Assembly: GCF_026210795.1 (NCBI RefSeq)
Contig: NC_089433.1
Location: 4,402,001-4,466,000, forward strand
Length of the DNA: 64,000 nt
Source of the DNA: Rhizophagus irregularis
Taxonomy: Eukaryota
Direction of reading: 5' to 3'
Shown: in pieces, positions 1-64,000 of the stretch
Numbering within the stretch: the first letter of the stretch is position 1
Layout of the letters: every line of letters starts with the position of its first letter
The notes under the pieces: generated by a model
Databases searched by the model: none
Told to the model about the DNA's origin: nothing
Seen by the model: the letters and a program-made list of their open reading frames with translations, nothing else
Translations under genes and position numbers: made by a program

Positions 1-547
1 TCTCATGAATACCATCTACAGATTCTAAAGCATATGCTAAGGTAGAAAGATGAATAAACTTATTACTCCCAATATTAATCACAAATTTGTAATTACACAG
101 GAGAGCCTTATTTCCACCCACAAGTTCTACAGAAGAAAACTCAGGTAGGGAACATTCAGAAAGGTAACGTAAGAAGATAGTAACAGGATCAAAAGACCCG
201 AAAACTTGTATACTACCAGATCTAGGAAAATAACGAATGGTATGTACAGAATCAGCTAAAATGATAACAAACTCAATGCAAGCATTAAAAGTGCTACCAT
301 CCCCTGTACGTCGCCGTCTATTTAATGGATTGTCAGGTGTACTTTGTCTGCATCACCTCTCACCTTTTGGTTTAGACAAGTACTGTTCATAACCCTCAAA
401 AGCTTTATGAATAAAGTTGCTATTAATGGCAATAACATCCTTAGTAGGTTCAAGCTTATGACCAAGCATGGTGTAATCAAGCCTTTCAACATTGATCTTA
501 AATTCAGTAACAGTAAGAGATAGAGTAAGTTCACTAAAAGTAAGCAT
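1..547 (-). pseudogene. TBP-like protein resembling asfarvirus (ASFV) B263R; in-frame TGA at 353-355; runs off window start
   Basis: Read-through translation gives VIAINSNFIHKAFEGYEQYLSKPK..RRRRTGDGSTFNACIEFVIILADSVHTIRYFPRSGSIQVFG..LCNYKFVINIGSNKFIHL. This is colinear with ASFV B263R motifs as I recall them (ALNCNFGH..GYE..GDGTCFNSAIE..FPSTGEIQVPG..INFKFQIN). Confidence 0.75.
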
Positions 548-598
548 GTCTGGTTTTTTCTATTGATAGAAAAGAAATGTTCAAATTATTTTATCCTA

Positions 599-622
599 AG
601 AAAAAATCTAATTAAATAAAAC
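599..622 (+). promoter_or_regulatory. Copy of shared upstream motif (AGAAAAAATCTAATTAAATAAAAC)
   Basis: 21/24 match to the motif at 19805-19828 and 20520-20543; ends 29 nt before the ATG at 652. Confidence 0.55.
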
Positions 623-651
623 TTCTTCATCAATATCTCATATGAGATACT

Positions 652-1164
652 ATGACAAACAATAGCTTACCTTTCGAACTTTTAGAAAAGATATTCAAAA
701 CTTCATATGAAGGTACTTACTCCCGTTGGTATTGTCTTTGCAATTATGCATTAGTGTGTCGAAAATGGGCTGTAGTAGCAAACTCTCTCCTATGGGGTGA
801 AACAGACCTTTATAACCACTATAATATTAAGGAGTTCCAAATGTACAAACATCTCACAAAACCAGGGACAGTATGTGGAAAATATATCAGAAAACTTAAT
901 ATGGATGAGGTAAAATTATGGCCCATTTGTATTGTAAAAATGCTACAAGCTTGTCCCAATATCCAGGAACTTAGCATAATAGATTATCAATACTATGGTG
1001 GAAAAGGTGACGTTAGAGATTTGCTAAGTGAAATTCTGCATATATTACCAAACCTTTGAATGATAGATATCAGATATAGTCGATATTTTAAAAATAGAAA
1101 TGCCATTGAAAAACTTATAGAAACCCGTAAAGACCTAGAAATCAGAATAACATGGCAAATGTAA
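652..1164 (+). pseudogene. F-box (LRR-type) protein with in-frame TGA at 1057-1059
   Basis: N-terminal SLPFELLEKIF...YALVCRKWAVVANSLLW F-box and LQACPNIQELSI / LPNL*MIDI LRR-like repeats. The frame continues past the TGA to TAA at 1164. Confidence 0.8.
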
Positions 1165-1179
1165 TATTTGTAAAAGCTA

Positions 1180-1325
1180 ATCACTGCCAAAAAATTTGGG
1201 CACAGCCCTGTTACTGCCCGTCACTGCCGAAAAAATTTGGGCACTGCCCTGTTACTGCCCGTCACTGCCGAAAAAATTTGAGCACTGCCCTGTCACTGCC
1301 CGCCACTGCCCATCATTGCCGCAGA
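1180..1325. repeat. ~40-bp tandem repeat rich in CACTGCC
   Basis: TCACTGCC(A/G)AAAAAATTTG(G/A)GCAC(A/T)GCCCTGT unit x3 plus further CACTGCC copies, between convergent gene ends. Confidence 0.85.
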
Positions 1326-1443
1326 AGTTTGGGAAACACATGGATTTTTTCTAGCAAGATGACGCTTTAATTTAGAGGGAAAGTCAAAACTTGCTCCACA
1401 TAGATGACAGGTTAATCTTTCTCGAGAGTGTGAATTTTTTTTA
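1293..1443 (-). CDS. Short zinc-finger reading frame (C-x2-C...H-x6-C), -1 frame relative to the Gag-PR C-terminus
   Basis: Translates SRERLTCHLCGASFDFPSKLKRHLARKNPCVSQTSAAMMGSGGQ*. It has no ATG upstream of the finger and follows an A8 run. Confidence 0.55.
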
Positions 1444-1771
1444 AGTCGATAGTATCCATCTGCAAGGAAGTCACGTTAGTTTTCCGTTTATGTAGAGAAA
1501 TTGGAATGGTAATTTTTTTACGTAATGATAGAGGGATGGTCAGTTGCCGATTTTGGAAATCTAGAATGACATTAGCACGATCAATCCAAGGTACACCTAG
1601 CAATAAAAAGTCCTTATCACTCTTAACAACCATGAAGTCATCTTCGATTTTTTTAGAGTTCTCCCCATCATACACAAGAATACCAAGACCATATACTGTC
1701 CCAATAGTATCAGATTTTGTCGCAACACTACTAAGGTCAGGAGCATTACTTCTATCGACATCAAGATTTAG
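1412..1771 (-). pseudogene. 3' part (aspartic protease C-half) of the Gag-PR gene split by the Gypsy insertion
   Basis: Removing the LTR element and one TSD copy joins ..SNNIMKR (11320) in frame to LNLDVDRSNAPDL..FLLLGVPWIDRANVILDFQNRQLTI..*. Confidence 0.85.
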
Positions 1772-1775
1772 GCGA

Positions 1776-2309
1776 TGTTACCCCTAGTTACGTGTAGAGT
1801 TACAATTTACTACGCCAGAAAATCATGTGGAAAATTAGGATCTACTGTGCCTAACTGTGCCAAGCCGACCTAGCCGCAGCCTACTTAGCCTATTATTTCT
1901 ATTATATTTATTATATTAATTATATTTAATATAATCGATATAATTATTTTATTTATTATATTTAATTTATTTATTATATTTATTATATTAGTTATATTTC
2001 TTATATTTATTATATCTATTATATTTATTATATCTTTATATGTAGTAACTTTTATATAAATAACGTTGGTATTTTCCTTCGTTATAAAAAAAAAAGTTCC
2101 TTCAGTTCGAATTAGTTAACCTTAGTTCCTATTAGTTCTTATTCTTGTAATTATAAAGTTCTATAATAAAGTATAACCTTTTACACTATAAACGAACTCC
2201 CTACTTTAAGCGTGTCTTGTTTGATTGGATTCCAGTCATAGTTAAATGTACTTAATCTCCCTGACTGCAAATCATAGTTAATCTATTCAACGTACCGAAT
2301 CGGTTAACA
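1776..2309 (+). repeat. 5' LTR of element A
   Basis: TGTTACCCC...GGTTAACA; differs from the 3' LTR by about 5 transitions and short indels. Confidence 0.97.
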
Positions 2310-2311
2310 AG

Positions 2312-2328
2312 TGGTGATTCCTGCCAGG
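2312..2328 (+). promoter_or_regulatory. Primer-binding site (tRNA; Val-like, tentative)
   Basis: TGGTGATTCCTGCCAGG begins 2 nt after the LTR end. Confidence 0.75.
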
Positions 2329-2356
2329 TAAAAGGCTATACTGTGAATTAACAATT

Positions 2357-2562
2357 GATTTCTTTTCTCAGACGAACTTGAGAATACTTGCAGATGTACT
2401 TGCAGACGTAATTTCTTTTCTCAGACGAACTTGAGAATACTTGCAGACGAACTTGCAGACGTAATTTCTTTTCTCAGACGAACTTGAGAATACTTGCAGA
2501 CGCACTTGCAAACAAAATTTACTTTCTCAGACGTACTTGAGATATTAGCAGACGTACTTGCA
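2357..2562 (+). repeat. ~53-bp tandem repeat x4 in the element A leader
   Basis: Repeated TTTTCTCAGACGAACTTGAGAATACTTGCAGACG units. Confidence 0.9.
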
Positions 2563-2584
2563 ACAATTTGAATTTTGAAATTGA

Positions 2585-5500
2585 ATGCCCTTTTACAATT
2601 TATCTAAAGCAGAATTAAAATCACATCAAAGAAAACATCGTAGAGGAAGAGTGATCAACCAAAAAGAAGTTTACTGTATTCAGTGTTATCCAACAGATTC
2701 TATCCCAGCTGACAATATCCCTGACGGATTTGAGAAATTTTGGCTCTGGATTTCTATTCAGTACACAGCAAAACAATATACTGGAGCAACAGTAGCCGCT
2801 TTTAAAGTATTAAAAACTGAATTCTTTATAACTACACAACTTAATACACTTGTCGGTATAACTACTAAGATCCTACAAAGTATAAAGTTTCGACAAATAA
2901 ATACTCTTTTATTAGAATTATCCTTTTATTTACATAAATTATTTGAATTAACAAACGGATTCAAGAGTTTACCAACTGATACTCAAGTAACCAACGCATA
3001 CCAAATTTTTCATAATACACCAGTAAATAATAACGCTAACATGGATCAAGGACAAATGAGAGATCTTATGAAGTTAGTCTGGGGAGCTGACCCAACTGAT
3101 AATAATAACCCCAGAAATGTTGGAAACCTCTTGGAAAATACTTTGAATAATAATACAAATGCTATTACTACTGCTTTACAAAATAATCTTACCGCTATTA
3201 ATGCTCTTACAACTGCCAACCAAAATCGTACTACATCTAAAGTTGTGGATGTTCCCTTTTTCTATGGACGTGATGATGAGGATCCATATGAATGGTGTCG
3301 ACTCTTTGAAGCTGCTTTTGATGCTAATGGATGGCCAGATAATCGAAAAATTGCTTTAGCCGCTGGATTTCTTAAGGAAGCTGCCCGAGATTGGTATGAA
3401 GAGGATAGAGGAAATATCAATCAATGGCATATAGATGCCAATGCAAATAACTTTGATACTCGATTTATAAACTACTTTGCAACTGCTGCTCGAAGGAATC
3501 AGTGGACCAGAGAACTGCAAAATATTAAACAAGGAGACAATGAATCGGTAGAAAACTATTCTCAACGATTTAAAAAGTTGTTAAATAAAGCTACCCAAGG
3601 GGAAGCTTTAGCCGCAAGATACCAAATTAACTACTATATTAATGGTCTCAAGTCCTTCTTAGTTGGACAGGTAGTAATCGGGAATGCTGATACTTTGGAA
3701 GCAACTATTACCTGAGCTAAGTTAGTAGAATTAGGTGTAAATACTACTCTTTTAACTACAATACCTGTAACTACTAGTACAACAGAACCTATTCCAACTA
3801 CTACTACTACTACTGTTAAACCAACTCCACAAGTAGATAAAATGGAAGCATTAACAAAACAAATGCAACAACTCGCTCTTAATTATGCAAATCTGTCATC
3901 AGTTTTAATGGTTCAACAAAGCACTCCTCGAAATCCTAGACCTAGACCTAATAATAATAATAATCAAAATCGTCAAAATGGTCAAGCCTCTACTCAGAAT
4001 TCCTTCAATCCAAATATTACTTGTTTCAGATGTGGAAATGTGGGACATATTTCCAGAAACTGCCAAATGGGAAGAAATACCAATAATGGAAATATTAATG
4101 GTAATAATAATAATAATAATCGTCCTCGCCAAAGAGCATCAGTTACATCTATTAATTATGCAGATGATGAAGCAGAAATTTACTATGATGAATATGAGGA
4201 TGAATATGAGGAAGAATGGGAAGAAGAAGACGAATATGAAGCATATATTACAACTCATTCTAGATCTGTTCCATATGAGATATCCTCCCCTAGAGGAAGA
4301 AGAACAAGATTTTCAGAATCTCGAAAGGAAGACCAATTACGTACCCAACCTATTCCTCCAGTAACTCCTTCTACACCAATGGATATGGATGCTACAGCAG
4401 AATCTTCAACAAAAAGAAAAGTAAGAACCAAAATGGTCCCTGCACCTATTGAAAACGTCAATGAATTTGACATAGCTAAATATATTAGTGACCTTCCTTG
4501 TGGTCTATCTATCGGTCAAGCAACAGCTCAACTTCCTGTTTACAGGAAAGGATTAATTCAAAGTATGAGGAGAAAGCGTGAAAAGATTGATAACAATAAT
4601 TATATTGGAGAAAGTTACTATGGAGACTCCAACTCAGAAGAAGAAACTCCCACTACCGCTGCTAAATGTGAATTCCATATTAATCAACAGCCAGTTATTG
4701 CAGTAATTGATAGTGGAGCTGCAGTTAGTATTATGACAACTGCCATGATGAAAACTTTGAAATTAACTATCGATGGACCTTCAGAATATGTAATTAAAAC
4801 CGCCAATGGAACTAGAGTTAGATCATTAGGAGAAATCCAAAACTTACCCCTAAAAGTCAGAAATTTAATTATTAAAACTAATGTTCAAATCATAGAATCA
4901 AGCGATAGTGTTTTTATTCTAGAAAACAATTGGATGAGAAAGGTAAATGCTGCTCTTGACTGGGACAAGAAGACACTAACCATCAGATACAATGGACGAT
5001 CTACAACAGTCCCTGTGATTTTTACTCTTCCAAAACCTATTAAAATGAAGCAATCATTTGAGTATGATGACGAAGAGGAATATGAGTCTGAAGAGTTAGA
5101 AGAAGCCCAAATCTATATGTCTGATTTTTCTGGTTATTCAACAGAAGAATCCCTTGAATTTAACCCATGGGAAAATGAAGTATCTCCTGCCCACCAAAAT
5201 AATGAAGACGAAGAATTGGAAGAATCAAATCCTGCCATTTATTTAGCTCAAGCAGAAGTATATAGTGGAGAAAAAGTCAATCCAGACTTACATTTAGGAC
5301 CATTAGATTACCACCAACAAAGCCAATTTCAACAACTCTTGAGTGACTATGCAGATATTTGTGCTAAAAGCCAAACGGAAATTGGAAAAACAAATGTAAT
5401 TAAGCACAAAATTATTACAAAAGATGCCAGATGTAATCCTAAATATAGAGAATTTTTACAAGGAGAAATCACAAGAATGGAAAGTCAAGGACTTATAAGA

Positions 5501-7556
5501 AAATCAGCTAGCCCTTGGGCTTCACCTGTAGTAATTGTTGATAAAAAAGGAGGAGAAAAACGTTTATGCATAGACTATCAAAAATTGAATGCTGTCACCA
5601 AAGCAGATGCTTACCCATTACCTTGAATTGATGATATGCTTGAATCTTTTAGTAATGCAACATGGTTTACCACATTAGATTTAGCCAGTGGTTATTGGCA
5701 AGTAGCTATGGATCCAGCAGATGTGGAGAAAACTGCCTTCATTACTCCCTTTGGATTATATGAATTTCTAGTAATGCCCTTTGGTTTAGCTTATGCGTGG
5801 AACTTTTCAACGATTAATGAATAGAATACTCCAGGAGTATTTAGGGAAATTTGTAGCATTATATTTAGATGATGTAATCATTTACTCAAAGGGAAACTTG
5901 GAGCAACACTTGGATCATCTTAGACAAGTATTTGAAACTTTTAGACGAGCAAATTTGAAGATTAAACTAAAGAAATGTTATTTTTGCCTTGGAAATATTC
6001 ATTTCCTAGAACATGTAGTAGGACGAGAAGGTATCCGACCTGATCCAGAAAAAATTGAGAAAATTAGAACTTTTCCAGTCCCAACAAACCTAACGCAACT
6101 TTGCTCAGCATTGGGCTTATTCTCCTACTATCGAAAGTTCATCAAAGATTTCTCAAAAATAGCCAAACCAATGTTATTACTTTTAAAGAAGGAAACCCCT
6201 TTCTATTGGACTGAAAAACAGCAAATTGCATTTGATTATTTGAAGGAAAGATTAGTTAAATCTCTGATCTTAACATACCCTGACTTTGAACAACCCTTCA
6301 TTATTCATACAGACGCATCTGGAACTGGACTTGGTGCTGTGTTATCACAAATAAGAGAGGATGGAAAAGAACATGTAGTCGCTTATGCCAGCAGATCTTT
6401 GAATAAAGCTGAGTGCAATTACCCTATAACTGACCAGGAATGTCTTGCAATAGTGTGGGCTATCAAACATTTCCAACACTACTTAGGATTGAAACCTTTC
6501 ACAATTGTTACCGACCACTCTGCTCTAAAATGGTTAAAGACATCTAAAATCCCAAAAGGTCGCCGTGCGAGATGGGTCATGGACCTTCAACAGTACGACT
6601 TTAATATTAAGCATCGAGCGGGAAAAACAAATGCAAATGCAAATGCATTATCCAGAATGTTTGAAGAAGATAACCAAATTTTTAGTTGTTTTATGATTTC
6701 TATCGAAAAAGAAAGACAAACTAATGAAAATGAAAGCTCTACTCCAGTACATGAAGAGTATGATGCAGATTCAGAAGATGATTATACTGATAGACCTGCT
6801 CAAAGAGCTATCGATTTGTTAAATCGTTGTGATAATTTATTATACGATATGCAAAGCTACATTGAAGAACGATCAGGAAATAGTTCTCCTATGAATATTG
6901 TTTCAGGAATTCGATATGACTTTGACAACCCCAATGGACCTCATCCAGAAGATTGTATTTGTAAAGTTTGTCAACCTCCTCCAGCCCGTTCACCATCACC
7001 ATATAGTTGTTGTAACGAAATTATTTGTCAGTGTAATGAAGATAACTATTCAATTGATACAGAAGAATATAATAATTTGTGGGAAAGACAAATTAATGGA
7101 GATGCATTCTCTGATTATTCAGAAGAAAAACAGATTAATATTGAAGAACATATCGCCTGGACCATGTGTGGTATGGACCGTCAAGCTCTAGAAAATATGT
7201 ATTTGGAAAATATCAAAATTAAACAAGTAATCGCCGGTCAACCAATCAATCATGGTGGAAGTCGTTGTACCATAGAATGTGATACAGAAAATCATCACGT
7301 GCACACATACTGTACGATGTGCAAGAAGAATTTATTTTATGGAACTATTATACACGATTGTATCATTGGATTCACTTTAGGAAAAATTAGGCCAGATATG
7401 AATCCCAAATTCCTTATTACTAATCAATGGTGGAAAGAACCTCAAGCGGTACAACTTGAAAATAATATCAATTATCTTAAATATATCGAACGATTAATGA
7501 ATGATTTACCAGTTTACAAAGTATCTTTGGAACCTTTCATTGCCAATTTGGACTAA
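2585..7556 (+). pseudogene. Element A gag-PR-RT-RNase H with Cys/His-rich C-terminal extension
   Basis: Capsid (FYGRDDEDPYEW), [14 protein letters not shown] knuckle, protease [20 protein letters not shown] and RNase H TDASG/TDHSAL. Disrupted by TGA at 3713 and 5624 and a frameshift near 5795. Confidence 0.93.
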
Positions 7557-7650
7557 AAGTCCACCTCTTTTACATATTATAATTAACAAAGTATCAAAGG
7601 GTGAAAGCGAAAGTGTCCGCATCGTGACGAGACAGCCTAAATTTTCAAAA

Positions 7651-8913
7651 ATGGATATCGAACATTACAATAACATATATAATTATTTAAAATATAATCA
7701 ATTACCTTCTACATTAAATAACCAACAACAACAACAAATTCAAAAACAATCAGTATATTTTATTATCAAAAATAATTTTATTTATAAAAAGGATAAAAAG
7801 AAACAAAATAATTTATTACGAGTAATTAGAAGACATGAATTGGAACCAGTTCTTTTTATGTTCCACAATGATCCTACTGCTGCGCATTTTTCAGTTGATA
7901 CAATGTTTGACAAAATTCAATCAAGATATTATTGGCCACAAATGTACAATGACATCAGATCTTATGTCATGTCATGTGACTTTTGCCAACGAAAAGGAAA
8001 ACAAAAGACAAAGTTACCTTTACATCCTATTCCAGTAGAAAGTCCTTTTCATCAAATAGGAATAGATTTTGTAGGACCTTTACCTATAACTACAAATGGA
8101 AACAAATATATAATTACAGCAATGGATTATTTAACAAAATGGCCAGAAGCACGACCTGTAAAAGAAGCTACTGCAGAACAAGCTGCACTTTTTATCTATG
8201 AAGAAATAATTTGTCGACATGGATGTCCAGCAAAAATATTATCAGACCAAGGAACTCATTTTAGAAATCAAATAATTGAAAAATTAATGGAAAAATTTCA
8301 GATAAAACATTTATTTTCAATGCCATACCACCCTCAAACAAATGGACTTGTAGAAAGATTTAATCGTACTTTATTAGAATCTTTAGCAAAATTATCAACA
8401 GATCATATTGATAATTGGGATAATTATATTGCACCAATTTTATTTGCTTATCGTACTACAAAACATTCGACTACAAAAATCGCACCTTTCTTTTTATTAT
8501 ATGGACGAGATGCTAAACTACCAACTGATTCATTAGAAAATAATGGAACTCCAACTTTAATAAATCACATAGAAAATTTAGTTGACCAACTACCTCAAGA
8601 AATTGAAATAGCTAAGACAAATATTGAATTATCTCAACAAAAACAAAAAGAACGACATGATAGAAAATTACGCCATCAAATAAAATTTTCTATTGGAGAC
8701 AAAGTCTTATATTATGACGCAGCAAAAAAAAAGCAATGGACTGGAAAACTAAATCCAAAATGGAAAGGACCATACTATATTCATCAAGTTGGAGAAAAAG
8801 AAGCGTACAAATTACGAACTATAGATGGAAAAGTCTTACGAACTCCTGTAAATGGAAGTTTATTAAAATTGTATCACGATCGACAAAATTGGGAACCAAT
8901 AATTGTAGTATAA
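7651..8913 (+). CDS. Element A integrase (separate ORF)
   Basis: HHCC (H..AAHF..CDFCQ), IGIDFVG, SDQG, GLVERFNRTL and the GPY motif. It is in a different frame from pol; likely start is MDIEHY at 7651. Confidence 0.92.
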   Translation: MDIEHYNNIYNYLKYNQLPSTLNNQQQQQIQKQSVYFIIKNNFIYKKDKKKQNNLLRVIRRHELEPVLFMFHNDPTAAHFSVDTMFDKIQSRYYWPQMYNDIRSYVMSCDFCQRKGKQKTKLPLHPIPVESPFHQIGIDFVGPLPITTNGNKYIITAMDYLTKWPEARPVKEATAEQAALFIYEEIICRHGCPAKILSDQGTHFRNQIIEKLMEKFQIKHLFSMPYHPQTNGLVERFNRTLLESLAKLSTDHIDNWDNYIAPILFAYRTTKHSTTKIAPFFLLYGRDAKLPTDSLENNGTPTLINHIENLVDQLPQEIEIAKTNIELSQQKQKERHDRKLRHQIKFSIGDKVLYYDAAKKKQWTGKLNPKWKGPYYIHQVGEKEAYKLRTIDGKVLRTPVNGSLLKLYHDRQNWEPIIVV

Positions 8914-9145
8914 TTAGTCACGATTAAGATCTACAACTCGTGGCAAATAGTTAATTTTACTTAGTACGATTTACAAGTGTTACAGACGATTAAAATGAAT
9001 TTGCGACTCAATGCCCCAGAAAAATTTATTAAAAAGATGAAAAATTTTAGAAATTTTATTGTGAAAAACTTAGTGAAAAATTTATTACAAAAATATATTA
9101 GAAAATTATAGGGAAAATCAGAAAGAAGAAATTTTTTTTTTTTAT

Positions 9146-9840
9146 TTAATCAACTTCTTCATAACTAGGATTAGAAGTAGAACCATTTGACAAAATTATA
9201 TTACATTCCTCAAAAAGCATTTGTTTTGCTTCTTCAAATGCTGCTTCAGCACGACCTCTACTACTCTGCAAGCTTATATTATGTGAAATTAATTGACAAA
9301 CTCCTTCTTCCAGACCTTCTATTGTTCGCTGTTGGTCGATGATTAACTTTTGGGCCTCCCATAATTTCTGCTGCTCTCCAGCCCAGATTTTATTATGAAA
9401 CTCCGTCTCGAGACTCTTATGGGCCCCATCTCCAGCAAATTTTCAAACTTCTCTTCAAGTTCTTCTTTTTCTTCTTTAGCTTTTGCAAGATCCTCTATTA
9501 GAAATAAAAATGGAGATTTATGGTCACTCCAAGTTAGTTAAAAACTAAGTGGATAAATCGATAGCACAAAAGAGTTCTACAGGTAGAGGCCTTTCAAGAC
9601 TTAAATATCCTAGAAGTACAAGTACCCCGTCTACAAGCTGCGCAAAATCAACCTTTCAAGAACTGGATATAAGGTCGAAACCCTGTCTACAGGCAATCAT
9701 ACCGTTCAAGAGACATCTTAAGAACCTTGCGTACAATACCCACCTTCAAGTTGACGAACTTTCATCTTACGCGCTTCTTTAAGCCTTTGAAATCTTGCTC
9801 GAGATTTCTGACGTGAGGTATTAGATCGATGACAAGTCAT
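9146..9840 (-). CDS. Putative antisense two-exon coiled-coil gene inside element A (apparent 1-nt frameshift near 9422)
   Basis: ATG 9840; exon 1 ends at 9744 (..KVRQLE|GT); intron has ACTAAC at 9533-9538 and TAG at 9495; exon 2 reads EDLAKAKEEKEELEEKFENL.. then KSLETEFH..SYEEVD*. Confidence 0.55.
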
Positions 9841-10341
9841 GATAGATAGATTAGTAGATAGATAGATAGGTAGACAAAGAAAATTTTGGAAAAATTTTGG
9901 GATAATATCAAAGATTTTACGTGAAGATAAGAAAAAGAGAAAGGGAAAAATTTAGACTTTATATAAGAAATAGGCACGACGCGAAAACACGTTAAGATCA
10001 GGCACAACAAAAATATTACGAAAAATCACGACGTGAAAAATTATGAAAAATGTGGACGCGTAAGACACGCAAAAATCACTTTTGAAAATATTTCTGGAAA
10101 GTTCTAGAGAAAAATGTGAAGATATTTTTAGAACAAGGAAAAATAATCTTAAAATAGAAAAACGCGGTTAAATAATTTAAGCGCTAAAAATAACTGATAG
10201 ATGTGGTGAAACATGATAAGTAATACAAAAACCTCATCAGAAATAAACAAAAATCTAATCAGCAAAATGATCTACAGGAATTTAAAACATATATATAGAT
10301 GTGGATAAGTTGACAAAAGAGTTTAAACCGCTTGAAGAAAA

Positions 10342-10755
10342 ATGGATTTTTCAGAAATATTAGAAGATATTCAACAAACAACTTCAGAGGAAATTAATTT
10401 TCCACCACCGCCCTACATGGAAGAAGAAGATTTCCAAGTTAAATTCTCTGCAACTCTGAGAAGTGTAACGAAATCAATACGACTAAAAGATACACAATTG
10501 GCGATAATTAACTCTTTCTATTTAGGACAACTCCTAGACCAACTACCAACTCCTAGCGAACGATTGAAATACAAGCATAAAATGTCATTACATTATGCAA
10601 CAATTGTAGAAAAAACTTTTGATATTTTTGAGTTTTTTCCAGAACAAATCTTAAGGACGAAAAAACTAGACGTCCAAGTTATTAGAAAAATTACCAGACC
10701 TCAGATAAGGAGACTTAGAAATAATTTATTGATTTTCGCAGGAGCTGCAAATTAA
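10342..10755 (+). CDS. Accessory 137-aa ORF of unknown function before the PPT of element A
   Basis: Intact ORF with an upstream TATATATA (~10290); its stop abuts the PPT AAGAGGAGGAA. Confidence 0.7.
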   Translation: MDFSEILEDIQQTTSEEINFPPPPYMEEEDFQVKFSATLRSVTKSIRLKDTQLAIINSFYLGQLLDQLPTPSERLKYKHKMSLHYATIVEKTFDIFEFFPEQILRTKKLDVQVIRKITRPQIRRLRNNLLIFAGAAN

Positions 10756-10766
10756 GAGGAGGAACC

Positions 10767-11319
10767 TGTTACCCCTAGTCACGTGTAGAGTTACAATTTA
10801 CTACGCCAGAAGATCATGTGGAAAATTAGGATCTACTGTGCCTAACTGTGCTAAGCCGACCTAGCCGCAGCCTACTTAGCCTATTATTTCTATTATATTT
10901 ATTATATTAATTATATTTAATATAATCGATATAATTATTTTATTTATTATATTTAATTTATTTATTATATTTATTATATTAGTTATATTTATTATATTAG
11001 TTATATTTCTTATATTTATTATATCTATTATATTTATTATATCTTTATATGTAGTAACTTTTATATAAATAACGTTGGTATTTTCCTTCGTTATAAAAAA
11101 AAAAAGTTCCTTCAGTTCGAATTAGTTAACCTTAGTTCCTATTAGTTCTTATTCTTGTAATTATAAAGTTCTATAATAAAGTATAACCTTTTACACTATA
11201 AACGAACTCCCTACTTTAAGCGTGTCTTGTTTGATTGGATTCCAGTCATAGTTAAACGTACTTAATCTCCCTGACTGCAAATCATAGTTAATCTATTCAA
11301 CGTACCAAATCGGTTAACA
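10767..11319 (+). repeat. 3' LTR of element A
   Basis: Near-identical to 1776-2309 and preceded by the PPT at 10754-10766. Confidence 0.97.
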
Positions 11320-14172
11320 GCGCTTCATAATATTGTTAGATATTAGAGAACTATCAGAACCAGTATTGAAAATTGTCGTAGGAATAACTAAAGATTTTTC
11401 ACTCTCAGGTGCGACTACTTTAGTCTTAATAGTGACTACATCACTTGCAGACTTGCGGTTAACAATTCCAATACCTGCTATAGAAGACCATAAGTCATTA
11501 TTACATATAACATCATCATTTTTACGGATTAAATTTGCAGCCATACTATTAGTTACAACCGAAATCATAGGATGAAGGATAGATGTGAAAAGGTCCTTAA
11601 CATTATCCCAAACTTTTTCACATGTTTTTATCGAGGGTTCTCCTTTAAGCTGACTGAGTACTGGTTCTTTATAATTAATGAATTCAGCATTCAGAGCATT
11701 GTAAGCAGATATAACAGTCTCTTTTGGTACAGCATTAACGAAGGATTGAACCAGAAACTTTAAGAGTTGTATAAAAACCTCAAAGATAATACGATGCCTT
11801 TCAAGTTGTGATTTTTTCTTATCAGTAGGCTTTTTGTCTACACGTTTCCTTTCTGTAGACTTTTTTTTTAATCCATAGCAAGCATGTCTAGAGTCTGAAT
11901 CACTATCAGAGAAGTCAGAGGAGTCAGAGGCATCAGAAGAGTTAGAGGAATCAGAGGAGTCATGTGCATAATTTGTTTTCCTCTTTCCCTTCTTAGATTT
12001 TAGACAGGAACTCTTAGTATGACCAGATTTTCCACAACTTGAGCATTTCTTTGCTAATTTCTTTGGTTTACGTGTACCTGAACTTATACCAAATACCTGA
12101 TTACCACAGTAAATATGGTCAGATGGTAAATTTTTATTAAGTTCTGTATCAATAAATATTTTAAGATCACTAAGGGTTACTTTACTTATATCGATATCTC
12201 TTGGAAGACCTAATTTATATGCTAAAGCAAGTAATCTCTGAAATGATGTATCATTTTGAGGACTTGAAAATGGACTAGAAGATGGTACTGGTACTGCAGA
12301 TGATCTAGCCGTAGTCATAGGAATTTTAGAATTTATAAGATTCTCAATATCTGCTAAAGTTGGACCCTGATATGTAACTATAGGAGTAGGTGGCATATCT
12401 GTCCTGTATTTCTCAACTTCTTCCAATTTATTCAGAATAGATGCAACTGAATTTTCTAAACCAATACGTCGCGCATCCAACTTATTTTCACTGGAAAGAC
12501 CATTTAAGAACTGTTGCCGTACTAATTCATTCTGATTTACCTCTGGAAGAGTTGGATATGCAAGTCTAACCATTTTTCGTAATTTAGAATAGAATCGGCT
12601 TACAGTATCACTACCCTGAACAATAGCATTAAATGCAAGCTTAGACTTTTCAGATGTTATAGTAGGGAAGTAATGCTTAAAACGATATATTAATTGTCCA
12701 ATACGTATTCCAGGAGCCACAATTGTACCTCCATTATTAGCATTAGGATTATTAACAGCTATATCAGTAGGACGACCCTCGGCTATTGACCAATCTTCAT
12801 CCCATACAGTATGATCAGGTATAAAATTAGCACCAGTAATAGTATTAACTGCAGCTGCTTGTCCATGTAATACACCAGCCTCTCCACAAAATTGATTCGC
12901 CGCTACAGCCTGTATAGCGCCATTATTCAAAGCATTAAAAGCAGCAAGATTGGCCATACCAGTATTATCCAGAAGATTTATACATTCCCAATTTTTTCCT
13001 TTGATATGTATTTCATACCAATCTCTAGCATCATCTTCAAGTAAAGTTTCAAAGATCCCATGAATCTTAACACGAGTCCTAGCATTAGCAGCAGGATCAA
13101 GTCCAGCAGACTCATACCATTGCCTGAATTCTTGAAGCCAAAGTTCTGGATCTTCACCAGATGCTCCTCTAAATTTTTTAGGTGCATATCCTGCCATTAT
13201 AGGTTGTTGTATTACCGGAGGGTTATTTTGTAATGCTAGAATCTGTTGATTCAAATTATTGACCTGATTTTGCAAATTTTGACCATGATTGCGACAGTTT
13301 AAAAATTGCCCTCTCCATGCTCGAGCTTGCTGAATGATACCATTAGCCCGCCTTCTACTTCGCTCTGTTTCAGTATTATAGCGCTGTAATAATCTATGAG
13401 CATTTCTTCTACTCTCATCACGTTCTCTCTGGACATTAGCTAGTTGGATTTGACTGTTAGCAAATTGAGCCTGGATGTTAGCCAATTGGATCTGAGTATT
13501 TTGTGTAAGGGCTTCCCAATGTTAGCGATGACGCACTTCATTTGCATATGCATCCTCATAAGTACGTCTTGTTCTCAGTATAGTAGCACGTGTATTATTA
13601 AGTTCTTGTCTAAGATATTCTTCACGGTTATGTGCATCATCTAACAAACCTTCAAGTCTATCCTCCATATTATCTTGATCTTCTATAATATTTCGCAACT
13701 CATTAGCATATCGGATAATGGCATCAAGACTATCATTTGCAGTGTTAAATAAATGATTTATATGAGGGTGTGCTGCAATAGTTGTACGATCAAGGTGAAT
13801 ACGAATACCAGCTACACTATTTGCTATAGTTGTCCGATTATTTAAGATTTCTGTAATAGGATCAGGAGGAATTGCTGCCATGTTTTTCCGTTGTCTATTA
13901 GCAAGTTCTTTTATTCGATCTTTAAGTTGAATATTTAGAGTATCAACTTCAATCAGCTGACGTTCTAATACTTGAAGCCCTTCCTCCTTTAGTGATGCCG
14001 TTTCTAATGCTTTCTTAAGCTTTGCACGCAACTCAGCATTTTTTTGCCTAAGTTCTTCTATCTCAGATTTATGACCCTCGATTACACCATACAGGTATTT
14101 TATATATTGCTCTTGTGATTGCAATGTATGTGCAAGTTTTGTAATCTGTATCTTTAACGATGTATCTTCCAT
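11320..14172 (-). pseudogene. Coiled-coil + Gag capsid + CCHC knuckle + aspartic protease N-half (no RT); in-frame TAA at 13522-13524
   Basis: ORFs 13522-14184 and 11314-13485 share a frame. Motifs: KFRGASGEDPELWLQEF, QGSDTVSRFYSKL..QFLNGL, CSSCGKSGHTKSSC and IF(N)TGSDSSLIS. Confidence 0.85.
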
Positions 14173-15890
14173 TGCCAGTTTCACAGATTTTTATAGACCC
14201 TACATTTAATAAACAAATCGAACAAAATTATATCCTTCAACAAATCTATTACCATCCATGTGGATATTATCGTACTCCTGAAAAACTTTGGGCTAAAGTG
14301 CAAGCTGAGGGCCATGATTTTAACATATCTGATATTACAGAGTGGTTGCATTGTCACCCACGTCTGCCACCCGTGGATAAACACTTCTTTCTCATTTAAC
14401 TTTATTTCTCGTTACTTTGCTTGGTTTAGATTTTATTTTTCTTTTAACTTCTCGCTTTTCTTCTCATACATCCGTAGTATTTATTCTCAATACTACTGCT
14501 CATTCATAATATTCCCAAAATATTATGCTGCCTGTAATATTTATTCTTTCAAATATTACCATCTTATTTCTTATAAACTGCGAGAGTTCTCCTAACTTCT
14601 TATATTTCATACAATAAAATGAGAATAACTCCTTTTACTTTACTTTTCTGGACTTAATAATAATATTAATTAATTCTCAAGCATACAATGAGCATATTCA
14701 AGATAACTTTTAATAATTAATATTTATTTTATTAAATTTGAGTCAAAACTGACTGCAGAATTCCTAACGAATCCCACCTATATTTATACATTTTTAAGAA
14801 AATTATTTCTACTATTTCTAACTTTTCTACTAATAAAAATTTAAGAACAATAAGAAAATAAAGATGTATTATCATATGACTATCTCGTGACTAAACTAAA
14901 CTAAACTATAAATATTATTTTATCAGTTAATTATTTATCCATCAGTTAATTATTTATCCTTGTTCTATTTGGTCTTTTATCCATCTGCTCACGTGATTAT
15001 CCTGATTTCTCGGGTTACAGCATAAACAGGCTATATGGCAAATACACTCACCTATACCCAAGTATGTTCCACAGGTTTCTTTTAATAAGATTACTCGACC
15101 AAATATGTATCATCAAGCAGATATCTTATATATGCCCTATGATACTGTAGATAGAAAGCTGTATAAATACTGTCTGAATATTGTAAATGTTGCTAGCCGA
15201 TATAAAGCTTAAGTACCTCTAGAAGATCGCAGCTCTGCACATATTGCTAAGGCATTTAAAAAGATTTATAGCAAAGCAGACTGCCCGCTTATTTGGCCAA
15301 GAGTTTTACAAGTAGATGGGGGATCAGAATTTAAGGATGAAGTTATCCGATTAATGGATGAAAAAGGTGTACGTATTCAGGTGGGTACTACTCATAAGAG
15401 TCAGGCTATTGTTGAACGGTATAATCGAACTTTAGCAGAGAGACTTTTCAAAATACAGGATGCAAAGGAACTCCTTACAGAAGGTGTGAATACTGCCTGG
15501 GTTAAGAACCTTTCTGATATTGTGAATGAGCTAAATAATTCTAATACTCGTCTGCTAGGTATGTCTCCAGTTGAGGCAATCCAGAAAGATCAAGTGTATG
15601 CACTACCTTCAAAAATTTGGAAGGATAGACCTGTAAGTGCAGAAGAAATACGTTTACCAGCTGGTTCTCTTGTAAGATACTTACTTGATAACTCAGATTA
15701 CCGAGGTAGGAGACGTGCAACTGATCCAATATGGTCTACTAAAGTTTATACAATTGAATCTTCCACAGTTGTTGATGGGCAGCCGGTTATATATAGGTTA
15801 TCTGATGGACCTAAAAAAATATTTACTCGAGAAGAATTATTAGTTGTGCCATCTGATACTATGCTGCCTCCTACTCATATATTATATTAA
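14160..15890 (+). pseudogene. Polinton-type rve (DDE) integrase interrupted by a solo LTR; TAA at 15210-15212
   Basis: Excising 14352-15023 restores IYYHP..EWLH|KQAIWQIH..HQADIL..LQVDGGSEF..QAIVERYNRTL. Confidence 0.9.
14352..15019 (-). mobile_element. Solo LTR of the element B family
   Basis: Reverse complement of the LTR at 44182-44866, with perfect TSD GCAT (14348-14351 / 15020-15023). Confidence 0.95.
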
Positions 15891-18800
15891 TTTTCAAGTT
15901 GTGGTATCCTATAGTCTCCATGTGCATACATTGTGATATTATCTTGTGCAATCCATTTTTTATCATCCATAGGGGATAACCCCACCTTCGACATTTCTAT
16001 AACATTTATGGCATGTCTATCAGATCGGATTGCTCTAAAGGTGACTGTATCATTATGTTTAGGATCAAAGAGTGCCTTATTATACCGCTCATGGTGGAAC
16101 TCTTTTTTAACTACCTTTGAGGGGACACCTTTAGCCTTACAGATACCATGTTTTGGATTGGTGGTCTCATCCCCTACCTTGAGAATGGAGTACATTTTGG
16201 GACGGAGGCCAATAAATTCTGCTATAACTGCTCCATTACATTCATCCTTAAATTTTCCTGGGATTTTCATATTTATGTCAGTCTTATCACCTAATGCTTT
16301 TCGTACAGGATGATCTTTAGGATAATCACTGAAGTCAAATTGGTCTGCCATATCTATAAGGTCTGCATTAATATCCTCAGTTTGGATTTGTACAAAAAGT
16401 GAGTCTGTGTCTGTATAACATAACTGGATTTTTTCACCATATCGTACTTTACGAGTATTATAGTAGAATTGATACATACAGAGCTTCGAGAGATCAAGTA
16501 CACTCATACCCACATATGTTGGATGGTTAAGCATTACCTCCACTTTTCGTTGGTAGATTGCAACAAGATTTTCTGAGAATATTTTACGACCCTTGAATGC
16601 AGGATCTGAGGTAAGCTTTTTATATTTCTTGGGATGGGTTTGGGGTTGTACTACTGAGACACGTACACGTTTCCTGAGATTTTCCATAGTTTTACCAAAT
16701 ACACTATTATTCATGAGTTTATAGAAGTCCTTCTCAAAATCGTTTTTAGCCTTAGCATGTTCAGCGGTGTTAAATTCTATGTATGGTTTTATCCATGGAG
16801 CCTGCTCGAATTTTATAGCTTTATAGACCTTCTTGATTACTAAGCCCTGGCTAACATAATACTGGAGATTTCTATAATGAACTACATATTCATCCTTATC
16901 AAATAGGTTAGGAATGAGCTTATCCGTGGGTGTATATCGTTGTCCTGAACGTGCTATTATTTCCTGCTGCTTTTTACTAAGCCATTCCTTCTTAACCTTC
17001 ATTCGTTCTGGTGCAAGGGGGTAATCTGTGTGTTGTGAATGGAGGGCTTGGGGATATTCCAGTTTAACTTTAAGGATATATCCTTCAGAAGAATCGTCTG
17101 GTATTTCATTACTTTCTATTTGCCTTTGAATGTTAGATAACTCGTTTTCCTCCTTTATCCAGTGGAAGTTACCTGTAGGTAAGTATTGCAACATGGCCCA
17201 TCCATATAGGTTATTTGCATCTAAGTATAGAATAGATGACTTGGGCTTATTTGCGGTCCATTTACCTTCTCCCATACCTGGATTATTTGCACGAGCATAT
17301 CGTTTACTTACCATAGAGATTCCACCACGTAATCCTTGTTCTACCATCATGTACATGTCCTGATCAGTTATAAGATCCAATCTTTGCCCTGTCATTAAGA
17401 ATAGTGCATCCCATGCGAAGCCTGGTGTTAAATAGTACCAGAGAGGATCTAACCCATATTTTTTCAAGGCCATTTCTCGGAAATTCTGAAATATATCGGC
17501 TAGTAGGAGGACGTCAGTTTTGAGATAAATGTCATGATAATCTTGCATTGTTTTACATCCTGCTTTTTCCCATACATACTGTGCATATTCGTATTCTTTA
17601 TCACTAATGTGGGTTCATTAAGTTAGCTATAGAATGCTCCTTTAGGTGGTAAACTAGTTTTCTCGAACTTTTTCCAGTCATCCATGTATTCATATGGGTA
17701 GACACCTTTCTTAAGATAAATCTCGAGTAATTCAGGTGGTATTTGACTTCGTGTTATTTTAAAGTTTTCAGGATGTGCAAAGCATCTACCTGCATCAATT
17801 CGCCATAAGTGTTGTGGATTACTACATTCTTGTGCTCTACATTTTTCTGCGCCTAGGTTGGATGCTAATTTGTCGAGACTTGATTTCATGAATTGTAAGC
17901 TGTCTATAAATCGGAGGGAACCTAACTTGAATGCCATATACTTTTCCATGTTATAAGGGATAGGATCAATATCATCCTCACATTCCATTGCACCAATTCC
18001 TTGCATAATTATGTATCCATCATATCCTGATAAATTGTGAAAGATTACTGGGATATGCATTTCACGAGGTTTTATGGATAAGTCAAGATTGCATCCTTTA
18101 TGTGCTGCACCTCGATACCTTCCTGTAATATGGCAGTGGTCTCTTACTTTATTTCCATTTAAGGGGTTGCGACATATCCAGCAGTTTATTGCATTATCAT
18201 AACTTACTTGCTCTTGAGTTGTTAACGGCATCATTTCCATTGGGTTTCTGAATTCATTGCGAATTGCTTCAGCCTCATTTAGCATTTCGATTACAAATTT
18301 TTGTGCTGCATTTTCTCCTATAAATATCTTCTGTGATTCACTTACACCATCATATCTTACCTTAATATATGAGTATAAGCAGGGGATTTGCTCTTGTACT
18401 TTCTTGGTTTTCTTATCTTTGTCTTCATCTGTGGGTGGTATGTCCATTACTAGGGCTTCAAAGTCTGCAACAAAGTAATATGGGACTTGCATGCGGCGTT
18501 TCCAGTTCTTGAATTCATATATATCATTTCCTTTCTTTACTGATGGCATTCGGTCTGCTTGTGGGGTTTTCTTTAATCCTCGACATATTGCTACATGTTT
18601 GTTATGGATTTCTTGTTGATGTGTGAAGTGGGAGATACACCATCGGCAGATAAATGTTGCATGTCCATCTTTTGTACGTTTATTTACTAAACGGCTCATA
18701 TTCTTAATCCAGCAATAGTGCTGCTTTTTCCCGTTACTGATAAGTACTAAATCTATTATTTTACGGCCCTCTGCATCATCCCTATCGGTAACATATATTG

Positions 18801-19782
18801 GACATAGGCGGTGGTCACGCCATTCACAGATGCAGAGGGCAATAGTTGGGTTCTGTCGCTCAAATCTTCTTAGAATTACCTCATCAGCTTGTACTGGAAA
18901 TTTGATACCTTCAAAGTTTAACTCATTTACATACTCCTTATACTTGGAAATTCTTTCTGCGTTCTTTTCTACTGGATGTAATGCTGCTAGGATTGCCCAC
19001 TGGAAGCATTTGTCATCATCATTAGCTGGATTTACTACTCCCTTTTTCGTGGCAAGATCTTTTGGGAGTGGTATATGTCCTGCTCCTGTGGGTGGTTGGA
19101 ATTGCGAGATTTCTATAAATATTTTTTCTACACGATAGAATTCCCAACCTGATCCGTAATTTACATAGTCTTTTACTTTCTGCATGATTCTTGCTAATGC
19201 AAAGTTAAATGTACCATTAATATCTGTTAATGGTAGGATTGGCATATTGCGAGTTTTAAATGGTATGTTATATCTGTAGATATACTCTACTCCATCATCT
19301 TCACTAAAGTTACCATCTCCGAATAATCCCTCAAGGTAAGAATCTAAATGTCTTATTGTGACAAATATTCCAATTCTTACTTTTATTGATCCCAATCGAT
19401 TTCTTTCATCCCGAAGAATATTCTGGATTGTTTGACTGTGTGCTGTAAGAAATGAAGCATAGTCATGCTCTCCAGGTGTTCCTATAGCAATATCAGCCGT
19501 AAAGTTTGAGTCTGTTAACTCCTTTCCTATACGTACCTGATCACGACGTTCAAAGACTACCTCATAATGTGGGTCTGGGTCAATTTGCATTATGCGGGTT
19601 ATCTCTTCATTGGTTGCCGCCACTTGTGCTTCACGGATTTGGCGGATCTTATCCTCATATTCCTGCAATTTTGCATTTGAGCGGGGATATGGGATGGACT
19701 TGACAGGTACCTGCTTGAGTTCAGCTAGAACTGATCGGGTGACTTGTCTGTATTGGGCACTTCTTGCTTGATGTGTTGACAT
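15887..19782 (-). pseudogene. Family B DNA polymerase, Polinton/Maverick (protein-primed) type with endonuclease VII-like insert; stop + frameshift near 17610-17625
   Basis: Motifs ADFEAL, DHCHITGRYRGAAH..CNL, FHNLSGYD, FIDSLQFM, KGVYPYEY, DVLLLADIF, LRGGIS, YLDANNLYGWAM, KLMNNSVFGK, YTDTDS, KMY and KAKGV. Confidence 0.93.
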
Positions 19783-19804
19783 CTTGTAAACTTTTTATAC
19801 TCCT

Positions 19805-19828
19805 CTTTTATTCAATTACATTTTTTCT
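19805..19828 (-). promoter_or_regulatory. Shared upstream motif AGAAAAAATGTAATTGAATAAAAG (PolB)
   Basis: Identical 24-mer at 20520-20543; lies 22 nt upstream of the PolB ATG. Confidence 0.7.
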
Positions 19829-19919
19829 GAAAATAAAATTAATTGTTCGCCTACCCTATAAGGATAAAAAAAGATGAAGGCGGGTTAATATCGCCTTCTA
19901 AAATTTATCTGGATATAAT

Positions 19920-20480
19920 CTATTCCTCGTCATCTGAGTCATCATCATCCAAGTCACCGAACACATCCTCATCAGGAGTATCCCCATCCTTAAATAACTC
20001 AAAATTGCACATCATTCGGATGTATTCTCCCTTATTAGTTTCTTCCGATATAAAACTACAATGGAGAATAGCTTGTTCTATGACTACCATTTCTTCGAAT
20101 TTGGTATACTTTTCTTGACTAATTTTAATTGATTCATCGGCAAGTTTATTAAAATTTATACCACCATCTGCACAATCTCGCCAGAAAGCCCTTTCAGCTT
20201 TCTTACATATATTTGCCACCTGTTCGTATGCCTCCTCGGCTTGCATGCGCCACTTTCAGAGTACTCGTTCAGCTTCGGCTCTCCAGATTGGGTTGACTTC
20301 TAGAAGATGTGGTCCGAAATTGCTACTTGGAATGTATTCCAGGATATGGCCTACAAGTTCGGGGATTGCTGATACTGCGTGCGGGGTTTGACAGCTTTTT
20401 AGGATTTCCCTATTGATAGCTATAAGATCAGAAACTGTGCAGCCGAAGATTGATGCCAACTTTTCTGCGGTATATGCCAT
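19920..20480 (-). pseudogene. F-box-like protein with acidic tail; in-frame TGA at 20256-20258
   Basis: AIPELVGHILEYI..LLEVNPIWRAEAERVL*KWRMQAEEAY; the two listed ORFs share a frame. Confidence 0.7.
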
Positions 20481-20519
20481 GTTATGTACTATTTATCTGT
20501 ATAGTTACTTGGTACCTAC

Positions 20520-20543
20520 CTTTTATTCAATTACATTTTTTCT
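20520..20543 (-). promoter_or_regulatory. Shared upstream motif (F-box-like gene)
   Basis: 24/24 identical to 19805-19828; lies 39 nt upstream of the ATG at 20480. Confidence 0.7.
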
Positions 20544-20965
20544 CGGTATAAGGGTAATTGCTTACCTTGCTATTCCGCTCTATTGACCCCATGGCTGGTT
20601 TCCTGGATGGGTTAATATTTTCTTACCTTTTTTGGCTCCGTTGGCTTTGAAATCCTATTTCTTGTTCGGTTGGGGGTAAGTAGGTGAAAATATTAATAAA
20701 TGATTTAGATTATGAAATAAGTAGGTGAAAATATTAATAAACGGTTTAGATTATGAGATAAGTAGGATATAAGTAAGTAAAAAATATAAAAAGGTAGTCA
20801 GGATTGGACCCACAGCCGGTGGAAGAGTAATGGGAGTAGCAAGAAAAAGGTGACTAGAATTGGACCCACAGCCGGTGGGAGAGCAATGAGGTGGTAGCAA
20901 GAAAAAGGTAACCAGGATTGGACTCCGAGAAAAGTGAGCCAGAACTGGGATTTATATACTACTTT

Positions 20966-22450
20966 TGTTCTCCAATGACAAATATCAAATCAGCTGTATG
21001 CTTACGCATTTTTTTGGCTCACAAAGAGTTATTTTCCATTGAATACAAGACAAATATTTTAAATTTTTATGCAACAAATTATTGGATAGAATTAAAATAA
21101 TAAGATCACGTGCATCTAGTACTACTGTACTACCAATTGCAATTATTCTACAAAGACATTTTTTAATTTCACTTATAAGAAATGTCGCTTTCATTTTGGC
21201 ATATATATTCCTTGTCCTCATATCAACGACCCTGAATATTTTTATAAAGATACACAATGTGGTATCCCTACTCCCTTTATCATGTCGCAACATAGAAATG
21301 CATGCGTAATTCATTAACATATCTTTACAAAAATACAATGTTTCAAGAATATCAAAAATAAAGATAAACCGAAATTGGAACATACAGTATATCAAGAGAT
21401 TTTGTTAATGACAAGTCCTCTCATGCCAATTTATTATATTACAGATGGCTTAATGGTAAATCAAAATATATTACCTCTAGATGACTGGGTATTTCATATG
21501 ACAGCAATATTCATGCTAGAGATTCTTCTTCAACATTCAAACTGGGCAACAGACACATGTACCGAAAAAGTTTGTCCAACTTTTAATACAATTTGAGTCT
21601 TAATTTACGGATGCAAAAACAACAAGATATACATTTCAAACATACTTGCCATTGTGTATTCAATAAAATGTGATTACTGTCTAATCGCAAGGCTACAAAT
21701 CATGACTATTTAACGATAGCGCGCAAATATTGCTTTCTATTTGTAAAATCTCAATACGTCAAAGTACCTATCTGACATTTATTGTACAAACATTCTGATT
21801 CAATCCCGAACGCTGATGACTATCCGTTTTTGGTTCCTTATTTCGTGATGGATTCAAATCATAAGAAACAAATTCTGACAAAACTCAATCAAGCGTCATC
21901 ATCCACCGGTTCTTCTGCACCACCTACTAATTACAACCCGATTCCAGATGTATTCATACATAAAAAATATTATGATATTATACCAAAAGATCTGATTTAC
22001 GTGAATGATTGTTATATGGTTTCTGGATTTAGAGAATGGTTTACTTATATATACAACATTGATGAATTTTATTATCCACCAGAGAGTAGGACCCCACGTT
22101 ATAATGCAAAAGGCAAATATGTCGCAAGAACTCCAGTATACCGTTCAGGAGTAGTAGAAAATTACGTACCATTACATATTGTAGAAAAATCTTAATTACA
22201 AAGAACTGAAAAATTGAAGGTGGATGCTTTAGCAAAAGAGGCAGCATACCATAGAACTACTCTCAAGCATTACAATGCTCGTACCAATACCATTAAATCT
22301 TAATGGACACATCAAATAGTTTTCACGATCACATGCCTAATTATTTGGCCAAGAGACAACAAAATCATGAATCTGATTTTAGTAACACTACGTTAAACAA
22401 AAATTTCAATAAAGCTCTCAAAAAAAATAATCTCCAAACTCAAGGGGCTA
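20966..22450 (+). pseudogene. Degenerate coding remnant of unknown family, probably TE-derived
   Basis: Broken ORF pieces (e.g. YNPIPDVFIHKKYYDIIPKDLIY..REWFTYIY) with a composition distinct from the flanks. Confidence 0.35.
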
Positions 22451-22608
22451 TATGATTTCCTATATATCCATACATCAATATATCGGACAATACAGCAGAG
22501 GTCGAATGTTGTCGGGCTGGATGTGGGAGGTGCTAGTACCACCCACCTCCAGGTCTACAACCCGTCGCAGTACCTATATGGCCCCTACAGGGCTTAGGAA
22601 TCCCCAAT

Positions 22609-22821
22609 ATCTGTCACCATCTGTCAATAACATCTGTCATATAACAATATACTAAAAAAGGATAAAATAAGGGAAAAGAGAGGAAAATACGATAGAATCA
22701 GAGGGGTATGACAGATATGACGGATATGACAGATGTTTCAGAAAAATCGGAAGAGGGATATCTCCAGAAAAAAGTTTTGATTTTACCCCCCCAAATCTGT
22801 CATTCTGTCATAGTTCTGTCA
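22609..22821. repeat. Three clusters of 3x TCTGTCA motifs in alternating orientation
   Basis: ATCTGTCA at 22609, 22619, 22632; TGAC(A/G)GAT at 22709, 22718, 22727; (A/T)TCTGTCA at 22795, 22803, 22814. Confidence 0.85.
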
Positions 22822-23429
22822 TATGATCAGGATTCAGTCTATTCATCTGTCGGAAGCAGTGAGATAGCAAACCAGGTAAGTTAGCAGGTAAGCCCCTAGA
22901 AGGTCTATAGAGCCAGTAAGACCAACCCTGTCTCGCCCCCATCAGAAAAAATAAGTAATTGAACAATGGGTATACCATAAGTAACCTATAACATCGGGAA
23001 ATTTTTTGGGAAGCAGATCTGCGCAGATTTTCAGAAATTATATCTGCGCAGATCTTATACCCTGGCGCAAAACATTAGAGGAAAAATCCAATAAAAAACT
23101 GCGCAGATTTTATAAATAACAAAGTTCTGCGCAGATTTTTAAATAAAAAACCTTCGAAATATCTCAGCAATTTTTTTCAGTAAAAATCTGCATCACAATA
23201 ATACAAATTAATTTATTGCATTAATTACTAATTTATTTATATAATCAAAATTACTTTTTTATTATATATTAACAAGTTTACAAATACAATTGAAATCTAT
23301 TACTAGTCATTGCTATTCATCATCTTTTTACTGCACATTTACATGTTGTTAATGGTTTGGAACATTGTTCCAGTTGGTTCGATTCCAACAAACAAAAAAC
23401 AAAATAGAAAATCAGAGATATTTGTTACA

Positions 23430-26340
23430 AATTTCGAAGTTATTACTTTCGAAATGTTTGACATGAAATCCCAGGATCTAAAAAATAAAGAAAATGAACG
23501 TTAGTAAAACGTTCGTTAAAGAAAAATAAAAAAAATAACTTCAAAGTATTATTACCTTCGAAGTTCTTCCAAATGGAAGTCCGGAACCTAAAAATAGAAG
23601 AAAAATGAACGTTAGTAAATGTTCGTTAAAGAAAATTAAAAAAAAAGAACTTTGAAGTGTTATTACCTTCGAAGTTCTTTCAAATGAGAGACGGGACCTA
23701 AAAAATAAAAGAAAACGAATGTTAGTAAAACGTTCGTTAAAGAAAATTAAAAAAAAAGAAACTTTGAAGTGTTATACCTTCGAAGTTCTTTCAAATGGAG
23801 CCAGAACCTAAAAATAAAGGAAAAATGAACGTTAGTAGAACGTTCGTTAAAGAAAAATAAAATAAAAATAAAAAAGAATTTTAAAGGTTTACCTTCAAAA
23901 TTCTTTCGTCCAGAAGCCGGAGAACCAAAACCCTGCAAAAAAAACAACTGAAACGTTAGTAAACGTTTCGTAAATTAAAGTAACAAAAAAATAAGAATTT
24001 CGAAGTTTACCTTCAAAATTCTTTCGTCCAGGAGCTGGAGAACAAAAATCCTACAAAAAAAAACCAACTGAAACGTTAGTAAGTGTTTCACAAATTAAAA
24101 ACAACAAAAAAAAAATGAAGAATTTTGAAGTTTTACCTTCAAAATTCTTTTCGGGAATGATGATGACCTACAAAAAAAAAATGAAACGTTAGAAAATGTT
24201 TCGCTAAATAAAAAAAAATATAAAAGAATTTGAAGGAATTTTACCTTCAAAATTCCATCCAGAAGCCGTAAACCTGCAAAAAGTAAAAATTGAAACGTTA
24301 ATCTACGTTTCGTTCAAATAAAAAATAAAAATAAAATAATTTTGAATTTCACCTTCGAAATTCCGTCCAATCCAGGTGGCTACCAGAAAAAGAAAAAGAA
24401 ATCGAAATGTTAGTAACGTTTCGTTTAAATAAAATAAAAAAAAAAATATGTTTCGTAACGAAAAGTTCATTACGAAACTAACCATGTTGAAAATTCCGTC
24501 CAGGCTGGAACCAGAGAGCCGAAAATCTAAAAAAAAGAATAAAGAACGTTAACGTTCTTTTACAAAAATAAAATAAAATAAAGAAATAAAAGAATTTCGA
24601 AAAAATACCTTTGAAATTCAGTTCAGGAGAGTTCGGGAGAGCCGGAAACCTAAAAAAAATCGAAACGTTAATAACGTTTCGTTAAAATAAACAAAAAAAG
24701 AATAAAAAATAAAAAATAAAATTGAAGTTTACCTTCGAAATTAAAGTCCTTCGGCATCCTGGACCTATAAAGAAGAGAAAAACGAACGTTAGTGAACGTT
24801 CGTTAAAAAAAGACTCCCTTTTTTTTCGAAAGTTATTTACCTTCGAAATCAAGTATGAGACACGTACCTTCAGCGTCTTGGACCTACAAAAATGAAAACG
24901 AACGTTAGTTAACGTTCGTAAAAAAAAAACTAATAAAAAAAATATATTTTTGAAGGATATAAAGGATATAACCTTCGAAATGAAGCTCTGGAAAGCCATG
25001 GGCCTACAAAAAAAGAAAGCTGAAACGTTAGTAAACGTTTCGCTAAAATAAAAGAAAAAAAGTAAAATGAAATTTCGAAGCCTTACCTTTGAAATAAGAG
25101 ACTGGAACCTGCCTTTCGGTTTCTTGTACAGTTGTACCTACGAAAAGTAAAAAAATGAACGTTAGAATTAGTAACGTTCATTAAATAAAATAATAAAAAA
25201 AAATCGAAGATTTTACCTTCGATATGGAAGTTCTTTCGGCTTCCTTTACCTAAAAAAAAAAGAATAACGAACGTTAGTGAACGTTCGTTTAAATAAAAAG
25301 AAAAAAAAATTCGAAGGTTAAATTTACCTTCGATATAGAGACCCGGAACTCGTTTTCGGATTCCTTTACCTAAAAAAAAGGAAATATGAACGTTGTTAAC
25401 GTTCGTCAATAAAGTTAAAAAATATATATATATATTTTTTTTTTTGAAAGGTTTTACCTTCGATATGGAAGTCCGGTTTGTCTTTCGGCTTCCTTTAACT
25501 AAAAAAAAGACGAAACGTTAGTTAACGTTCGTCAATATAAATTAATTTTAAAAAAAATTAATTTTTTTTTTCGAAGGTTTATTTCACCTTCGATATAGGA
25601 GCCCAGAACTCAGTTTCGGCTTCTTTTATCTAAAAAAAATAAGACGAAACATTAGTTAACGTTCGTCAATAAAGTTAATAAAACAAAATATTTTTTTTTC
25701 AAAGGTTTTACCTTCAAAGTAAAGTCCGGAGCCATTTTTTGGCGTCAGGACCTATAAAATACAAAAACGAACGTAACTAACGTTCGTTAAAGTTAAAATA
25801 TAAAAAAAAAATATTTCGAAGATTTTTACCTTCGAAATAAGAGTCCGGAGCTGATCTTCAGCATCCAGGACCTAAAAATATGAAAACGAACGTTAGTGAT
25901 GTTCGTTAAATAAAATTAAAGATTCGGAAGTTAATATACCTCCGAATTTCAAAATCATCGATAGGTTCCATCCGGAACCTATATAATATAAAAAAAAATT
26001 ATTTTTTTTTTTAAAAAATAAATTAAGATTCAGAGGTAAGCATACCTCCGAATTCCAATATCTTTGATGGGTTCCATCCAGAACCTATATAATATAAAAA
26101 AAATTGTTTTTTTTTTAAAAAAAATAAATTAAATTTCGGAGGTAAGCATACCTCCGAATTCCAACTAAAATCATCGATAGGTTCCATCCGGAACCTATAT
26201 AATATAAAAAAAATTTTTTTTTCTCTAAAAATAATTAAAGTTTCGGAGGTGATATACCTCCAAATTAAAATTGACAATAAGCTCTATTATGTTCTTGACT
26301 TACAAACTGAACGTTAACTGATGTTCATTCAAAAAAATTT
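23430..26340 (-). repeat. Tandem array (~110-130 bp period, >20 units) of micro-exon/intron units
   Basis: Each minus-strand unit reads TTCGAAG|GTAA..T-rich..CGAACGTT(T)ACTAACGTTC..TTTTAG| followed by a ~30-50 nt exon. Confidence 0.8.
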
Positions 26341-26861
26341 TTTTTTTTCAAAGAAGAAAAAAAAGGAATACGACTCCTTTTTTAGTTCTGATTTCCCTGC
26401 ATGTTGCAGATTATGTGCTGAATGTTGGACGAATTTGCCTTAAAGACTCCGAACCTTGCAAATAAATTTTTTTTTAAAAAAAAAAATTTCTCTGATAAGT
26501 TTCAAAGCTTAAAAAATAATAGAAATATTTTTTCTTTGGAATCTTTAACAGATTATTTCCTGAAAGGTGTTGTAAAAAAAATTATTTCACAAAGTTTTTT
26601 TCTTTAGTAATAAGTGTTGTAGAAAAAATTATTTTTTTAAAGTCTTGTAAAGTTTTTTTTTTTAAAGAGTATTGTAGAAAAAATCATTTAAGTATTAAAT
26701 CAAGTTAGAGTTAATTAAAGTTTAAATATTAAATCAATGATAAAATTGCAGATCGAACTGATATTTTAATGAAAAAAAAGCAAAAATCTGCAAAATTGCA
26801 GACTTCCGCATAAATTTTACATAAAAAAAAGCAGAAATCTGCAAAATCGCAGACTTTCCGT

Positions 26862-27043
26862 ATGGATGATACAAATTTCATGGCTGGAAACCAGGAAAAT
26901 TTAGAAAAAATTTTATCAATTGCTAACACCTTTTATAATCTTAATGATATAAAAATCAATAAGGATAAATCAGAATTATTATTAAAAAAACAATATATCC
27001 CGGATTCTCTATCCTTGAGTTTTGAAACATCGATAGTTAATAT
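26862..27043 (+). pseudogene. Non-LTR (LINE) reverse transcriptase fragment
   Basis: MDDTNFMAGNQENLEKILSIANTFYNLNDIKINKDKSELL, i.e. the xMDD and IN.xK motifs of RT domains 5-6. Confidence 0.8.
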
Positions 27044-27399
27044 CACTGGTCGAAATAAAAACTTTCGGTCATGTGACAAATCGGCTGATCTGTCACACAT
27101 TTCGGCCAAATTTTGGAAATTATTAAAAATCGGCCAAATTTCAACATATATGATTTATGGCCGATTTATTGAATTATTTAATCAAACGTTACGCATTACG
27201 CATTACACGTATTAAAAGTTTAAAAAAGGATCATCTTATACATCCTTTTTTAAACTTTTTTAATTTTTTCTTTCCCTCCTCTTTCCTTTCCTTCGTTCCC
27301 CTTCCCTGTTTCCCCTTCTTCCCCTTTCCCTTCCTTCGTTCTCCTTTCCCTTCCTTCTCTTTTCCTTCCTTCCCCTTCCCCCTTTCACTTTTTTTACTT

Positions 27400-30300
27400 T
27401 TTTTTTATAGGTTCGGCTTTCAGGTGGGCTTCCGAAGTATAGAAAAACCAAGTTTCGTAAGTACGAAACTTGGTTTATTTTTTTTTTATTTTTTAATTTA
27501 ATATGAACGGTTACTAACTGTTCTTTATTATTTTTTACTTTTTTTTTAGGTTCGGCCATTCGGATGGGCTTCTGAAGTATAGAAACCCCCAAAGATTCAT
27601 AAGTACGAATTCTTTGGAGTTTTTTTTTATATTTTTAATATGAACGGTTAATACTAACCATTCTTTATTATTTTTTTTTTAGATGTGGCCGTTCGGGTGG
27701 GCTTCCAAAGTATAGAAAAACCAAGTTTCGTAAGTTTAAAACTTGGTTATTTTTTTTTTGTTTATCATATGGGCCGATCCTTGGAATCTAATTTTTTTAC
27801 ACAAAAATAATTTTATTAAAGCAAATATAAATTATCATTTATATAAGAATAATAAATTTATACCAGATAATGCAAAAAAAACTAATTAATTATATAATTT
27901 TTAATTTTTTTTTAATATAAGAAATCATTAAAATTTAAAAGATCAAATATAACTCTCATGACAAAATCATTGATAATTCTTCGTAGAAATAAGCTATACA
28001 AATAAATTTACATTCATTTGAAAGAGAAAATCGAGATCTATCTAATGAATCTAAAATCAAGTGAATTGAATCACTAGTTGTTCAGTAATCACGTTCAGTA
28101 TATTATTGAATTTTATCTAAATTTGATCATTAATTACTTCACATATAGTGATTTAATTTGAATGATCTTTGCTCCCTAGTGTGATGCCAACTTTTATCTT
28201 TAAAATAAATTTAAAATAATTCATTTAATATATGTAGATGTTTAGGAATCATCAATTATATTATTAATATAAAATTTTGTAAGTTTGATAAAATCTGATA
28301 TAAAAAAATTTATTAAATACCTGTAGATGCAAGCTACACGAATGATATTATATTCATTTGAAAGAGAAAATTGAGGTCTATCTAATAAGCCTAAAATCGA
28401 ATGAATTGAATCACTGGATTGTGAATAATTACGTCTAATATATTTATTTTTAATTTTTAAATTTGATTTGACTTTGATCGTTAATTACGCCTCATCCAGT
28501 GATCCAATTTTCCTGATCTTTGATTCTTACGATAGAGCAAATTCTCAGCTTTCAAATGAATGTAAAATGATGACGTTAGCATATCTCCAGGAATAATAAT
28601 GCACGATTTTGTCACCTGCATAAAGTCCGATCTGAAAATTTTATTTCTTACCAAAAAATGCTTTCATAAGAGAATCCCAAATTCTTTTACTTTATTTAAA
28701 AGATTTTATTTGCCATTTAAGGATTTTAGTAGAATAAATCTAATGAAATAATTTTAAAAGATAAAAAACAAATATATAATTAGTTATTTTTTAAAAAAAA
28801 GAATATCTTATTATTCATTTTACAACTATTTTACATCATAATTATTTTTTATTTGCATGTATTTTTTACAAAGAAAAAACAATAAATAAAAATTATGAAA
28901 AAATATGTCTTATCTATGTATATAAAATATTAAGTTTTTTCTTTTACTTACCACTTAAAAATAACTGCTATATTTGCTTATAAACTTTTTTGTCATATTT
29001 AATAAAAGTGAATAGAAAAATGATGGAAAAGTGATGGGAGTGATGGGGAAAAAGAAATGGTTATTACCGTTATTTTTGAATATTGATTAAAAAAATTTTT
29101 TTATTTTTTATTAAATCTGAGTTACGTAAATATGTAACACATATTTAATTTAGATTTGTGTAATGTTAATCTTACTAAAATATTAAATTTTTATAAAAAT
29201 CTTAATTAGACTAATTCCAAAAATCGGCACATATGTTTTTAATATTATGAACGGTTATTAATAACCGTTCTTTACTTTTTTTTAGGATCGGATGTTCTGA
29301 AGAATGGGAAAATTCCAAGATTCGTAAGAATCTTGGATTTTTTTTTATTTTTTTTAAAAAAAATATTACAAACGGTTACTAATAACCGTTCTTTTATTTT
29401 TTATAGGTTCGGGTGGGCTTCTGTATTCTGAAGAACGGGAAAATTCCAAAGATAAGAATCTTAGATTTTTTTTTATTTTTTTAAAAAAATATTACAAACG
29501 GTTACTAATAACCGTTCTTTTCTATTTTTTAGGATCTGATGGGCTTCCGAAGAAAGGAAAACCAAGAAACCAAGATTCGTAAGTAAGTACGAATCTTGGT
29601 TTAAGTTTTTTTGTTTTTTTTTTAATATATGAACAGTTCTAACCGTTCTTTACTTTTTTTTTAGAATCTGGCAGGCTTCCAAAAAACGAAAACCCAAAGA
29701 TTCGTAAGTACGAGTACGAATCTTTAATTTTTTATTTATTTATTATTATTACGAATGGTTTACTAACCATTCTTTCTTTTTTTTATAGGTTCGGGTGGGC
29801 TTCTGAAGAATGAAAACCCAAAGATAAAGATTCGTAAGTACAAATCTTTACTTTTTTTTTCTTTTTTTTTAATTTTATTAATGAACAGTTACTAATAACC
29901 GTTCTTTTTTTTATTTTTTAGGTGCGGTAGGCTTCCGACGAATGAAAATTCAAAGATAAAGATTCGTAAGTACGAATCTTTACTTTTTTTTCTTTTTTCA
30001 AAGCTTTCTTTAAAAAAAATTTTTTTTTATTAATTAATTTATTTTCTTTATTTGAGTAGGTTTCGGCTTTGGTTGGATAGGTAATTTTCGTTTCGAACTT
30101 TTTTTTTTTAAAAAAAACAATTTATTTAGTTTTTTTCTATTTTGTAGGTTTTGACTTTGGTTTATGGGCGTTTGATAGGTGAGTTTAGTTTCGAAACTTT
30201 GTTTTCTTTTCAAAACTTTAACAAAAAATATTAATTTTATTTATTTATTTTGTAGTATCGGTTGTGATATCCTTGGGCTTTGGATATGTAAGTTTCGAAA

Positions 30301-30510
30301 TTTCGCCTTCTTTCGAAACTTTAAAATTTTATTTATTTTTTTATTTTATAGGTATCGGCTGTGATATCTCCTTGGCGGGCTTTGGATCAGTAAAGTTTCG
30401 TTTTCTTTTCGAAACTGTTTTAAGAAAAAACTAATTCTTTCTTTCTTTTTTTTGTAGGTTTCCACTTTAAACTTTTATTGAACAGATTGTGTAAGTTTCA
30501 TATTTCAAAA
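27400..30510 (+). repeat. Second micro-exon/structured-intron array (interrupted by 27771-29230)
   Basis: TTTTAG|GTTCGG..GGGCTTCCGAAG..CCAAG(A/T)TTC|GTAAGTACGAA.. with GAACGGTTACTAACCGTTC-type branch hairpins. Confidence 0.75.
27771..29230. mobile_element. Non-autonomous TIR element
   Basis: Imperfect TIRs GGGCCGATCCTTGGAAT / ATTCCAAAAATCGGCAC, flanked by ATAT on both sides. Confidence 0.65.
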
Positions 30511-30513
30511 CGA

Positions 30514-31137
30514 TGTTACCGATACCTGCCACATATCAGCAGACTGAACTTATACTCAGTTCAACATTATACTTGGTTTAGATTTTATAATCTCTTAACT
30601 TCTCGCTCTCTTTCATTTATATTTCTTACGTTCTCATACATTCTCATAATTTCTCTTTTAAACTGCGAGAGTTCTCTTTACTTCTTATTACAATTCATAT
30701 AATAGTTAAACTGGGATAATTTCCCTTACTTTACTTCTCTGGACTTATAATATAATATTAATTAATTCTCAAGCGTACAATGAGCATATTCATATTTGAA
30801 TAACTTTTAATAATTAATATTTTAATATTATTTTTATTTGAGCCAAAAGTTGACTGCGGAATTCCTATCAAATCCCACCTATATTTATACATTTTTAAGA
30901 AAATTATTTCTACTATTTCTAACTTTTCTACTAATAAAAATTTAAGAATAATAAGAAAATAAAGATGTATTATCATATGACTATCTCGTGACTAAACTAA
31001 ACTAAACTATAAATATTATTTTATCGGTTCATTATTTATCCTTCGGCTAATTATTTATCCGTATTATATTTTCAGTTAACTAATTATCACTATCTAACAT
31101 TAATTTCTGTGTAATCTATCCCATATCTTCGATTACA
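30514..31137 (-). mobile_element. Solo LTR, subfamily related to the element B LTR
   Basis: TGTTA..TTACA ends, a central ~300 bp nearly identical to the element B LTR reverse complement, and TSD ACGA/ACAA. Confidence 0.85.
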
Positions 31138-32393
31138 ACAAATTTTTTTTTATTGAAGAAATTTTAACTAATCATTTTTTCTTTTTTTTTGTAGGTTTCT
31201 TAACGAATTCTAGATTTTTTAATGTAGATGGTGAGTCAGGTGAATGGTAGCAAGTATCTTTCAGAATGTTTAGGACCTCTGTCTTATCATAATCCTTTAC
31301 TCAATCGTCATTACGTTTAAAAAGGGAAATAGCACCCTTAACTCTACGCGATTTTTTCTAAAATATAACGAATGTTTAGTATCAATTTCGAAATGACAGT
31401 AAAAAGACAGATTTGATCGCCCAAATTCCCTCTGTCATCAATTTACAGAGTTACCACATCAAATGGGCATTCTCATGGTCGAACGAACGAATAATTGAAC
31501 AAACGAACAAATAAACGAACAAGCAAATAATCAACGACATAATTAACAACAACATAATCAACGAACAACATGCAACAACATATAACAACATTCTTGGTTC
31601 ACAACATAAATAGCATTAGTAATATAAAACAACAAATGATATAAAATAAAATTAACTTCTCTAAATTTTCCCCAAATTATATCCACTTTTACCTTTCATT
31701 TCAAAACTTCCATAGCTCTCGCTACGAATTATTACTTTTCAAAAGTATATATTTAATTCATCTTAAAATTTTCATTTTGTTCAATTAAAATTAATTAAGC
31801 AAACATTAATTAAAGTTTAGGGCGAACCTATTACCTTTAATTAACATTAAACTTTACTAACAAATAATTAAATGAAACTTATATTTTTATTGAGTTCTGT
31901 GGATGAGAACTATGGAATTACTTTGAATTCCGCTCTCTATTTATACAAATTTTATGCTACTTTCTATTCTATCTATATATTATCTTTGAACTATCTTTCT
32001 AATATGCTATCTATATTTTAAATACGCTATCTTTTAATATGCTATCTTTTATATATGTTCTTTTTAATATGTTATCTTTTATGTTCCATCTTTATACTAT
32101 CTTTTTATATTATCTTTTATATTATTTTATGTTCTTTAATCTTTCTGACATTATTTTATATGTTCTTTCAATTCGCTTTATATGTTTTGCTTATAATCTA
32201 TCTTTTGTGGCTTATAATTATTCTTTCTAATCATTCTTATTGTTAAAGATTGCTAAGCTGCAATTGATTGACTCTAATTATTCTATTAGTTCTTTGTCAA
32301 TCATTCGATAAATATTACATCATGTAGATCATTACTCTTCCTAAATGTTTATCCTTTTTCGGCTAATTATTTATCCATCTACGCCAATTCATA

Positions 32394-32930
32394 CACAGGT
32401 CGAAAAGTGAAAAATCAGGCATCAATCAGTCACCAATCGGTCACCAATCAGGTACCTGATTGGTGACCGATTGGTGCCTGATTGGCATTTTCGCCAAATA
32501 CCGTCACCAATCAGGCAGTTTGCTAACTTTTGATCCAGTGATCAGAAAAAGATGAAATATAGCTCATTGGAATCGTCTCAATATGACGAATCTAATGGTA
32601 GTAAAATCGCATCTCTAGGATTAATACTTGATGGGAAATTAAGTAAAATATAAAAATGAAAATGTATCATTTATATTTTATTTAATTTTTTATTAACTAT
32701 CAATCCTAGAGATGCGATTTTACTACCATTAGATTCGTCTTGTTGAGACGATTCCAATGAGCTATATTTCATCTTTTTCTGATCACTGGATCAAAAGTTA
32801 GTAAACTGCCTGATTGGTGACAGTATTTGGCGAAAATGCCAATCAGGCACCAATCAGTCACCAATCAGTCACCAATCAGCTACCTGATTGGTGACCGATT
32901 GGTGCCTGATTTTTCACTTTTCGACCTGTG
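32394..32930. mobile_element. Fold-back MITE (CAC-terminated, 3-bp TSD)
   Basis: CACAGGTCGAAAAGTG...CACTTTTCGACCTGTG with arms of ~250 bp and TSD ATA/ATA. Confidence 0.92.
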
Positions 32931-33604
32931 ATAATTAATTTGTTTGTTTTTAATATTTGGCAATTACATTTGATGGTTGAATTTTATCATCTTTTCATAC
33001 TTGATATTCGACCGTTTACAATGGTAAATGCTTCGGAATTGAAAAACAGAAGATGAAATATTATATATGTAGACTACATTGTATGTTAGTGTTAAATATA
33101 TTGTATACGTAGGCGAAATATAGTATTAAATATATTGTAGGTGAAATAGGATATTATTAGTATTAAATATATATTATATATTAAATAAAATACAATTTTA
33201 TGAATTAATGTTCAGTATAAAAATGCTATCTGAAACTTATGCGAAACTTAACCAAAATTTAGACGAGTGGCAGTCTGAGTGGTAACACTCGATAAAAACT
33301 TTTGGTTAGAAGATTCGTCCAACTTCGACCGGATTTTAGCCATAATTCGGGCCAAATTTGCCTATACGAAACCTGGCCAAATTGGACTATTTTGACTAGT
33401 AGTACCAGATATTATTCAATCACATATTGAGTCAAATATATGGCATGAACATAAATTTATTATAGAGCCAACGCTTTTTAAACAAGATGATATTTGATTA
33501 AATATTTTTGATTTCAATATGCAAAAATCAATGCAAAATTGTATAGAAAAATATGTTAAAAAAGAAAAATTTAATAAGAACTTAACAATCGAAAGGCTAT
33601 ACGT

Positions 33605-34310
33605 TGTAACCTGAGAAATCAGGATAATCACGTGAGCGGATGAAAAGACTGAATGGGACAAGGATAAATAATTAACCGAAGGATAAATAATTAACCGAAG
33701 GATAAATAATTAGCCGAAGGATAAATAATTAACCGATAAAATAATATTTATAGTTTAGTTTAGTTTAGTCACGAGATAGTCATATGATAATACATCTTTA
33801 TTTTCTTATTATTCTTAAATCTTTATTAGTAGAAAAGTTAGAAATGGTAGAAATAGTTTTCTTGAAAATGTATAAATATAGGTAGGATTCGTTAGGAATT
33901 CCGCAGTCAGTTTTGACTCAAATTTAATAAAATAAATATTAATTATTAAAAGTTATCTTGAATATGCTCATTGTACGCTTGAGAATTAATTAATATTATT
34001 ATTAAGTCCAGAAAAGTAAAGAAAAGGGAATTATTCTCGTTTTGTTGTATGAAATATAATAAGAAGTTAGGAGAACTCTCGCAGTTTATAAGAAATGAAG
34101 TGGTAATATTTGAAAGAATAAATATTACAGGAAGCATGATATTTTGGGAATATTATGAATAAGTGGTAGTATTGAGAATAAATACTACGGATAAATGAGA
34201 AAGAAAGCGAGAAGTTAAAAGAAAAATAAAATCTAAACCAAGCAAAGTAACGAGAAATAAAGTTAAATGAGAAAGATGTGTTTATCCACAGGTGGCAGAC
34301 GTGGGTGACA
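33605..34310 (+). repeat. 5' LTR of element B
   Basis: TGTAAC...GTGACA; has one more 19-bp GGATAAATAATTAACCGAA unit than the 3' LTR. Confidence 0.97.
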
Positions 34311-35775
34311 ATTTGGTGCAATGCTCTCGAGAAAGGAAATGATCAATGAATAAAAGAAATGAAATATGATCATTCTGACTATCTTCATATAGTTAGGTAC
34401 CTACGTGATATTCCTAGAGGATCTGGACTTGAGTATAAAAAGAAAAAAAGTTATTAAGTGTACAATGAGAAATAAAAGAAGTACAAGTAATGAAGGATAA
34501 TCAAAGCATGTGTTGCTTGTGATTAGGAGATTTATCAGGAAATTATGAAGTTTATCATAAGAAATTGAAAGAAGTACATGTTAGTATGAGAAAGAACTAA
34601 CACGAATGAAAGAATAGATATTAAATGATGTATAAGCCTGATAAATAAGAAATAAAAGTTGTTAATAACAAACCTAAAAACTACCATACCTCGATGTGAA
34701 GGTAGAGGAAAGCCTAGTATAGGTTATTGGAAGTAAAAGGAGATAATTCTATAAGAATTATTGGAGTTAAGTTAGTCACGATAATGGACTATAAAAGAAA
34801 ATAAGACCGTATCGAGATTTCACGGTAAGAAAGTAAATCTAACGCAAAAGTTGCGGGTGAACTATAAACCCAAGAGGTTGCGTGGGAACCTTATAAGAAA
34901 AACACTAGTGGTTATGTGGGAACCTTTAAAACACTATAAGATTGTAAGTTGTGGGTTAAGCTGTAATAAACCCTCTAGATTGTAAGTTGCGGGTTAAACT
35001 GTAAGAAACCCCCATTATTATTATTGTACGTTGTGGGTAAAGCGGTGTTAAACCCTCATATTAATTTATTTTTGAAGAAACTTGCTGGTCAAGTAAGAGA
35101 ATAATAGAAAAAATAGTTGTGTCACCAGGGGCGTTTGTCAACAGAAATTTCAGTACATTGATCGCTTAAAAATCTGTGGCTATCCAATTATAATAAGAAA
35201 ATAATGAAAGAAATAAGAGAAAGTATAAGTCACGTGGTGAGGCGCAGTAAAATATATATATAGACCTCCCCAGTCTGAGGAGATTGTGGACTTAGATTAT
35301 TTTTAGAAAAATAAAGTTAGTATATAGACCTCCCCAGAGCTGAGGAGATTACGTAAGAATATTATGTGAGAAGTCATGTGAGTAGTACAAATCACATGAA
35401 AAGTAGGTCATATAAAGCGCAGTAAAGTGACGAAAAGAATAAAATGATGCATACCTTGATGCAGTGGAATAAAAATAAAAATGCGAAAAATTGAAATTTA
35501 AAAGGAAAAAGGGTTGTATTTATAATTTTTGGAGTAACACAGATCATGTGTTAAGAGAAAGAAAATGAAAGAAATGAAAGAAAATATAAGTCACATGATA
35601 GGGCGCAGTAGATGAAATGAAATTAGGAGAAGTATGAGAAGTACATGTAATAAATAAGAAAAATATCGATAAATAAAGAAGTAAAATATTTAAAATAAGT
35701 TATAAAAAGTATGGATTTATATTGTAAAAAGAATAAAAGTGTAATTATATTTTGAAAATAAAATAAAGCATTAAA

Positions 35776-36036
35776 ATGGAGATACCAATATTTTATGGCG
35801 TAATAGGAGAAAATCCAAAAGAATGGACAAATCAAGTAGAAAAATATCTGTCAAAGATAGGAATTAAAGACGATAAAAGAATATTTAAGATTGCGAAGAC
35901 ACATTTGTTAGGAAATGCGCTACAATGGTTTGAAAATGAAGGAATGTGTATTACAGATTGGGATAAGAATGAGATCAAATGGTTGAACTTAAAATTTAGA
36001 ATAATTGATAGATATTCAAGTGACAATAGAAGCTGA
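35776..36036 (+). CDS. Stand-alone mini Gag capsid N-terminal-like ORF (86 aa)
   Basis: IPIFYGVIGENPKEWTNQVE..AKTHLLGNALQWF parallels IPLFYGKEEEDVSDWIRQFE..AAAHLRGAAAQWY in the main Gag. Confidence 0.7.
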   Translation: MEIPIFYGVIGENPKEWTNQVEKYLSKIGIKDDKRIFKIAKTHLLGNALQWFENEGMCITDWDKNEIKWLNLKFRIIDRYSSDNRS

Positions 36037-36505
36037 GTAATTGACTATTAGAAAAGTAAAAAGAAATGAATAATGATAAAGTGAAATAATAATAAATAAG
36101 AAATTTTGAATATTAAGGGACTAAATAAATATACGAAAAGACGTTAGAGAATAAAGGGCGAAATAAAAGGATATCATAAGAAGAATAATAAGTGTAATGA
36201 AATTAAGCGATTAAGATGGAAATACAGGAAATATGTAAATAACGAGAATTTAGGGACAAATAATTGTCCAAAAAGACGTTAAACTAATTAGGATTAATGA
36301 AGAATATCAAGTTATGAGTAATAGAATACTATGTGATAAAAGATATAATAAAGAAATGTAGTAGAAAGTTGTATACACAAGGATATAAAAGAAATAAAGA
36401 TTGAAATAATAAATGAATAATTACTATATGAATAAAAATATAAATAGACGGGAAATATGAAATGAAACCATTTTGCAAGTAAATAGGTAAATAAAATAAA
36501 TCGAG

Positions 36506-39500
36506 ATGTCTGATGTATACGATGAATTAGAAGAGATTAAAAATAGACACGAAATAGAAAAACATAATGAATCAAGAAAAGAGTATCAAGTAGATCCTTC
36601 ATGCCTAAAATGTTATAGTACTGATGGAATAGAGATAGGAGATTGGTTTAAAAGATTTTGGAAGATTTTCCAAAAGGTAATATTAGAAGCAATGAGTTAT
36701 AACAGAAATACATATGTAAAATTAATGGAATACATAACACTAACAAGAAAGGATGGGGAAGAAAGTTATCCATCTAGTAAGAAGAAAAGAAATAGAGAAT
36801 TTGAGAAAATGAGAAAAGAAGGAGAAAAACTGTTAGATATAGTTGTAAGGTCAATTAGGTATAGAAACAAATCAGATTACAGAAAAATGGGAATTATATC
36901 AGTGATAAAAGTGATCTGTGAACATTACATATTGAGTGAAGATAATGAGTATATATTAGACGATCGAACAGAAGAGAATCTATTGGGAAATAGGGAATTG
37001 TTAACATATAGATATATTATAGAAGATGATGAATTAGATGTGAGATTTGCAAAATTTGAAGAGTGGTTAGAAAAAACAGAATCAATAACCATTAAAAACA
37101 AAGGATATGGTACTATGAGATATTTCAAAGAAATATTGCATCTAGAAGAAAATATAGTAGAAGAAGAAAATAGAGAGAAAGTCAAGAAATTTCAGAAAAG
37201 TATAACATATCAATGGTGGGATGGAAATAAATACCCAAAACCATGGATGAACGATGAGTTAACAGATAAGATAATAGAGAAAATTATTGAAACAAAAGGT
37301 TTTGTTGAAGAACAAAGTGATGTAGGAGAACTAGAAAGTTCAGATGATTTAGGAGAATCAAGTTCAAATGAAGGAGATGAACATATAGAAAGAATATACA
37401 GAAATTATTGGTTAGAAAATGGTTATGAGATTGATATTGAAGAAATAAGACGAATAATAAATTTTAGAGTGGAATATGAAATAATGAAAACTAAAGAATT
37501 TATGAGTTTTTACAAAACTATTGAAGAATTAGATGACAAAGGAATAAGAGAAGAATTAAGAATATGGCATTATATGTATACAATAGAATGTCCGTTATGT
37601 AACAAAATGATACTGAAAAAGGAAGCAGTAAAATACAATAAAGAATTTACAGGAGAAATATGTAAAAATTGTTCTGAGAGAGAGGAGAATGATGTTAGTG
37701 AAGCAGAACTAAGAGTAAAAAGAATACAGAAAATATGCGAAGGAGCAGAAGTTGAAGTAACGGAAGGAGAAATATTACGAATGATAAATATGGGTTATAC
37801 AGATGGAGAAATCTTAAATTGGGAGTTTATAAAGTTATTCCAAGAAAATAAGAATGAATTGGAGGGAGTCATAAAAGAAATATTAGTTAAATATTTAGAA
37901 AAACAAATAGAGACAGAGGAAAACAACGAAGAAGAGGATACAAATGATTCAGAAAAGATTGGAGAAATATTAGATCCAGAAGAATATGAGATTTGGGAAG
38001 AAAATTCTGAAGACTTCGATGAAAATGGAGTCGGAAATAATGATGAAAATATTATAAATACAGAAGGTTTTGGCTTAAGTCAAAATTCAGATTCGAATAA
38101 TTCGTTGAATATTAAGGATTCTGATATTGAAAATTTTGATACAGAAAGTGAACTATCTGATTACAATTTACAGGAGAATATATTGTTGAACATGGCGACT
38201 GAAGCTCAAATGAAAAGAATAGTTGAGAATGCTTTAAGATATCCACCTAATACTTTGGATGCAGCAGTAGGGGCAGGAGCACACTTAGTAGATAGGATTG
38301 AAAATGCAGGAAATGAAGCCAGAGGAATAATTAATATACCATTATTTTATGGAAAAGAAGAAGAAGATGTTAGTGATTGGATTAGACAATTTGAAGTAGC
38401 ATTTGCAGCAATTGGAAAAGCAGCAGGACCTAATGGTGGAAGACAAGCGACATTCGCAGCAGCACATTTAAGAGGAGCAGCAGCACAATGGTATCATGAA
38501 ATGAGAGAAGCGAATGCAGGTCATTTAGTGAATTGGGCGGATGCAGATAATGATAATGATTTGAAACATAGAATTAAAAGAAGATTTACCAGAGAAGATG
38601 TTAGAAGAAGAAAAATGTTAGAATTGAGAAAAACTAAACAAGGAATAAATGAAAATGTCGATGATTATACAAGAAGATTTAGACAAGTATTAAGAGTAGC
38701 GACAAGAGGTCATGCATTAGCTGAAAAATATCAAGTAGATTTTTATATTGAAGGGTTAGAAGCAACAGTAGGATACCAAGTTAGAAGACAGAATCCAGCA
38801 AATTTAAATGATGCAATAAATTTAGCAAGAAGAGAAGAAGAAGCAAGAAATGAATTATTTAGAAAAGCAGGAAATATACCAGATAGAGTTTATCCGGAGA
38901 TTGGAAAAGGATATATTGAAGAACGAAATGTTGGAACAAATGTCAGACATAATAAACCATTAAATGAGAATTATGAAGATGAGCTAGCGGAAAAATTAGA
39001 GAAAATGAGAATTGCCAAATTGGAAAAACAAGTACGAAATATGGAAAGGGAGTTGAATAATAATGGGAATAGAAACCAATTGAATCAGAGAAGAAATAAT
39101 GGAGCACCGATTAATTATGATGAAATAACTTGTTTTAGGTGTAATAGAAGAGGTCATTTTGCGACTAGATGTCCATTAGGAAATAATATCAGAAGAAACG
39201 AGAGAAGAGTTAATTTAATAGATATAGAAGACCGTGAAGAAGATTATGACTACGAAGATGAAGAATCAGATGATGATTATGACCATGAAAATAATGAATA
39301 TAATAATTCACAATTGTATAATTACGATCGTGATTTGTATGAAAAAGACAACCCAGTACAAGAAAGAAGAAGAAGTAATAGAATAAATCCTGTACAAGGA
39401 TGGAAAGTCTTTGGAAAACCAGATTTAGATAAAGAAATTGCGGAAAGGGGAAAGGAAGAATATAAATATAGAAATAGAAGAGAAGTTCCAATGGAAGAAG

Positions 39501-39781
39501 ATGTGGGAGATGAACAACCAATGTACGATAGACCAATAGGACCAGATAATACGAATATCCCAAAAAGATATAAATGGAGTAAAAAGAAAGGAGGATATTA
39601 CGACACAATGGAAGGAATAAATAGATGGAAAGAAGCAGGAGGAAAACGCAAACCAAGAGAAGATAAAATTACAGGAGTTAGATCAAAAGATCCAGTAGAT
39701 TATGGAAATCTACTTAATATTGTAGAACAACAAGGAAGAATGATAAAGAAAATGATAAGAAAAGGAGATAAAATGGAGTGA
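36506..39781 (+). CDS. Element B Gag (1091 aa) with ~560-aa acidic N-terminal extension
   Basis: Capsid motifs, KQGINENVDDYTRRF and the CFRCNRRGHFATRC knuckle. Confidence 0.92.
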   Translation: MSDVYDELEEIKNRHEIEKHNESRKEYQVDPSCLKCYSTDGIEIGDWFKRFWKIFQKVILEAMSYNRNTYVKLMEYITLTRKDGEESYPSSKKKRNREFEKMRKEGEKLLDIVVRSIRYRNKSDYRKMGIISVIKVICEHYILSEDNEYILDDRTEENLLGNRELLTYRYIIEDDELDVRFAKFEEWLEKTESITIKNKGYGTMRYFKEILHLEENIVEEENREKVKKFQKSITYQWWDGNKYPKPWMNDELTDKIIEKIIETKGFVEEQSDVGELESSDDLGESSSNEGDEHIERIYRNYWLENGYEIDIEEIRRIINFRVEYEIMKTKEFMSFYKTIEELDDKGIREELRIWHYMYTIECPLCNKMILKKEAVKYNKEFTGEICKNCSEREENDVSEAELRVKRIQKICEGAEVEVTEGEILRMINMGYTDGEILNWEFIKLFQENKNELEGVIKEILVKYLEKQIETEENNEEEDTNDSEKIGEILDPEEYEIWEENSEDFDENGVGNNDENIINTEGFGLSQNSDSNNSLNIKDSDIENFDTESELSDYNLQENILLNMATEAQMKRIVENALRYPPNTLDAAVGAGAHLVDRIENAGNEARGIINIPLFYGKEEEDVSDWIRQFEVAFAAIGKAAGPNGGRQATFAAAHLRGAAAQWYHEMREANAGHLVNWADADNDNDLKHRIKRRFTREDVRRRKMLELRKTKQGINENVDDYTRRFRQVLRVATRGHALAEKYQVDFYIEGLEATVGYQVRRQNPANLNDAINLARREEEARNELFRKAGNIPDRVYPEIGKGYIEERNVGTNVRHNKPLNENYEDELAEKLEKMRIAKLEKQVRNMERELNNNGNRNQLNQRRNNGAPINYDEITCFRCNRRGHFATRCPLGNNIRRNERRVNLIDIEDREEDYDYEDEESDDDYDHENNEYNNSQLYNYDRDLYEKDNPVQERRRSNRINPVQGWKVFGKPDLDKEIAERGKEEYKYRNRREVPMEEDVGDEQPMYDRPIGPDNTNIPKRYKWSKKKGGYYDTMEGINRWKEAGGKRKPREDKITGVRSKDPVDYGNLLNIVEQQGRMIKKMIRKGDKME

Positions 39782-40420
39782 CTACACTCGGAGGTAAAAA
39801 AGACCAAAATAATTGGAGAAAAAGAAGTTACAACAGCAATGAAAACACAGTTTATAATAAATAATAAGGAAATCGAAGTTGTAATAGATTCAGGAGCAGC
39901 AATAAGTGTAATAACAGAGAAATTAAGAAAAGAGTTAGATATACCAATAAAAGAAAAAAGTAATATCACATGTACATTAGCAGATGGGGGAAAAATCGCT
40001 TTATTAGGAAAAGTTAATACGGAAGTAGAAGTTTATAAAGAATTAGTGATACCAGTAACATTAGATGTAATAGACTCAAAACAGAGAGAAATGATTATAG
40101 GAAATGACTTATTGGATAAATGGAATGCGAATATTAATTATAAGGAAAAGGTATTAGAGTTAGAAAATGATGAAGAAATAATAGATATACCGGTGTGGTA
40201 TATTAAACAAGTAGAAGAGTCGGAGGAATCTGACTACGAAAGTGAATCAGAAGAATCTGATTATGAACAAGAAGAAGGGAAGAAACTATATACGATGAAA
40301 GAAGTAATGAAAGGAAATAAAGAAGTAATAAGGAAAAACGAGCTCCAGAAGGATAATGAGAGTTCAAGTGAAGAAAGTTCATCTGATGATAGTGAAATAT
40401 CTAGTGAAAATGAGGATTAA
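39782..40420 (+). CDS. Element B aspartic protease, in frame behind the gag TGA
   Basis: VVIDSGAAISVI and MIIGNDLL; the frame is open from CTA at 39782. Confidence 0.9.
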   Translation, partial: LHSEVKKTKIIGEKEVTTAMKTQFIINNKEIEVVIDSGAAISVITEKLRKELDIPIKEKSNITCTLADGGKIALLGKVNTEVEVYKELVIPVTLDVIDSKQREMIIGNDLLDKWNANINYKEKVLELENDEEIIDIPVWYIKQVEESEESDYESESEESDYEQEEGKKLYTMKEVMKGNKEVIRKNELQKDNESSSEESSSDDSEISSENED

Positions 40421-40504
40421 ATTATATAAAAGGGATTAAAATTGTTCCAAAATGTAAAATTGTCAGAATAATAATAAGAAATAAAATAATAAATAAATTT
40501 TAAA

Positions 40505-42832
40505 ATGATAAGCGAAAATGGTAAAAATGAAAATAAATGGGAAAAATTCGATAAAAAGATAAATTTGGGAGAAGTAACAGGTAAAAGAAAAGATGATATA
40601 ATAAAGATAATTAAAAGTTACGAAGAAATATTTGAATATGATGAAGAAAAATTGGGAAAAGTGAATACCGTTAAACATAAAATTGAAATTAAGGAAGGTC
40701 AAGAACCGATAGCACAGAAAAGATATAAGGAGACTGAAGAAAAAGGAAAGTTTATAAAGAAAGAAATTGAACAGTTATTAAAAATGGGAAAAATTAGAAA
40801 ATCATGGAGTTCATGGGCGTCTCCAGTAACACTAGCAGGAAAGAAAACAGGAAATTATAGATTTTGCATTGACTATAGAAAATTAAATAATGTAACTAAA
40901 TCGGATGTATACCCATTACCAAGAATAGACGAATTATTAGAAAAATATAGAACGGTGAGATGGTTTACGAGTTTGGATCTAGCGGCAGGGTATCATCAAG
41001 TAGAAATGGTAGAAGAAGATAAAGAAAAGACAGCATTTATATGTTTACAAGGATTATATGAATATAATGTCATGCCATTCGGTTTAAAGAATGCACCAGG
41101 AACATTTCAGAGGTTAATGGACGAAATATTAAAAGAATATATTGGAGAATTTGTAATAGTATATTTAGATGATATAATGATTTATTCGAAAAATTTCGAA
41201 GAACATGAGGAACATATTGATAAAGTGCTGAATAAATTAAAGGAAAACAATCTGATTGTGAAATTGAAGAAATGTAAGTTTGGTGAACGAAATATAGAAT
41301 TTTTAGGACATATAGTTGGGAGAGATGGTTTAAAACCAGATGTGAAGAAAGTGGAGAAGATTAAAGAAATAAAGATACCAGAAACTGTTACACAAGTAAG
41401 ATCATTTTTAGGATTGTGTTCGTATTATAGAAGATTTATAAAGAATTTTGCGAAAATAGCAAAGCCTTTATATCACTTAGTAAAGAAAGATGTACCATTT
41501 GAATGGACAGAGAAACAGCAAGAAGCATTTGAAGAATTAAAAATAAGATTAATGGAGAAACCAGTATTAGATCACCCTAATTTTGAAAAGGAATTTATAT
41601 TGATTACAGACGCATCAGGAGAAGGGTTAGGAGCAGTGTTATCTCAGAAAAACGAGGAGAATAAAGAATTTGTTATCGCTTACGCTAGTAGAAGTTTAGT
41701 GGGAGCAGAAAAGAATTATGCAATAACAGAATTAGAATGTTTAGCAATATTCTGGGGGATCAAGTATTTCCATAAGTTCTTAGCAGGAAGAAAGTTTACA
41801 GTTATAACAGATCATGCTGCATTAAAAGGATTAATGAATGCTAAAGTACCTACAGGAAGAAGAGCAAGATGGGTAATGGAGTTACAACAGTATGATTTCG
41901 AAGTAATACATAGAAGTGGTAAAGAAAATAAGAATGCAGATGCGTTATCAAGACTAGAATTTGAGGAGAAAGTTATAAAAAGGGACCCTGGAGGCTCAAG
42001 TCAAGAAATAATGAAAATGGAACATAATAAAGAGAAAAAGCTGAGATATGTTAGATCAGGAAATGAATGGTTCGACGCTAGAAGATTTAAGGGAAAATGG
42101 GATGATATGAAATATTTTAATGATAAAGAAGCGATATTACTGAACTTAGAAGAAAAGACAGAAAAAGAATTATTAAAGAAATTAGAAAGGAAGAGTAAAC
42201 CACAGATTATTATTGTTGATGGGGTTGATGGTATAGGGAAATCCACCATAGTAGAAAATATAATTAAACGATTAAAAGAAAAGGATGATTTAAAAATAAT
42301 ATTTAATAAGTTTAAAAGAAGAAGAAATGATGATAAGAGATTTGAGGAACCTTCAAAAGAATATGAATGGTTATTCAGAAAACAAGTTGTAGAAGAAATC
42401 AATAGGAGAATAGTTGAATTTACAGATGAAGACATTATAATACTGGATAAGTCACCATATTGTGAATACTTTTATCAAAAGACCAAAAGTTTTGACAGAG
42501 GATATATTACTCCATATGGGAACCATAAAATGGAAAAGGAGATATTTAAATATAAAGATATTATAGATAATGCGATAATAATTTTCTTAGAGAATAAAGA
42601 ATGTTGGAATAATTATATTGAAAGAGAAACTAAGAAAAGTAATGAAGGACATAAAACATCATATGAAACATTGAACGAAGAGGAATATATGGACATGGTG
42701 AAAATGTTTAAAGAGCATCAGAATATTTATGAGAATAAGGGGAAATATAAGAGAATTAAGATTAAAAACGATGATAAAAGTTGGAAAAAAGTATATAAAC
42801 AAGTAAAAAAAATTATTGGAAAAATAAAATGA
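40505..42832 (+). CDS. Element B RT-RNase H fused to a thymidylate/dNMP-kinase-like P-loop domain
   Basis: LDLAAGYHQ, YLDD, TDASG and TDHAAL, then IIIVDGVDGIGKST and IIILDKSPYCEYFYQ. Confidence 0.92.
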   Translation: MISENGKNENKWEKFDKKINLGEVTGKRKDDIIKIIKSYEEIFEYDEEKLGKVNTVKHKIEIKEGQEPIAQKRYKETEEKGKFIKKEIEQLLKMGKIRKSWSSWASPVTLAGKKTGNYRFCIDYRKLNNVTKSDVYPLPRIDELLEKYRTVRWFTSLDLAAGYHQVEMVEEDKEKTAFICLQGLYEYNVMPFGLKNAPGTFQRLMDEILKEYIGEFVIVYLDDIMIYSKNFEEHEEHIDKVLNKLKENNLIVKLKKCKFGERNIEFLGHIVGRDGLKPDVKKVEKIKEIKIPETVTQVRSFLGLCSYYRRFIKNFAKIAKPLYHLVKKDVPFEWTEKQQEAFEELKIRLMEKPVLDHPNFEKEFILITDASGEGLGAVLSQKNEENKEFVIAYASRSLVGAEKNYAITELECLAIFWGIKYFHKFLAGRKFTVITDHAALKGLMNAKVPTGRRARWVMELQQYDFEVIHRSGKENKNADALSRLEFEEKVIKRDPGGSSQEIMKMEHNKEKKLRYVRSGNEWFDARRFKGKWDDMKYFNDKEAILLNLEEKTEKELLKKLERKSKPQIIIVDGVDGIGKSTIVENIIKRLKEKDDLKIIFNKFKRRRNDDKRFEEPSKEYEWLFRKQVVEEINRRIVEFTDEDIIILDKSPYCEYFYQKTKSFDRGYITPYGNHKMEKEIFKYKDIIDNAIIIFLENKECWNNYIERETKKSNEGHKTSYETLNEEEYMDMVKMFKEHQNIYENKGKYKRIKIKNDDKSWKKVYKQVKKIIGKIK

Positions 42833-42981
42833 CTACCGAAAATATTGGAGTAGGAATATATATTTACATTATACACAGGAATACAAATTATCACTGCGTG
42901 TTATTTGAAGATAAAAATATTAGGTTTATTTTACCTTTTGAAGAAGAAATAGAAGATATACTAATTAATGGAAGAAGATAA
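42829..42981 (+). CDS. 50-aa bridging ORF (ATGA overlap with pol stop; overlaps integrase ATG)
   Basis: MTTENIGVGIYIYIIHRNTNYHCVLFEDKNIRFILPFEEEIEDILINGRR*. Confidence 0.45.
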   Translation: MTTENIGVGIYIYIIHRNTNYHCVLFEDKNIRFILPFEEEIEDILINGRR

Positions 42982-44150
42982 ATATAATGAGATAATTAAA
43001 AATATAGATAATGAACAACACTATAGGATGAAAGATGGTTTGTTATATAGAATAAAGGATAATAGAGAATTGAGAGTAATAAGAAAATATGAGTTTGAAG
43101 GATTAATGTATATTGCACACGACCATGAATTATCTGGACATTTTGGAATAGATGCAACATATGAAAGGATTAGAGAGAAATATTATTGGAAAGGAATGAA
43201 ACAAGATATAGAAATATATGTTAAATCATGCGATAGTTGTCAAAGGAGAGGGAAACTGATTGGAAAACATGAATTAAATGTAATAAAAGTTAAAGAACCA
43301 TTTTACCAAATTGGAATAGATGTTGTGGGACCGTTACCAATAACAGAAAGAAATAATAGATACATAGTTACGGCAATGGATTATTTTACGAAATGGCCAG
43401 AAGCCAGAGCTTTAGAAACAGCAGGTGCTAAAGAAATTGCAAGATTCATTTATGAAGATATAATATGTAGACATGGATGTCCAAAAAAGATATTAAGTGA
43501 TAGAGGAAGTCATTTCAATAATAAATTAGTAGAACTATTAATGAAGGAATTTCAGATAAAACACAATTTTTCGACACCTTATCACCCAAAGACAAATGGA
43601 TTAATAGAAAGATTCAATAAGACACTATGTGAATCATTAGCAAAATTGAGTAACATTAAAGATTGGGATTTAAAAATACCAGGAGTTTTATTTGCATATA
43701 GAACAAAGAAGAATGATTCGACCAAGTTAAAACCAGGATATCTAATATATGGAAGGGAAATGAAGACATTATTAAATATGGAAGATGAAAATGTTACAAT
43801 AACACAAAGGATTAATAGTTTAATGGAAGATCTACCGAACATTAGAAGCCGAGCCAGAGAAAATATAGAAAAATCTCAAGAAAAACAGAAGAAATATCAT
43901 GATAAGAAATATAAGACGAAAAAGAATTTTCAAATAGGGGATAAAGTACTATAATGCAGCAAAAGAAAAACAATGGTCTGGAAAACTAGAAGAAAAATGG
44001 AAAGGACCGTATTATATACATGAAATAATTTCTAAAGGATCTTATAAAATTAAAACTATGGAGGGAAGAATACAGAAAACGCCAATAAATGGAGAATTAT
44101 TGAAGGAATATATTGACAGGTCAAGTTTTGAAGTTATAGTTAGAATTTGA
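42968..44150 (+). pseudogene. Element B integrase (separate ORF), frameshift near 43950
   Basis: HHCC, IGIDVVG, SDRG and GLIERFN; the KWKGPY tail continues in another frame to TGA at 44150. Confidence 0.92.
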
Positions 44151-44181
44151 TGGGACTCAAATTTTTCTTGGGGGGGATAGC

Positions 44182-44866
44182 TGTAACCCGAGAAATCAGG
44201 ATAATCACGTGCGGATGAAAAGACTGAATGGGACAAGGATAAATAATTAACCGAAGGATAAATAATTAGCTGAAGGATAAATAATTAACTGATAAAATAA
44301 TATTTATAGTTTAGTTTAGTTTAGTCACGAGATAGTCATATGATAATACATCTTTATTTTCTTATTGTTCTTAAATCTTTATTAGTAGAAAAGTTAGAAA
44401 TGGTAGAAATAGTTTTCTTGAAAATGTATAAATATAGGTGGGATTCGTTAGGAATTCCGCAGTCAGTTTTGACTCAAATTTAATAAAATAAATATTAATT
44501 ATTAAAAGTTATCTTGAATATGCTCATTGTACGCTTGAGAATTAATTAATATTATTATTAAGTCCAGAAAAGTAAAGAAAAGGGAATTATTCTCGTTTTG
44601 TTGTATGAAATATAATAAGAAGTTAGGAGAACTCTCGCAGTTTATAAGAAATGAAGTGGTAATATTTGAAAGAATAAATATTACAGGAAGCATGATATTT
44701 TGGGAATATTATGAATAAGTGGTAGTATTGAGAATAAATACTACGGATAAATGAGAAAAAAAGCGAGAAGTTAAAAGAAAAATAAAATCTAAACCAAGCA
44801 AAGTAACGAGAAATAAAGTTAAATGAGAAAGATGTGTTTATCCACGGGTGGCAGACGTGGGTGACA
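44182..44866 (+). repeat. 3' LTR of element B
   Basis: Near-identical to 33605-34310. Confidence 0.97.
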
Positions 44867-46518
44867 ACGTTATTAACTACAAATTAATACAACAACATGG
44901 AGAACAAATTTTCGTATATATAGATGGTTCTGTTATAAATAATGGAACAGAAAATATCGATGGAATAGCTGGTTTACATTTTTACAATAAAGATCATAAA
45001 TTAATTGACGAATTTTACATTAATATTGAACATTGGATTTCTCCAAGTAAAGCAGAAGTGACAAGTTTTATACTCGCGTTGCTTATCATTCATAATATTA
45101 ATAATGTCGAGATAATTACAGATAATGAATTTATTCTTAATTACTTTAATGAAATTATATGCAAAATCAAAATTTATAATACACACAAATTACTAAAAAC
45201 ACAGAATAACATTTATATTTGGGCTTTAATTCGACAATTTATAGATTTAAATGAAATAATCATACCAAAAATTACCAAAATCAAAGCACATGACGATAAT
45301 GTATATCATAATTTAGATCAATAAATTAAAAATCGATATTCAGATAGGAATAGGGTATATTCAGTTATTTTTAATTTTTCTCAACTCGATAAAATCGAAT
45401 ATATGCTTACATGGAATAATATTATTATTGAAAAACCGATTAGACGTTTTATATGATATTATAATGAAATTTTAAATTTAGAAAAATTTTTTAATCATCG
45501 AAGGAATCAAAAATATACATTAGATAGCGTAGAATGGGCAATTACGTTTGAATTCTTAAAGGAAAATGAAAATGTTTTACAAACTAATTTCCACACAACT
45601 AAACGACATCATTATAAAATTAAGAATTTAATTGAAGAAATTCTGACTGTAGAACAAAGAAAATTGATTAATTTTGATATATATAAGGATTGGAAATGTC
45701 CTGTCTGTGAGCGAAAGAAAGAAACTTTTGGCCATGTTTGGCGTTGTTATTCAAATCGTAAAAGAATGCGAAATATTATATATTATTCAATAATATGTTT
45801 AATTGAAAAAATTAAAGAATACGATTTATATACTTTTGATGAAGCAAAAATAATCGACTTATTTATAAACAAATCTTTTGGTAAAGTTAAAGTTAATGAT
45901 AATAAATTAACTTTCATTGATATTATTAAAGGAAAACTCTTAGCTGATTTCTTACGACAAGAAATAAAAATGACTAAAGCTCATATATTCGAAACTGGAG
46001 TTAAATTTTTAGATTTCGTTTTTAAATCTACACATAAGATTTGGCTTGATAGATGTGATTTACAAAAAGATAAAGAAAGAAGTTTAGGTGTTACTAAAGA
46101 GGATAAAAAACATTATAGTTATAATAAAAATATGGTTAAAAAAGGTATTAATCATAAAGTCTATCAAAATGTAAAAGGGCTTTTGAATTATATATACTTT
46201 AATATAGAATCTTTGGATTTTATAGTTCGTGTTAATCAGTATACTTTTCAAATATTTTTTCTTTTATTTTATTTTATTTTTTCTTAGGTAATTTCTTTTA
46301 TTTTCGCCCTTATGGGTTGATTTTTTTTTCTTTTATTTCTATTTTTGTTTAGTTATCCTGGTTCATCAGGGATATATTAATTTTTAATATATTCTAGGTA
46401 TTTAGTTTTGTATTATTGTTATGTAGATTTTTTCTATTACTGTTATCAAACTAATGACATGTGCTGTAATATTTCTTTTATAATAAATAAATTTTTGTTA
46501 ACCAGTAAAAAAAAAAAA

Positions 46519-46595
46519 AATGACAATGACAATGTCAATGTTAGTGACAATATCAATGTCAATGTCAATATCAATGTCAATGTCAATGTCAATGA
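46519..46595 (+). repeat. (AATGTC)n-type microsatellite
   Basis: Degenerate hexamer repeats directly after the LINE polyA. Confidence 0.85.
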
Positions 46596-47419
46596 AAAAA
46601 ACTTCTAATGCCAACTTTTTGCAAAAACTCTTCCTGTGCCACTGAAAATACCTGTTAAATTGAGATATCATTCAATATTTGCATGTTTTCATTTGTTTGC
46701 TAATCAATTTCGCTATTATAATATTATTTACTATTGCAGCATTTTTGCTATAATTTAAAAAATTTTTAAATAATTTTAACAAAAAACGTTTTATCGTTAA
46801 TTAATAAATTATAGTTTTTCAATTTAATTTTTAAAATGTTAATTTTAAAATAATACATGTATTATGACAATTTCTCTCTATAAAAAAAATAAAATAAATA
46901 AAATAAATAATAAGTAGAAGTTAGAACCATCCAAAAAAACCTTACTGGGTATTAAATTTTATATGTATTTATATATCCATTCCTAGGAGATTTTGCAGTG
47001 AAAATTAACTATTGATTATACTATAATAAACAGATTTGAAAATTTGAGTAATTCAGCATTTTCCAAATTAGAAAAACTTTTAATTTATTCATAATTTTAA
47101 TATTATTTTACAATTGTAATAGCAGGAGATATAATTTGGCCTATCGGTCATATATGTAATACGTATTACCAATTTAAATATAGGATTTCCAATTTTAATA
47201 TTGCAACATGTGATCACGTATTACGGTTATTAACAAAGAATTTTTTTATTTTTTCAGCTGATTATTTTTTTGTCTTTTCATTTACAAAAACCTAATAAAA
47301 TAGAAATAAAATTTTATTTTTTTTCCTTAAATATAAACACAAATACATTTTTAAATTAAATAACTCAGAATTTAAATATAAACAAATATTATAGTTTGTT
47401 ACACATATTTCAAATTATG

Positions 47420-48420
47420 GTTTGAGCATTTTGGCCAAAGTAAATCTTGCTCTTTAATTGAAAGTAGTTCAGCAAGTTGAAGCTGTTAAGATATTAATCT
47501 ACATGAAAGCACAGTTAATATTTTTGGAGTTATTTATATTTTTACATGATAGTACTAAGTTACAAATTTTTTTTACCTTCAAAGCGTATTTTGGGCAGTT
47601 TAGTCAAAGTAAATCGACTTCTTATATTAATTGAAAGTTTTTTGGCGGGTCAAAATCTGCTTGGATATTAATTTTCATGAAGGTACAGTTAATACTTGAA
47701 GGGTTATTCACATTTTTTACAATGGAATTTTATTTTTTCCATTTTATCATTTTAGAGCGTATTTTCGGCACTTTAGTCAAAGTAAATCGACTTCTTATAT
47801 TAACTAAAAGTTATTCAGCAGGTCATAATCTGCTTGGATATTAATTTTCATGAAGGTACAGTTAATACTTGAAGGGTTATTCACATTTTTCACAATGGTA
47901 CTCATTCATGAATTTTATTTTTTCAGTTTTGTCACTTCAGAGCGTATTTTAGGCACTTTAGTCAATGTAAATCAACTTCTTATATTAATTGAAAGTTGTT
48001 CAGCGAGTTATAATCTGTTTGTATATTAGTTTTTATGAAGGTACAGTTAATACTTGAAGGGTTATTCACATTTTTTACAATGATACTCGTTCACGAATTT
48101 TATTTTTTCATTTTGTCACTTCAGAGCGTATTTTGAGCATTTTAGTCATAGTAAATCAACTTCTTATATTAATTGAAAGGTTTTCAGTGGGTCATAATCT
48201 GCTTGGATATTAATTTTCATGAAGGTACAGTTAATACTCGAAGGGTTATTCACATTTTTCACAATGGTACTCATTCATGAATTTTATTTTTTCTGTTTTG
48301 TTACTTCAGAATGTATTTTGAACATTTTGGTCAAAGGAAATTGACTTCTTTTATTAATTGAAAGTTGTCCAGCAGTTAAAATACAATTTTCATGAAAATG
48401 CAGTGGAGTAATTTATATTT
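47420..48420. repeat. ~175-186 bp tandem repeat, 5-6 copies
   Basis: Recurring GCGTATTTT..TTTAGTCAAAGTAAATCGACTTC..GAAGGTACAGTTAATACTTGAAGGG. Confidence 0.9.
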
Positions 48421-49619
48421 TTTATGATCATACTATACTGAATTGCAAATATATTTACATTCTTTAATGTATTTTTAAAATTTAAATTTTTATTTAATAT
48501 TACTTAATAAAGCATTATTATTTAAAATTAAATTTAATATTACAATATAAATTTTTCTTTATTTTTCACCATACAAAAAAATTGTATATGGATTATGGAA
48601 TCTACATTTTTATATTGGTAATACACTAATGATTTATGAAATTGGCCGTAAAAGTCACAAATTAGACAAATGTAACCAAAAATTGGCTATTCAATTTTTT
48701 GCCAATTTTTACTTATTCTGATTCTTTTTTTAACGCATTTATTTATTAAGTTCATAAATGATTACATAATTAACATACTTATTCTGATAATAGGCAGTAT
48801 ATATAAAGTAAATTGCATGTATACAAAAGGTTAACAATAAATGTGAATAAATGAAACTTAATAAATAAATGCAATGTATAAAACATTATAAATTAATGAA
48901 ATACATTAGTATTAAAAAACAGATGCTTAAATATTGGAATGTATTGTGTCTTTTAATTATATGAAATGTGGAAAAACTTTTAAATGGCCTGGAATTTCAT
49001 GATATGTATTCTATTTATAATAAATATTTGAATTTAATTAAGTACTTTAAAATGTGGAATATTAAAAAATATGGAGATTTTATTTTTTTAAGCATACAGT
49101 ATGAATATACAGTATAAAAAAAGATATATCATTTTATTGTTTCAAAATATAAATGGATTAATGGAGTTTTTTTCTTTATATAAATCATGTTATTTACAAA
49201 ATAAATATAATTTCGTCCATATTATCACTGGTCAGAATAGTCCATTTCGGCAAAATTTTAAATTGCTGAATGTTGGACAAAATTCGGTCTGACATTAGCC
49301 GATCAGTACCAAAAAAATCGGCAACTAATTTTATAGGCGATTTGCACCGTAACGCCTGCCACTCGCAATTAGAAATTGGCAAAATTTCGGAATTAGTTAA
49401 AAAAATCGGCTGTATATATCAATAAAATTTGAACCTGCCATGCAAATGAAATTCGTCATAAACAATCGACTATTCGTCTAAAAATCGATATTGATTTAAT
49501 TTGCCGATTTGCAAAAATAAATAAAATCGACCATAATAATTTTGATGAAATTTAGCAAATTTAAGTTTTAAAACAGCGATTTTATTTCGATTGATTTACC
49601 AATTATTTTAATTAAATCG

Positions 49620-49995
49620 CAAAAATTTCCTACAAAAATAGTAAAATTTTCCTACGAAAATAATACGAAAATAATAAAAATTTCCTACAACAATAATACA
49701 AAAATAATACTAAAATAATAAAAATTTCCTACGAAAATAATACGAAAATAATAAAAATTTCCTACGAAAATAATATGAAAATAATACTAAAATAATAAAA
49801 ATTTCCTACGAAAATAATACGAAAATAATACTAAAATAATAAAAATTTCCTACGAAAATAATACGAAAATAATACTAAAATAATAAAAATTTCCTACGAA
49901 AATAATACGAAAATAATAAAAATTTCCTACGAAAATAATACGAAAATAATATTAAAATGATAAAATTTCCTACGAAAATAATACGAAAATGATAA
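49620..49995. repeat. AT-rich subterminal tandem repeat
   Basis: AAAATTTCCTACGAAAATAATACG units. Confidence 0.9.
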
Positions 49996-50118
49996 AAAAA
50001 TCCAATCCACAATTCCACAAAAAAACCCATAATTTTCAAAAAAAAAATCAAAAAAAAAACTGACGAATCAATCCAAAATTTGAAAAAAAGTTAGTATAAC
50101 AAAAACTCAAAACAAAAA

Positions 50119-52359
50119 TTAAAGTACAAATTTATACCATTTGTCTGTTTCATCTTCTGTTTCCGGCGATTCTTCCACTCCAATTGGTTCCGATTCATTC
50201 ACTCCCATTGGTTCCGATTCTTCTGTTGGTTCTGATTCTTCCATTCCAGTTGGTTCCGAATCTTCTATTACCTCTATTTCGTCCATCTCCGCCGACACTT
50301 CCACATCTTCCGCCATTATAAGATTATCCATCGTTTGAATCAGCGTTTCCGGCTCAAAAAAGTTAGTATCGGCCAGCGTATTCTGCTCCATGTAGGTCCA
50401 ATTTGGAGCACCTCGTGGATGACGAGAGACGATATTATATATCTCATCATCATAATTTCACGTTCGTATCAGTTGTGCAGATTGAAGAGAGAAAGCGTGT
50501 TGGTCCAAGATATTTCGTAATAAATCTATTAACTATTATTAGAAAAAAAATCAATCCTATTACAAAAAAAATAAAACAAATAAAAAATAAAAAATAAAAA
50601 TACGACAAATAAGTTATCGAACCTCTTCAGATCTCCAAGACGGATTATAAACATTGATATGTCTTTTACCGTCTGGTTGCTCCTCATCCGATTCAGAATA
50701 CTCTGGAGAGTGATATCGGTTGTCGCTTAAAACATTCAAAAGTTCTTTTCGATCATAATTCTCCAGTTTTTCATCATTTTTGTCGAAAAGCAATTTTGCG
50801 CCTTTAACTCGTAGTGCTTTTTTCTATATTTAAAGTTTTGACGAATGATGAGATTTTTTTTTTTGAAATAATAAAGAAATTATTTACCTCATTTAACCGA
50901 TTGTTTCGATGTAGACGATGATTATCTTTGTCTAAAGTGCCGCGTTGTTTATATAACAAACGCACTCTGCAATGTTTATGTAAAGCGGCAAGCTAAGACT
51001 TGACTTGCCTGTATCGTGGAGTATATCTAGGCTTCATCGCTTCAATTAATCGAGGTATAATCTGTCGAAGAATTTCATCATTCGACTCACTGCTAAACTT
51101 TTCATCGTATATTAATTCTAGTTCAATCGGAAAAGTTTTTAGAATCGTCTTCATCTCGGCCTAAATTGAACAAAATATCGGTTTAGCGAGCGTTAAAAGC
51201 ATACATTGAAAGAGGATTTTTGAACGAACCCTAGCTTCTTCTTCATCTACTTCCATTTCATCTCCAGAATCGTGTACCGTATTTTTTCCTTTCCTACGCT
51301 TTGTTGGTCATTGATCCTCTTCAAATTCGATATCTTGAAGGTCAGATGAATGTCGGTGATGCAATCCGTCATTTTCCTGACTAAGTATATTGTTATACGA
51401 TTGTAATTTGCCAATGTCTAGCCGTAGGTCACGCAACTCGCCATTTGCATTATCGAGTTGCCGATTTAATTCGTCGATTCTTCCCTGTAAGTAGGCATTT
51501 TCTTCTCGGAGATCATACGTTTCTAAAAAAACGTTAAAGTCGACCAGAACTCTAAAATGAATACAAAAGTCAATTGTAGCTCACCATTTACATCTCTAGT
51601 CCAATTACTACTATAAGGTTCACGTATAATTGGCGTTGATTCTCTCCTATATGGTTCGGCGGTGCGTACATTGCTCCTATACGGTTCGACGGTGCGTACA
51701 TTGCTTCTATACGGTTCGGTGGTGTGTGTAATGGGCGTTAATTCCCTATGTACATTGCTCCTATACGGTTCGGTGGTGTGTGTAATAGGCGTTAATTCCC
51801 TATGTACATTGCTCTTATACGGTTCGGCTGTGCGTGTAATGGGCGTTAATTCCCTATGTACGGTTACATTACGAATTGGTGGTACCACCCTGCTTTGTTG
51901 CGAGTACAAGCTGGATGGTACCACTAAGCGAAATGGCCCATTATCTTCCGAAGCTTCTGGTATCGACGTTTGTTTTTGAGTTTTGGTAGAACTGGAACCA
52001 GAAGCTGCGGAATTCTGTTTTGACGCTTGTTTTTAAGTTTTGATAGTACCGGAACTGGAAGCTGCGGAATCCTGTTTCGACGCTTGTTTTTGAGTTTTGG
52101 TAGTACCAGAACCGGAAGCTGCAGAATCCTGTTTCAACGCTTGTTTTTGAGTTTTGTTAGAACTGGAACCGGAAGCTGCGGATTCTTGTTTTGACGCTTG
52201 TTTTTGAGTTTTGGCAGAACCGGAACCGGAAGTTGCGGATTGTTGTTTTGATATCAACGTTTGTTTGGGAGAATCGAAACTTACAAATTCCTGTGAAGAA
52301 GTTTGTTTGTGAGACTCTTGATGACTTTTTTCGACACTTTTTTTTCCAGATCGTTTCAT
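50119..52359 (-). pseudogene. Second (accessory) multi-exon gene of the CACTA element, low complexity
   Basis: KTQKQASKQDSAASGSG and EPYRSNVHRELTPIT repeats, a coiled coil and an acidic tail; introns and stops are present. Confidence 0.6.
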
Positions 52360-52659
52360 TCTTTATAGAGATTTTAATAAACAGAAGAATAGTAAAATTA
52401 GTAAATAAAGTAGAACTTTCTTTCAAAATGACGAAAAATATTGTTCGATTTATATAAAAGTTGATCAATATAAAAATGTATTGCAGATTTTATAAAAATT
52501 ACGAGAATTGTTTATCGAAAAAATAAAATTATTTTTGCGAAAAAAATTCGATTGATGGAGCTTTATAAATTCAAAATAAGCTTTCCTGGGAAAAAGTTTA
52601 TTTGATAAAAATAAAACTGAAATTTGATTTATAAGTTAATTAATCGTTAAAAAAAGTCT

Positions 52660-53305
52660 AATCGAAATTAGACTTTTATTAAATCAATTACTAAAGGATC
52701 AATTTAACCGAAATATTCAAATTAATTAAAAAAATTTCTCATGATTGAAAATTTAATTAAATCGACTAAATCAAAATCTCGAAATTAGATTTTATTAAAT
52801 CAATTGCTAACGGATCAATTTAACCGAAATATTCAAATTAATTAAAAAAATTTCTCATGATTGAAAATTTAATTAAATTGACTAAATCAAAATCTCGAAA
52901 TTAGATTTTATTAAATCAATTGCTAACGGATCAATTTTAACCGAAATTTTCAAATTAAAAAAATTTCTCATGATTGAAAATTTAATTAAATCGACTAAAT
53001 CAAAATCTCGAAATTAAACTTTTATTAAATCAATTGCTAACGGATCAATTTTAACCGAAATTTTCAAATTAAAAAAATTTCTCATAATTGAAAATTCAAT
53101 TAAATCGACTAAATCAAAATCTCGAAATTAAACTTTTATTAAATCAATTGCTAACGGATCAATTTTAACCGAAATTTTCAAATTAAAAAAATTTCTCATG
53201 ATTGAAAATTTAATTAAATCGACTAAATCAAAATCTCGAAATTAAACTTTTATTAAATCAATTACTAAAGGATCAATTTAACCGAAATTTTCAAATTAAA
53301 AAAAA
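52660..53305. repeat. ~117-bp tandem repeat x5-6 between the divergent CACTA genes
   Basis: Recurring CGAAATTA(G/A)A..TTTTATTAAATCAATTGCTAACGGATCAATTT. Confidence 0.9.
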
Positions 53306-53417
53306 ATTTCATAAAATTTTAATTTTCAAGAGAAAAATTGACTTCATTTGTCAAAATTTCGTTAAATTTTAAAGTACATATTAATTATAACCGATTCTTT
53401 ATCAAATTTTATAAAAC

Positions 53418-56400
53418 ATGATGAGAAGAAGATCGATTAATCAAATTATGGGTTCGGAAAGGATAGCAAACCGACTATCTTCTAGAAGGTTTAGCAAAAA
53501 AAGAACCAAAGTCCCTTGTTATTGTGACAAATGTAATGGAAAACTGGTTGTAATACGAACCAAAATGCTTCACGAAGCGGCGGAAAACACAACTGACTCG
53601 AATCTTAATAGTGGTTTGGCTTCATTGTTACTAATTAATCAAGAAGAGGATTCGACAATAACTTCGTTAGAAGAAAATCCGATAAATGAAGATATTTTGA
53701 TACCTCCATTAAATGAAGAGATTTCGGTAATAACTCCTTTAGAAGAAGATTTGACAACAATTCCATTAAATGAAAAAGATAATTCGACAACTCCAGAATA
53801 CAACGAAAATGAATATATTTTTTTACCTCGAAGCCGTACAAGAAGCTACGCAAATCGCCCACAAATTATGCTCGAACATTTGGGAACAGAAGATTTGAGC
53901 AATTCTGATTATGAACAACATACTGATACTTCTTCTTCTTCTGATGGCAATGAGTCAGATGATGGAACTTTTGCCGATACTTTTGAAAATTATTCACCGC
54001 CAGATTTTAAATCATATCAAGAGGAAGAAAAAATGACAATTGATGATAAATTTTCATGGATTTTATTGTGGATAATGACCTTTCGAAAAAAGTTCAATCT
54101 CCCTGAAACAGCGACCGAATCTCAACTAAAATTCATGAAAATAGTGTTAAAAGAAATCGGTGGAGACATTTACGATAGCTTTCCTGACTCTCTATATCTG
54201 GCAAGAATTCAACTTGGCCTGAAAGATCGTTTCTATAGTTTCGTGCCATGTCCGAAATGTCATAAATTATATAATAAAACAGACATAGACAAAATTCAAA
54301 AAAATGACAGTATCGGTATCATAAGATGCAGTCACATCGAATTTCCAAATTCTGCGTCTCGAAGGACGAAATCATGTCAAATGGTCTTGGCTGAGAGAGA
54401 GGTTAAAAAGCCAGAATTAATATATCCGTTTGTACCGATTCATCAACAATTGGAAACTCTATATCGTCGGCCTCACTTTGAACGGTTACTTCAACATTGG
54501 TCAAATCGTCGACAATTCGATAACATACTGACCAATATATATGACGGTCAAATCTGGAAAACATTCAGAGAAACTGACGATGAAAATTCAGCCAAATTTT
54601 TCTGACCAGAAGTAGCCGATTCACATCTAGGACTAATGATAAACCTTGATTGGTTCTAGCCCTACGATGGTACATTTTATAGTATCGGGGTAATTTACGC
54701 GGCTATCTGTAATTTACCTCGTGACATTCGGTTCAAGCATGAAAATTTGCTGGTTCTTAGTCTACTACCAGGACCGAACGAAGTAAGCTTGCACAAGATT
54801 AATTATTATATTGCGCCTATTGTCAATGAATTAGAGTTACTATGGAGTGGAATAACTTTAAATCGAATATTTGAGTGCCAAAATGGAAAAATATTCGTGC
54901 AGCTTTAGTACTAATTTCGTGCAATATCCCTGCTGCTCGGAAAATATGCGGACATATTTCAGCTTTGGTTTCTTGCCATCGGTGTATGAAACGAGCAAAT
55001 TATGAAGACCACCAACATAATTTTGCAGGTATGGAGGATATAGAGAATTGGTTCATTACTCGCGATTCGACCGAACATCGTCGGAATGCTCTTGCATGGC
55101 GAAGTTGCAATTCCACCAATTCAAGAAAGAATTTTGTTAGTGAAAAAGGGGTTAGGTAGTCGGAGTTACTTCGATTGCCGTACTTTGACCCAATTCGTTT
55201 TATTATTGTAGATCCAATGCACTGCTTATTCTTAGGAATTGCGAGGTGGATAATGAAGAGGATTTGGATCGATGAGGGTGTTTTAACCCCGAACGATCTA
55301 AAGAAGATTCAAGAAAAAATGAATCAATTCAAAATACCGGCTGATTTGGGACGAATTCCCGGAAATATTGAGCGCGGAGAAGGGTTTTCGAACTATACAG
55401 CCGATCAGTGGCGAATTTTCTTTATGATCTATGCAACTACCTCATTGTGGGAACATTTACCGTCAAAAGATCGAAAAATCTTGACACATTTCGTTAGAGT
55501 TTGTTCTATTTTAGTAAGCCGAATTTTAGAAATTGAATTAATGGAAGAAGCTCATGAGAGGCTAATTAAAATAATTAAGCTTATTGAAGAACACTATAGA
55601 AGAGTAAAAATTATGCCTAATCTTCACCTTTCGCTCCATTTGTGCGATTGTTCGAATGATTTTGGTCCATTATATGCATTTTGGTGTTTTTCATTTGAGC
55701 GTATGAATGGAATACTCGGTAAGATATTCTTTTTTTTTACTTTTTTACTTTATTCGGATGTTTACATTGTTAGTCTTATTTTTAATAATTTTTAAGGCTC
55801 ATTGCCAACAAGTAATAGACAAATTGAACCGGAAATAATGCGTCGGATAATGAATGATAATTGAATTGGAGATATCATTAGTTCTGACATTTAAACGAAA
55901 GGTTTAGAATTGCTTGAAGATCGACCCACAACTGGTTCAATATCGGCTGCGGACCAATTTTCTTCAGATGAACTAGAGCGGTTTTGGCTAAATGCTAAAA
56001 ACATACAGGAATCGACTATTACTGGATGCGAGCCGTTTCCTGGAGAAATGCTGAAGCCTAGTTCTGAAGCAATAATGACCGAATCAATGCTCGAACTGAT
56101 GGTTGCTTTTTATAATGCTTCTTATATCGAAATGTACAAGTTTCGCAAACCAGCAGATGAAATTATCCAAGATTCTATAACAATTCGAGTAAAGATAAAT
56201 CAATTTGGAAGATGCCGAATTGGTTCCGAAGTATTTGGCTCCGCAATGTCAGTTCGACATACAAAAAGCTCGTATGTCCTAGCCAAATTTATAACTAGTG
56301 ATGGGGAAGTCGACAGTTATCCTGGACAAATTCAATACTTCTTCAAACATACAGTCGACTTGCCAAATGGACAAATGGAACATAATTTGGCATATATTCG

Positions 56401-56641
56401 TTGGTATCGACCAGCTAGTACGAGTGAAAGTCGATATTATTTTTATATTGATGATGAAGACGAGAGCTGTAACGTCGAGTTGTGGAAATCTGAATTTTAT
56501 GATGAAAGCCGCAACTGTATTATTCCTGTACATAATATCCTTTGTCGATTTATACCATCAAAATATCGAATTTCTACTCGGAGTAATGCTATTGAATATT
56601 TGGCGATTAATCCAATTAATCACAAACTCCAAATTCGTTAA
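53418..56641 (+). pseudogene. CACTA transposase (Transposase_21/Tnp2-like)
   Basis: CPKCHKLY, YDGQIWK, NLDWF, ICNLP, IPAARKICGH, VDPMHCLFLG and FGPLYAFWCFSFERMNG; several stops/frameshifts and an intron at ~55719-55796. Confidence 0.92.
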
Positions 56642-59600
56642 TAATTAAGTGTTTTGATAAAAATCGGCCGAATTATTTTTTTTATTTTTTTAAAACATTT
56701 TTATAATTACTTGACGAGAGACACGTTTATTAGATGAAATTTCATTTTTACGAAAAGATTCTTTTGTAGTATTTTTATTATAATTACTTGACGAAAGACA
56801 AGTCGAAATTCATTTTACAATAAAATTTTCGTTAATGATTATGCACTGAATATAATAAACAATGTAAACAAAGTATAAAATTCGAATTAAAAAATAATGT
56901 TTTTACCATTTGGCAAAATTGTGTCGATTTATGTGACCAATCGGCAAAATTTACTGAATGACCTTAAAGGAACAAGTTTTCGTATAACAATCGGTATAAG
57001 TCAATTTTTCACCAAAAGACTGAACGAGTTTTCGTTTAACAATCAGTATCAGTCGATTTGTGATTGATTATACCGATTTTTGCCATTGGTCAAAAAATGT
57101 GACGAATCACATGACCAATTGGCAAAATTTATGCCGAAAGCTCTTAACGGTCGAAAGTTTTGATTTTGACCAGTGTATGTTTCTATATTTTCTATATATT
57201 TTCATATCAATTTTTATTATTTTTTTTTGCCACTATTTTATTAATATAAAATTTAAAAACAAATTTTTATAGTAATAAAAAAATTATTAAAAACACTAAA
57301 TAAATAAAAGAATTACAATGATGGAAAAAAAATTGGCTTTGACTGAAAAAGAAATAATATTCATTTAAAAAAACTGAATTTGTAATTACAAAAACTGAAA
57401 ATAACTGGATAGCTGCATCATTCATTCCAAGAGAATGGGAATAGAAAAATTATTATTAATACAAACTAAGTTTTTTTGTAAAAAAAGTGATTAAAATTTC
57501 ATTAACCAGAAAATTATATTAGCAATAAAGAATTGTGTATAATATGACCTGACCACCAATCAAATAACATGGACAGATCATGTTACATACAGATGGTGGC
57601 CTAAATGATCTGGCCACTTTTCAAAATTAAAAAATTTTTATATGTTTTATAAAATGAAAATAAAAATTTAACATGTTTATTACGCCCTCCTTTATTGAAT
57701 TTTACAAAAATTTAATAATTAATTCTATTTCCATTCGTGGAAATAACAGCATTGACCCTCTGAGGCATACTATCAATTAATTTTCAATAATATTCAGGAG
57801 GGAGATCATTCCATGCAACCTTGACGTATACTTAACATTATCATCATATCTAATATTTTATTAAAATCAATACAAACTATTATATTTATATTTATCTTTA
57901 TATTATTACCACTTAACATGTTACAGGATTAATTCATTTTGATCATTAAATATAATATTTCTTTAATAAAACTAATAAACTCAAAATAAACCATAAAATT
58001 TATTATTTGATAAATATACAAAATACAAATCAACTTTTTAATATAAACCCTATTATATTACTTAAAATATATATAAATAATTACTGAATAATGCAATAAT
58101 TATATTATAACTCACTAACAATACCAAATTACCCTAGTTTTATTATTTAATTAATAGTTTGTTTTTTTATTTTGTAGGCAGTCAGTTCTTCAGATTTTGA
58201 GAGGTGAATATTGAGTTTTTTTTTAAAAAAAAAAATCTTTTTTTAATGAAACAATTACTAATATTTCATTATTTTCCTTTTTTTTAAGCATTTTAAAGTG
58301 GTATCAGATTTATTTTTTATAATTCTTTTTTTTAACGAAATGATCATTAATATTTCGTTACTTTACTTTCTTTCAGATGACAGTTTTTCAAATCTTAAGG
58401 TGTATATTTATTTTGGATACTGATTAGAAGTGTTGGAATTTGGAAATGGTAAGTTTTTTTGCGAAACTAAACCATTTCTCTTCTTTTTTAATAGAAACAT
58501 TAATTAATATTTTTTTGTTTTTCTTTTAAGTTTCGAAGGATCCAATTAGAAAGTTTCCCTTGATATATACTTTTGGAATTAGATTAGTATAGTTTTAGTA
58601 TAGATTGATTTCAATAATTATTAATTTATTAATGTAATAAAATTATGCTATTATTCGATGAGTGATAATATTTAGGCTACTCAAAAATTAAATAAAAAGC
58701 TACCTATAAATTGCTTAATAACAGCCTAATTACATAAATATTTAGTTACCTATAAGTATTGTAAAAGCTGCTATTATTAAATTATTGGACTATTTATAGG
58801 GAATTTATAGGTCACTTATTTATAATTCATTAAGCTACCTATAACTTTTACAAATTTTCACTTAAAAGCTGCTTATCAAAAAAAATTAAGTTACCTTCAA
58901 GGTAACCTAATTGTATTATTTAGATTAAAATTTGTGTCTGCTATTAGTTGGAATTTAGGTAATTAGTAGGTAACCTAGCAGTATTAAATTATTAGGTTTT
59001 AGTAAAGTTCTCCTTTTAGAATTATTTGAACACTAGGGATAGAGTAGTAAATATTTTATAAATTTCTTAGTTTGTAATTTAAATAATCTTATTATTAAAT
59101 AATTTATATTTAATTCAATGTATAAATTAAAAATGAATAACGTAAAATTTTTTATATTTATCTCAATAGATGATTGTATTTAATTTGTATTGTTGACTTT
59201 TATTTTTAATACTGTATTATTTAAATATTTTGGTTAACATAGGAAATACACCAAGGACATCTGGATTATATGATGCATTCATCAGTAAATTTTTTAGCAT
59301 ATGGTTCTAGAAGCTGATAATTTGCAGGTTCCTTAAAGTCTTTTAATAAATTATAAAGTTCTTTAAGGTTTCTATAATCAAGGATTTCCAATAAAAAGTT
59401 CTTTAAAAAAATTTTAATCTTTAGGAATCATTAAAATTACGTTTTTACGATCAAACTAATAGTGTATCGCATGATATAATACAATCTTTTCGATCTTTTT
59501 TTTAAACTTTTTCAAATAAACTTTCATTCTCCCTCTTTCCATTTTCTTCATCCTTTCCTCTTTTCTTACTGTTTCCTTCACCCTCATTTACTCTCTTTCC

Positions 59601-59992
59601 TTCTCTCATCCTCTCTTTCCGTTTCTTAACCAGTCATATATAGTATATGAATATATGTGATATATGTGAGTGACTTCAACAAAACTTTAGACATAATGTT
59701 GATGTTGACTAATGAACGTTTTGTTTTTTTTCCTTTTTTTAGATGACAGGTTTTTTGGATATTTGAGCAAAACTTTTGTCAAGTAAAAAATATTAATGAA
59801 CATTACTAACTGTTCGTTTCTCTCAAGTAAAAGAATTTTTTTTATATTAATAAATATTATTAACTGTTCGTTTTGTTTTCATTTTTTAGGTGATTTTTTG
59901 AATATTTCTTAATGTGAGATCAGTAAGTAAAACAATTTTTTTTTCAATTATTTTTAATACTAATAAACAATACTAATACTAATAAACAATAC

Positions 59993-60627
59993 TGTTATCT
60001 GTCAGTTTTTTATTCGCTAGGTTAATAAGCGATATATAACTTGAGGTTATGATGAGCAGAAGGATCGGTAAGGTTGGAAATCGGACTTGATCGACGCAGA
60101 TCTTATCTAAAAATTATTAATTCAAATTAAAATCCGATCAGATATGAATAAAGTATAGCTTCCCAATAGCCTATACAATCAGACGTAAATAAAGGATTTG
60201 CGCTAAACCAAAAATAATTAATAAATAAGGATAAGGTGTATAAACGAAAAATAAAATGTAAGTTTAAAAGTGTAAGGAAATATTTTTTTAGTGAATATCT
60301 TAACCGATAATTCTCTTTATTAAATTTATGACGACTCTTTTTATAACAAATTAAACACTAATTACAACATGTTAAATTTATCACATATACAAACTATATA
60401 AACTAAATAAATTATATAACATAAATTAACTATATAAAATACAATAAATATATTAAATATAATAACTATACGTAATATAACAACTATGTTAGCTATGGTA
60501 ACCTTATCAAATATAACAATTATATTTACTATCTTTAACATATTGTATATGTTGAATACATTAAACATTCGCAACATAGATCATCGTCACGTTATAACTT
60601 GATCATGTGACGTTGTTCGACATAACA
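59993..60627. mobile_element. Solo LTR of a third family
   Basis: TGTTAT...ATAACA termini with perfect TSD ATAC. Confidence 0.85.
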
Positions 60628-61829
60628 ATACTAACTATTCGTTTTGTTTCCTTTTTTAGGCAATTTTTTAAATCTTTCTTAATGTGGAACTGGGGAGTAA
60701 AAAAATTTTTTGTTTTTTTTTTATATTAACGAACATCACTAACTGTTTGTTATTTCTTTTTTTAAGTGGAGTATTTATGAACATGGAATACTGGCAAGTA
60801 AAAAAAAATTTTTCAATTTTTAACAAACATTACTTGTTTGTTTGTATCTTTTTTAGGCATTCTTTTATCTGTGTCTCTCTGGACATAACCTGTAGTCTAA
60901 TTACGTTTCGGACCTCTTGTTCAACACTCATATAAACATATACGATCAGAATTTCTCAGAGGGCGTATTGTTTATAAAGAAAGAACTGGAATATAATTAA
61001 TAAAAAAAAAACGTTTCGGCGTTTTTTTTCTAATAATTTTATATGAAAAAACGCCGAAACGTTTTTTCTTAATAGTAATGCAAAAAAAAAAACGTTTTCA
61101 GCGTTTTTTTTTACATATTTGACCCATCTGACCAGAAATATTATGTAGGGTACCAACTAGCATTACTAATTGTTCATGTCTTTGTTCATAGAATGTTGGT
61201 AAAGAAAAAAGACAATAAAGACAATCAAAAGGTTGAGAAATTCAAAAGGTTGAGAAATTGATAAATTCAATTTCAACCTAGCCAGCATTACAAGTTATTT
61301 CTCATGCATTATAATTTCAGGTTGCCCTTTGCGATATTTAACCAACAAGTGTACTTTATTGAAAACAAAAGAAAAAAGTTTATAAATTTTATTGTAAATT
61401 AAATTATCATACTAAAGTATTTATCTGTCTTGAATTTATAAACAATTAGTTTTTTAACCAAATTAAAATGTTTGACTTATTTTCAATTTTTTTTTTTTTA
61501 GATAGGATAGCCCATTGGATGTGTTGGAAATTGATGGGAGAAATTTCATTATTTGAAACATCTGCTAGAATTTTAATTTTTTCTTTTTAGATGTCAGATT
61601 TCTTTAGACATATAAAGATTTAGTAGGTGAAGATTTCTTTGAATCATTTATTTTAACAAGATGTTTATTAACTACTTTATCTTAAAGATAAATATGTAAT
61701 TAATTATTTGTTTTGTTTTTCCAGTCAAAAAATTTAAACTCGGTTCACTGAACTGAGCAAATTTAATACTATTTTATATATAAATTATTATATTGAAATT
61801 TCTGTTCATTGCTCCTCTCCTTTTAATTG

Positions 61830-62969
61830 TTATATTAATTTTCTCATTTTGTTATATCTGTAAGTAGAAGGATCAAAAATACCTTTTGTTCCCCAATCAA
61901 AAACATTTCTTTCACCTTCCTCCACAACAGATCCAACATTAACATTTATAATATCAACAAATTCTACTTCATCATACTTTCTCTTTGTTCCAGAAATGCC
62001 ATCAATCTAGTATTTATTTTTACATAAATTATTTAAAGATTATAATATCAAAACAAAAATAAATTTATTAACTTACTGGAATCCCTAGAGTTCTCATTAA
62101 TTCTAATTCATATTTACTTAATTGTAAACAAAATCCACAGTTAGGTTCTACAATTGATCTTTTTTTCTTTACATAATTAAGAGCTCTATTATAAGTGCAC
62201 CCATATTGATTCATTAAATAAGCCAAAATTAATGAAGCAGAACGTGATACTCCCGCCCAACAATGAACCAGAACTCGCCCTCCATCTCGTTTTGCATCAT
62301 ATATAAATTTATTAGAAACCTATAAATTTTATAAGAATTATTATCATCCAATCAAAAATATTTATATAAATAATCATTAAAAAATTATAAAGAGTACTTA
62401 CATTAAAGAACTTTTCTATATTTTCTTCTGGTCTATCCTTAACATATAATCTTAAATATTTAGGAGATTTCCAATTGGGATACCTAATTAAAAAATAAAA
62501 CTAATAAAAAAAAAAGTTAAAATAAAATTAAATATTATTATTTAATCACTTACTTTTGTAAAAGGGAAATAGGAATCTTTGATTCAAAAAAATTTCTACA
62601 TGGTGAAATATTTATGATATGTGTAATTTTATTCTTAGCTAACAAATCACCATTGGCGCCTACTTTTGCTCCTGATAAATACAAGAAGTCTTTTAATATC
62701 ACTGATGGCTTTCTAGCTTTATGGGCTGATGCCAAGGCAATTCGAGATAGACTTTTTTCCTAAAAAAAAAAATTAAATATTTTAATTTAAATATTTAAAT
62801 CCAAATTTATGTTTGGAGTTACATTACATACATTAATAGAAGTTCTAAATCGAGGTACTGTTAATCCTCCAATAACCTGATTTGGATATATAGGTCCAAA
62901 ATAAATGTTATTTGCAACCTCTTTTTTGACATTTTCAGTAGTAATAGTTTTAGTAGCAAGATCAGGCAT
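61830..62969 (-). CDS. Dual-specificity protein phosphatase, 5 coding exons (approx. 62969-62832, 62759-62554, 62483-62402, 62319-~62077, ~62007-61830)
   Basis: Spliced product has FLYLSG, ITHIINIS, VLVHCWAGVSRSASLILAYLM (HCx5R) and RSIVEPNCGF; introns are canonical GT-AG. Confidence 0.92.
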
Positions 62970-64000
62970 ACTAAAAAAATAATAATGATGATAACAATTA
63001 ATATACTAAATTATTTATTTAGTCATTTATCACAAAATAAAAATTGTTAAAACAAAGGCTTTTACCTGATTGTAAAAAAGTAAATAAATAATTGATTTTA
63101 AATATATGTATGATAAGAATAATAAAATTTCAACACTTTAATGGGAAAACTGAAAAAAGAATGGATGTTTCACAGGCACTCTATTAATAAAAAGAAAAAA
63201 GAATTATCAGTATGATTATTAAATATAAAATTTTGAGATGAAATGAAAATTGAATGAAATGCATGTATTGAATTGCAACGAATCTGATATGATAATTCTA
63301 TCTTTCTGATAAAATTAATGTTTTGAGAACATAGCGAATTGATATAAATTACTTGATATAAAAATTCATATATAACGAAAGGGAAAATCTTAAATGTAAG
63401 TATATTTAAACAAAAAGACTTGCATAAGGAAGGGATAAAATCAATTTCTAAAAAGTCATGTATGTCATGTATGTACATGATAAAGAAATTTATTTAAGAA
63501 GTGAAGAAATGAAATTTGTAGGTTGCGTTACAGAGGTTTGAATTCTATAGTAACTAGAAGAAAACCACGCGTTTTGTTTTATTGTTTTGATTATTTTGGT
63601 TAGCTGACTGAACTAAAAGGAAATAATTTACCTGCAGATTTTGCTAATATCAAAGAATTGTCCCTATTAACAGTGATAAATGAAGACAAAAATTTCATAG
63701 TAGGTTAACAAGGATATTGCAGTAATCATTACTAAATATGCGCAAAAAACATTTCTAGAAGATATTTTTGTAAAATTAATAAGGTTACAAAAATATCAGG
63801 TTACAAAAATATCATTTCATGGAAGCGTTCAAAAAATTTATATAGTTCCTTCAAATTAAGCGTTACCTAATCGTTGTTATAAGAAAGCCTAGTCGTTGTT
63901 ATAAGAAGCTATGTTATAAAAAATTTAATAAATTTATAAAAAAGGGGGAGACGTTAATTATATATTGATCTGATCATATATTGTCATTATATATTTCAGC

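Follow-up and report, generated by a model that had tools for sequence, protein, structure and literature searches.

The Maverick family to which the element described here belongs has presumably been known since 2006-07. Two Polintons of Glomus, P_Gi1.1 (Polinton-1_GI, 11,954 bp) and P_Gi1.2 (11,019 bp), have been listed as lacking an MCP, a penton and a protease, one of them carrying an ATPase and the other not (PMC4028283 Table S1); that table does not list Gag among its columns, and the word 'gag' is absent from the main text. The undetected capsid of the Glomus Polintons is a stated open point, and the missing capsid of a Phytophthora Polinton was found later (PMC7805220). Mavericks have expanded in Glomerales (PMC11952901), and in Rhizophagus irregularis their expansion is one of the latest (PMC8647823). 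The Fig. 5 legend of Starrett et al. 2021 (PMC8502044) labels Gag/retropepsin, as well as TBP, on a 'related element', which is probably the element analysed here. Gag in a Glomus Maverick has thus probably been labelled already, and in the main text of that paper the word 'gag' occurs once, in this legend, with no accompanying analysis of conservation, selection, fold or frameshifting.

Layout and decay of the copy in the window

The window that we analysed is a 64,000-nucleotide stretch of R. irregularis DNA. Read directly along it, the genes follow one another in the order TBP-like(-), F-box(+), Gag-PR(-), integrase(+), PolB(-) and ORF(-) (Table 1). They are tightly packed: the starts of Gag and integrase share an overlap of 13 nt, and the stops of integrase and PolB overlap as well. 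This order and these strands are those of the initial annotation, which had also correctly set apart two later LTR insertions, each with a 4-bp duplication. The full Ty3/Gypsy-type element, whose LTRs (1776-2309 and 10767-11319) are identical at 529 of 534 positions, has PBS- and PPT-like sites and a target duplication with one mismatch, and it splits the protease. The Gag-PR pieces on its two sides join at residue 950 of the R. irregularis protein P0279, whose 1069 amino acids bear out the length of about 1070 originally estimated. The solo LTR in the integrase matches, in inverted orientation and at 94-96%, both LTRs of an element at 33600-44870 and is missing from two other loci (L001, L002). 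The LTRs found in the window belong to inserted elements and not to the Maverick.

Table 1. Features of the Maverick copy and of the elements inserted into it (window coordinates)
Feature	Position	Strand	Remarks
TBP-like gene	2..547	-	3' part lies past the window start; one in-frame stop
F-box gene	652..1164	+	PF12937 E 3e-07; in-frame stop 1057-1059
-1-frame extension of Gag-PR	1293..1442	-	past A8 tract 1435-1442; C-x2-C-x12-H-x6-C zinc finger; without own ATG
Gag-PR, whole gene including insertion	1412..14172	-	interrupted by full LTR element
Gag-PR aspartic protease, C-terminal part	1412..1775	-	96.7% to P0279 residues 950-1069
Full Ty3/Gypsy-type LTR retrotransposon	1776..11319	+	later insertion, outside Maverick; gag, PR, RT, RNase H, integrase by Pfam
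Gag-PR main part	11320..14172	-	96.5% to P0279 1-950; stop at 13522-13524
Integrase, Polinton-type rve	14160..15890	+	97-98% to P0037; split by solo LTR; one in-frame stop
Solo LTR	14352..15021	-	later insertion; 4-bp duplication; splits integrase
PolB, Polinton-type family B DNA polymerase	15887..19782	-	B-family motifs; frameshift near 17614
Variable accessory ORF	19920..20483	-	one stop
Non-coding right region	20484..22991	.	membership partly uncertain

The window copy of the Maverick is dead. Stops interrupt the Gag, integrase, TBP-like and F-box genes, PolB is frameshifted, and the protease site reads NTG instead of DTG.

The replication and integration genes are those of a Polinton. The integrase P0037 carries PF00665 (E 3e-09), and the window integrase is 44-51% identical to integrases of capsid-side Polintons versus 26% to those of the window's LTR elements, which identifies it as a Polinton-type rve integrase. 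PolB contains the motifs DANNLY, KLMNNSVFGK and YTDTDS, has weak Pfam matches to DNA_pol_B_2 and Endonuclease_7 and is about 50% identical to PolB from capsid-bearing Polinton loci; its sequence is that expected of a Polinton-clade family B polymerase, for which protein priming is putative. An intact 1317-aa homologue is present at locus L006, and PDB sequence searches with PolB returned nothing significant. The TBP-like gene, without a match in a direct Pfam search, is 54% identical to an intact ORF of locus L008, whose closest clusters in the Atlas consist of Nucleocytoviricota proteins (score 0.93-0.96), 34-43% of their members having the TBP Pfam domain. In L006, L008 and L010 the F-box gene lies at the corresponding place on the same strand.

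The right part of the element is less regular. The accessory ORF had been taken for a second F-box gene, a label that we dropped, as the ORF has neither a Pfam match nor significant similarity to another F-box. A promoter-like motif of its own accompanies it (the 24-nt motif occurs at both 19805 and 20520), and a hairpin (z -4.8) lies on the 3' side of the ORF; other copies diverge at 19874, or their PolB joins 20520 directly. A further promoter-like motif (22945-22985) faces right; another repeat cuts it off at 22992. Depth was followed across this region, and joints lie at 22991/22992. A TIR search at the right end yielded only a 41-nt promoter-like inverted motif. This end is ambiguous, the left end lies outside the window, and position 22900, at which the element had been said to stop, is not a demonstrated terminus.

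Domains and reading frames of Gag-PR

The main part of Gag-PR encodes a coiled coil, a capsid domain (12397-13197), a CCHC knuckle, an acidic tract, an A-tract near 11860, a helical domain and the N-terminal half of the protease. The capsid model (pLDDT 87.9) is two-lobed and its top 35 structural matches are all retroelement capsids; in the Foldseek search no capsid match reached E <= 0.001 (best 0.014), every listed row being a capsid. The N-lobe holds an insert of about 100 amino acids, which may affect the assembly of a shell. A protease model, built for the L008 homologue, matches Ddi1 and retropepsins (E 2.5e-07) and has a DTG active site. In profile comparisons Gag-PR matches the Gag (prob. 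89.8%) and the protease (96.6%) of LTR elements in the window, and PDB sequence searches with Gag returned nothing significant. According to these models, Gag-PR is a retroelement capsid joined to a retropepsin fold. Three Ty3/Gypsy features, namely the Gag capsid fold, the CCHC knuckle and the aspartic protease, are present, and a fourth, RT and RNase H following the protease, is absent.

An RT profile matched none of 93 loci, and the RT motif pair occurred in none of 148 Gag relatives. The initial annotation, in which Gag-PR ends after the protease with no RT, was thus right about RT, but the end of the gene is not a simple one: the -1 frame at the A8 tract encodes a zinc finger. In 5/5 loci that extend beyond the protease (the window, L006, L008, L010 and L034), this finger is conserved and is followed by a convergent gene. 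It scores as zf-C2H2 with E 1e-4 to 4e-4, which is under the Pfam cut-off; a background scan was run alongside. Direct repeats flank Gag-PR in none of L006, L008, L010 and L034, so that the gene has no LTRs of its own, as originally stated, and no cryptic ones. Programmed slippage at the A-tracts is a proposal from sequence that is unproven, because no stable or stimulatory hairpin follows the tracts (z -0.95 to +0.28) and tract length differs between near-identical contigs.

Conservation of Gag-PR and distribution of virion genes

The integrase tree separates a fungal side (45 loci, 148 kb; the loci are short and none reaches an element end) from the other side with a support of 100/100. Rooted on LTR integrases it is unreliable (branch 2.4) and gives no direction of change. 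The Gag start lies head-to-head with integrase in 31 of the 35 informative fungal-side loci, the exceptions being L012, L033, L082 and L086, and in 0/40 loci of the other side; jelly-roll-capsid and A32 genes are found on that side. The complete order of TBP, F-box, Gag-PR, integrase and PolB recurs in a lineage whose integrase is 67% identical, and the position of Gag-PR is conserved down to 43%. R. irregularis assemblies hold six adjacent Gag/integrase accession pairs, on several contigs, and three intact 1069-aa Gag-PR proteins; in three sequencing runs, the depth of integrase-PolB contigs was 17-31 times that of low-depth neighbours, as expected of an interspersed multi-copy element. A further run, X17, presumably of RNA, was set aside, since expression does not show in contigs. 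Gag-PR is under purifying selection (dN/dS 0.10-0.29; capsid 0.22, helical/PR-N 0.13, PR-C 0.10), as are PolB (0.07-0.12) and integrase (0.16), and the distances of the Gag N-terminal part and of integrase covary (rho 0.64, 0/2000 permutations, 21 loci). The family is a multi-copy Maverick/Polinton of arbuscular mycorrhizal fungi in which Gag-PR is stably carried. Of the three refuting conditions set out initially, two failed: Gag-PR recurs in other copies and in distant relatives, where it does not evolve neutrally, and no direct repeats flank it.

Capsid-like and penton-like profiles match 13 and 9 loci, respectively, every one of them on the non-fungal side. With these profiles, which derive from animal-side ORFs, no double-jelly-roll capsid or penton was found in the window or in the 45 fungal-side loci, whose left arm lies outside view. 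Pfam gave no adenain among the scanned ORFs, and A32 is absent from the visible part of the window's subfamily. In what is visible, the lack of jelly-roll and adenain genes noted initially, like that of a penton, agrees with the published table of 11-12 kb Glomus elements; sister subfamilies, however, have kept A32 next to Gag (L033; CAB4418758 with CAB4418762; P0200). Because it persists there, the morphogenetic module has not been wholly replaced, and of the suggested exchange of the virion module for Gag and protease, the stable Gag-PR stands whereas a clean swap throughout the family does not.

Scans of IMG/VR with Gag, PolB and the TBP-like protein found no relative, and integrase found one at 35%. 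Among the taxonomy names covered, none belonged to a Rhizophagus element. Gag had no match in GTDB; integrase matches on 12 GTDB contigs were rejected as bacterial relatives, as they look like eukaryotic contamination of bins.

Possible roles of Gag and comparison with known systems

We infer a capsid role for Gag from its modelled fold. Gag may well assemble a retrotransposon-like particle that holds the DNA of the element in place of a jelly-roll capsid, the reading that we favour, at about even odds; Gag shells normally pack flexible RNA and not 12 kb of double-stranded DNA. In such a mechanism, an ancestor would have taken up the gag-pro of a Ty3/Gypsy-type element and lost pol. The excised linear DNA would be copied by PolB through protein priming, A-tract slippage would set the ratio of Gag to Gag-PR to Gag-PR-zinc-finger, the CCHC knuckle and the zinc finger would bind element DNA, and the retropepsin would mature the shell; A32 would help only where a subfamily still has it. 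The particle would shield the DNA and integrase and deliver both to other nuclei in the coenocytic hypha. More tentatively, the Glomeromycota Mavericks could be a cross-realm chimeric lineage, in which an integrating DNA replicon that descends from Polintons and replicates by protein priming is housed in a Gag capsid that is matured by retropepsin and, in some subfamilies, filled by A32. The 'missing capsid' of the Glomus Polintons would then be Gag, which would also be the first shell of its kind to enclose DNA without reverse transcription.

Alternatively, though we consider this unlikely, Gag-PR is stable but domesticated, as a scaffold for a PolB/integrase complex or as a dominant-negative restriction factor that holds back LTR retrotransposons inserting into the element. 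The long coiled-coil N-terminus, the large N-lobe insert and the added helical domain set it apart from an ordinary Gag, the window copy was struck twice by LTR elements, and domesticated capsids with other roles (Arc, PEG10, Drt2) are among the fold matches. However, both capsid lobes, the knuckle, the active-site protease and the A-tract junctions are kept across lineages, and restriction factors are usually capsid fragments. It is less probable still that a divergent virion module (capsid and A32) occupies the unseen arm of complete elements and that Gag-PR is accessory. With 141 matches, A32 ATPases occur widely in Glomeromycota, and in some subfamilies they lie near Gag; L008 has a 218-aa left-arm ORF that matches neither Pfam nor Atlas, a negative that speaks neither for novelty nor for absence, and the Phytophthora capsid also came to light late (PMC7805220). 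Against this, the R. irregularis A32 clusters have 1-7 members compared to 66 for that of Gag-PR, and the published copies, only 11-12 kb long, have no MCP or penton (PMC4028283). Moreover, L008 and L006 together span 11,249 bp with seven genes; as the visible genes fill 11.2 kb, there is little space for others.

That Gag packs RNA of the element, which the RT of an LTR retrotransposon would reverse-transcribe in trans, is very improbable: RNA is what the CCHC knuckle and Gag shells usually bind, and intact RT-bearing LTR elements are at hand, but LTR-like repeats were not found in L006, L008, L010 or L034, the genes lie on both strands with overlapping ends, and the element's own PolB is under strong selection. 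That an LTR insertion into a Polinton left Gag-PR behind as a one-off or neutral remnant, as the nested insertions and decay of the window copy might suggest, can practically be dismissed given the conserved position, the dN/dS values and the intact copies reported above.

If Gag does form a DNA-containing particle, the element would offer a natural starting point for delivering genes to fungi that resist transformation. The shell would also be a possible reason for the Maverick expansion in Glomerales and its recent counterpart in R. irregularis, and Gag is a testable answer to the undetected Glomus Polinton capsid (PMC7805220).

The element resembles Polinton-1_GI/P_Gi1.2 (PMC4028283) in host genus, in PolB and rve integrase, in a size of ~11-12 kb and, as far as it is visible, in the missing MCP, penton and adenain, and the presence of an ATPase in one of that pair parallels the two subfamilies seen here. 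They are probably of the same family, judged by host, size and missing genes rather than by sequence. With animal Mavericks/Alpha adintoviruses (Polintoviricetes) the element shares the convergent integrase-PolB cassette (integrase 43-51%, PolB-C about 50% identical). Upstream of integrase, however, those elements have capsid-like, penton-like and A32 genes, whereas here Gag-PR fills the slot, there is no capsid- or penton-like match, and the accessories are TBP-like and F-box genes. The capsid fold, CCHC knuckle and retropepsin are those of Ty3/Gypsy elements (Metaviridae) and of domesticated Gags (PEG10, PNMA2, Arc), but RT, RNase H and LTRs are lacking, a zinc finger stands where pol would begin, and the carrier is a DNA-polymerase element. 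The highest ranks of virus classification are built on capsid lineage. A stable union of a Polinton replicase with a Gag capsid, if true, would mean that two deep lineages had exchanged parts, a rare event of the kind represented by cruciviruses and bidnaviruses.

Conservation of the Gag-PR gene and state of the window copy

The Gag-PR gene belongs to the element and is no one-off insertion: it lies head-to-head with the integrase gene in 31 loci on the window's (fungal) side of the integrase tree and recurs in several R. irregularis copies. The locus set comprised the best 80 of 522 relatives found by scanning JGI metagenome contigs with the integrase alignment, plus 13 further loci; 89 of these 93 retained at least 230 aa of integrase and were placed on the tree, whose two-side split, read as unrooted and under a long-branch warning, received support of 100/100 in a 70-row subset (19 near-duplicate or long rows removed). 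The Gag N-terminus, labelled with a profile of its coiled coil built from eight Gag proteins, is head-to-head with the integrase in 31 of 45 loci on the window's side (4 without it, 10 too short) and in none of 44 on the other side (40 without it, 4 too short). A capsid-or-later profile also matches 12 loci, half of which represent one near-identical lineage.

This near-identical lineage, at 67% integrase identity and pieced together from overlapping contigs, has the order TBP-like, small ORF, F-box, Gag-PR, integrase, PolB. In a deeper subfamily (loci L024, L086, L032-L038 and L044), head-to-head Gag and integrase are followed by a small convergent ORF and a plus-strand PolB, so the Gag-integrase link is better kept than the integrase-PolB adjacency. 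In R. irregularis assemblies, the accession numbers of six Gag/integrase pairs differ by 1-3, and Gag-PR copies of 1069 aa occur on three different contigs. In three runs, contigs covering integrase-PolB have 17, 23 and 31 times the depth of neighbours with low depth, which roughly points to tens of element copies, sequencing depth not being copy number. Locus L007 (1-4400) holds a relative that breaks off within the protease and adjoins a Plavaka transposase (E 5e-26), which fits a copy on a fungal chromosome. Polinton contigs turn up in archaeal and bacterial genome bins (L082, L086 and other GTDB loci), probably as eukaryotic contamination.

The ORF map, junction sequences and a Pfam scan bear out the gene layout of the initial annotation, except that its second F-box gene was not confirmed as an F-box. 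The window's Gag pieces are 96.5% and 96.7% identical to an intact 1069-aa R. irregularis protein, with the junction at residue 950, and its integrase pieces 97-98% identical to an intact 352-aa protein, which makes the host R. irregularis or a very close relative. The LTRs of the insertion in the protease agree at 529 of 534 positions and are accompanied by a 4-bp duplication with one mismatch. Every gene of the window copy carries stops or frameshifts, and the copy is dead.

Features located in the window
Feature	Position	Strand	Remark
Motif (G/T)AATTGAATAAA	582-621, 19805-19828, 20520-20543, 22945-22985		also in relatives L006, L008, L017, L024, L086
Complete LTR retrotransposon	1776-11319		inside protease of minus-strand Gag-PR gene; RT-RNase H ORF ends in long Cys/His-rich tail
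Its integrase-to-3′ LTR interval	8930-10755		~1.8 kb
Its 139-aa ORF	10336-10755		no Pfam match
Solo LTR	14352-15021		inside integrase gene
Repeat arrays	22992-26300, 27400-30500		~110-125-nt repeats, palindromic cores
Inverted repeat	32394-32930		near-perfect, 540 nt, MITE-like
Second LTR element	33600-44870		
Its pol ORF	40493-42832	+	P-loop domain weakly matching thymidylate kinase (E 2e-4), placed after RNase H and before integrase; unusual for Ty3/Gypsy
Tandem repeats, then transposase-like fragments	52674-56641		weak DUF4218

Capsid fold and virion genes

The capsid model, built from 48 sequences (pLDDT 87.9), comprises two helical lobes and an insert of ~100 aa. In a structural search of 48,161 chains, its top 35 matches were without exception capsids of retroviruses, retrotransposons or domesticated Gags, the best at Z 10.7 with an rmsd of 2.1 over 82 residues and several aligning across the two lobes; no unrelated chain scored above 4.7. 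Foldseek ranked PEG10, HIV-1 and PNMA2 first with weak E-values. The C-terminal model contains a four-helix domain and a retropepsin (Ddi1, E 2.5e-07), and profile comparison linked both capsid and protease to their Ty3-type counterparts within the window. Our preferred reading, to which we give an even chance, is that Gag would form a Ty3-like particle carrying the element's DNA and integrase; whatever goes further than composition, conservation and fold we infer. Domestication of Gag-PR for a non-packaging role, also raised by the initial annotation and compatible with the domesticated capsids among these matches, is possible but doubtful.

The element shares its convergent integrase-PolB cassette with loci on the other side of the tree. 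Upstream of the integrase, these other-side loci carry capsid-like, penton-like and A32 (packaging ATPase) genes, with one Pfam Capsid_N match (E 2e-4) among the capsid-like ones. Profiles made from the capsid-like and penton-like ORFs match 13 and 9 loci, of which 6 and 4 match by construction, but none in the window or among fungal-side loci (148 kb, all incomplete). Table S1 of PMC4028283 gives an 11,954-bp Glomus Polinton without MCP, penton, ATPase or protease and an 11,019-bp one with ATPase only; loci L008 and L006 together span 11,249 bp, and the window copy minus its insertions 10.7-12.8 kb, so that the visible genes nearly fill an element of this size. A capsid hidden in complete elements, for which the incomplete loci leave room, is accordingly unlikely.

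In locus L033, A32 adjoins the integrase and a 12-codon Gag-like start remains; one R. irregularis contig holds A32 and Gag four accessions apart, and one gene model fuses them. The 141 A32 relatives, the named ones from seven Glomeromycota species, fall into small clusters, against 66 members for this Gag, which suggests that the window's subfamily may be without A32. The proposed swap of the virion module for Gag and protease would thus be incomplete across the family, A32 persisting in other subfamilies.

Protease end and selection

Matches to the RT profile are confined to the two LTR elements in the window; the 93 loci give none. RT motifs are likewise absent from all 148 Gag relatives taken from the top 150 of 552, and the longest Gag relative has 1096 aa (n=211). 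Reverse transcription in trans is improbable. The initial annotation, in which Gag-PR ends after the protease without an RT, is right about the RT, but an A-tract opens a further reading frame. A KK motif terminates the protease end in 36 of 41 relatives. In all five sequences reaching past the protease an A8-A9 tract opens a −1-frame C-x2-C-x12-H-x6-C finger with no ATG. These fingers come from three lineages, the most distant at 43% integrase identity, and in L008 the stop of the finger abuts that of the F-box gene. In a background scan of 939 tract-frames the pattern occurred in 8: the 5 at the protease end and another 3 that fall within long ORFs. Beyond the knuckle lies a second A-tract, which keeps the reading frame in the window copy; among 34 relatives that have the knuckle and lack the protease, Gag ends at this tract in 21, with 12 from one cluster. 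Judged from sequence, the arrangement resembles double slippage along gag/pro/pol in which a nucleic-acid-binding finger has taken the place of pol; however, no stable RNA structure was found 3′ of the A-tracts, and tract length differs among near-identical contigs, both of which count against double slippage.

In pairwise comparison with the 67% lineage, the capsid domain has a dN/dS of 0.22, the stretch from capsid to knuckle 0.29, and the helical and protease parts 0.13 and 0.10; PolB has 0.07-0.12 and the integrase 0.16 where synonymous sites are unsaturated. Gag-PR, at 0.10-0.29, is thus not neutral, and its being a neutral remnant is scarcely credible. Gag-N and integrase identities covary (rho 0.64, 21 loci, 0 of 2000 permutations), an outcome that kinship alone favours, with some shuffling among the deeper subfamilies.

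Element ends, upstream motif and published elements

To the right of PolB the copies differ: most diverge at 19874, and some join PolB to 20520. The motif AATTGAATAAA lies upstream of PolB and accessory genes in the window and its relatives, which also share 3′ hairpins. A further copy of the motif, at 22945, faces right and is interrupted at 22992 by a different repeat; therefore, either the element could run on beyond 22900 or another copy of it could start there. Other strains repeatedly show a junction at 22992, suggesting that an abundant DNA transposon ends at this position. Together with the Nucleocytoviricota-like TBP gene, the motif and hairpins hint at an element-specific transcription signal, and (G/T)AATTGAATAAA may resemble the mimivirus AAAATTGA promoter.

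According to earlier reports, an MCP has yet to be found for the G. intraradices Polinton (PMC7805220), Maverick expansion occurs only in Glomerales (PMC11952901, in text containing neither 'gag' nor 'capsid'), Mavericks are among recent expansions (PMC8647823), and Glomus and Rhizophagus are among the sources of A32 genes (preprint 10.64898/2026.06.19.733378, 2026, in text without 'gag'). Among the search listings and the papers cited here, we found no published analysis of a Gag-bearing Polinton; the founding papers of 2006 and 2007 may describe these ORFs. The legend of Fig. 5 in section 3.4 of PMC8502044 (Starrett et al. 2021) labels Gag/retropepsin and TBP on a 'related element', probably the one described here. 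The family is known, and its Gag-PR feature is real, surprising and essentially unexamined.

Follow-up and report, generated by a model that had tools for sequence, protein, structure and literature searches.

Why would a Ty3/Gypsy retrotransposon of Rhizophagus irregularis end its reverse transcriptase protein in a domain that resembles a nucleotide kinase, and what could such a domain do for the element? The question arises from a stretch of 64,000 nucleotides (contig NC_089433.1, positions 4,402,001 to 4,466,000 of the forward strand; hereafter the window), in which an initial annotation had described reverse transcriptase (RT) and RNase H fused to a thymidylate/dNMP-kinase-like domain. Indeed, a reading frame of 779 amino acids, stop to stop (40493-42832, first ATG at 40505), is open from RT through RNase H into a C-terminal domain. 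The intact, in-frame domain of about 210 amino acids is there (213 amino acids at 42191-42829), and the three motifs quoted for it are all present as written. Of the coordinates first given, 42190..42832, the domain stands and the start does not, since the frame begins at 42191. The element and its kinase have the following layout:

33601-33604: first copy of the 4-bp target duplication ACGT, before the 5' LTR
33605..34310, plus strand: 5' LTR (TG...CA); 678 matches, 7 mismatches and 21 gap columns against the 3' LTR
34314..34324, plus strand: probable primer-binding site, TGG 3 nt past the LTR
35767..36036, plus strand: broken capsid-like fragment 5' of gag, resembling gag; weak Arc_capsid_dom match (E 0.0013)
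36506..39781, plus strand: gag ORF of 1091 aa; a long N-terminal part lacks annotation, and a capsid domain and CCHC knuckle are present
39779..39791, plus strand: gag/protease junction, in-frame TGA then CTACACTCGG; likely stop-readthrough site
39782..40420, plus strand: aspartic protease with its own stop at the end (gag-asp_proteas, E 1e-10)
40505..41956, plus strand: RT and RNase H with their own ATG (Pfam)
41957..42190, plus strand: conserved linker of about 80 aa, from RNase H to kinase
42191..42832, plus strand: predicted TMK/dNK-fold P-loop kinase, 213 aa (domain 42191-42829 plus stop)
42218-42247, plus strand: kinase P-loop
42446-42478, plus strand: kinase motif DKSPY..EY.YQ
42614-42628, plus strand: kinase lid, Y142-R145-E146
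42829..42981, plus strand: 50-aa ORF, its ATG overlapping the kinase stop (ATGA)
42968..43954, plus strand: integrase, a separate ORF (H2C2 and rve), its ATG 14 nt inside the 50-aa ORF
43938..44150, plus strand: C-terminal (SH3-like) integrase part, out of frame; weak match
44170..44177, plus strand: polypurine tract
44182..44866, plus strand: 3' LTR
44867-44870: second copy of the target duplication ACGT, after the 3' LTR
14352..15019, minus strand: solo LTR of the same family with a 4-bp duplication GCAT; 631 matches, 33 mismatches

The host element shares with canonical Ty3/Gypsy elements (Metaviridae) the paired LTRs, the 4-bp target duplication, a PBS-like site and polypurine tract, the order gag-PR-RT-RH-IN and an RT that is closest to Ty3. 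Pfam recognised the RT-RNase H part as RVT_1 (E 5e-42) and RT_RNaseH (E 3e-37), and among solved structures the top match of the RT was Ty3 RT (E 1e-106, 360 bits), followed as next different RT entry by 8r0s with 233 bits. Read from Met 40505, the RT-RNase H-kinase protein shares 96% identity with R. irregularis GBC16654.1 across 773 aa. All seven mismatches between the LTRs are transitions, and the integrase frame is broken ahead of its C-terminal domain, which is in frame in the related loci L005, L011 and L012; the window element is a young but defective copy. The element gave no Rfam match, and no tRNA gene was found within the 64-kb window. In contrast to canonical elements, pol is split with stop-start coupling, and the gap between RNase H and integrase carries cargo ORFs.

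Protease and RT lie on separate frames in the window and in L012, and in the window and its relatives pol is divided into PR, RT-RH(-kinase) and IN frames with their own ATGs. There is no single Pol polyprotein, and the layout is a variant within the Ty3/Gypsy superfamily. The kinase frame stops in all 19 visible junctions, and the ATG of the next ORF lies at -20 to +5 nt of the kinase stop in 16 of these 19 related copies, with about 0.24 expected per junction. Where integrase directly follows the kinase, its ATG lies at -11 to +3 (9/9). The junction between RNase H and kinase is visible in 11 loci; it is fused in five and interrupted by a stop and a new ATG in six, the kinases of L008 and L009 having an own ATG at the start as well. 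Fusion state changed at least three times on the kinase tree. Hence the fusion first described is correct for the window and does not hold as a conserved trait; the conserved feature is the position between RNase H and integrase. The first description had passed over the linker of about 80 aa, the stop after the kinase that leaves integrase separate, and the free kinase ORFs in many relatives.

How these frames are expressed can be read from their junctions. The context UGA-CUA has a role in stop readthrough. The 13-mer TGA-CTACACTCGG of the gag/protease junction also precedes protease in L012 and RT in L025; among 38 loci the exact 13-nt pattern occurred in two, and the window contains it once. 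For three junctions, no stable RNA structure was detected downstream of the UGA (z +0.8 to +1.1). From these sequences we infer that gag and PR are joined by readthrough and the remaining ORFs by termination-reinitiation. A GTRAG splice donor is absent from the last 150 nt of 19 kinase ORFs, which makes splicing a less likely explanation. Kinase-integrase and PR-RT fusions in NCBI protein models (such as P0093 and P0115) were rejected, because domain parts are missing and the models look like predicted-intron joins. On this layout, a fused kinase would travel with RT into the particle, and a free kinase would be made by reinitiation on the same polycistronic RNA.

The gap between RNase H and integrase also holds other ORFs: the 50-aa ORF (window and five other loci, omega 0.11-0.39), an F-box ORF (L014, L016) and coiled-coil ORFs (L004, L013). 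For the 50-aa ORF, Atlas and Pfam returned no match. These loci expose a polycistronic pol in which the gap acts as a cargo slot. Since the slot also takes unrelated cargo such as the F-box ORF, its cargo need not serve DNA synthesis.

We compared the domain with known folds by structure prediction. The AlphaFold model, based on an alignment of 49 rows with one true thymidylate kinase (TMK) fragment among them, reached pLDDT 93.3 and pTM 0.89 and has a five-stranded core. It contains the core, NMP-binding and lid parts that define the NMP-kinase fold in the accessible part of PMC10653934. Its best Foldseek matches were dCK, Giardia dAK and yeast TMK. In the VIA comparison the model matched human dGK (Z 15.3, rmsd 3.2, 195 aligned), Giardia dAK (Z 14.8) and S. 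aureus TMK (Z 14.6, rmsd 3.5, 183 aligned), with NadR kinase (13.6), adenylate kinase (12.3) and Kti12 (10.1) lower. Thus, the NMP-kinase-like fold that had been proposed is upheld by the predicted model and the structure comparison. As modelled, dGK, dAK and TMK are tied, and structure does not separate TMK from deoxynucleoside kinases (dNKs). A search of solved structures with the single kinase sequence gave nothing significant.

Sequence profiles point more to one side. The generic TMK profile phrog_761 spans residues 1-212 at E 1e-11, although this profile finds matches in 14 of 14 control genomes. Alignment of the family by hhalign to a set of six TMK-like sequences gave a probability of 98.4%, and P-loop Asp13, Phe62 and the D-x9-YQ spacing fall on TMK motifs, for which the T. 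thermophilus TMK sequence served as reference. Atlas neighbours were mostly phage TMK-like clusters (0.95-0.96). A Pfam comparison had been suggested as a check, and it did return Thymidylate_kin over residues 575-666 of the window protein; the match is weak (E 2e-4, 21.5 bits). Curated cut-offs are missed by the window protein (PF02223, about 21 against 27 bits; TIGR00041, 18.7 against 83), and the relatives P0093 and P0137 pass that of PF02223. Profile searches returned above all P-loop-only matches such as FtsY; these were rejected for covering the first strand and helix only, as were NB-ARC, AAA and NACHT labels. Some copies already carry the label thymidylate kinase from automatic annotation.

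The motifs allow a closer comparison. The family has a P-loop of the type G-x-D-G-x-G-K-S/T, and G11, D13, G16, K17, D86, K87, E92 and Y95 are invariant in 16/16 alignment rows. Conserved N39, K42, R43 and R45 follow the second strand, and the kinase also has a basic KRRR cluster and F62-R63. The change from DR to DK, noted at the outset, is real and family-wide and not a defect of the window copy: the position is Lys in 16/16 rows and in 162/162 motif matches, many of which are near-identical cluster members. Six residues past the motif Asp stands a Glu in 159 of 162 matches; in TMKs this position is taken by a small residue. In place of the REP motif of TMKs the family has N-x-F-KRRR, REP aligning with N39-K40 and the KRRR cluster. 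Kept are YQ at +9/+10 from the motif Asp and the Phe on the base-binding helix, with the Gln replaced in some Nudix-type relatives. Compared with TMKs (bacterial, fungal Cdc8 and phage enzymes), the modelled domain thus shares fold, P-loop Asp, base-binding-helix Phe, D-x9-YQ and lid Arg, whereas it differs in DK, the missing REP, the conserved Glu, a structural identity of only 13-17% and its place in a retrotransposon. With DK for DR and the unusual conserved Glu, it is not a canonical TMK; it may be likened to TMK in its working, yet by two motifs and the curated cut-offs it falls outside TMK membership.

The tied structures raise the alternative that the protein is a deoxynucleoside kinase, a salvage enzyme that converts dN to dNMP and would also feed reverse transcription. 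dGK, dAK and dCK top the structure searches, and viral dNKs rank high in BFVD. Nudix-fused relatives of the kinase match the Pfam dNK family (PF01712) over 182-183 of 203 positions at E about 2e-4, with 21-22 bits against a cut-off of 27. Glu92 presumably falls where dCK has its base-reading Asp, and we count this for a dNK. For the window protein itself, compared with dNKs such as dCK, dGK, Dm-dNK and Giardia dAK, PF01712 gave no match at E 0.1; its P-loop Asp is of the TMK type, and the basic cluster suits a phosphorylated acceptor. dNKs require a catalytic Glu after strand 2. The 16 rows show no conserved acidic residue after the second strand, and the catalytic Glu may be absent from the family. 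To our knowledge, deoxynucleoside kinase activity is lacking in most fungi. We consider a dNK unlikely. In TMKs, Tyr and the P-loop Asp select deoxyribose and the Phe stacks on the base. Since these residues are kept and a dNK Glu is not evident, the sequence would favour a deoxy-monophosphate as acceptor, possibly with an altered base preference. Profiles and motifs together favour a TMK-like dNMP kinase.

Some dNK-fold subunits no longer make nucleotides, and the domain might likewise be a nucleotide- or nucleic-acid-binding module with a role at RNA or primer ends, in particle assembly or in host defence. Its very basic KRRR surface, the replaced Arg of the DR motif, complex I dNK-fold chains among the matches (Z 12.9) and the regulatory nature of other slot cargo (F-box) would fit. 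Against such a module, the P-loop Gly, Lys and Asp, D86 and the lid Arg are all kept, as in a working kinase, and other P-loop kinase families (Kti12, PSTK) score lower, at Z about 10. This non-metabolic role appears quite unlikely to us.

A further question was whether the domain belongs to one copy only, and the homologs answer it clearly. Among candidate proteins of near-equal length 81 of 392 proved to be homologs, and among longer candidates 39 of 1656, so the domain is not a chance frame. RNase H precedes the domain in 34 of the 39 longer homologs, and the other five have only integrase after it. Copies come from four named eukaryotes, R. irregularis, R. clarus, R. diaphanus and Glomus cerebriforme; the last is a member of the Glomeraceae, to which we take Rhizophagus to belong. 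A metagenome scan gave 31 pattern hits in 27 loci, 22 of them Gypsy-type (52-87% identity) and five distant (38%). In 20 of the 22 Gypsy-type loci RNase H lies upstream or integrase downstream, and the other two are contigs of about 1.1-1.2 kb. A 249-aa copy labelled as a Gammaproteobacteria MAG (3.9-kb contig) was set aside as likely mis-binned, being nearly identical to a soil Gypsy-type copy.

Selection acts on these copies. Kinase omega against the window was 0.06-0.23 in 20 Gypsy-type loci, two more being saturated, compared with 0.11-0.28 for RT, 0.08-0.22 for RNase H and 0.10-0.39 for integrase; all pairs include the window sequence and dS is high or near saturation, hence these values give the sign and rough size of selection only. 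The linker showed omega 0.11-0.19 in four of five loci. By these estimates the kinase is under purifying selection as strong as that on RT. Kinase distances correlate with those of RNase H (r 0.65, 34 rows, 0/2000 permutations; r 0.50 and 9/2000 for nine DNA-verified rows) and of integrase (r 0.89, 12 rows, 0/2000); the NCBI models P0103 and P0106 were discordant. Because its distances track both partners, the kinase was long inherited with the element. A kinase-less Gypsy element in the same window indicates that not all such elements need the domain.

As explanations of the domain, a neutral passenger, a piece of a host gene and an assembly artefact are largely refuted by these data. The window copy is defective through its integrase frame break, and the shared sequence and near-saturated dS of the omega pairs speak for a passenger to that extent. 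Set against this are 22 independent metagenome loci down to 52% identity together with four named species, a kinase omega as low as that of RT, and homolog searches that retrieved no host TMK gene. We regard a passenger as highly improbable. With an NMP/dNK-like fold predicted and many copies under purifying selection, the core of the initial annotation stands.

Where could the kinase come from? A search of 1.84 billion representatives gave 50 matches. Outside the Gypsy-type set, the closest were the Nudix-kinase fusions P0132 (71 cluster members), P0135 and P0171, at 37-41%, next to the unplaced kinases P0129 and P0144 and one ordinary TMK at the margin. In the fusions of these outside relatives the kinase is joined to a MutT-like Nudix hydrolase, a partner that suggests work on the nucleotide pool. 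In L025, a Nudix-kinase is one of about ten tightly packed ORFs on the same strand. Among the others are a divergent RT-RNase H, a capsid-like ORF with CCHC and an Mrr-like nuclease, and no integrase was detected across 13.9 kb. L024 repeats part of this layout, and in L022 a different Nudix-kinase adjoins a similar nuclease. Relatives of the L025 RT were found in 0 of 9 viral contigs. The window protein (P0001) gave no NUDIX match, the Nudix box being confined to the outside relatives, and the 50-aa ORF was rejected as a Nudix N-terminus on comparison. Hhalign places the last 31 aa of the linker (42098-42190) in register with the C-terminus of the Nudix region; the score is 23, where 100 column shuffles reached 13 at most, and the probability only 20%. 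Judged from this alignment, the linker may keep a Nudix remnant; the stretch could instead be a helix of the kinase family. Folded alone, the linker reached pLDDT 65 and gave no structural match above Z 2.4.

With Nudix-kinases as nearest relatives, the shared 13-nt junction and the weak linker alignment, a shared Nudix-kinase ancestor is likely. The kinase would then derive from a Nudix-kinase cassette, most of the Nudix part having been lost. These searches gave no close source among phages, bacteria or the host: tblastn found none in phages, the Nudix-type kinase gave only weak matches, for prokaryotic genomes the count was 0 of 106, and 600 scanned viral stretches gave at least eight distant TMK-like hits. 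The kinase tree is poorly resolved at depth, where long branches meet, and is compatible with the Gypsy-type kinases being monophyletic or not (p-AU 0.44) and with transfer in either direction. It is conceivable, albeit doubtful, that a Nudix-kinase dNTP-pool cassette was traded between Glomeraceae Gypsy elements and integrase-less, polycistronic RT elements of the L025 type, which share the UGA-CUACACUCGG junction and stop-start coupling. If true, these would be the first retroelements with a nucleotide-supply kinase of their own, in the manner of large DNA viruses, and L025-type elements would form a new group among those that use reverse transcription.

The Nudix relatives suggest one more alternative, in which the kinase takes non-standard nucleotides as substrate (dUMP, or those with oxidised or modified bases) and continues an ancestral pool editing, deciding which nucleotides enter cDNA and not how many. 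Besides the Nudix fusion, the family-wide DK and Glu92 suggest a shifted substrate, and the closest clusters in Atlas consist of phage kinases whose substrate is unclear. The Gypsy versions, in turn, lost the Nudix box and kept the kinase under strong selection, and no base-modifying enzyme was recognised in the element. We judge such an editing role improbable.

Among the functions considered, we lean towards a dNMP kinase, probably for dTMP, that increases the dNTPs available to reverse transcription. We infer that the domain is catalytically active and that its acceptor is a deoxy-monophosphate. The predicted kinase likely uses ATP to convert dNMP (probably dTMP, perhaps others) to dNDP, and host NDP kinase would complete the step to dNTP, so that the dNTP limit on reverse transcription would be relieved. 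Counted against this reading is that a TMK alone yields only diphosphates. The plus strand of the element is 45% A and 66% purine, which makes first-strand synthesis dTTP-heavy. At four-fold sites, A makes up 60-78% in the elements with a kinase and 48-57% in the one kinase-less element of the window, a single contrast and a hint only, and that element is A-rich as well (38%). The element might profit most when the host has little TMK and small dNTP pools, as in resting spores and quiescent hyphae. An analogous case is the dUTPase of retroviruses, which is important in non-dividing cells according to the accessible text of PMC4531489.

The nearest known parallels are elements that carry a dUTPase, namely non-primate lentiviruses, the bdelloid elements Juno, Vesta and TelKA, and basidiomycete Gypsy elements. 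They likewise hold a nucleotide-metabolism enzyme inside pol, and in the accessible parts of PMC5408684, PMC4531489 and PMC6431247 dUTPase sits at variable pol positions, including between RT and IN. In contrast to dUTPase, the enzyme described here is of the P-loop class and would build up rather than remove nucleotides. The word kinase is absent from the accessible main texts of these three papers and from that of PMC3248453, and no such kinase is described in the accessible parts of PMC6431247, PMC8647823, PMC11952901, PMC3248453, PMC5408684, PMC4531489, PMC5113988 and PMC10653934. Our literature search, which covered mainly openly accessible articles, found no description of a retrotransposon-borne nucleotide kinase. 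What is new is the enzyme class, a P-loop kinase; that LTR elements may carry an accessory gene for nucleotide metabolism is known.

In the literature searched, no nucleotide-metabolism enzyme other than dUTPase was found to be reported for LTR elements. A selected dNMP or nucleoside kinase across a Gypsy lineage would thus be a second, independent answer to the dNTP limit on reverse transcription. The copies described here define a divergent TMK/dNK-fold family with a DK motif, and they lead on to the unclassified, integrase-less RT element L025. The kinase may also explain how these elements remain active in a slow-growing, coenocytic symbiont with resting spores.

The kinase domain, which lies between RNase H and integrase in the Ty3/Gypsy element, is followed directly by further ORFs, both in the window and in metagenome loci that carry Gypsy-type relatives of the element:

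42829-42981 of the window, a 50-aa ORF coupled to the kinase via an ATGA overlap
L014 670-1089, L016 945-1128, L004 895-1140 and L013 1046-1291, an F-box ORF or coiled-coil ORFs

The 50-aa ORF, which matched no known family, is conserved at 5 further loci and evolves under purifying selection. Since F-box or coiled-coil ORFs occupy this position in the four metagenome loci, the cargo slot after the kinase is variable; in L014 this ORF precedes the integrase. Another copy of the kinase (P0241) was deposited as an AAA ATPase from a Gammaproteobacteria MAG; its contig, 3.9 kb long, is likely mis-binned fungal DNA.

The window also contains repeats and other mobile-element sequences:

2585-8913, a second, broken Gypsy element without kinase
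15213-19794 (-), Maverick/Polinton-like remains comprising ORFs that resemble DNA polymerase B and endonuclease VII, plus an integrase-like fragment
23480-25918 and 27612-30024, repeat arrays of ~110-130-nt units with a palindromic core (families D4, D7, D9)
30654-31071 (-), another incomplete LTR belonging to the kinase-element family
32394-32930, an inverted repeat with 261-nt arms 15 nt apart, built of 11-nt units
44867-46287, a degenerate RNase H-bearing sequence (RNase_H, E 7e-9)

The degenerate sequence immediately follows the 3' LTR (44182-44866); the kinase element was likely inserted into another mobile element. As in the kinase element, the integrase of the second Gypsy element is a separate ORF; a Cys/His-rich stretch of ~300 aa after its RNase H had no Pfam match.

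Two features upstream of the kinase recur elsewhere:

36506-38100, an N-terminal gag extension of ~530 aa with Cys motifs
39779-39791, L012 372-384 and L025 1157-1169, an identical 13-nt TGA-CTACACTCGG junction

The gag extension matched no family; the second Gypsy element and L012 show a comparable gag N-terminus. The junction, common to two Gypsy elements (window and L012) and the distant L025 element, is likely a readthrough signal; no stable RNA fold was found downstream of it.

The L025 element itself has the following layout:

L025 1-11745, also L024 and L022, a polycistronic element with a divergent RT-RNase H and a Nudix-kinase

Its ~10 packed ORFs include an Mrr-like nuclease and a CCHC/RS-rich, capsid-like ORF, and no integrase was seen. 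The L025-type element possibly represents an undescribed class of reverse-transcribing element.
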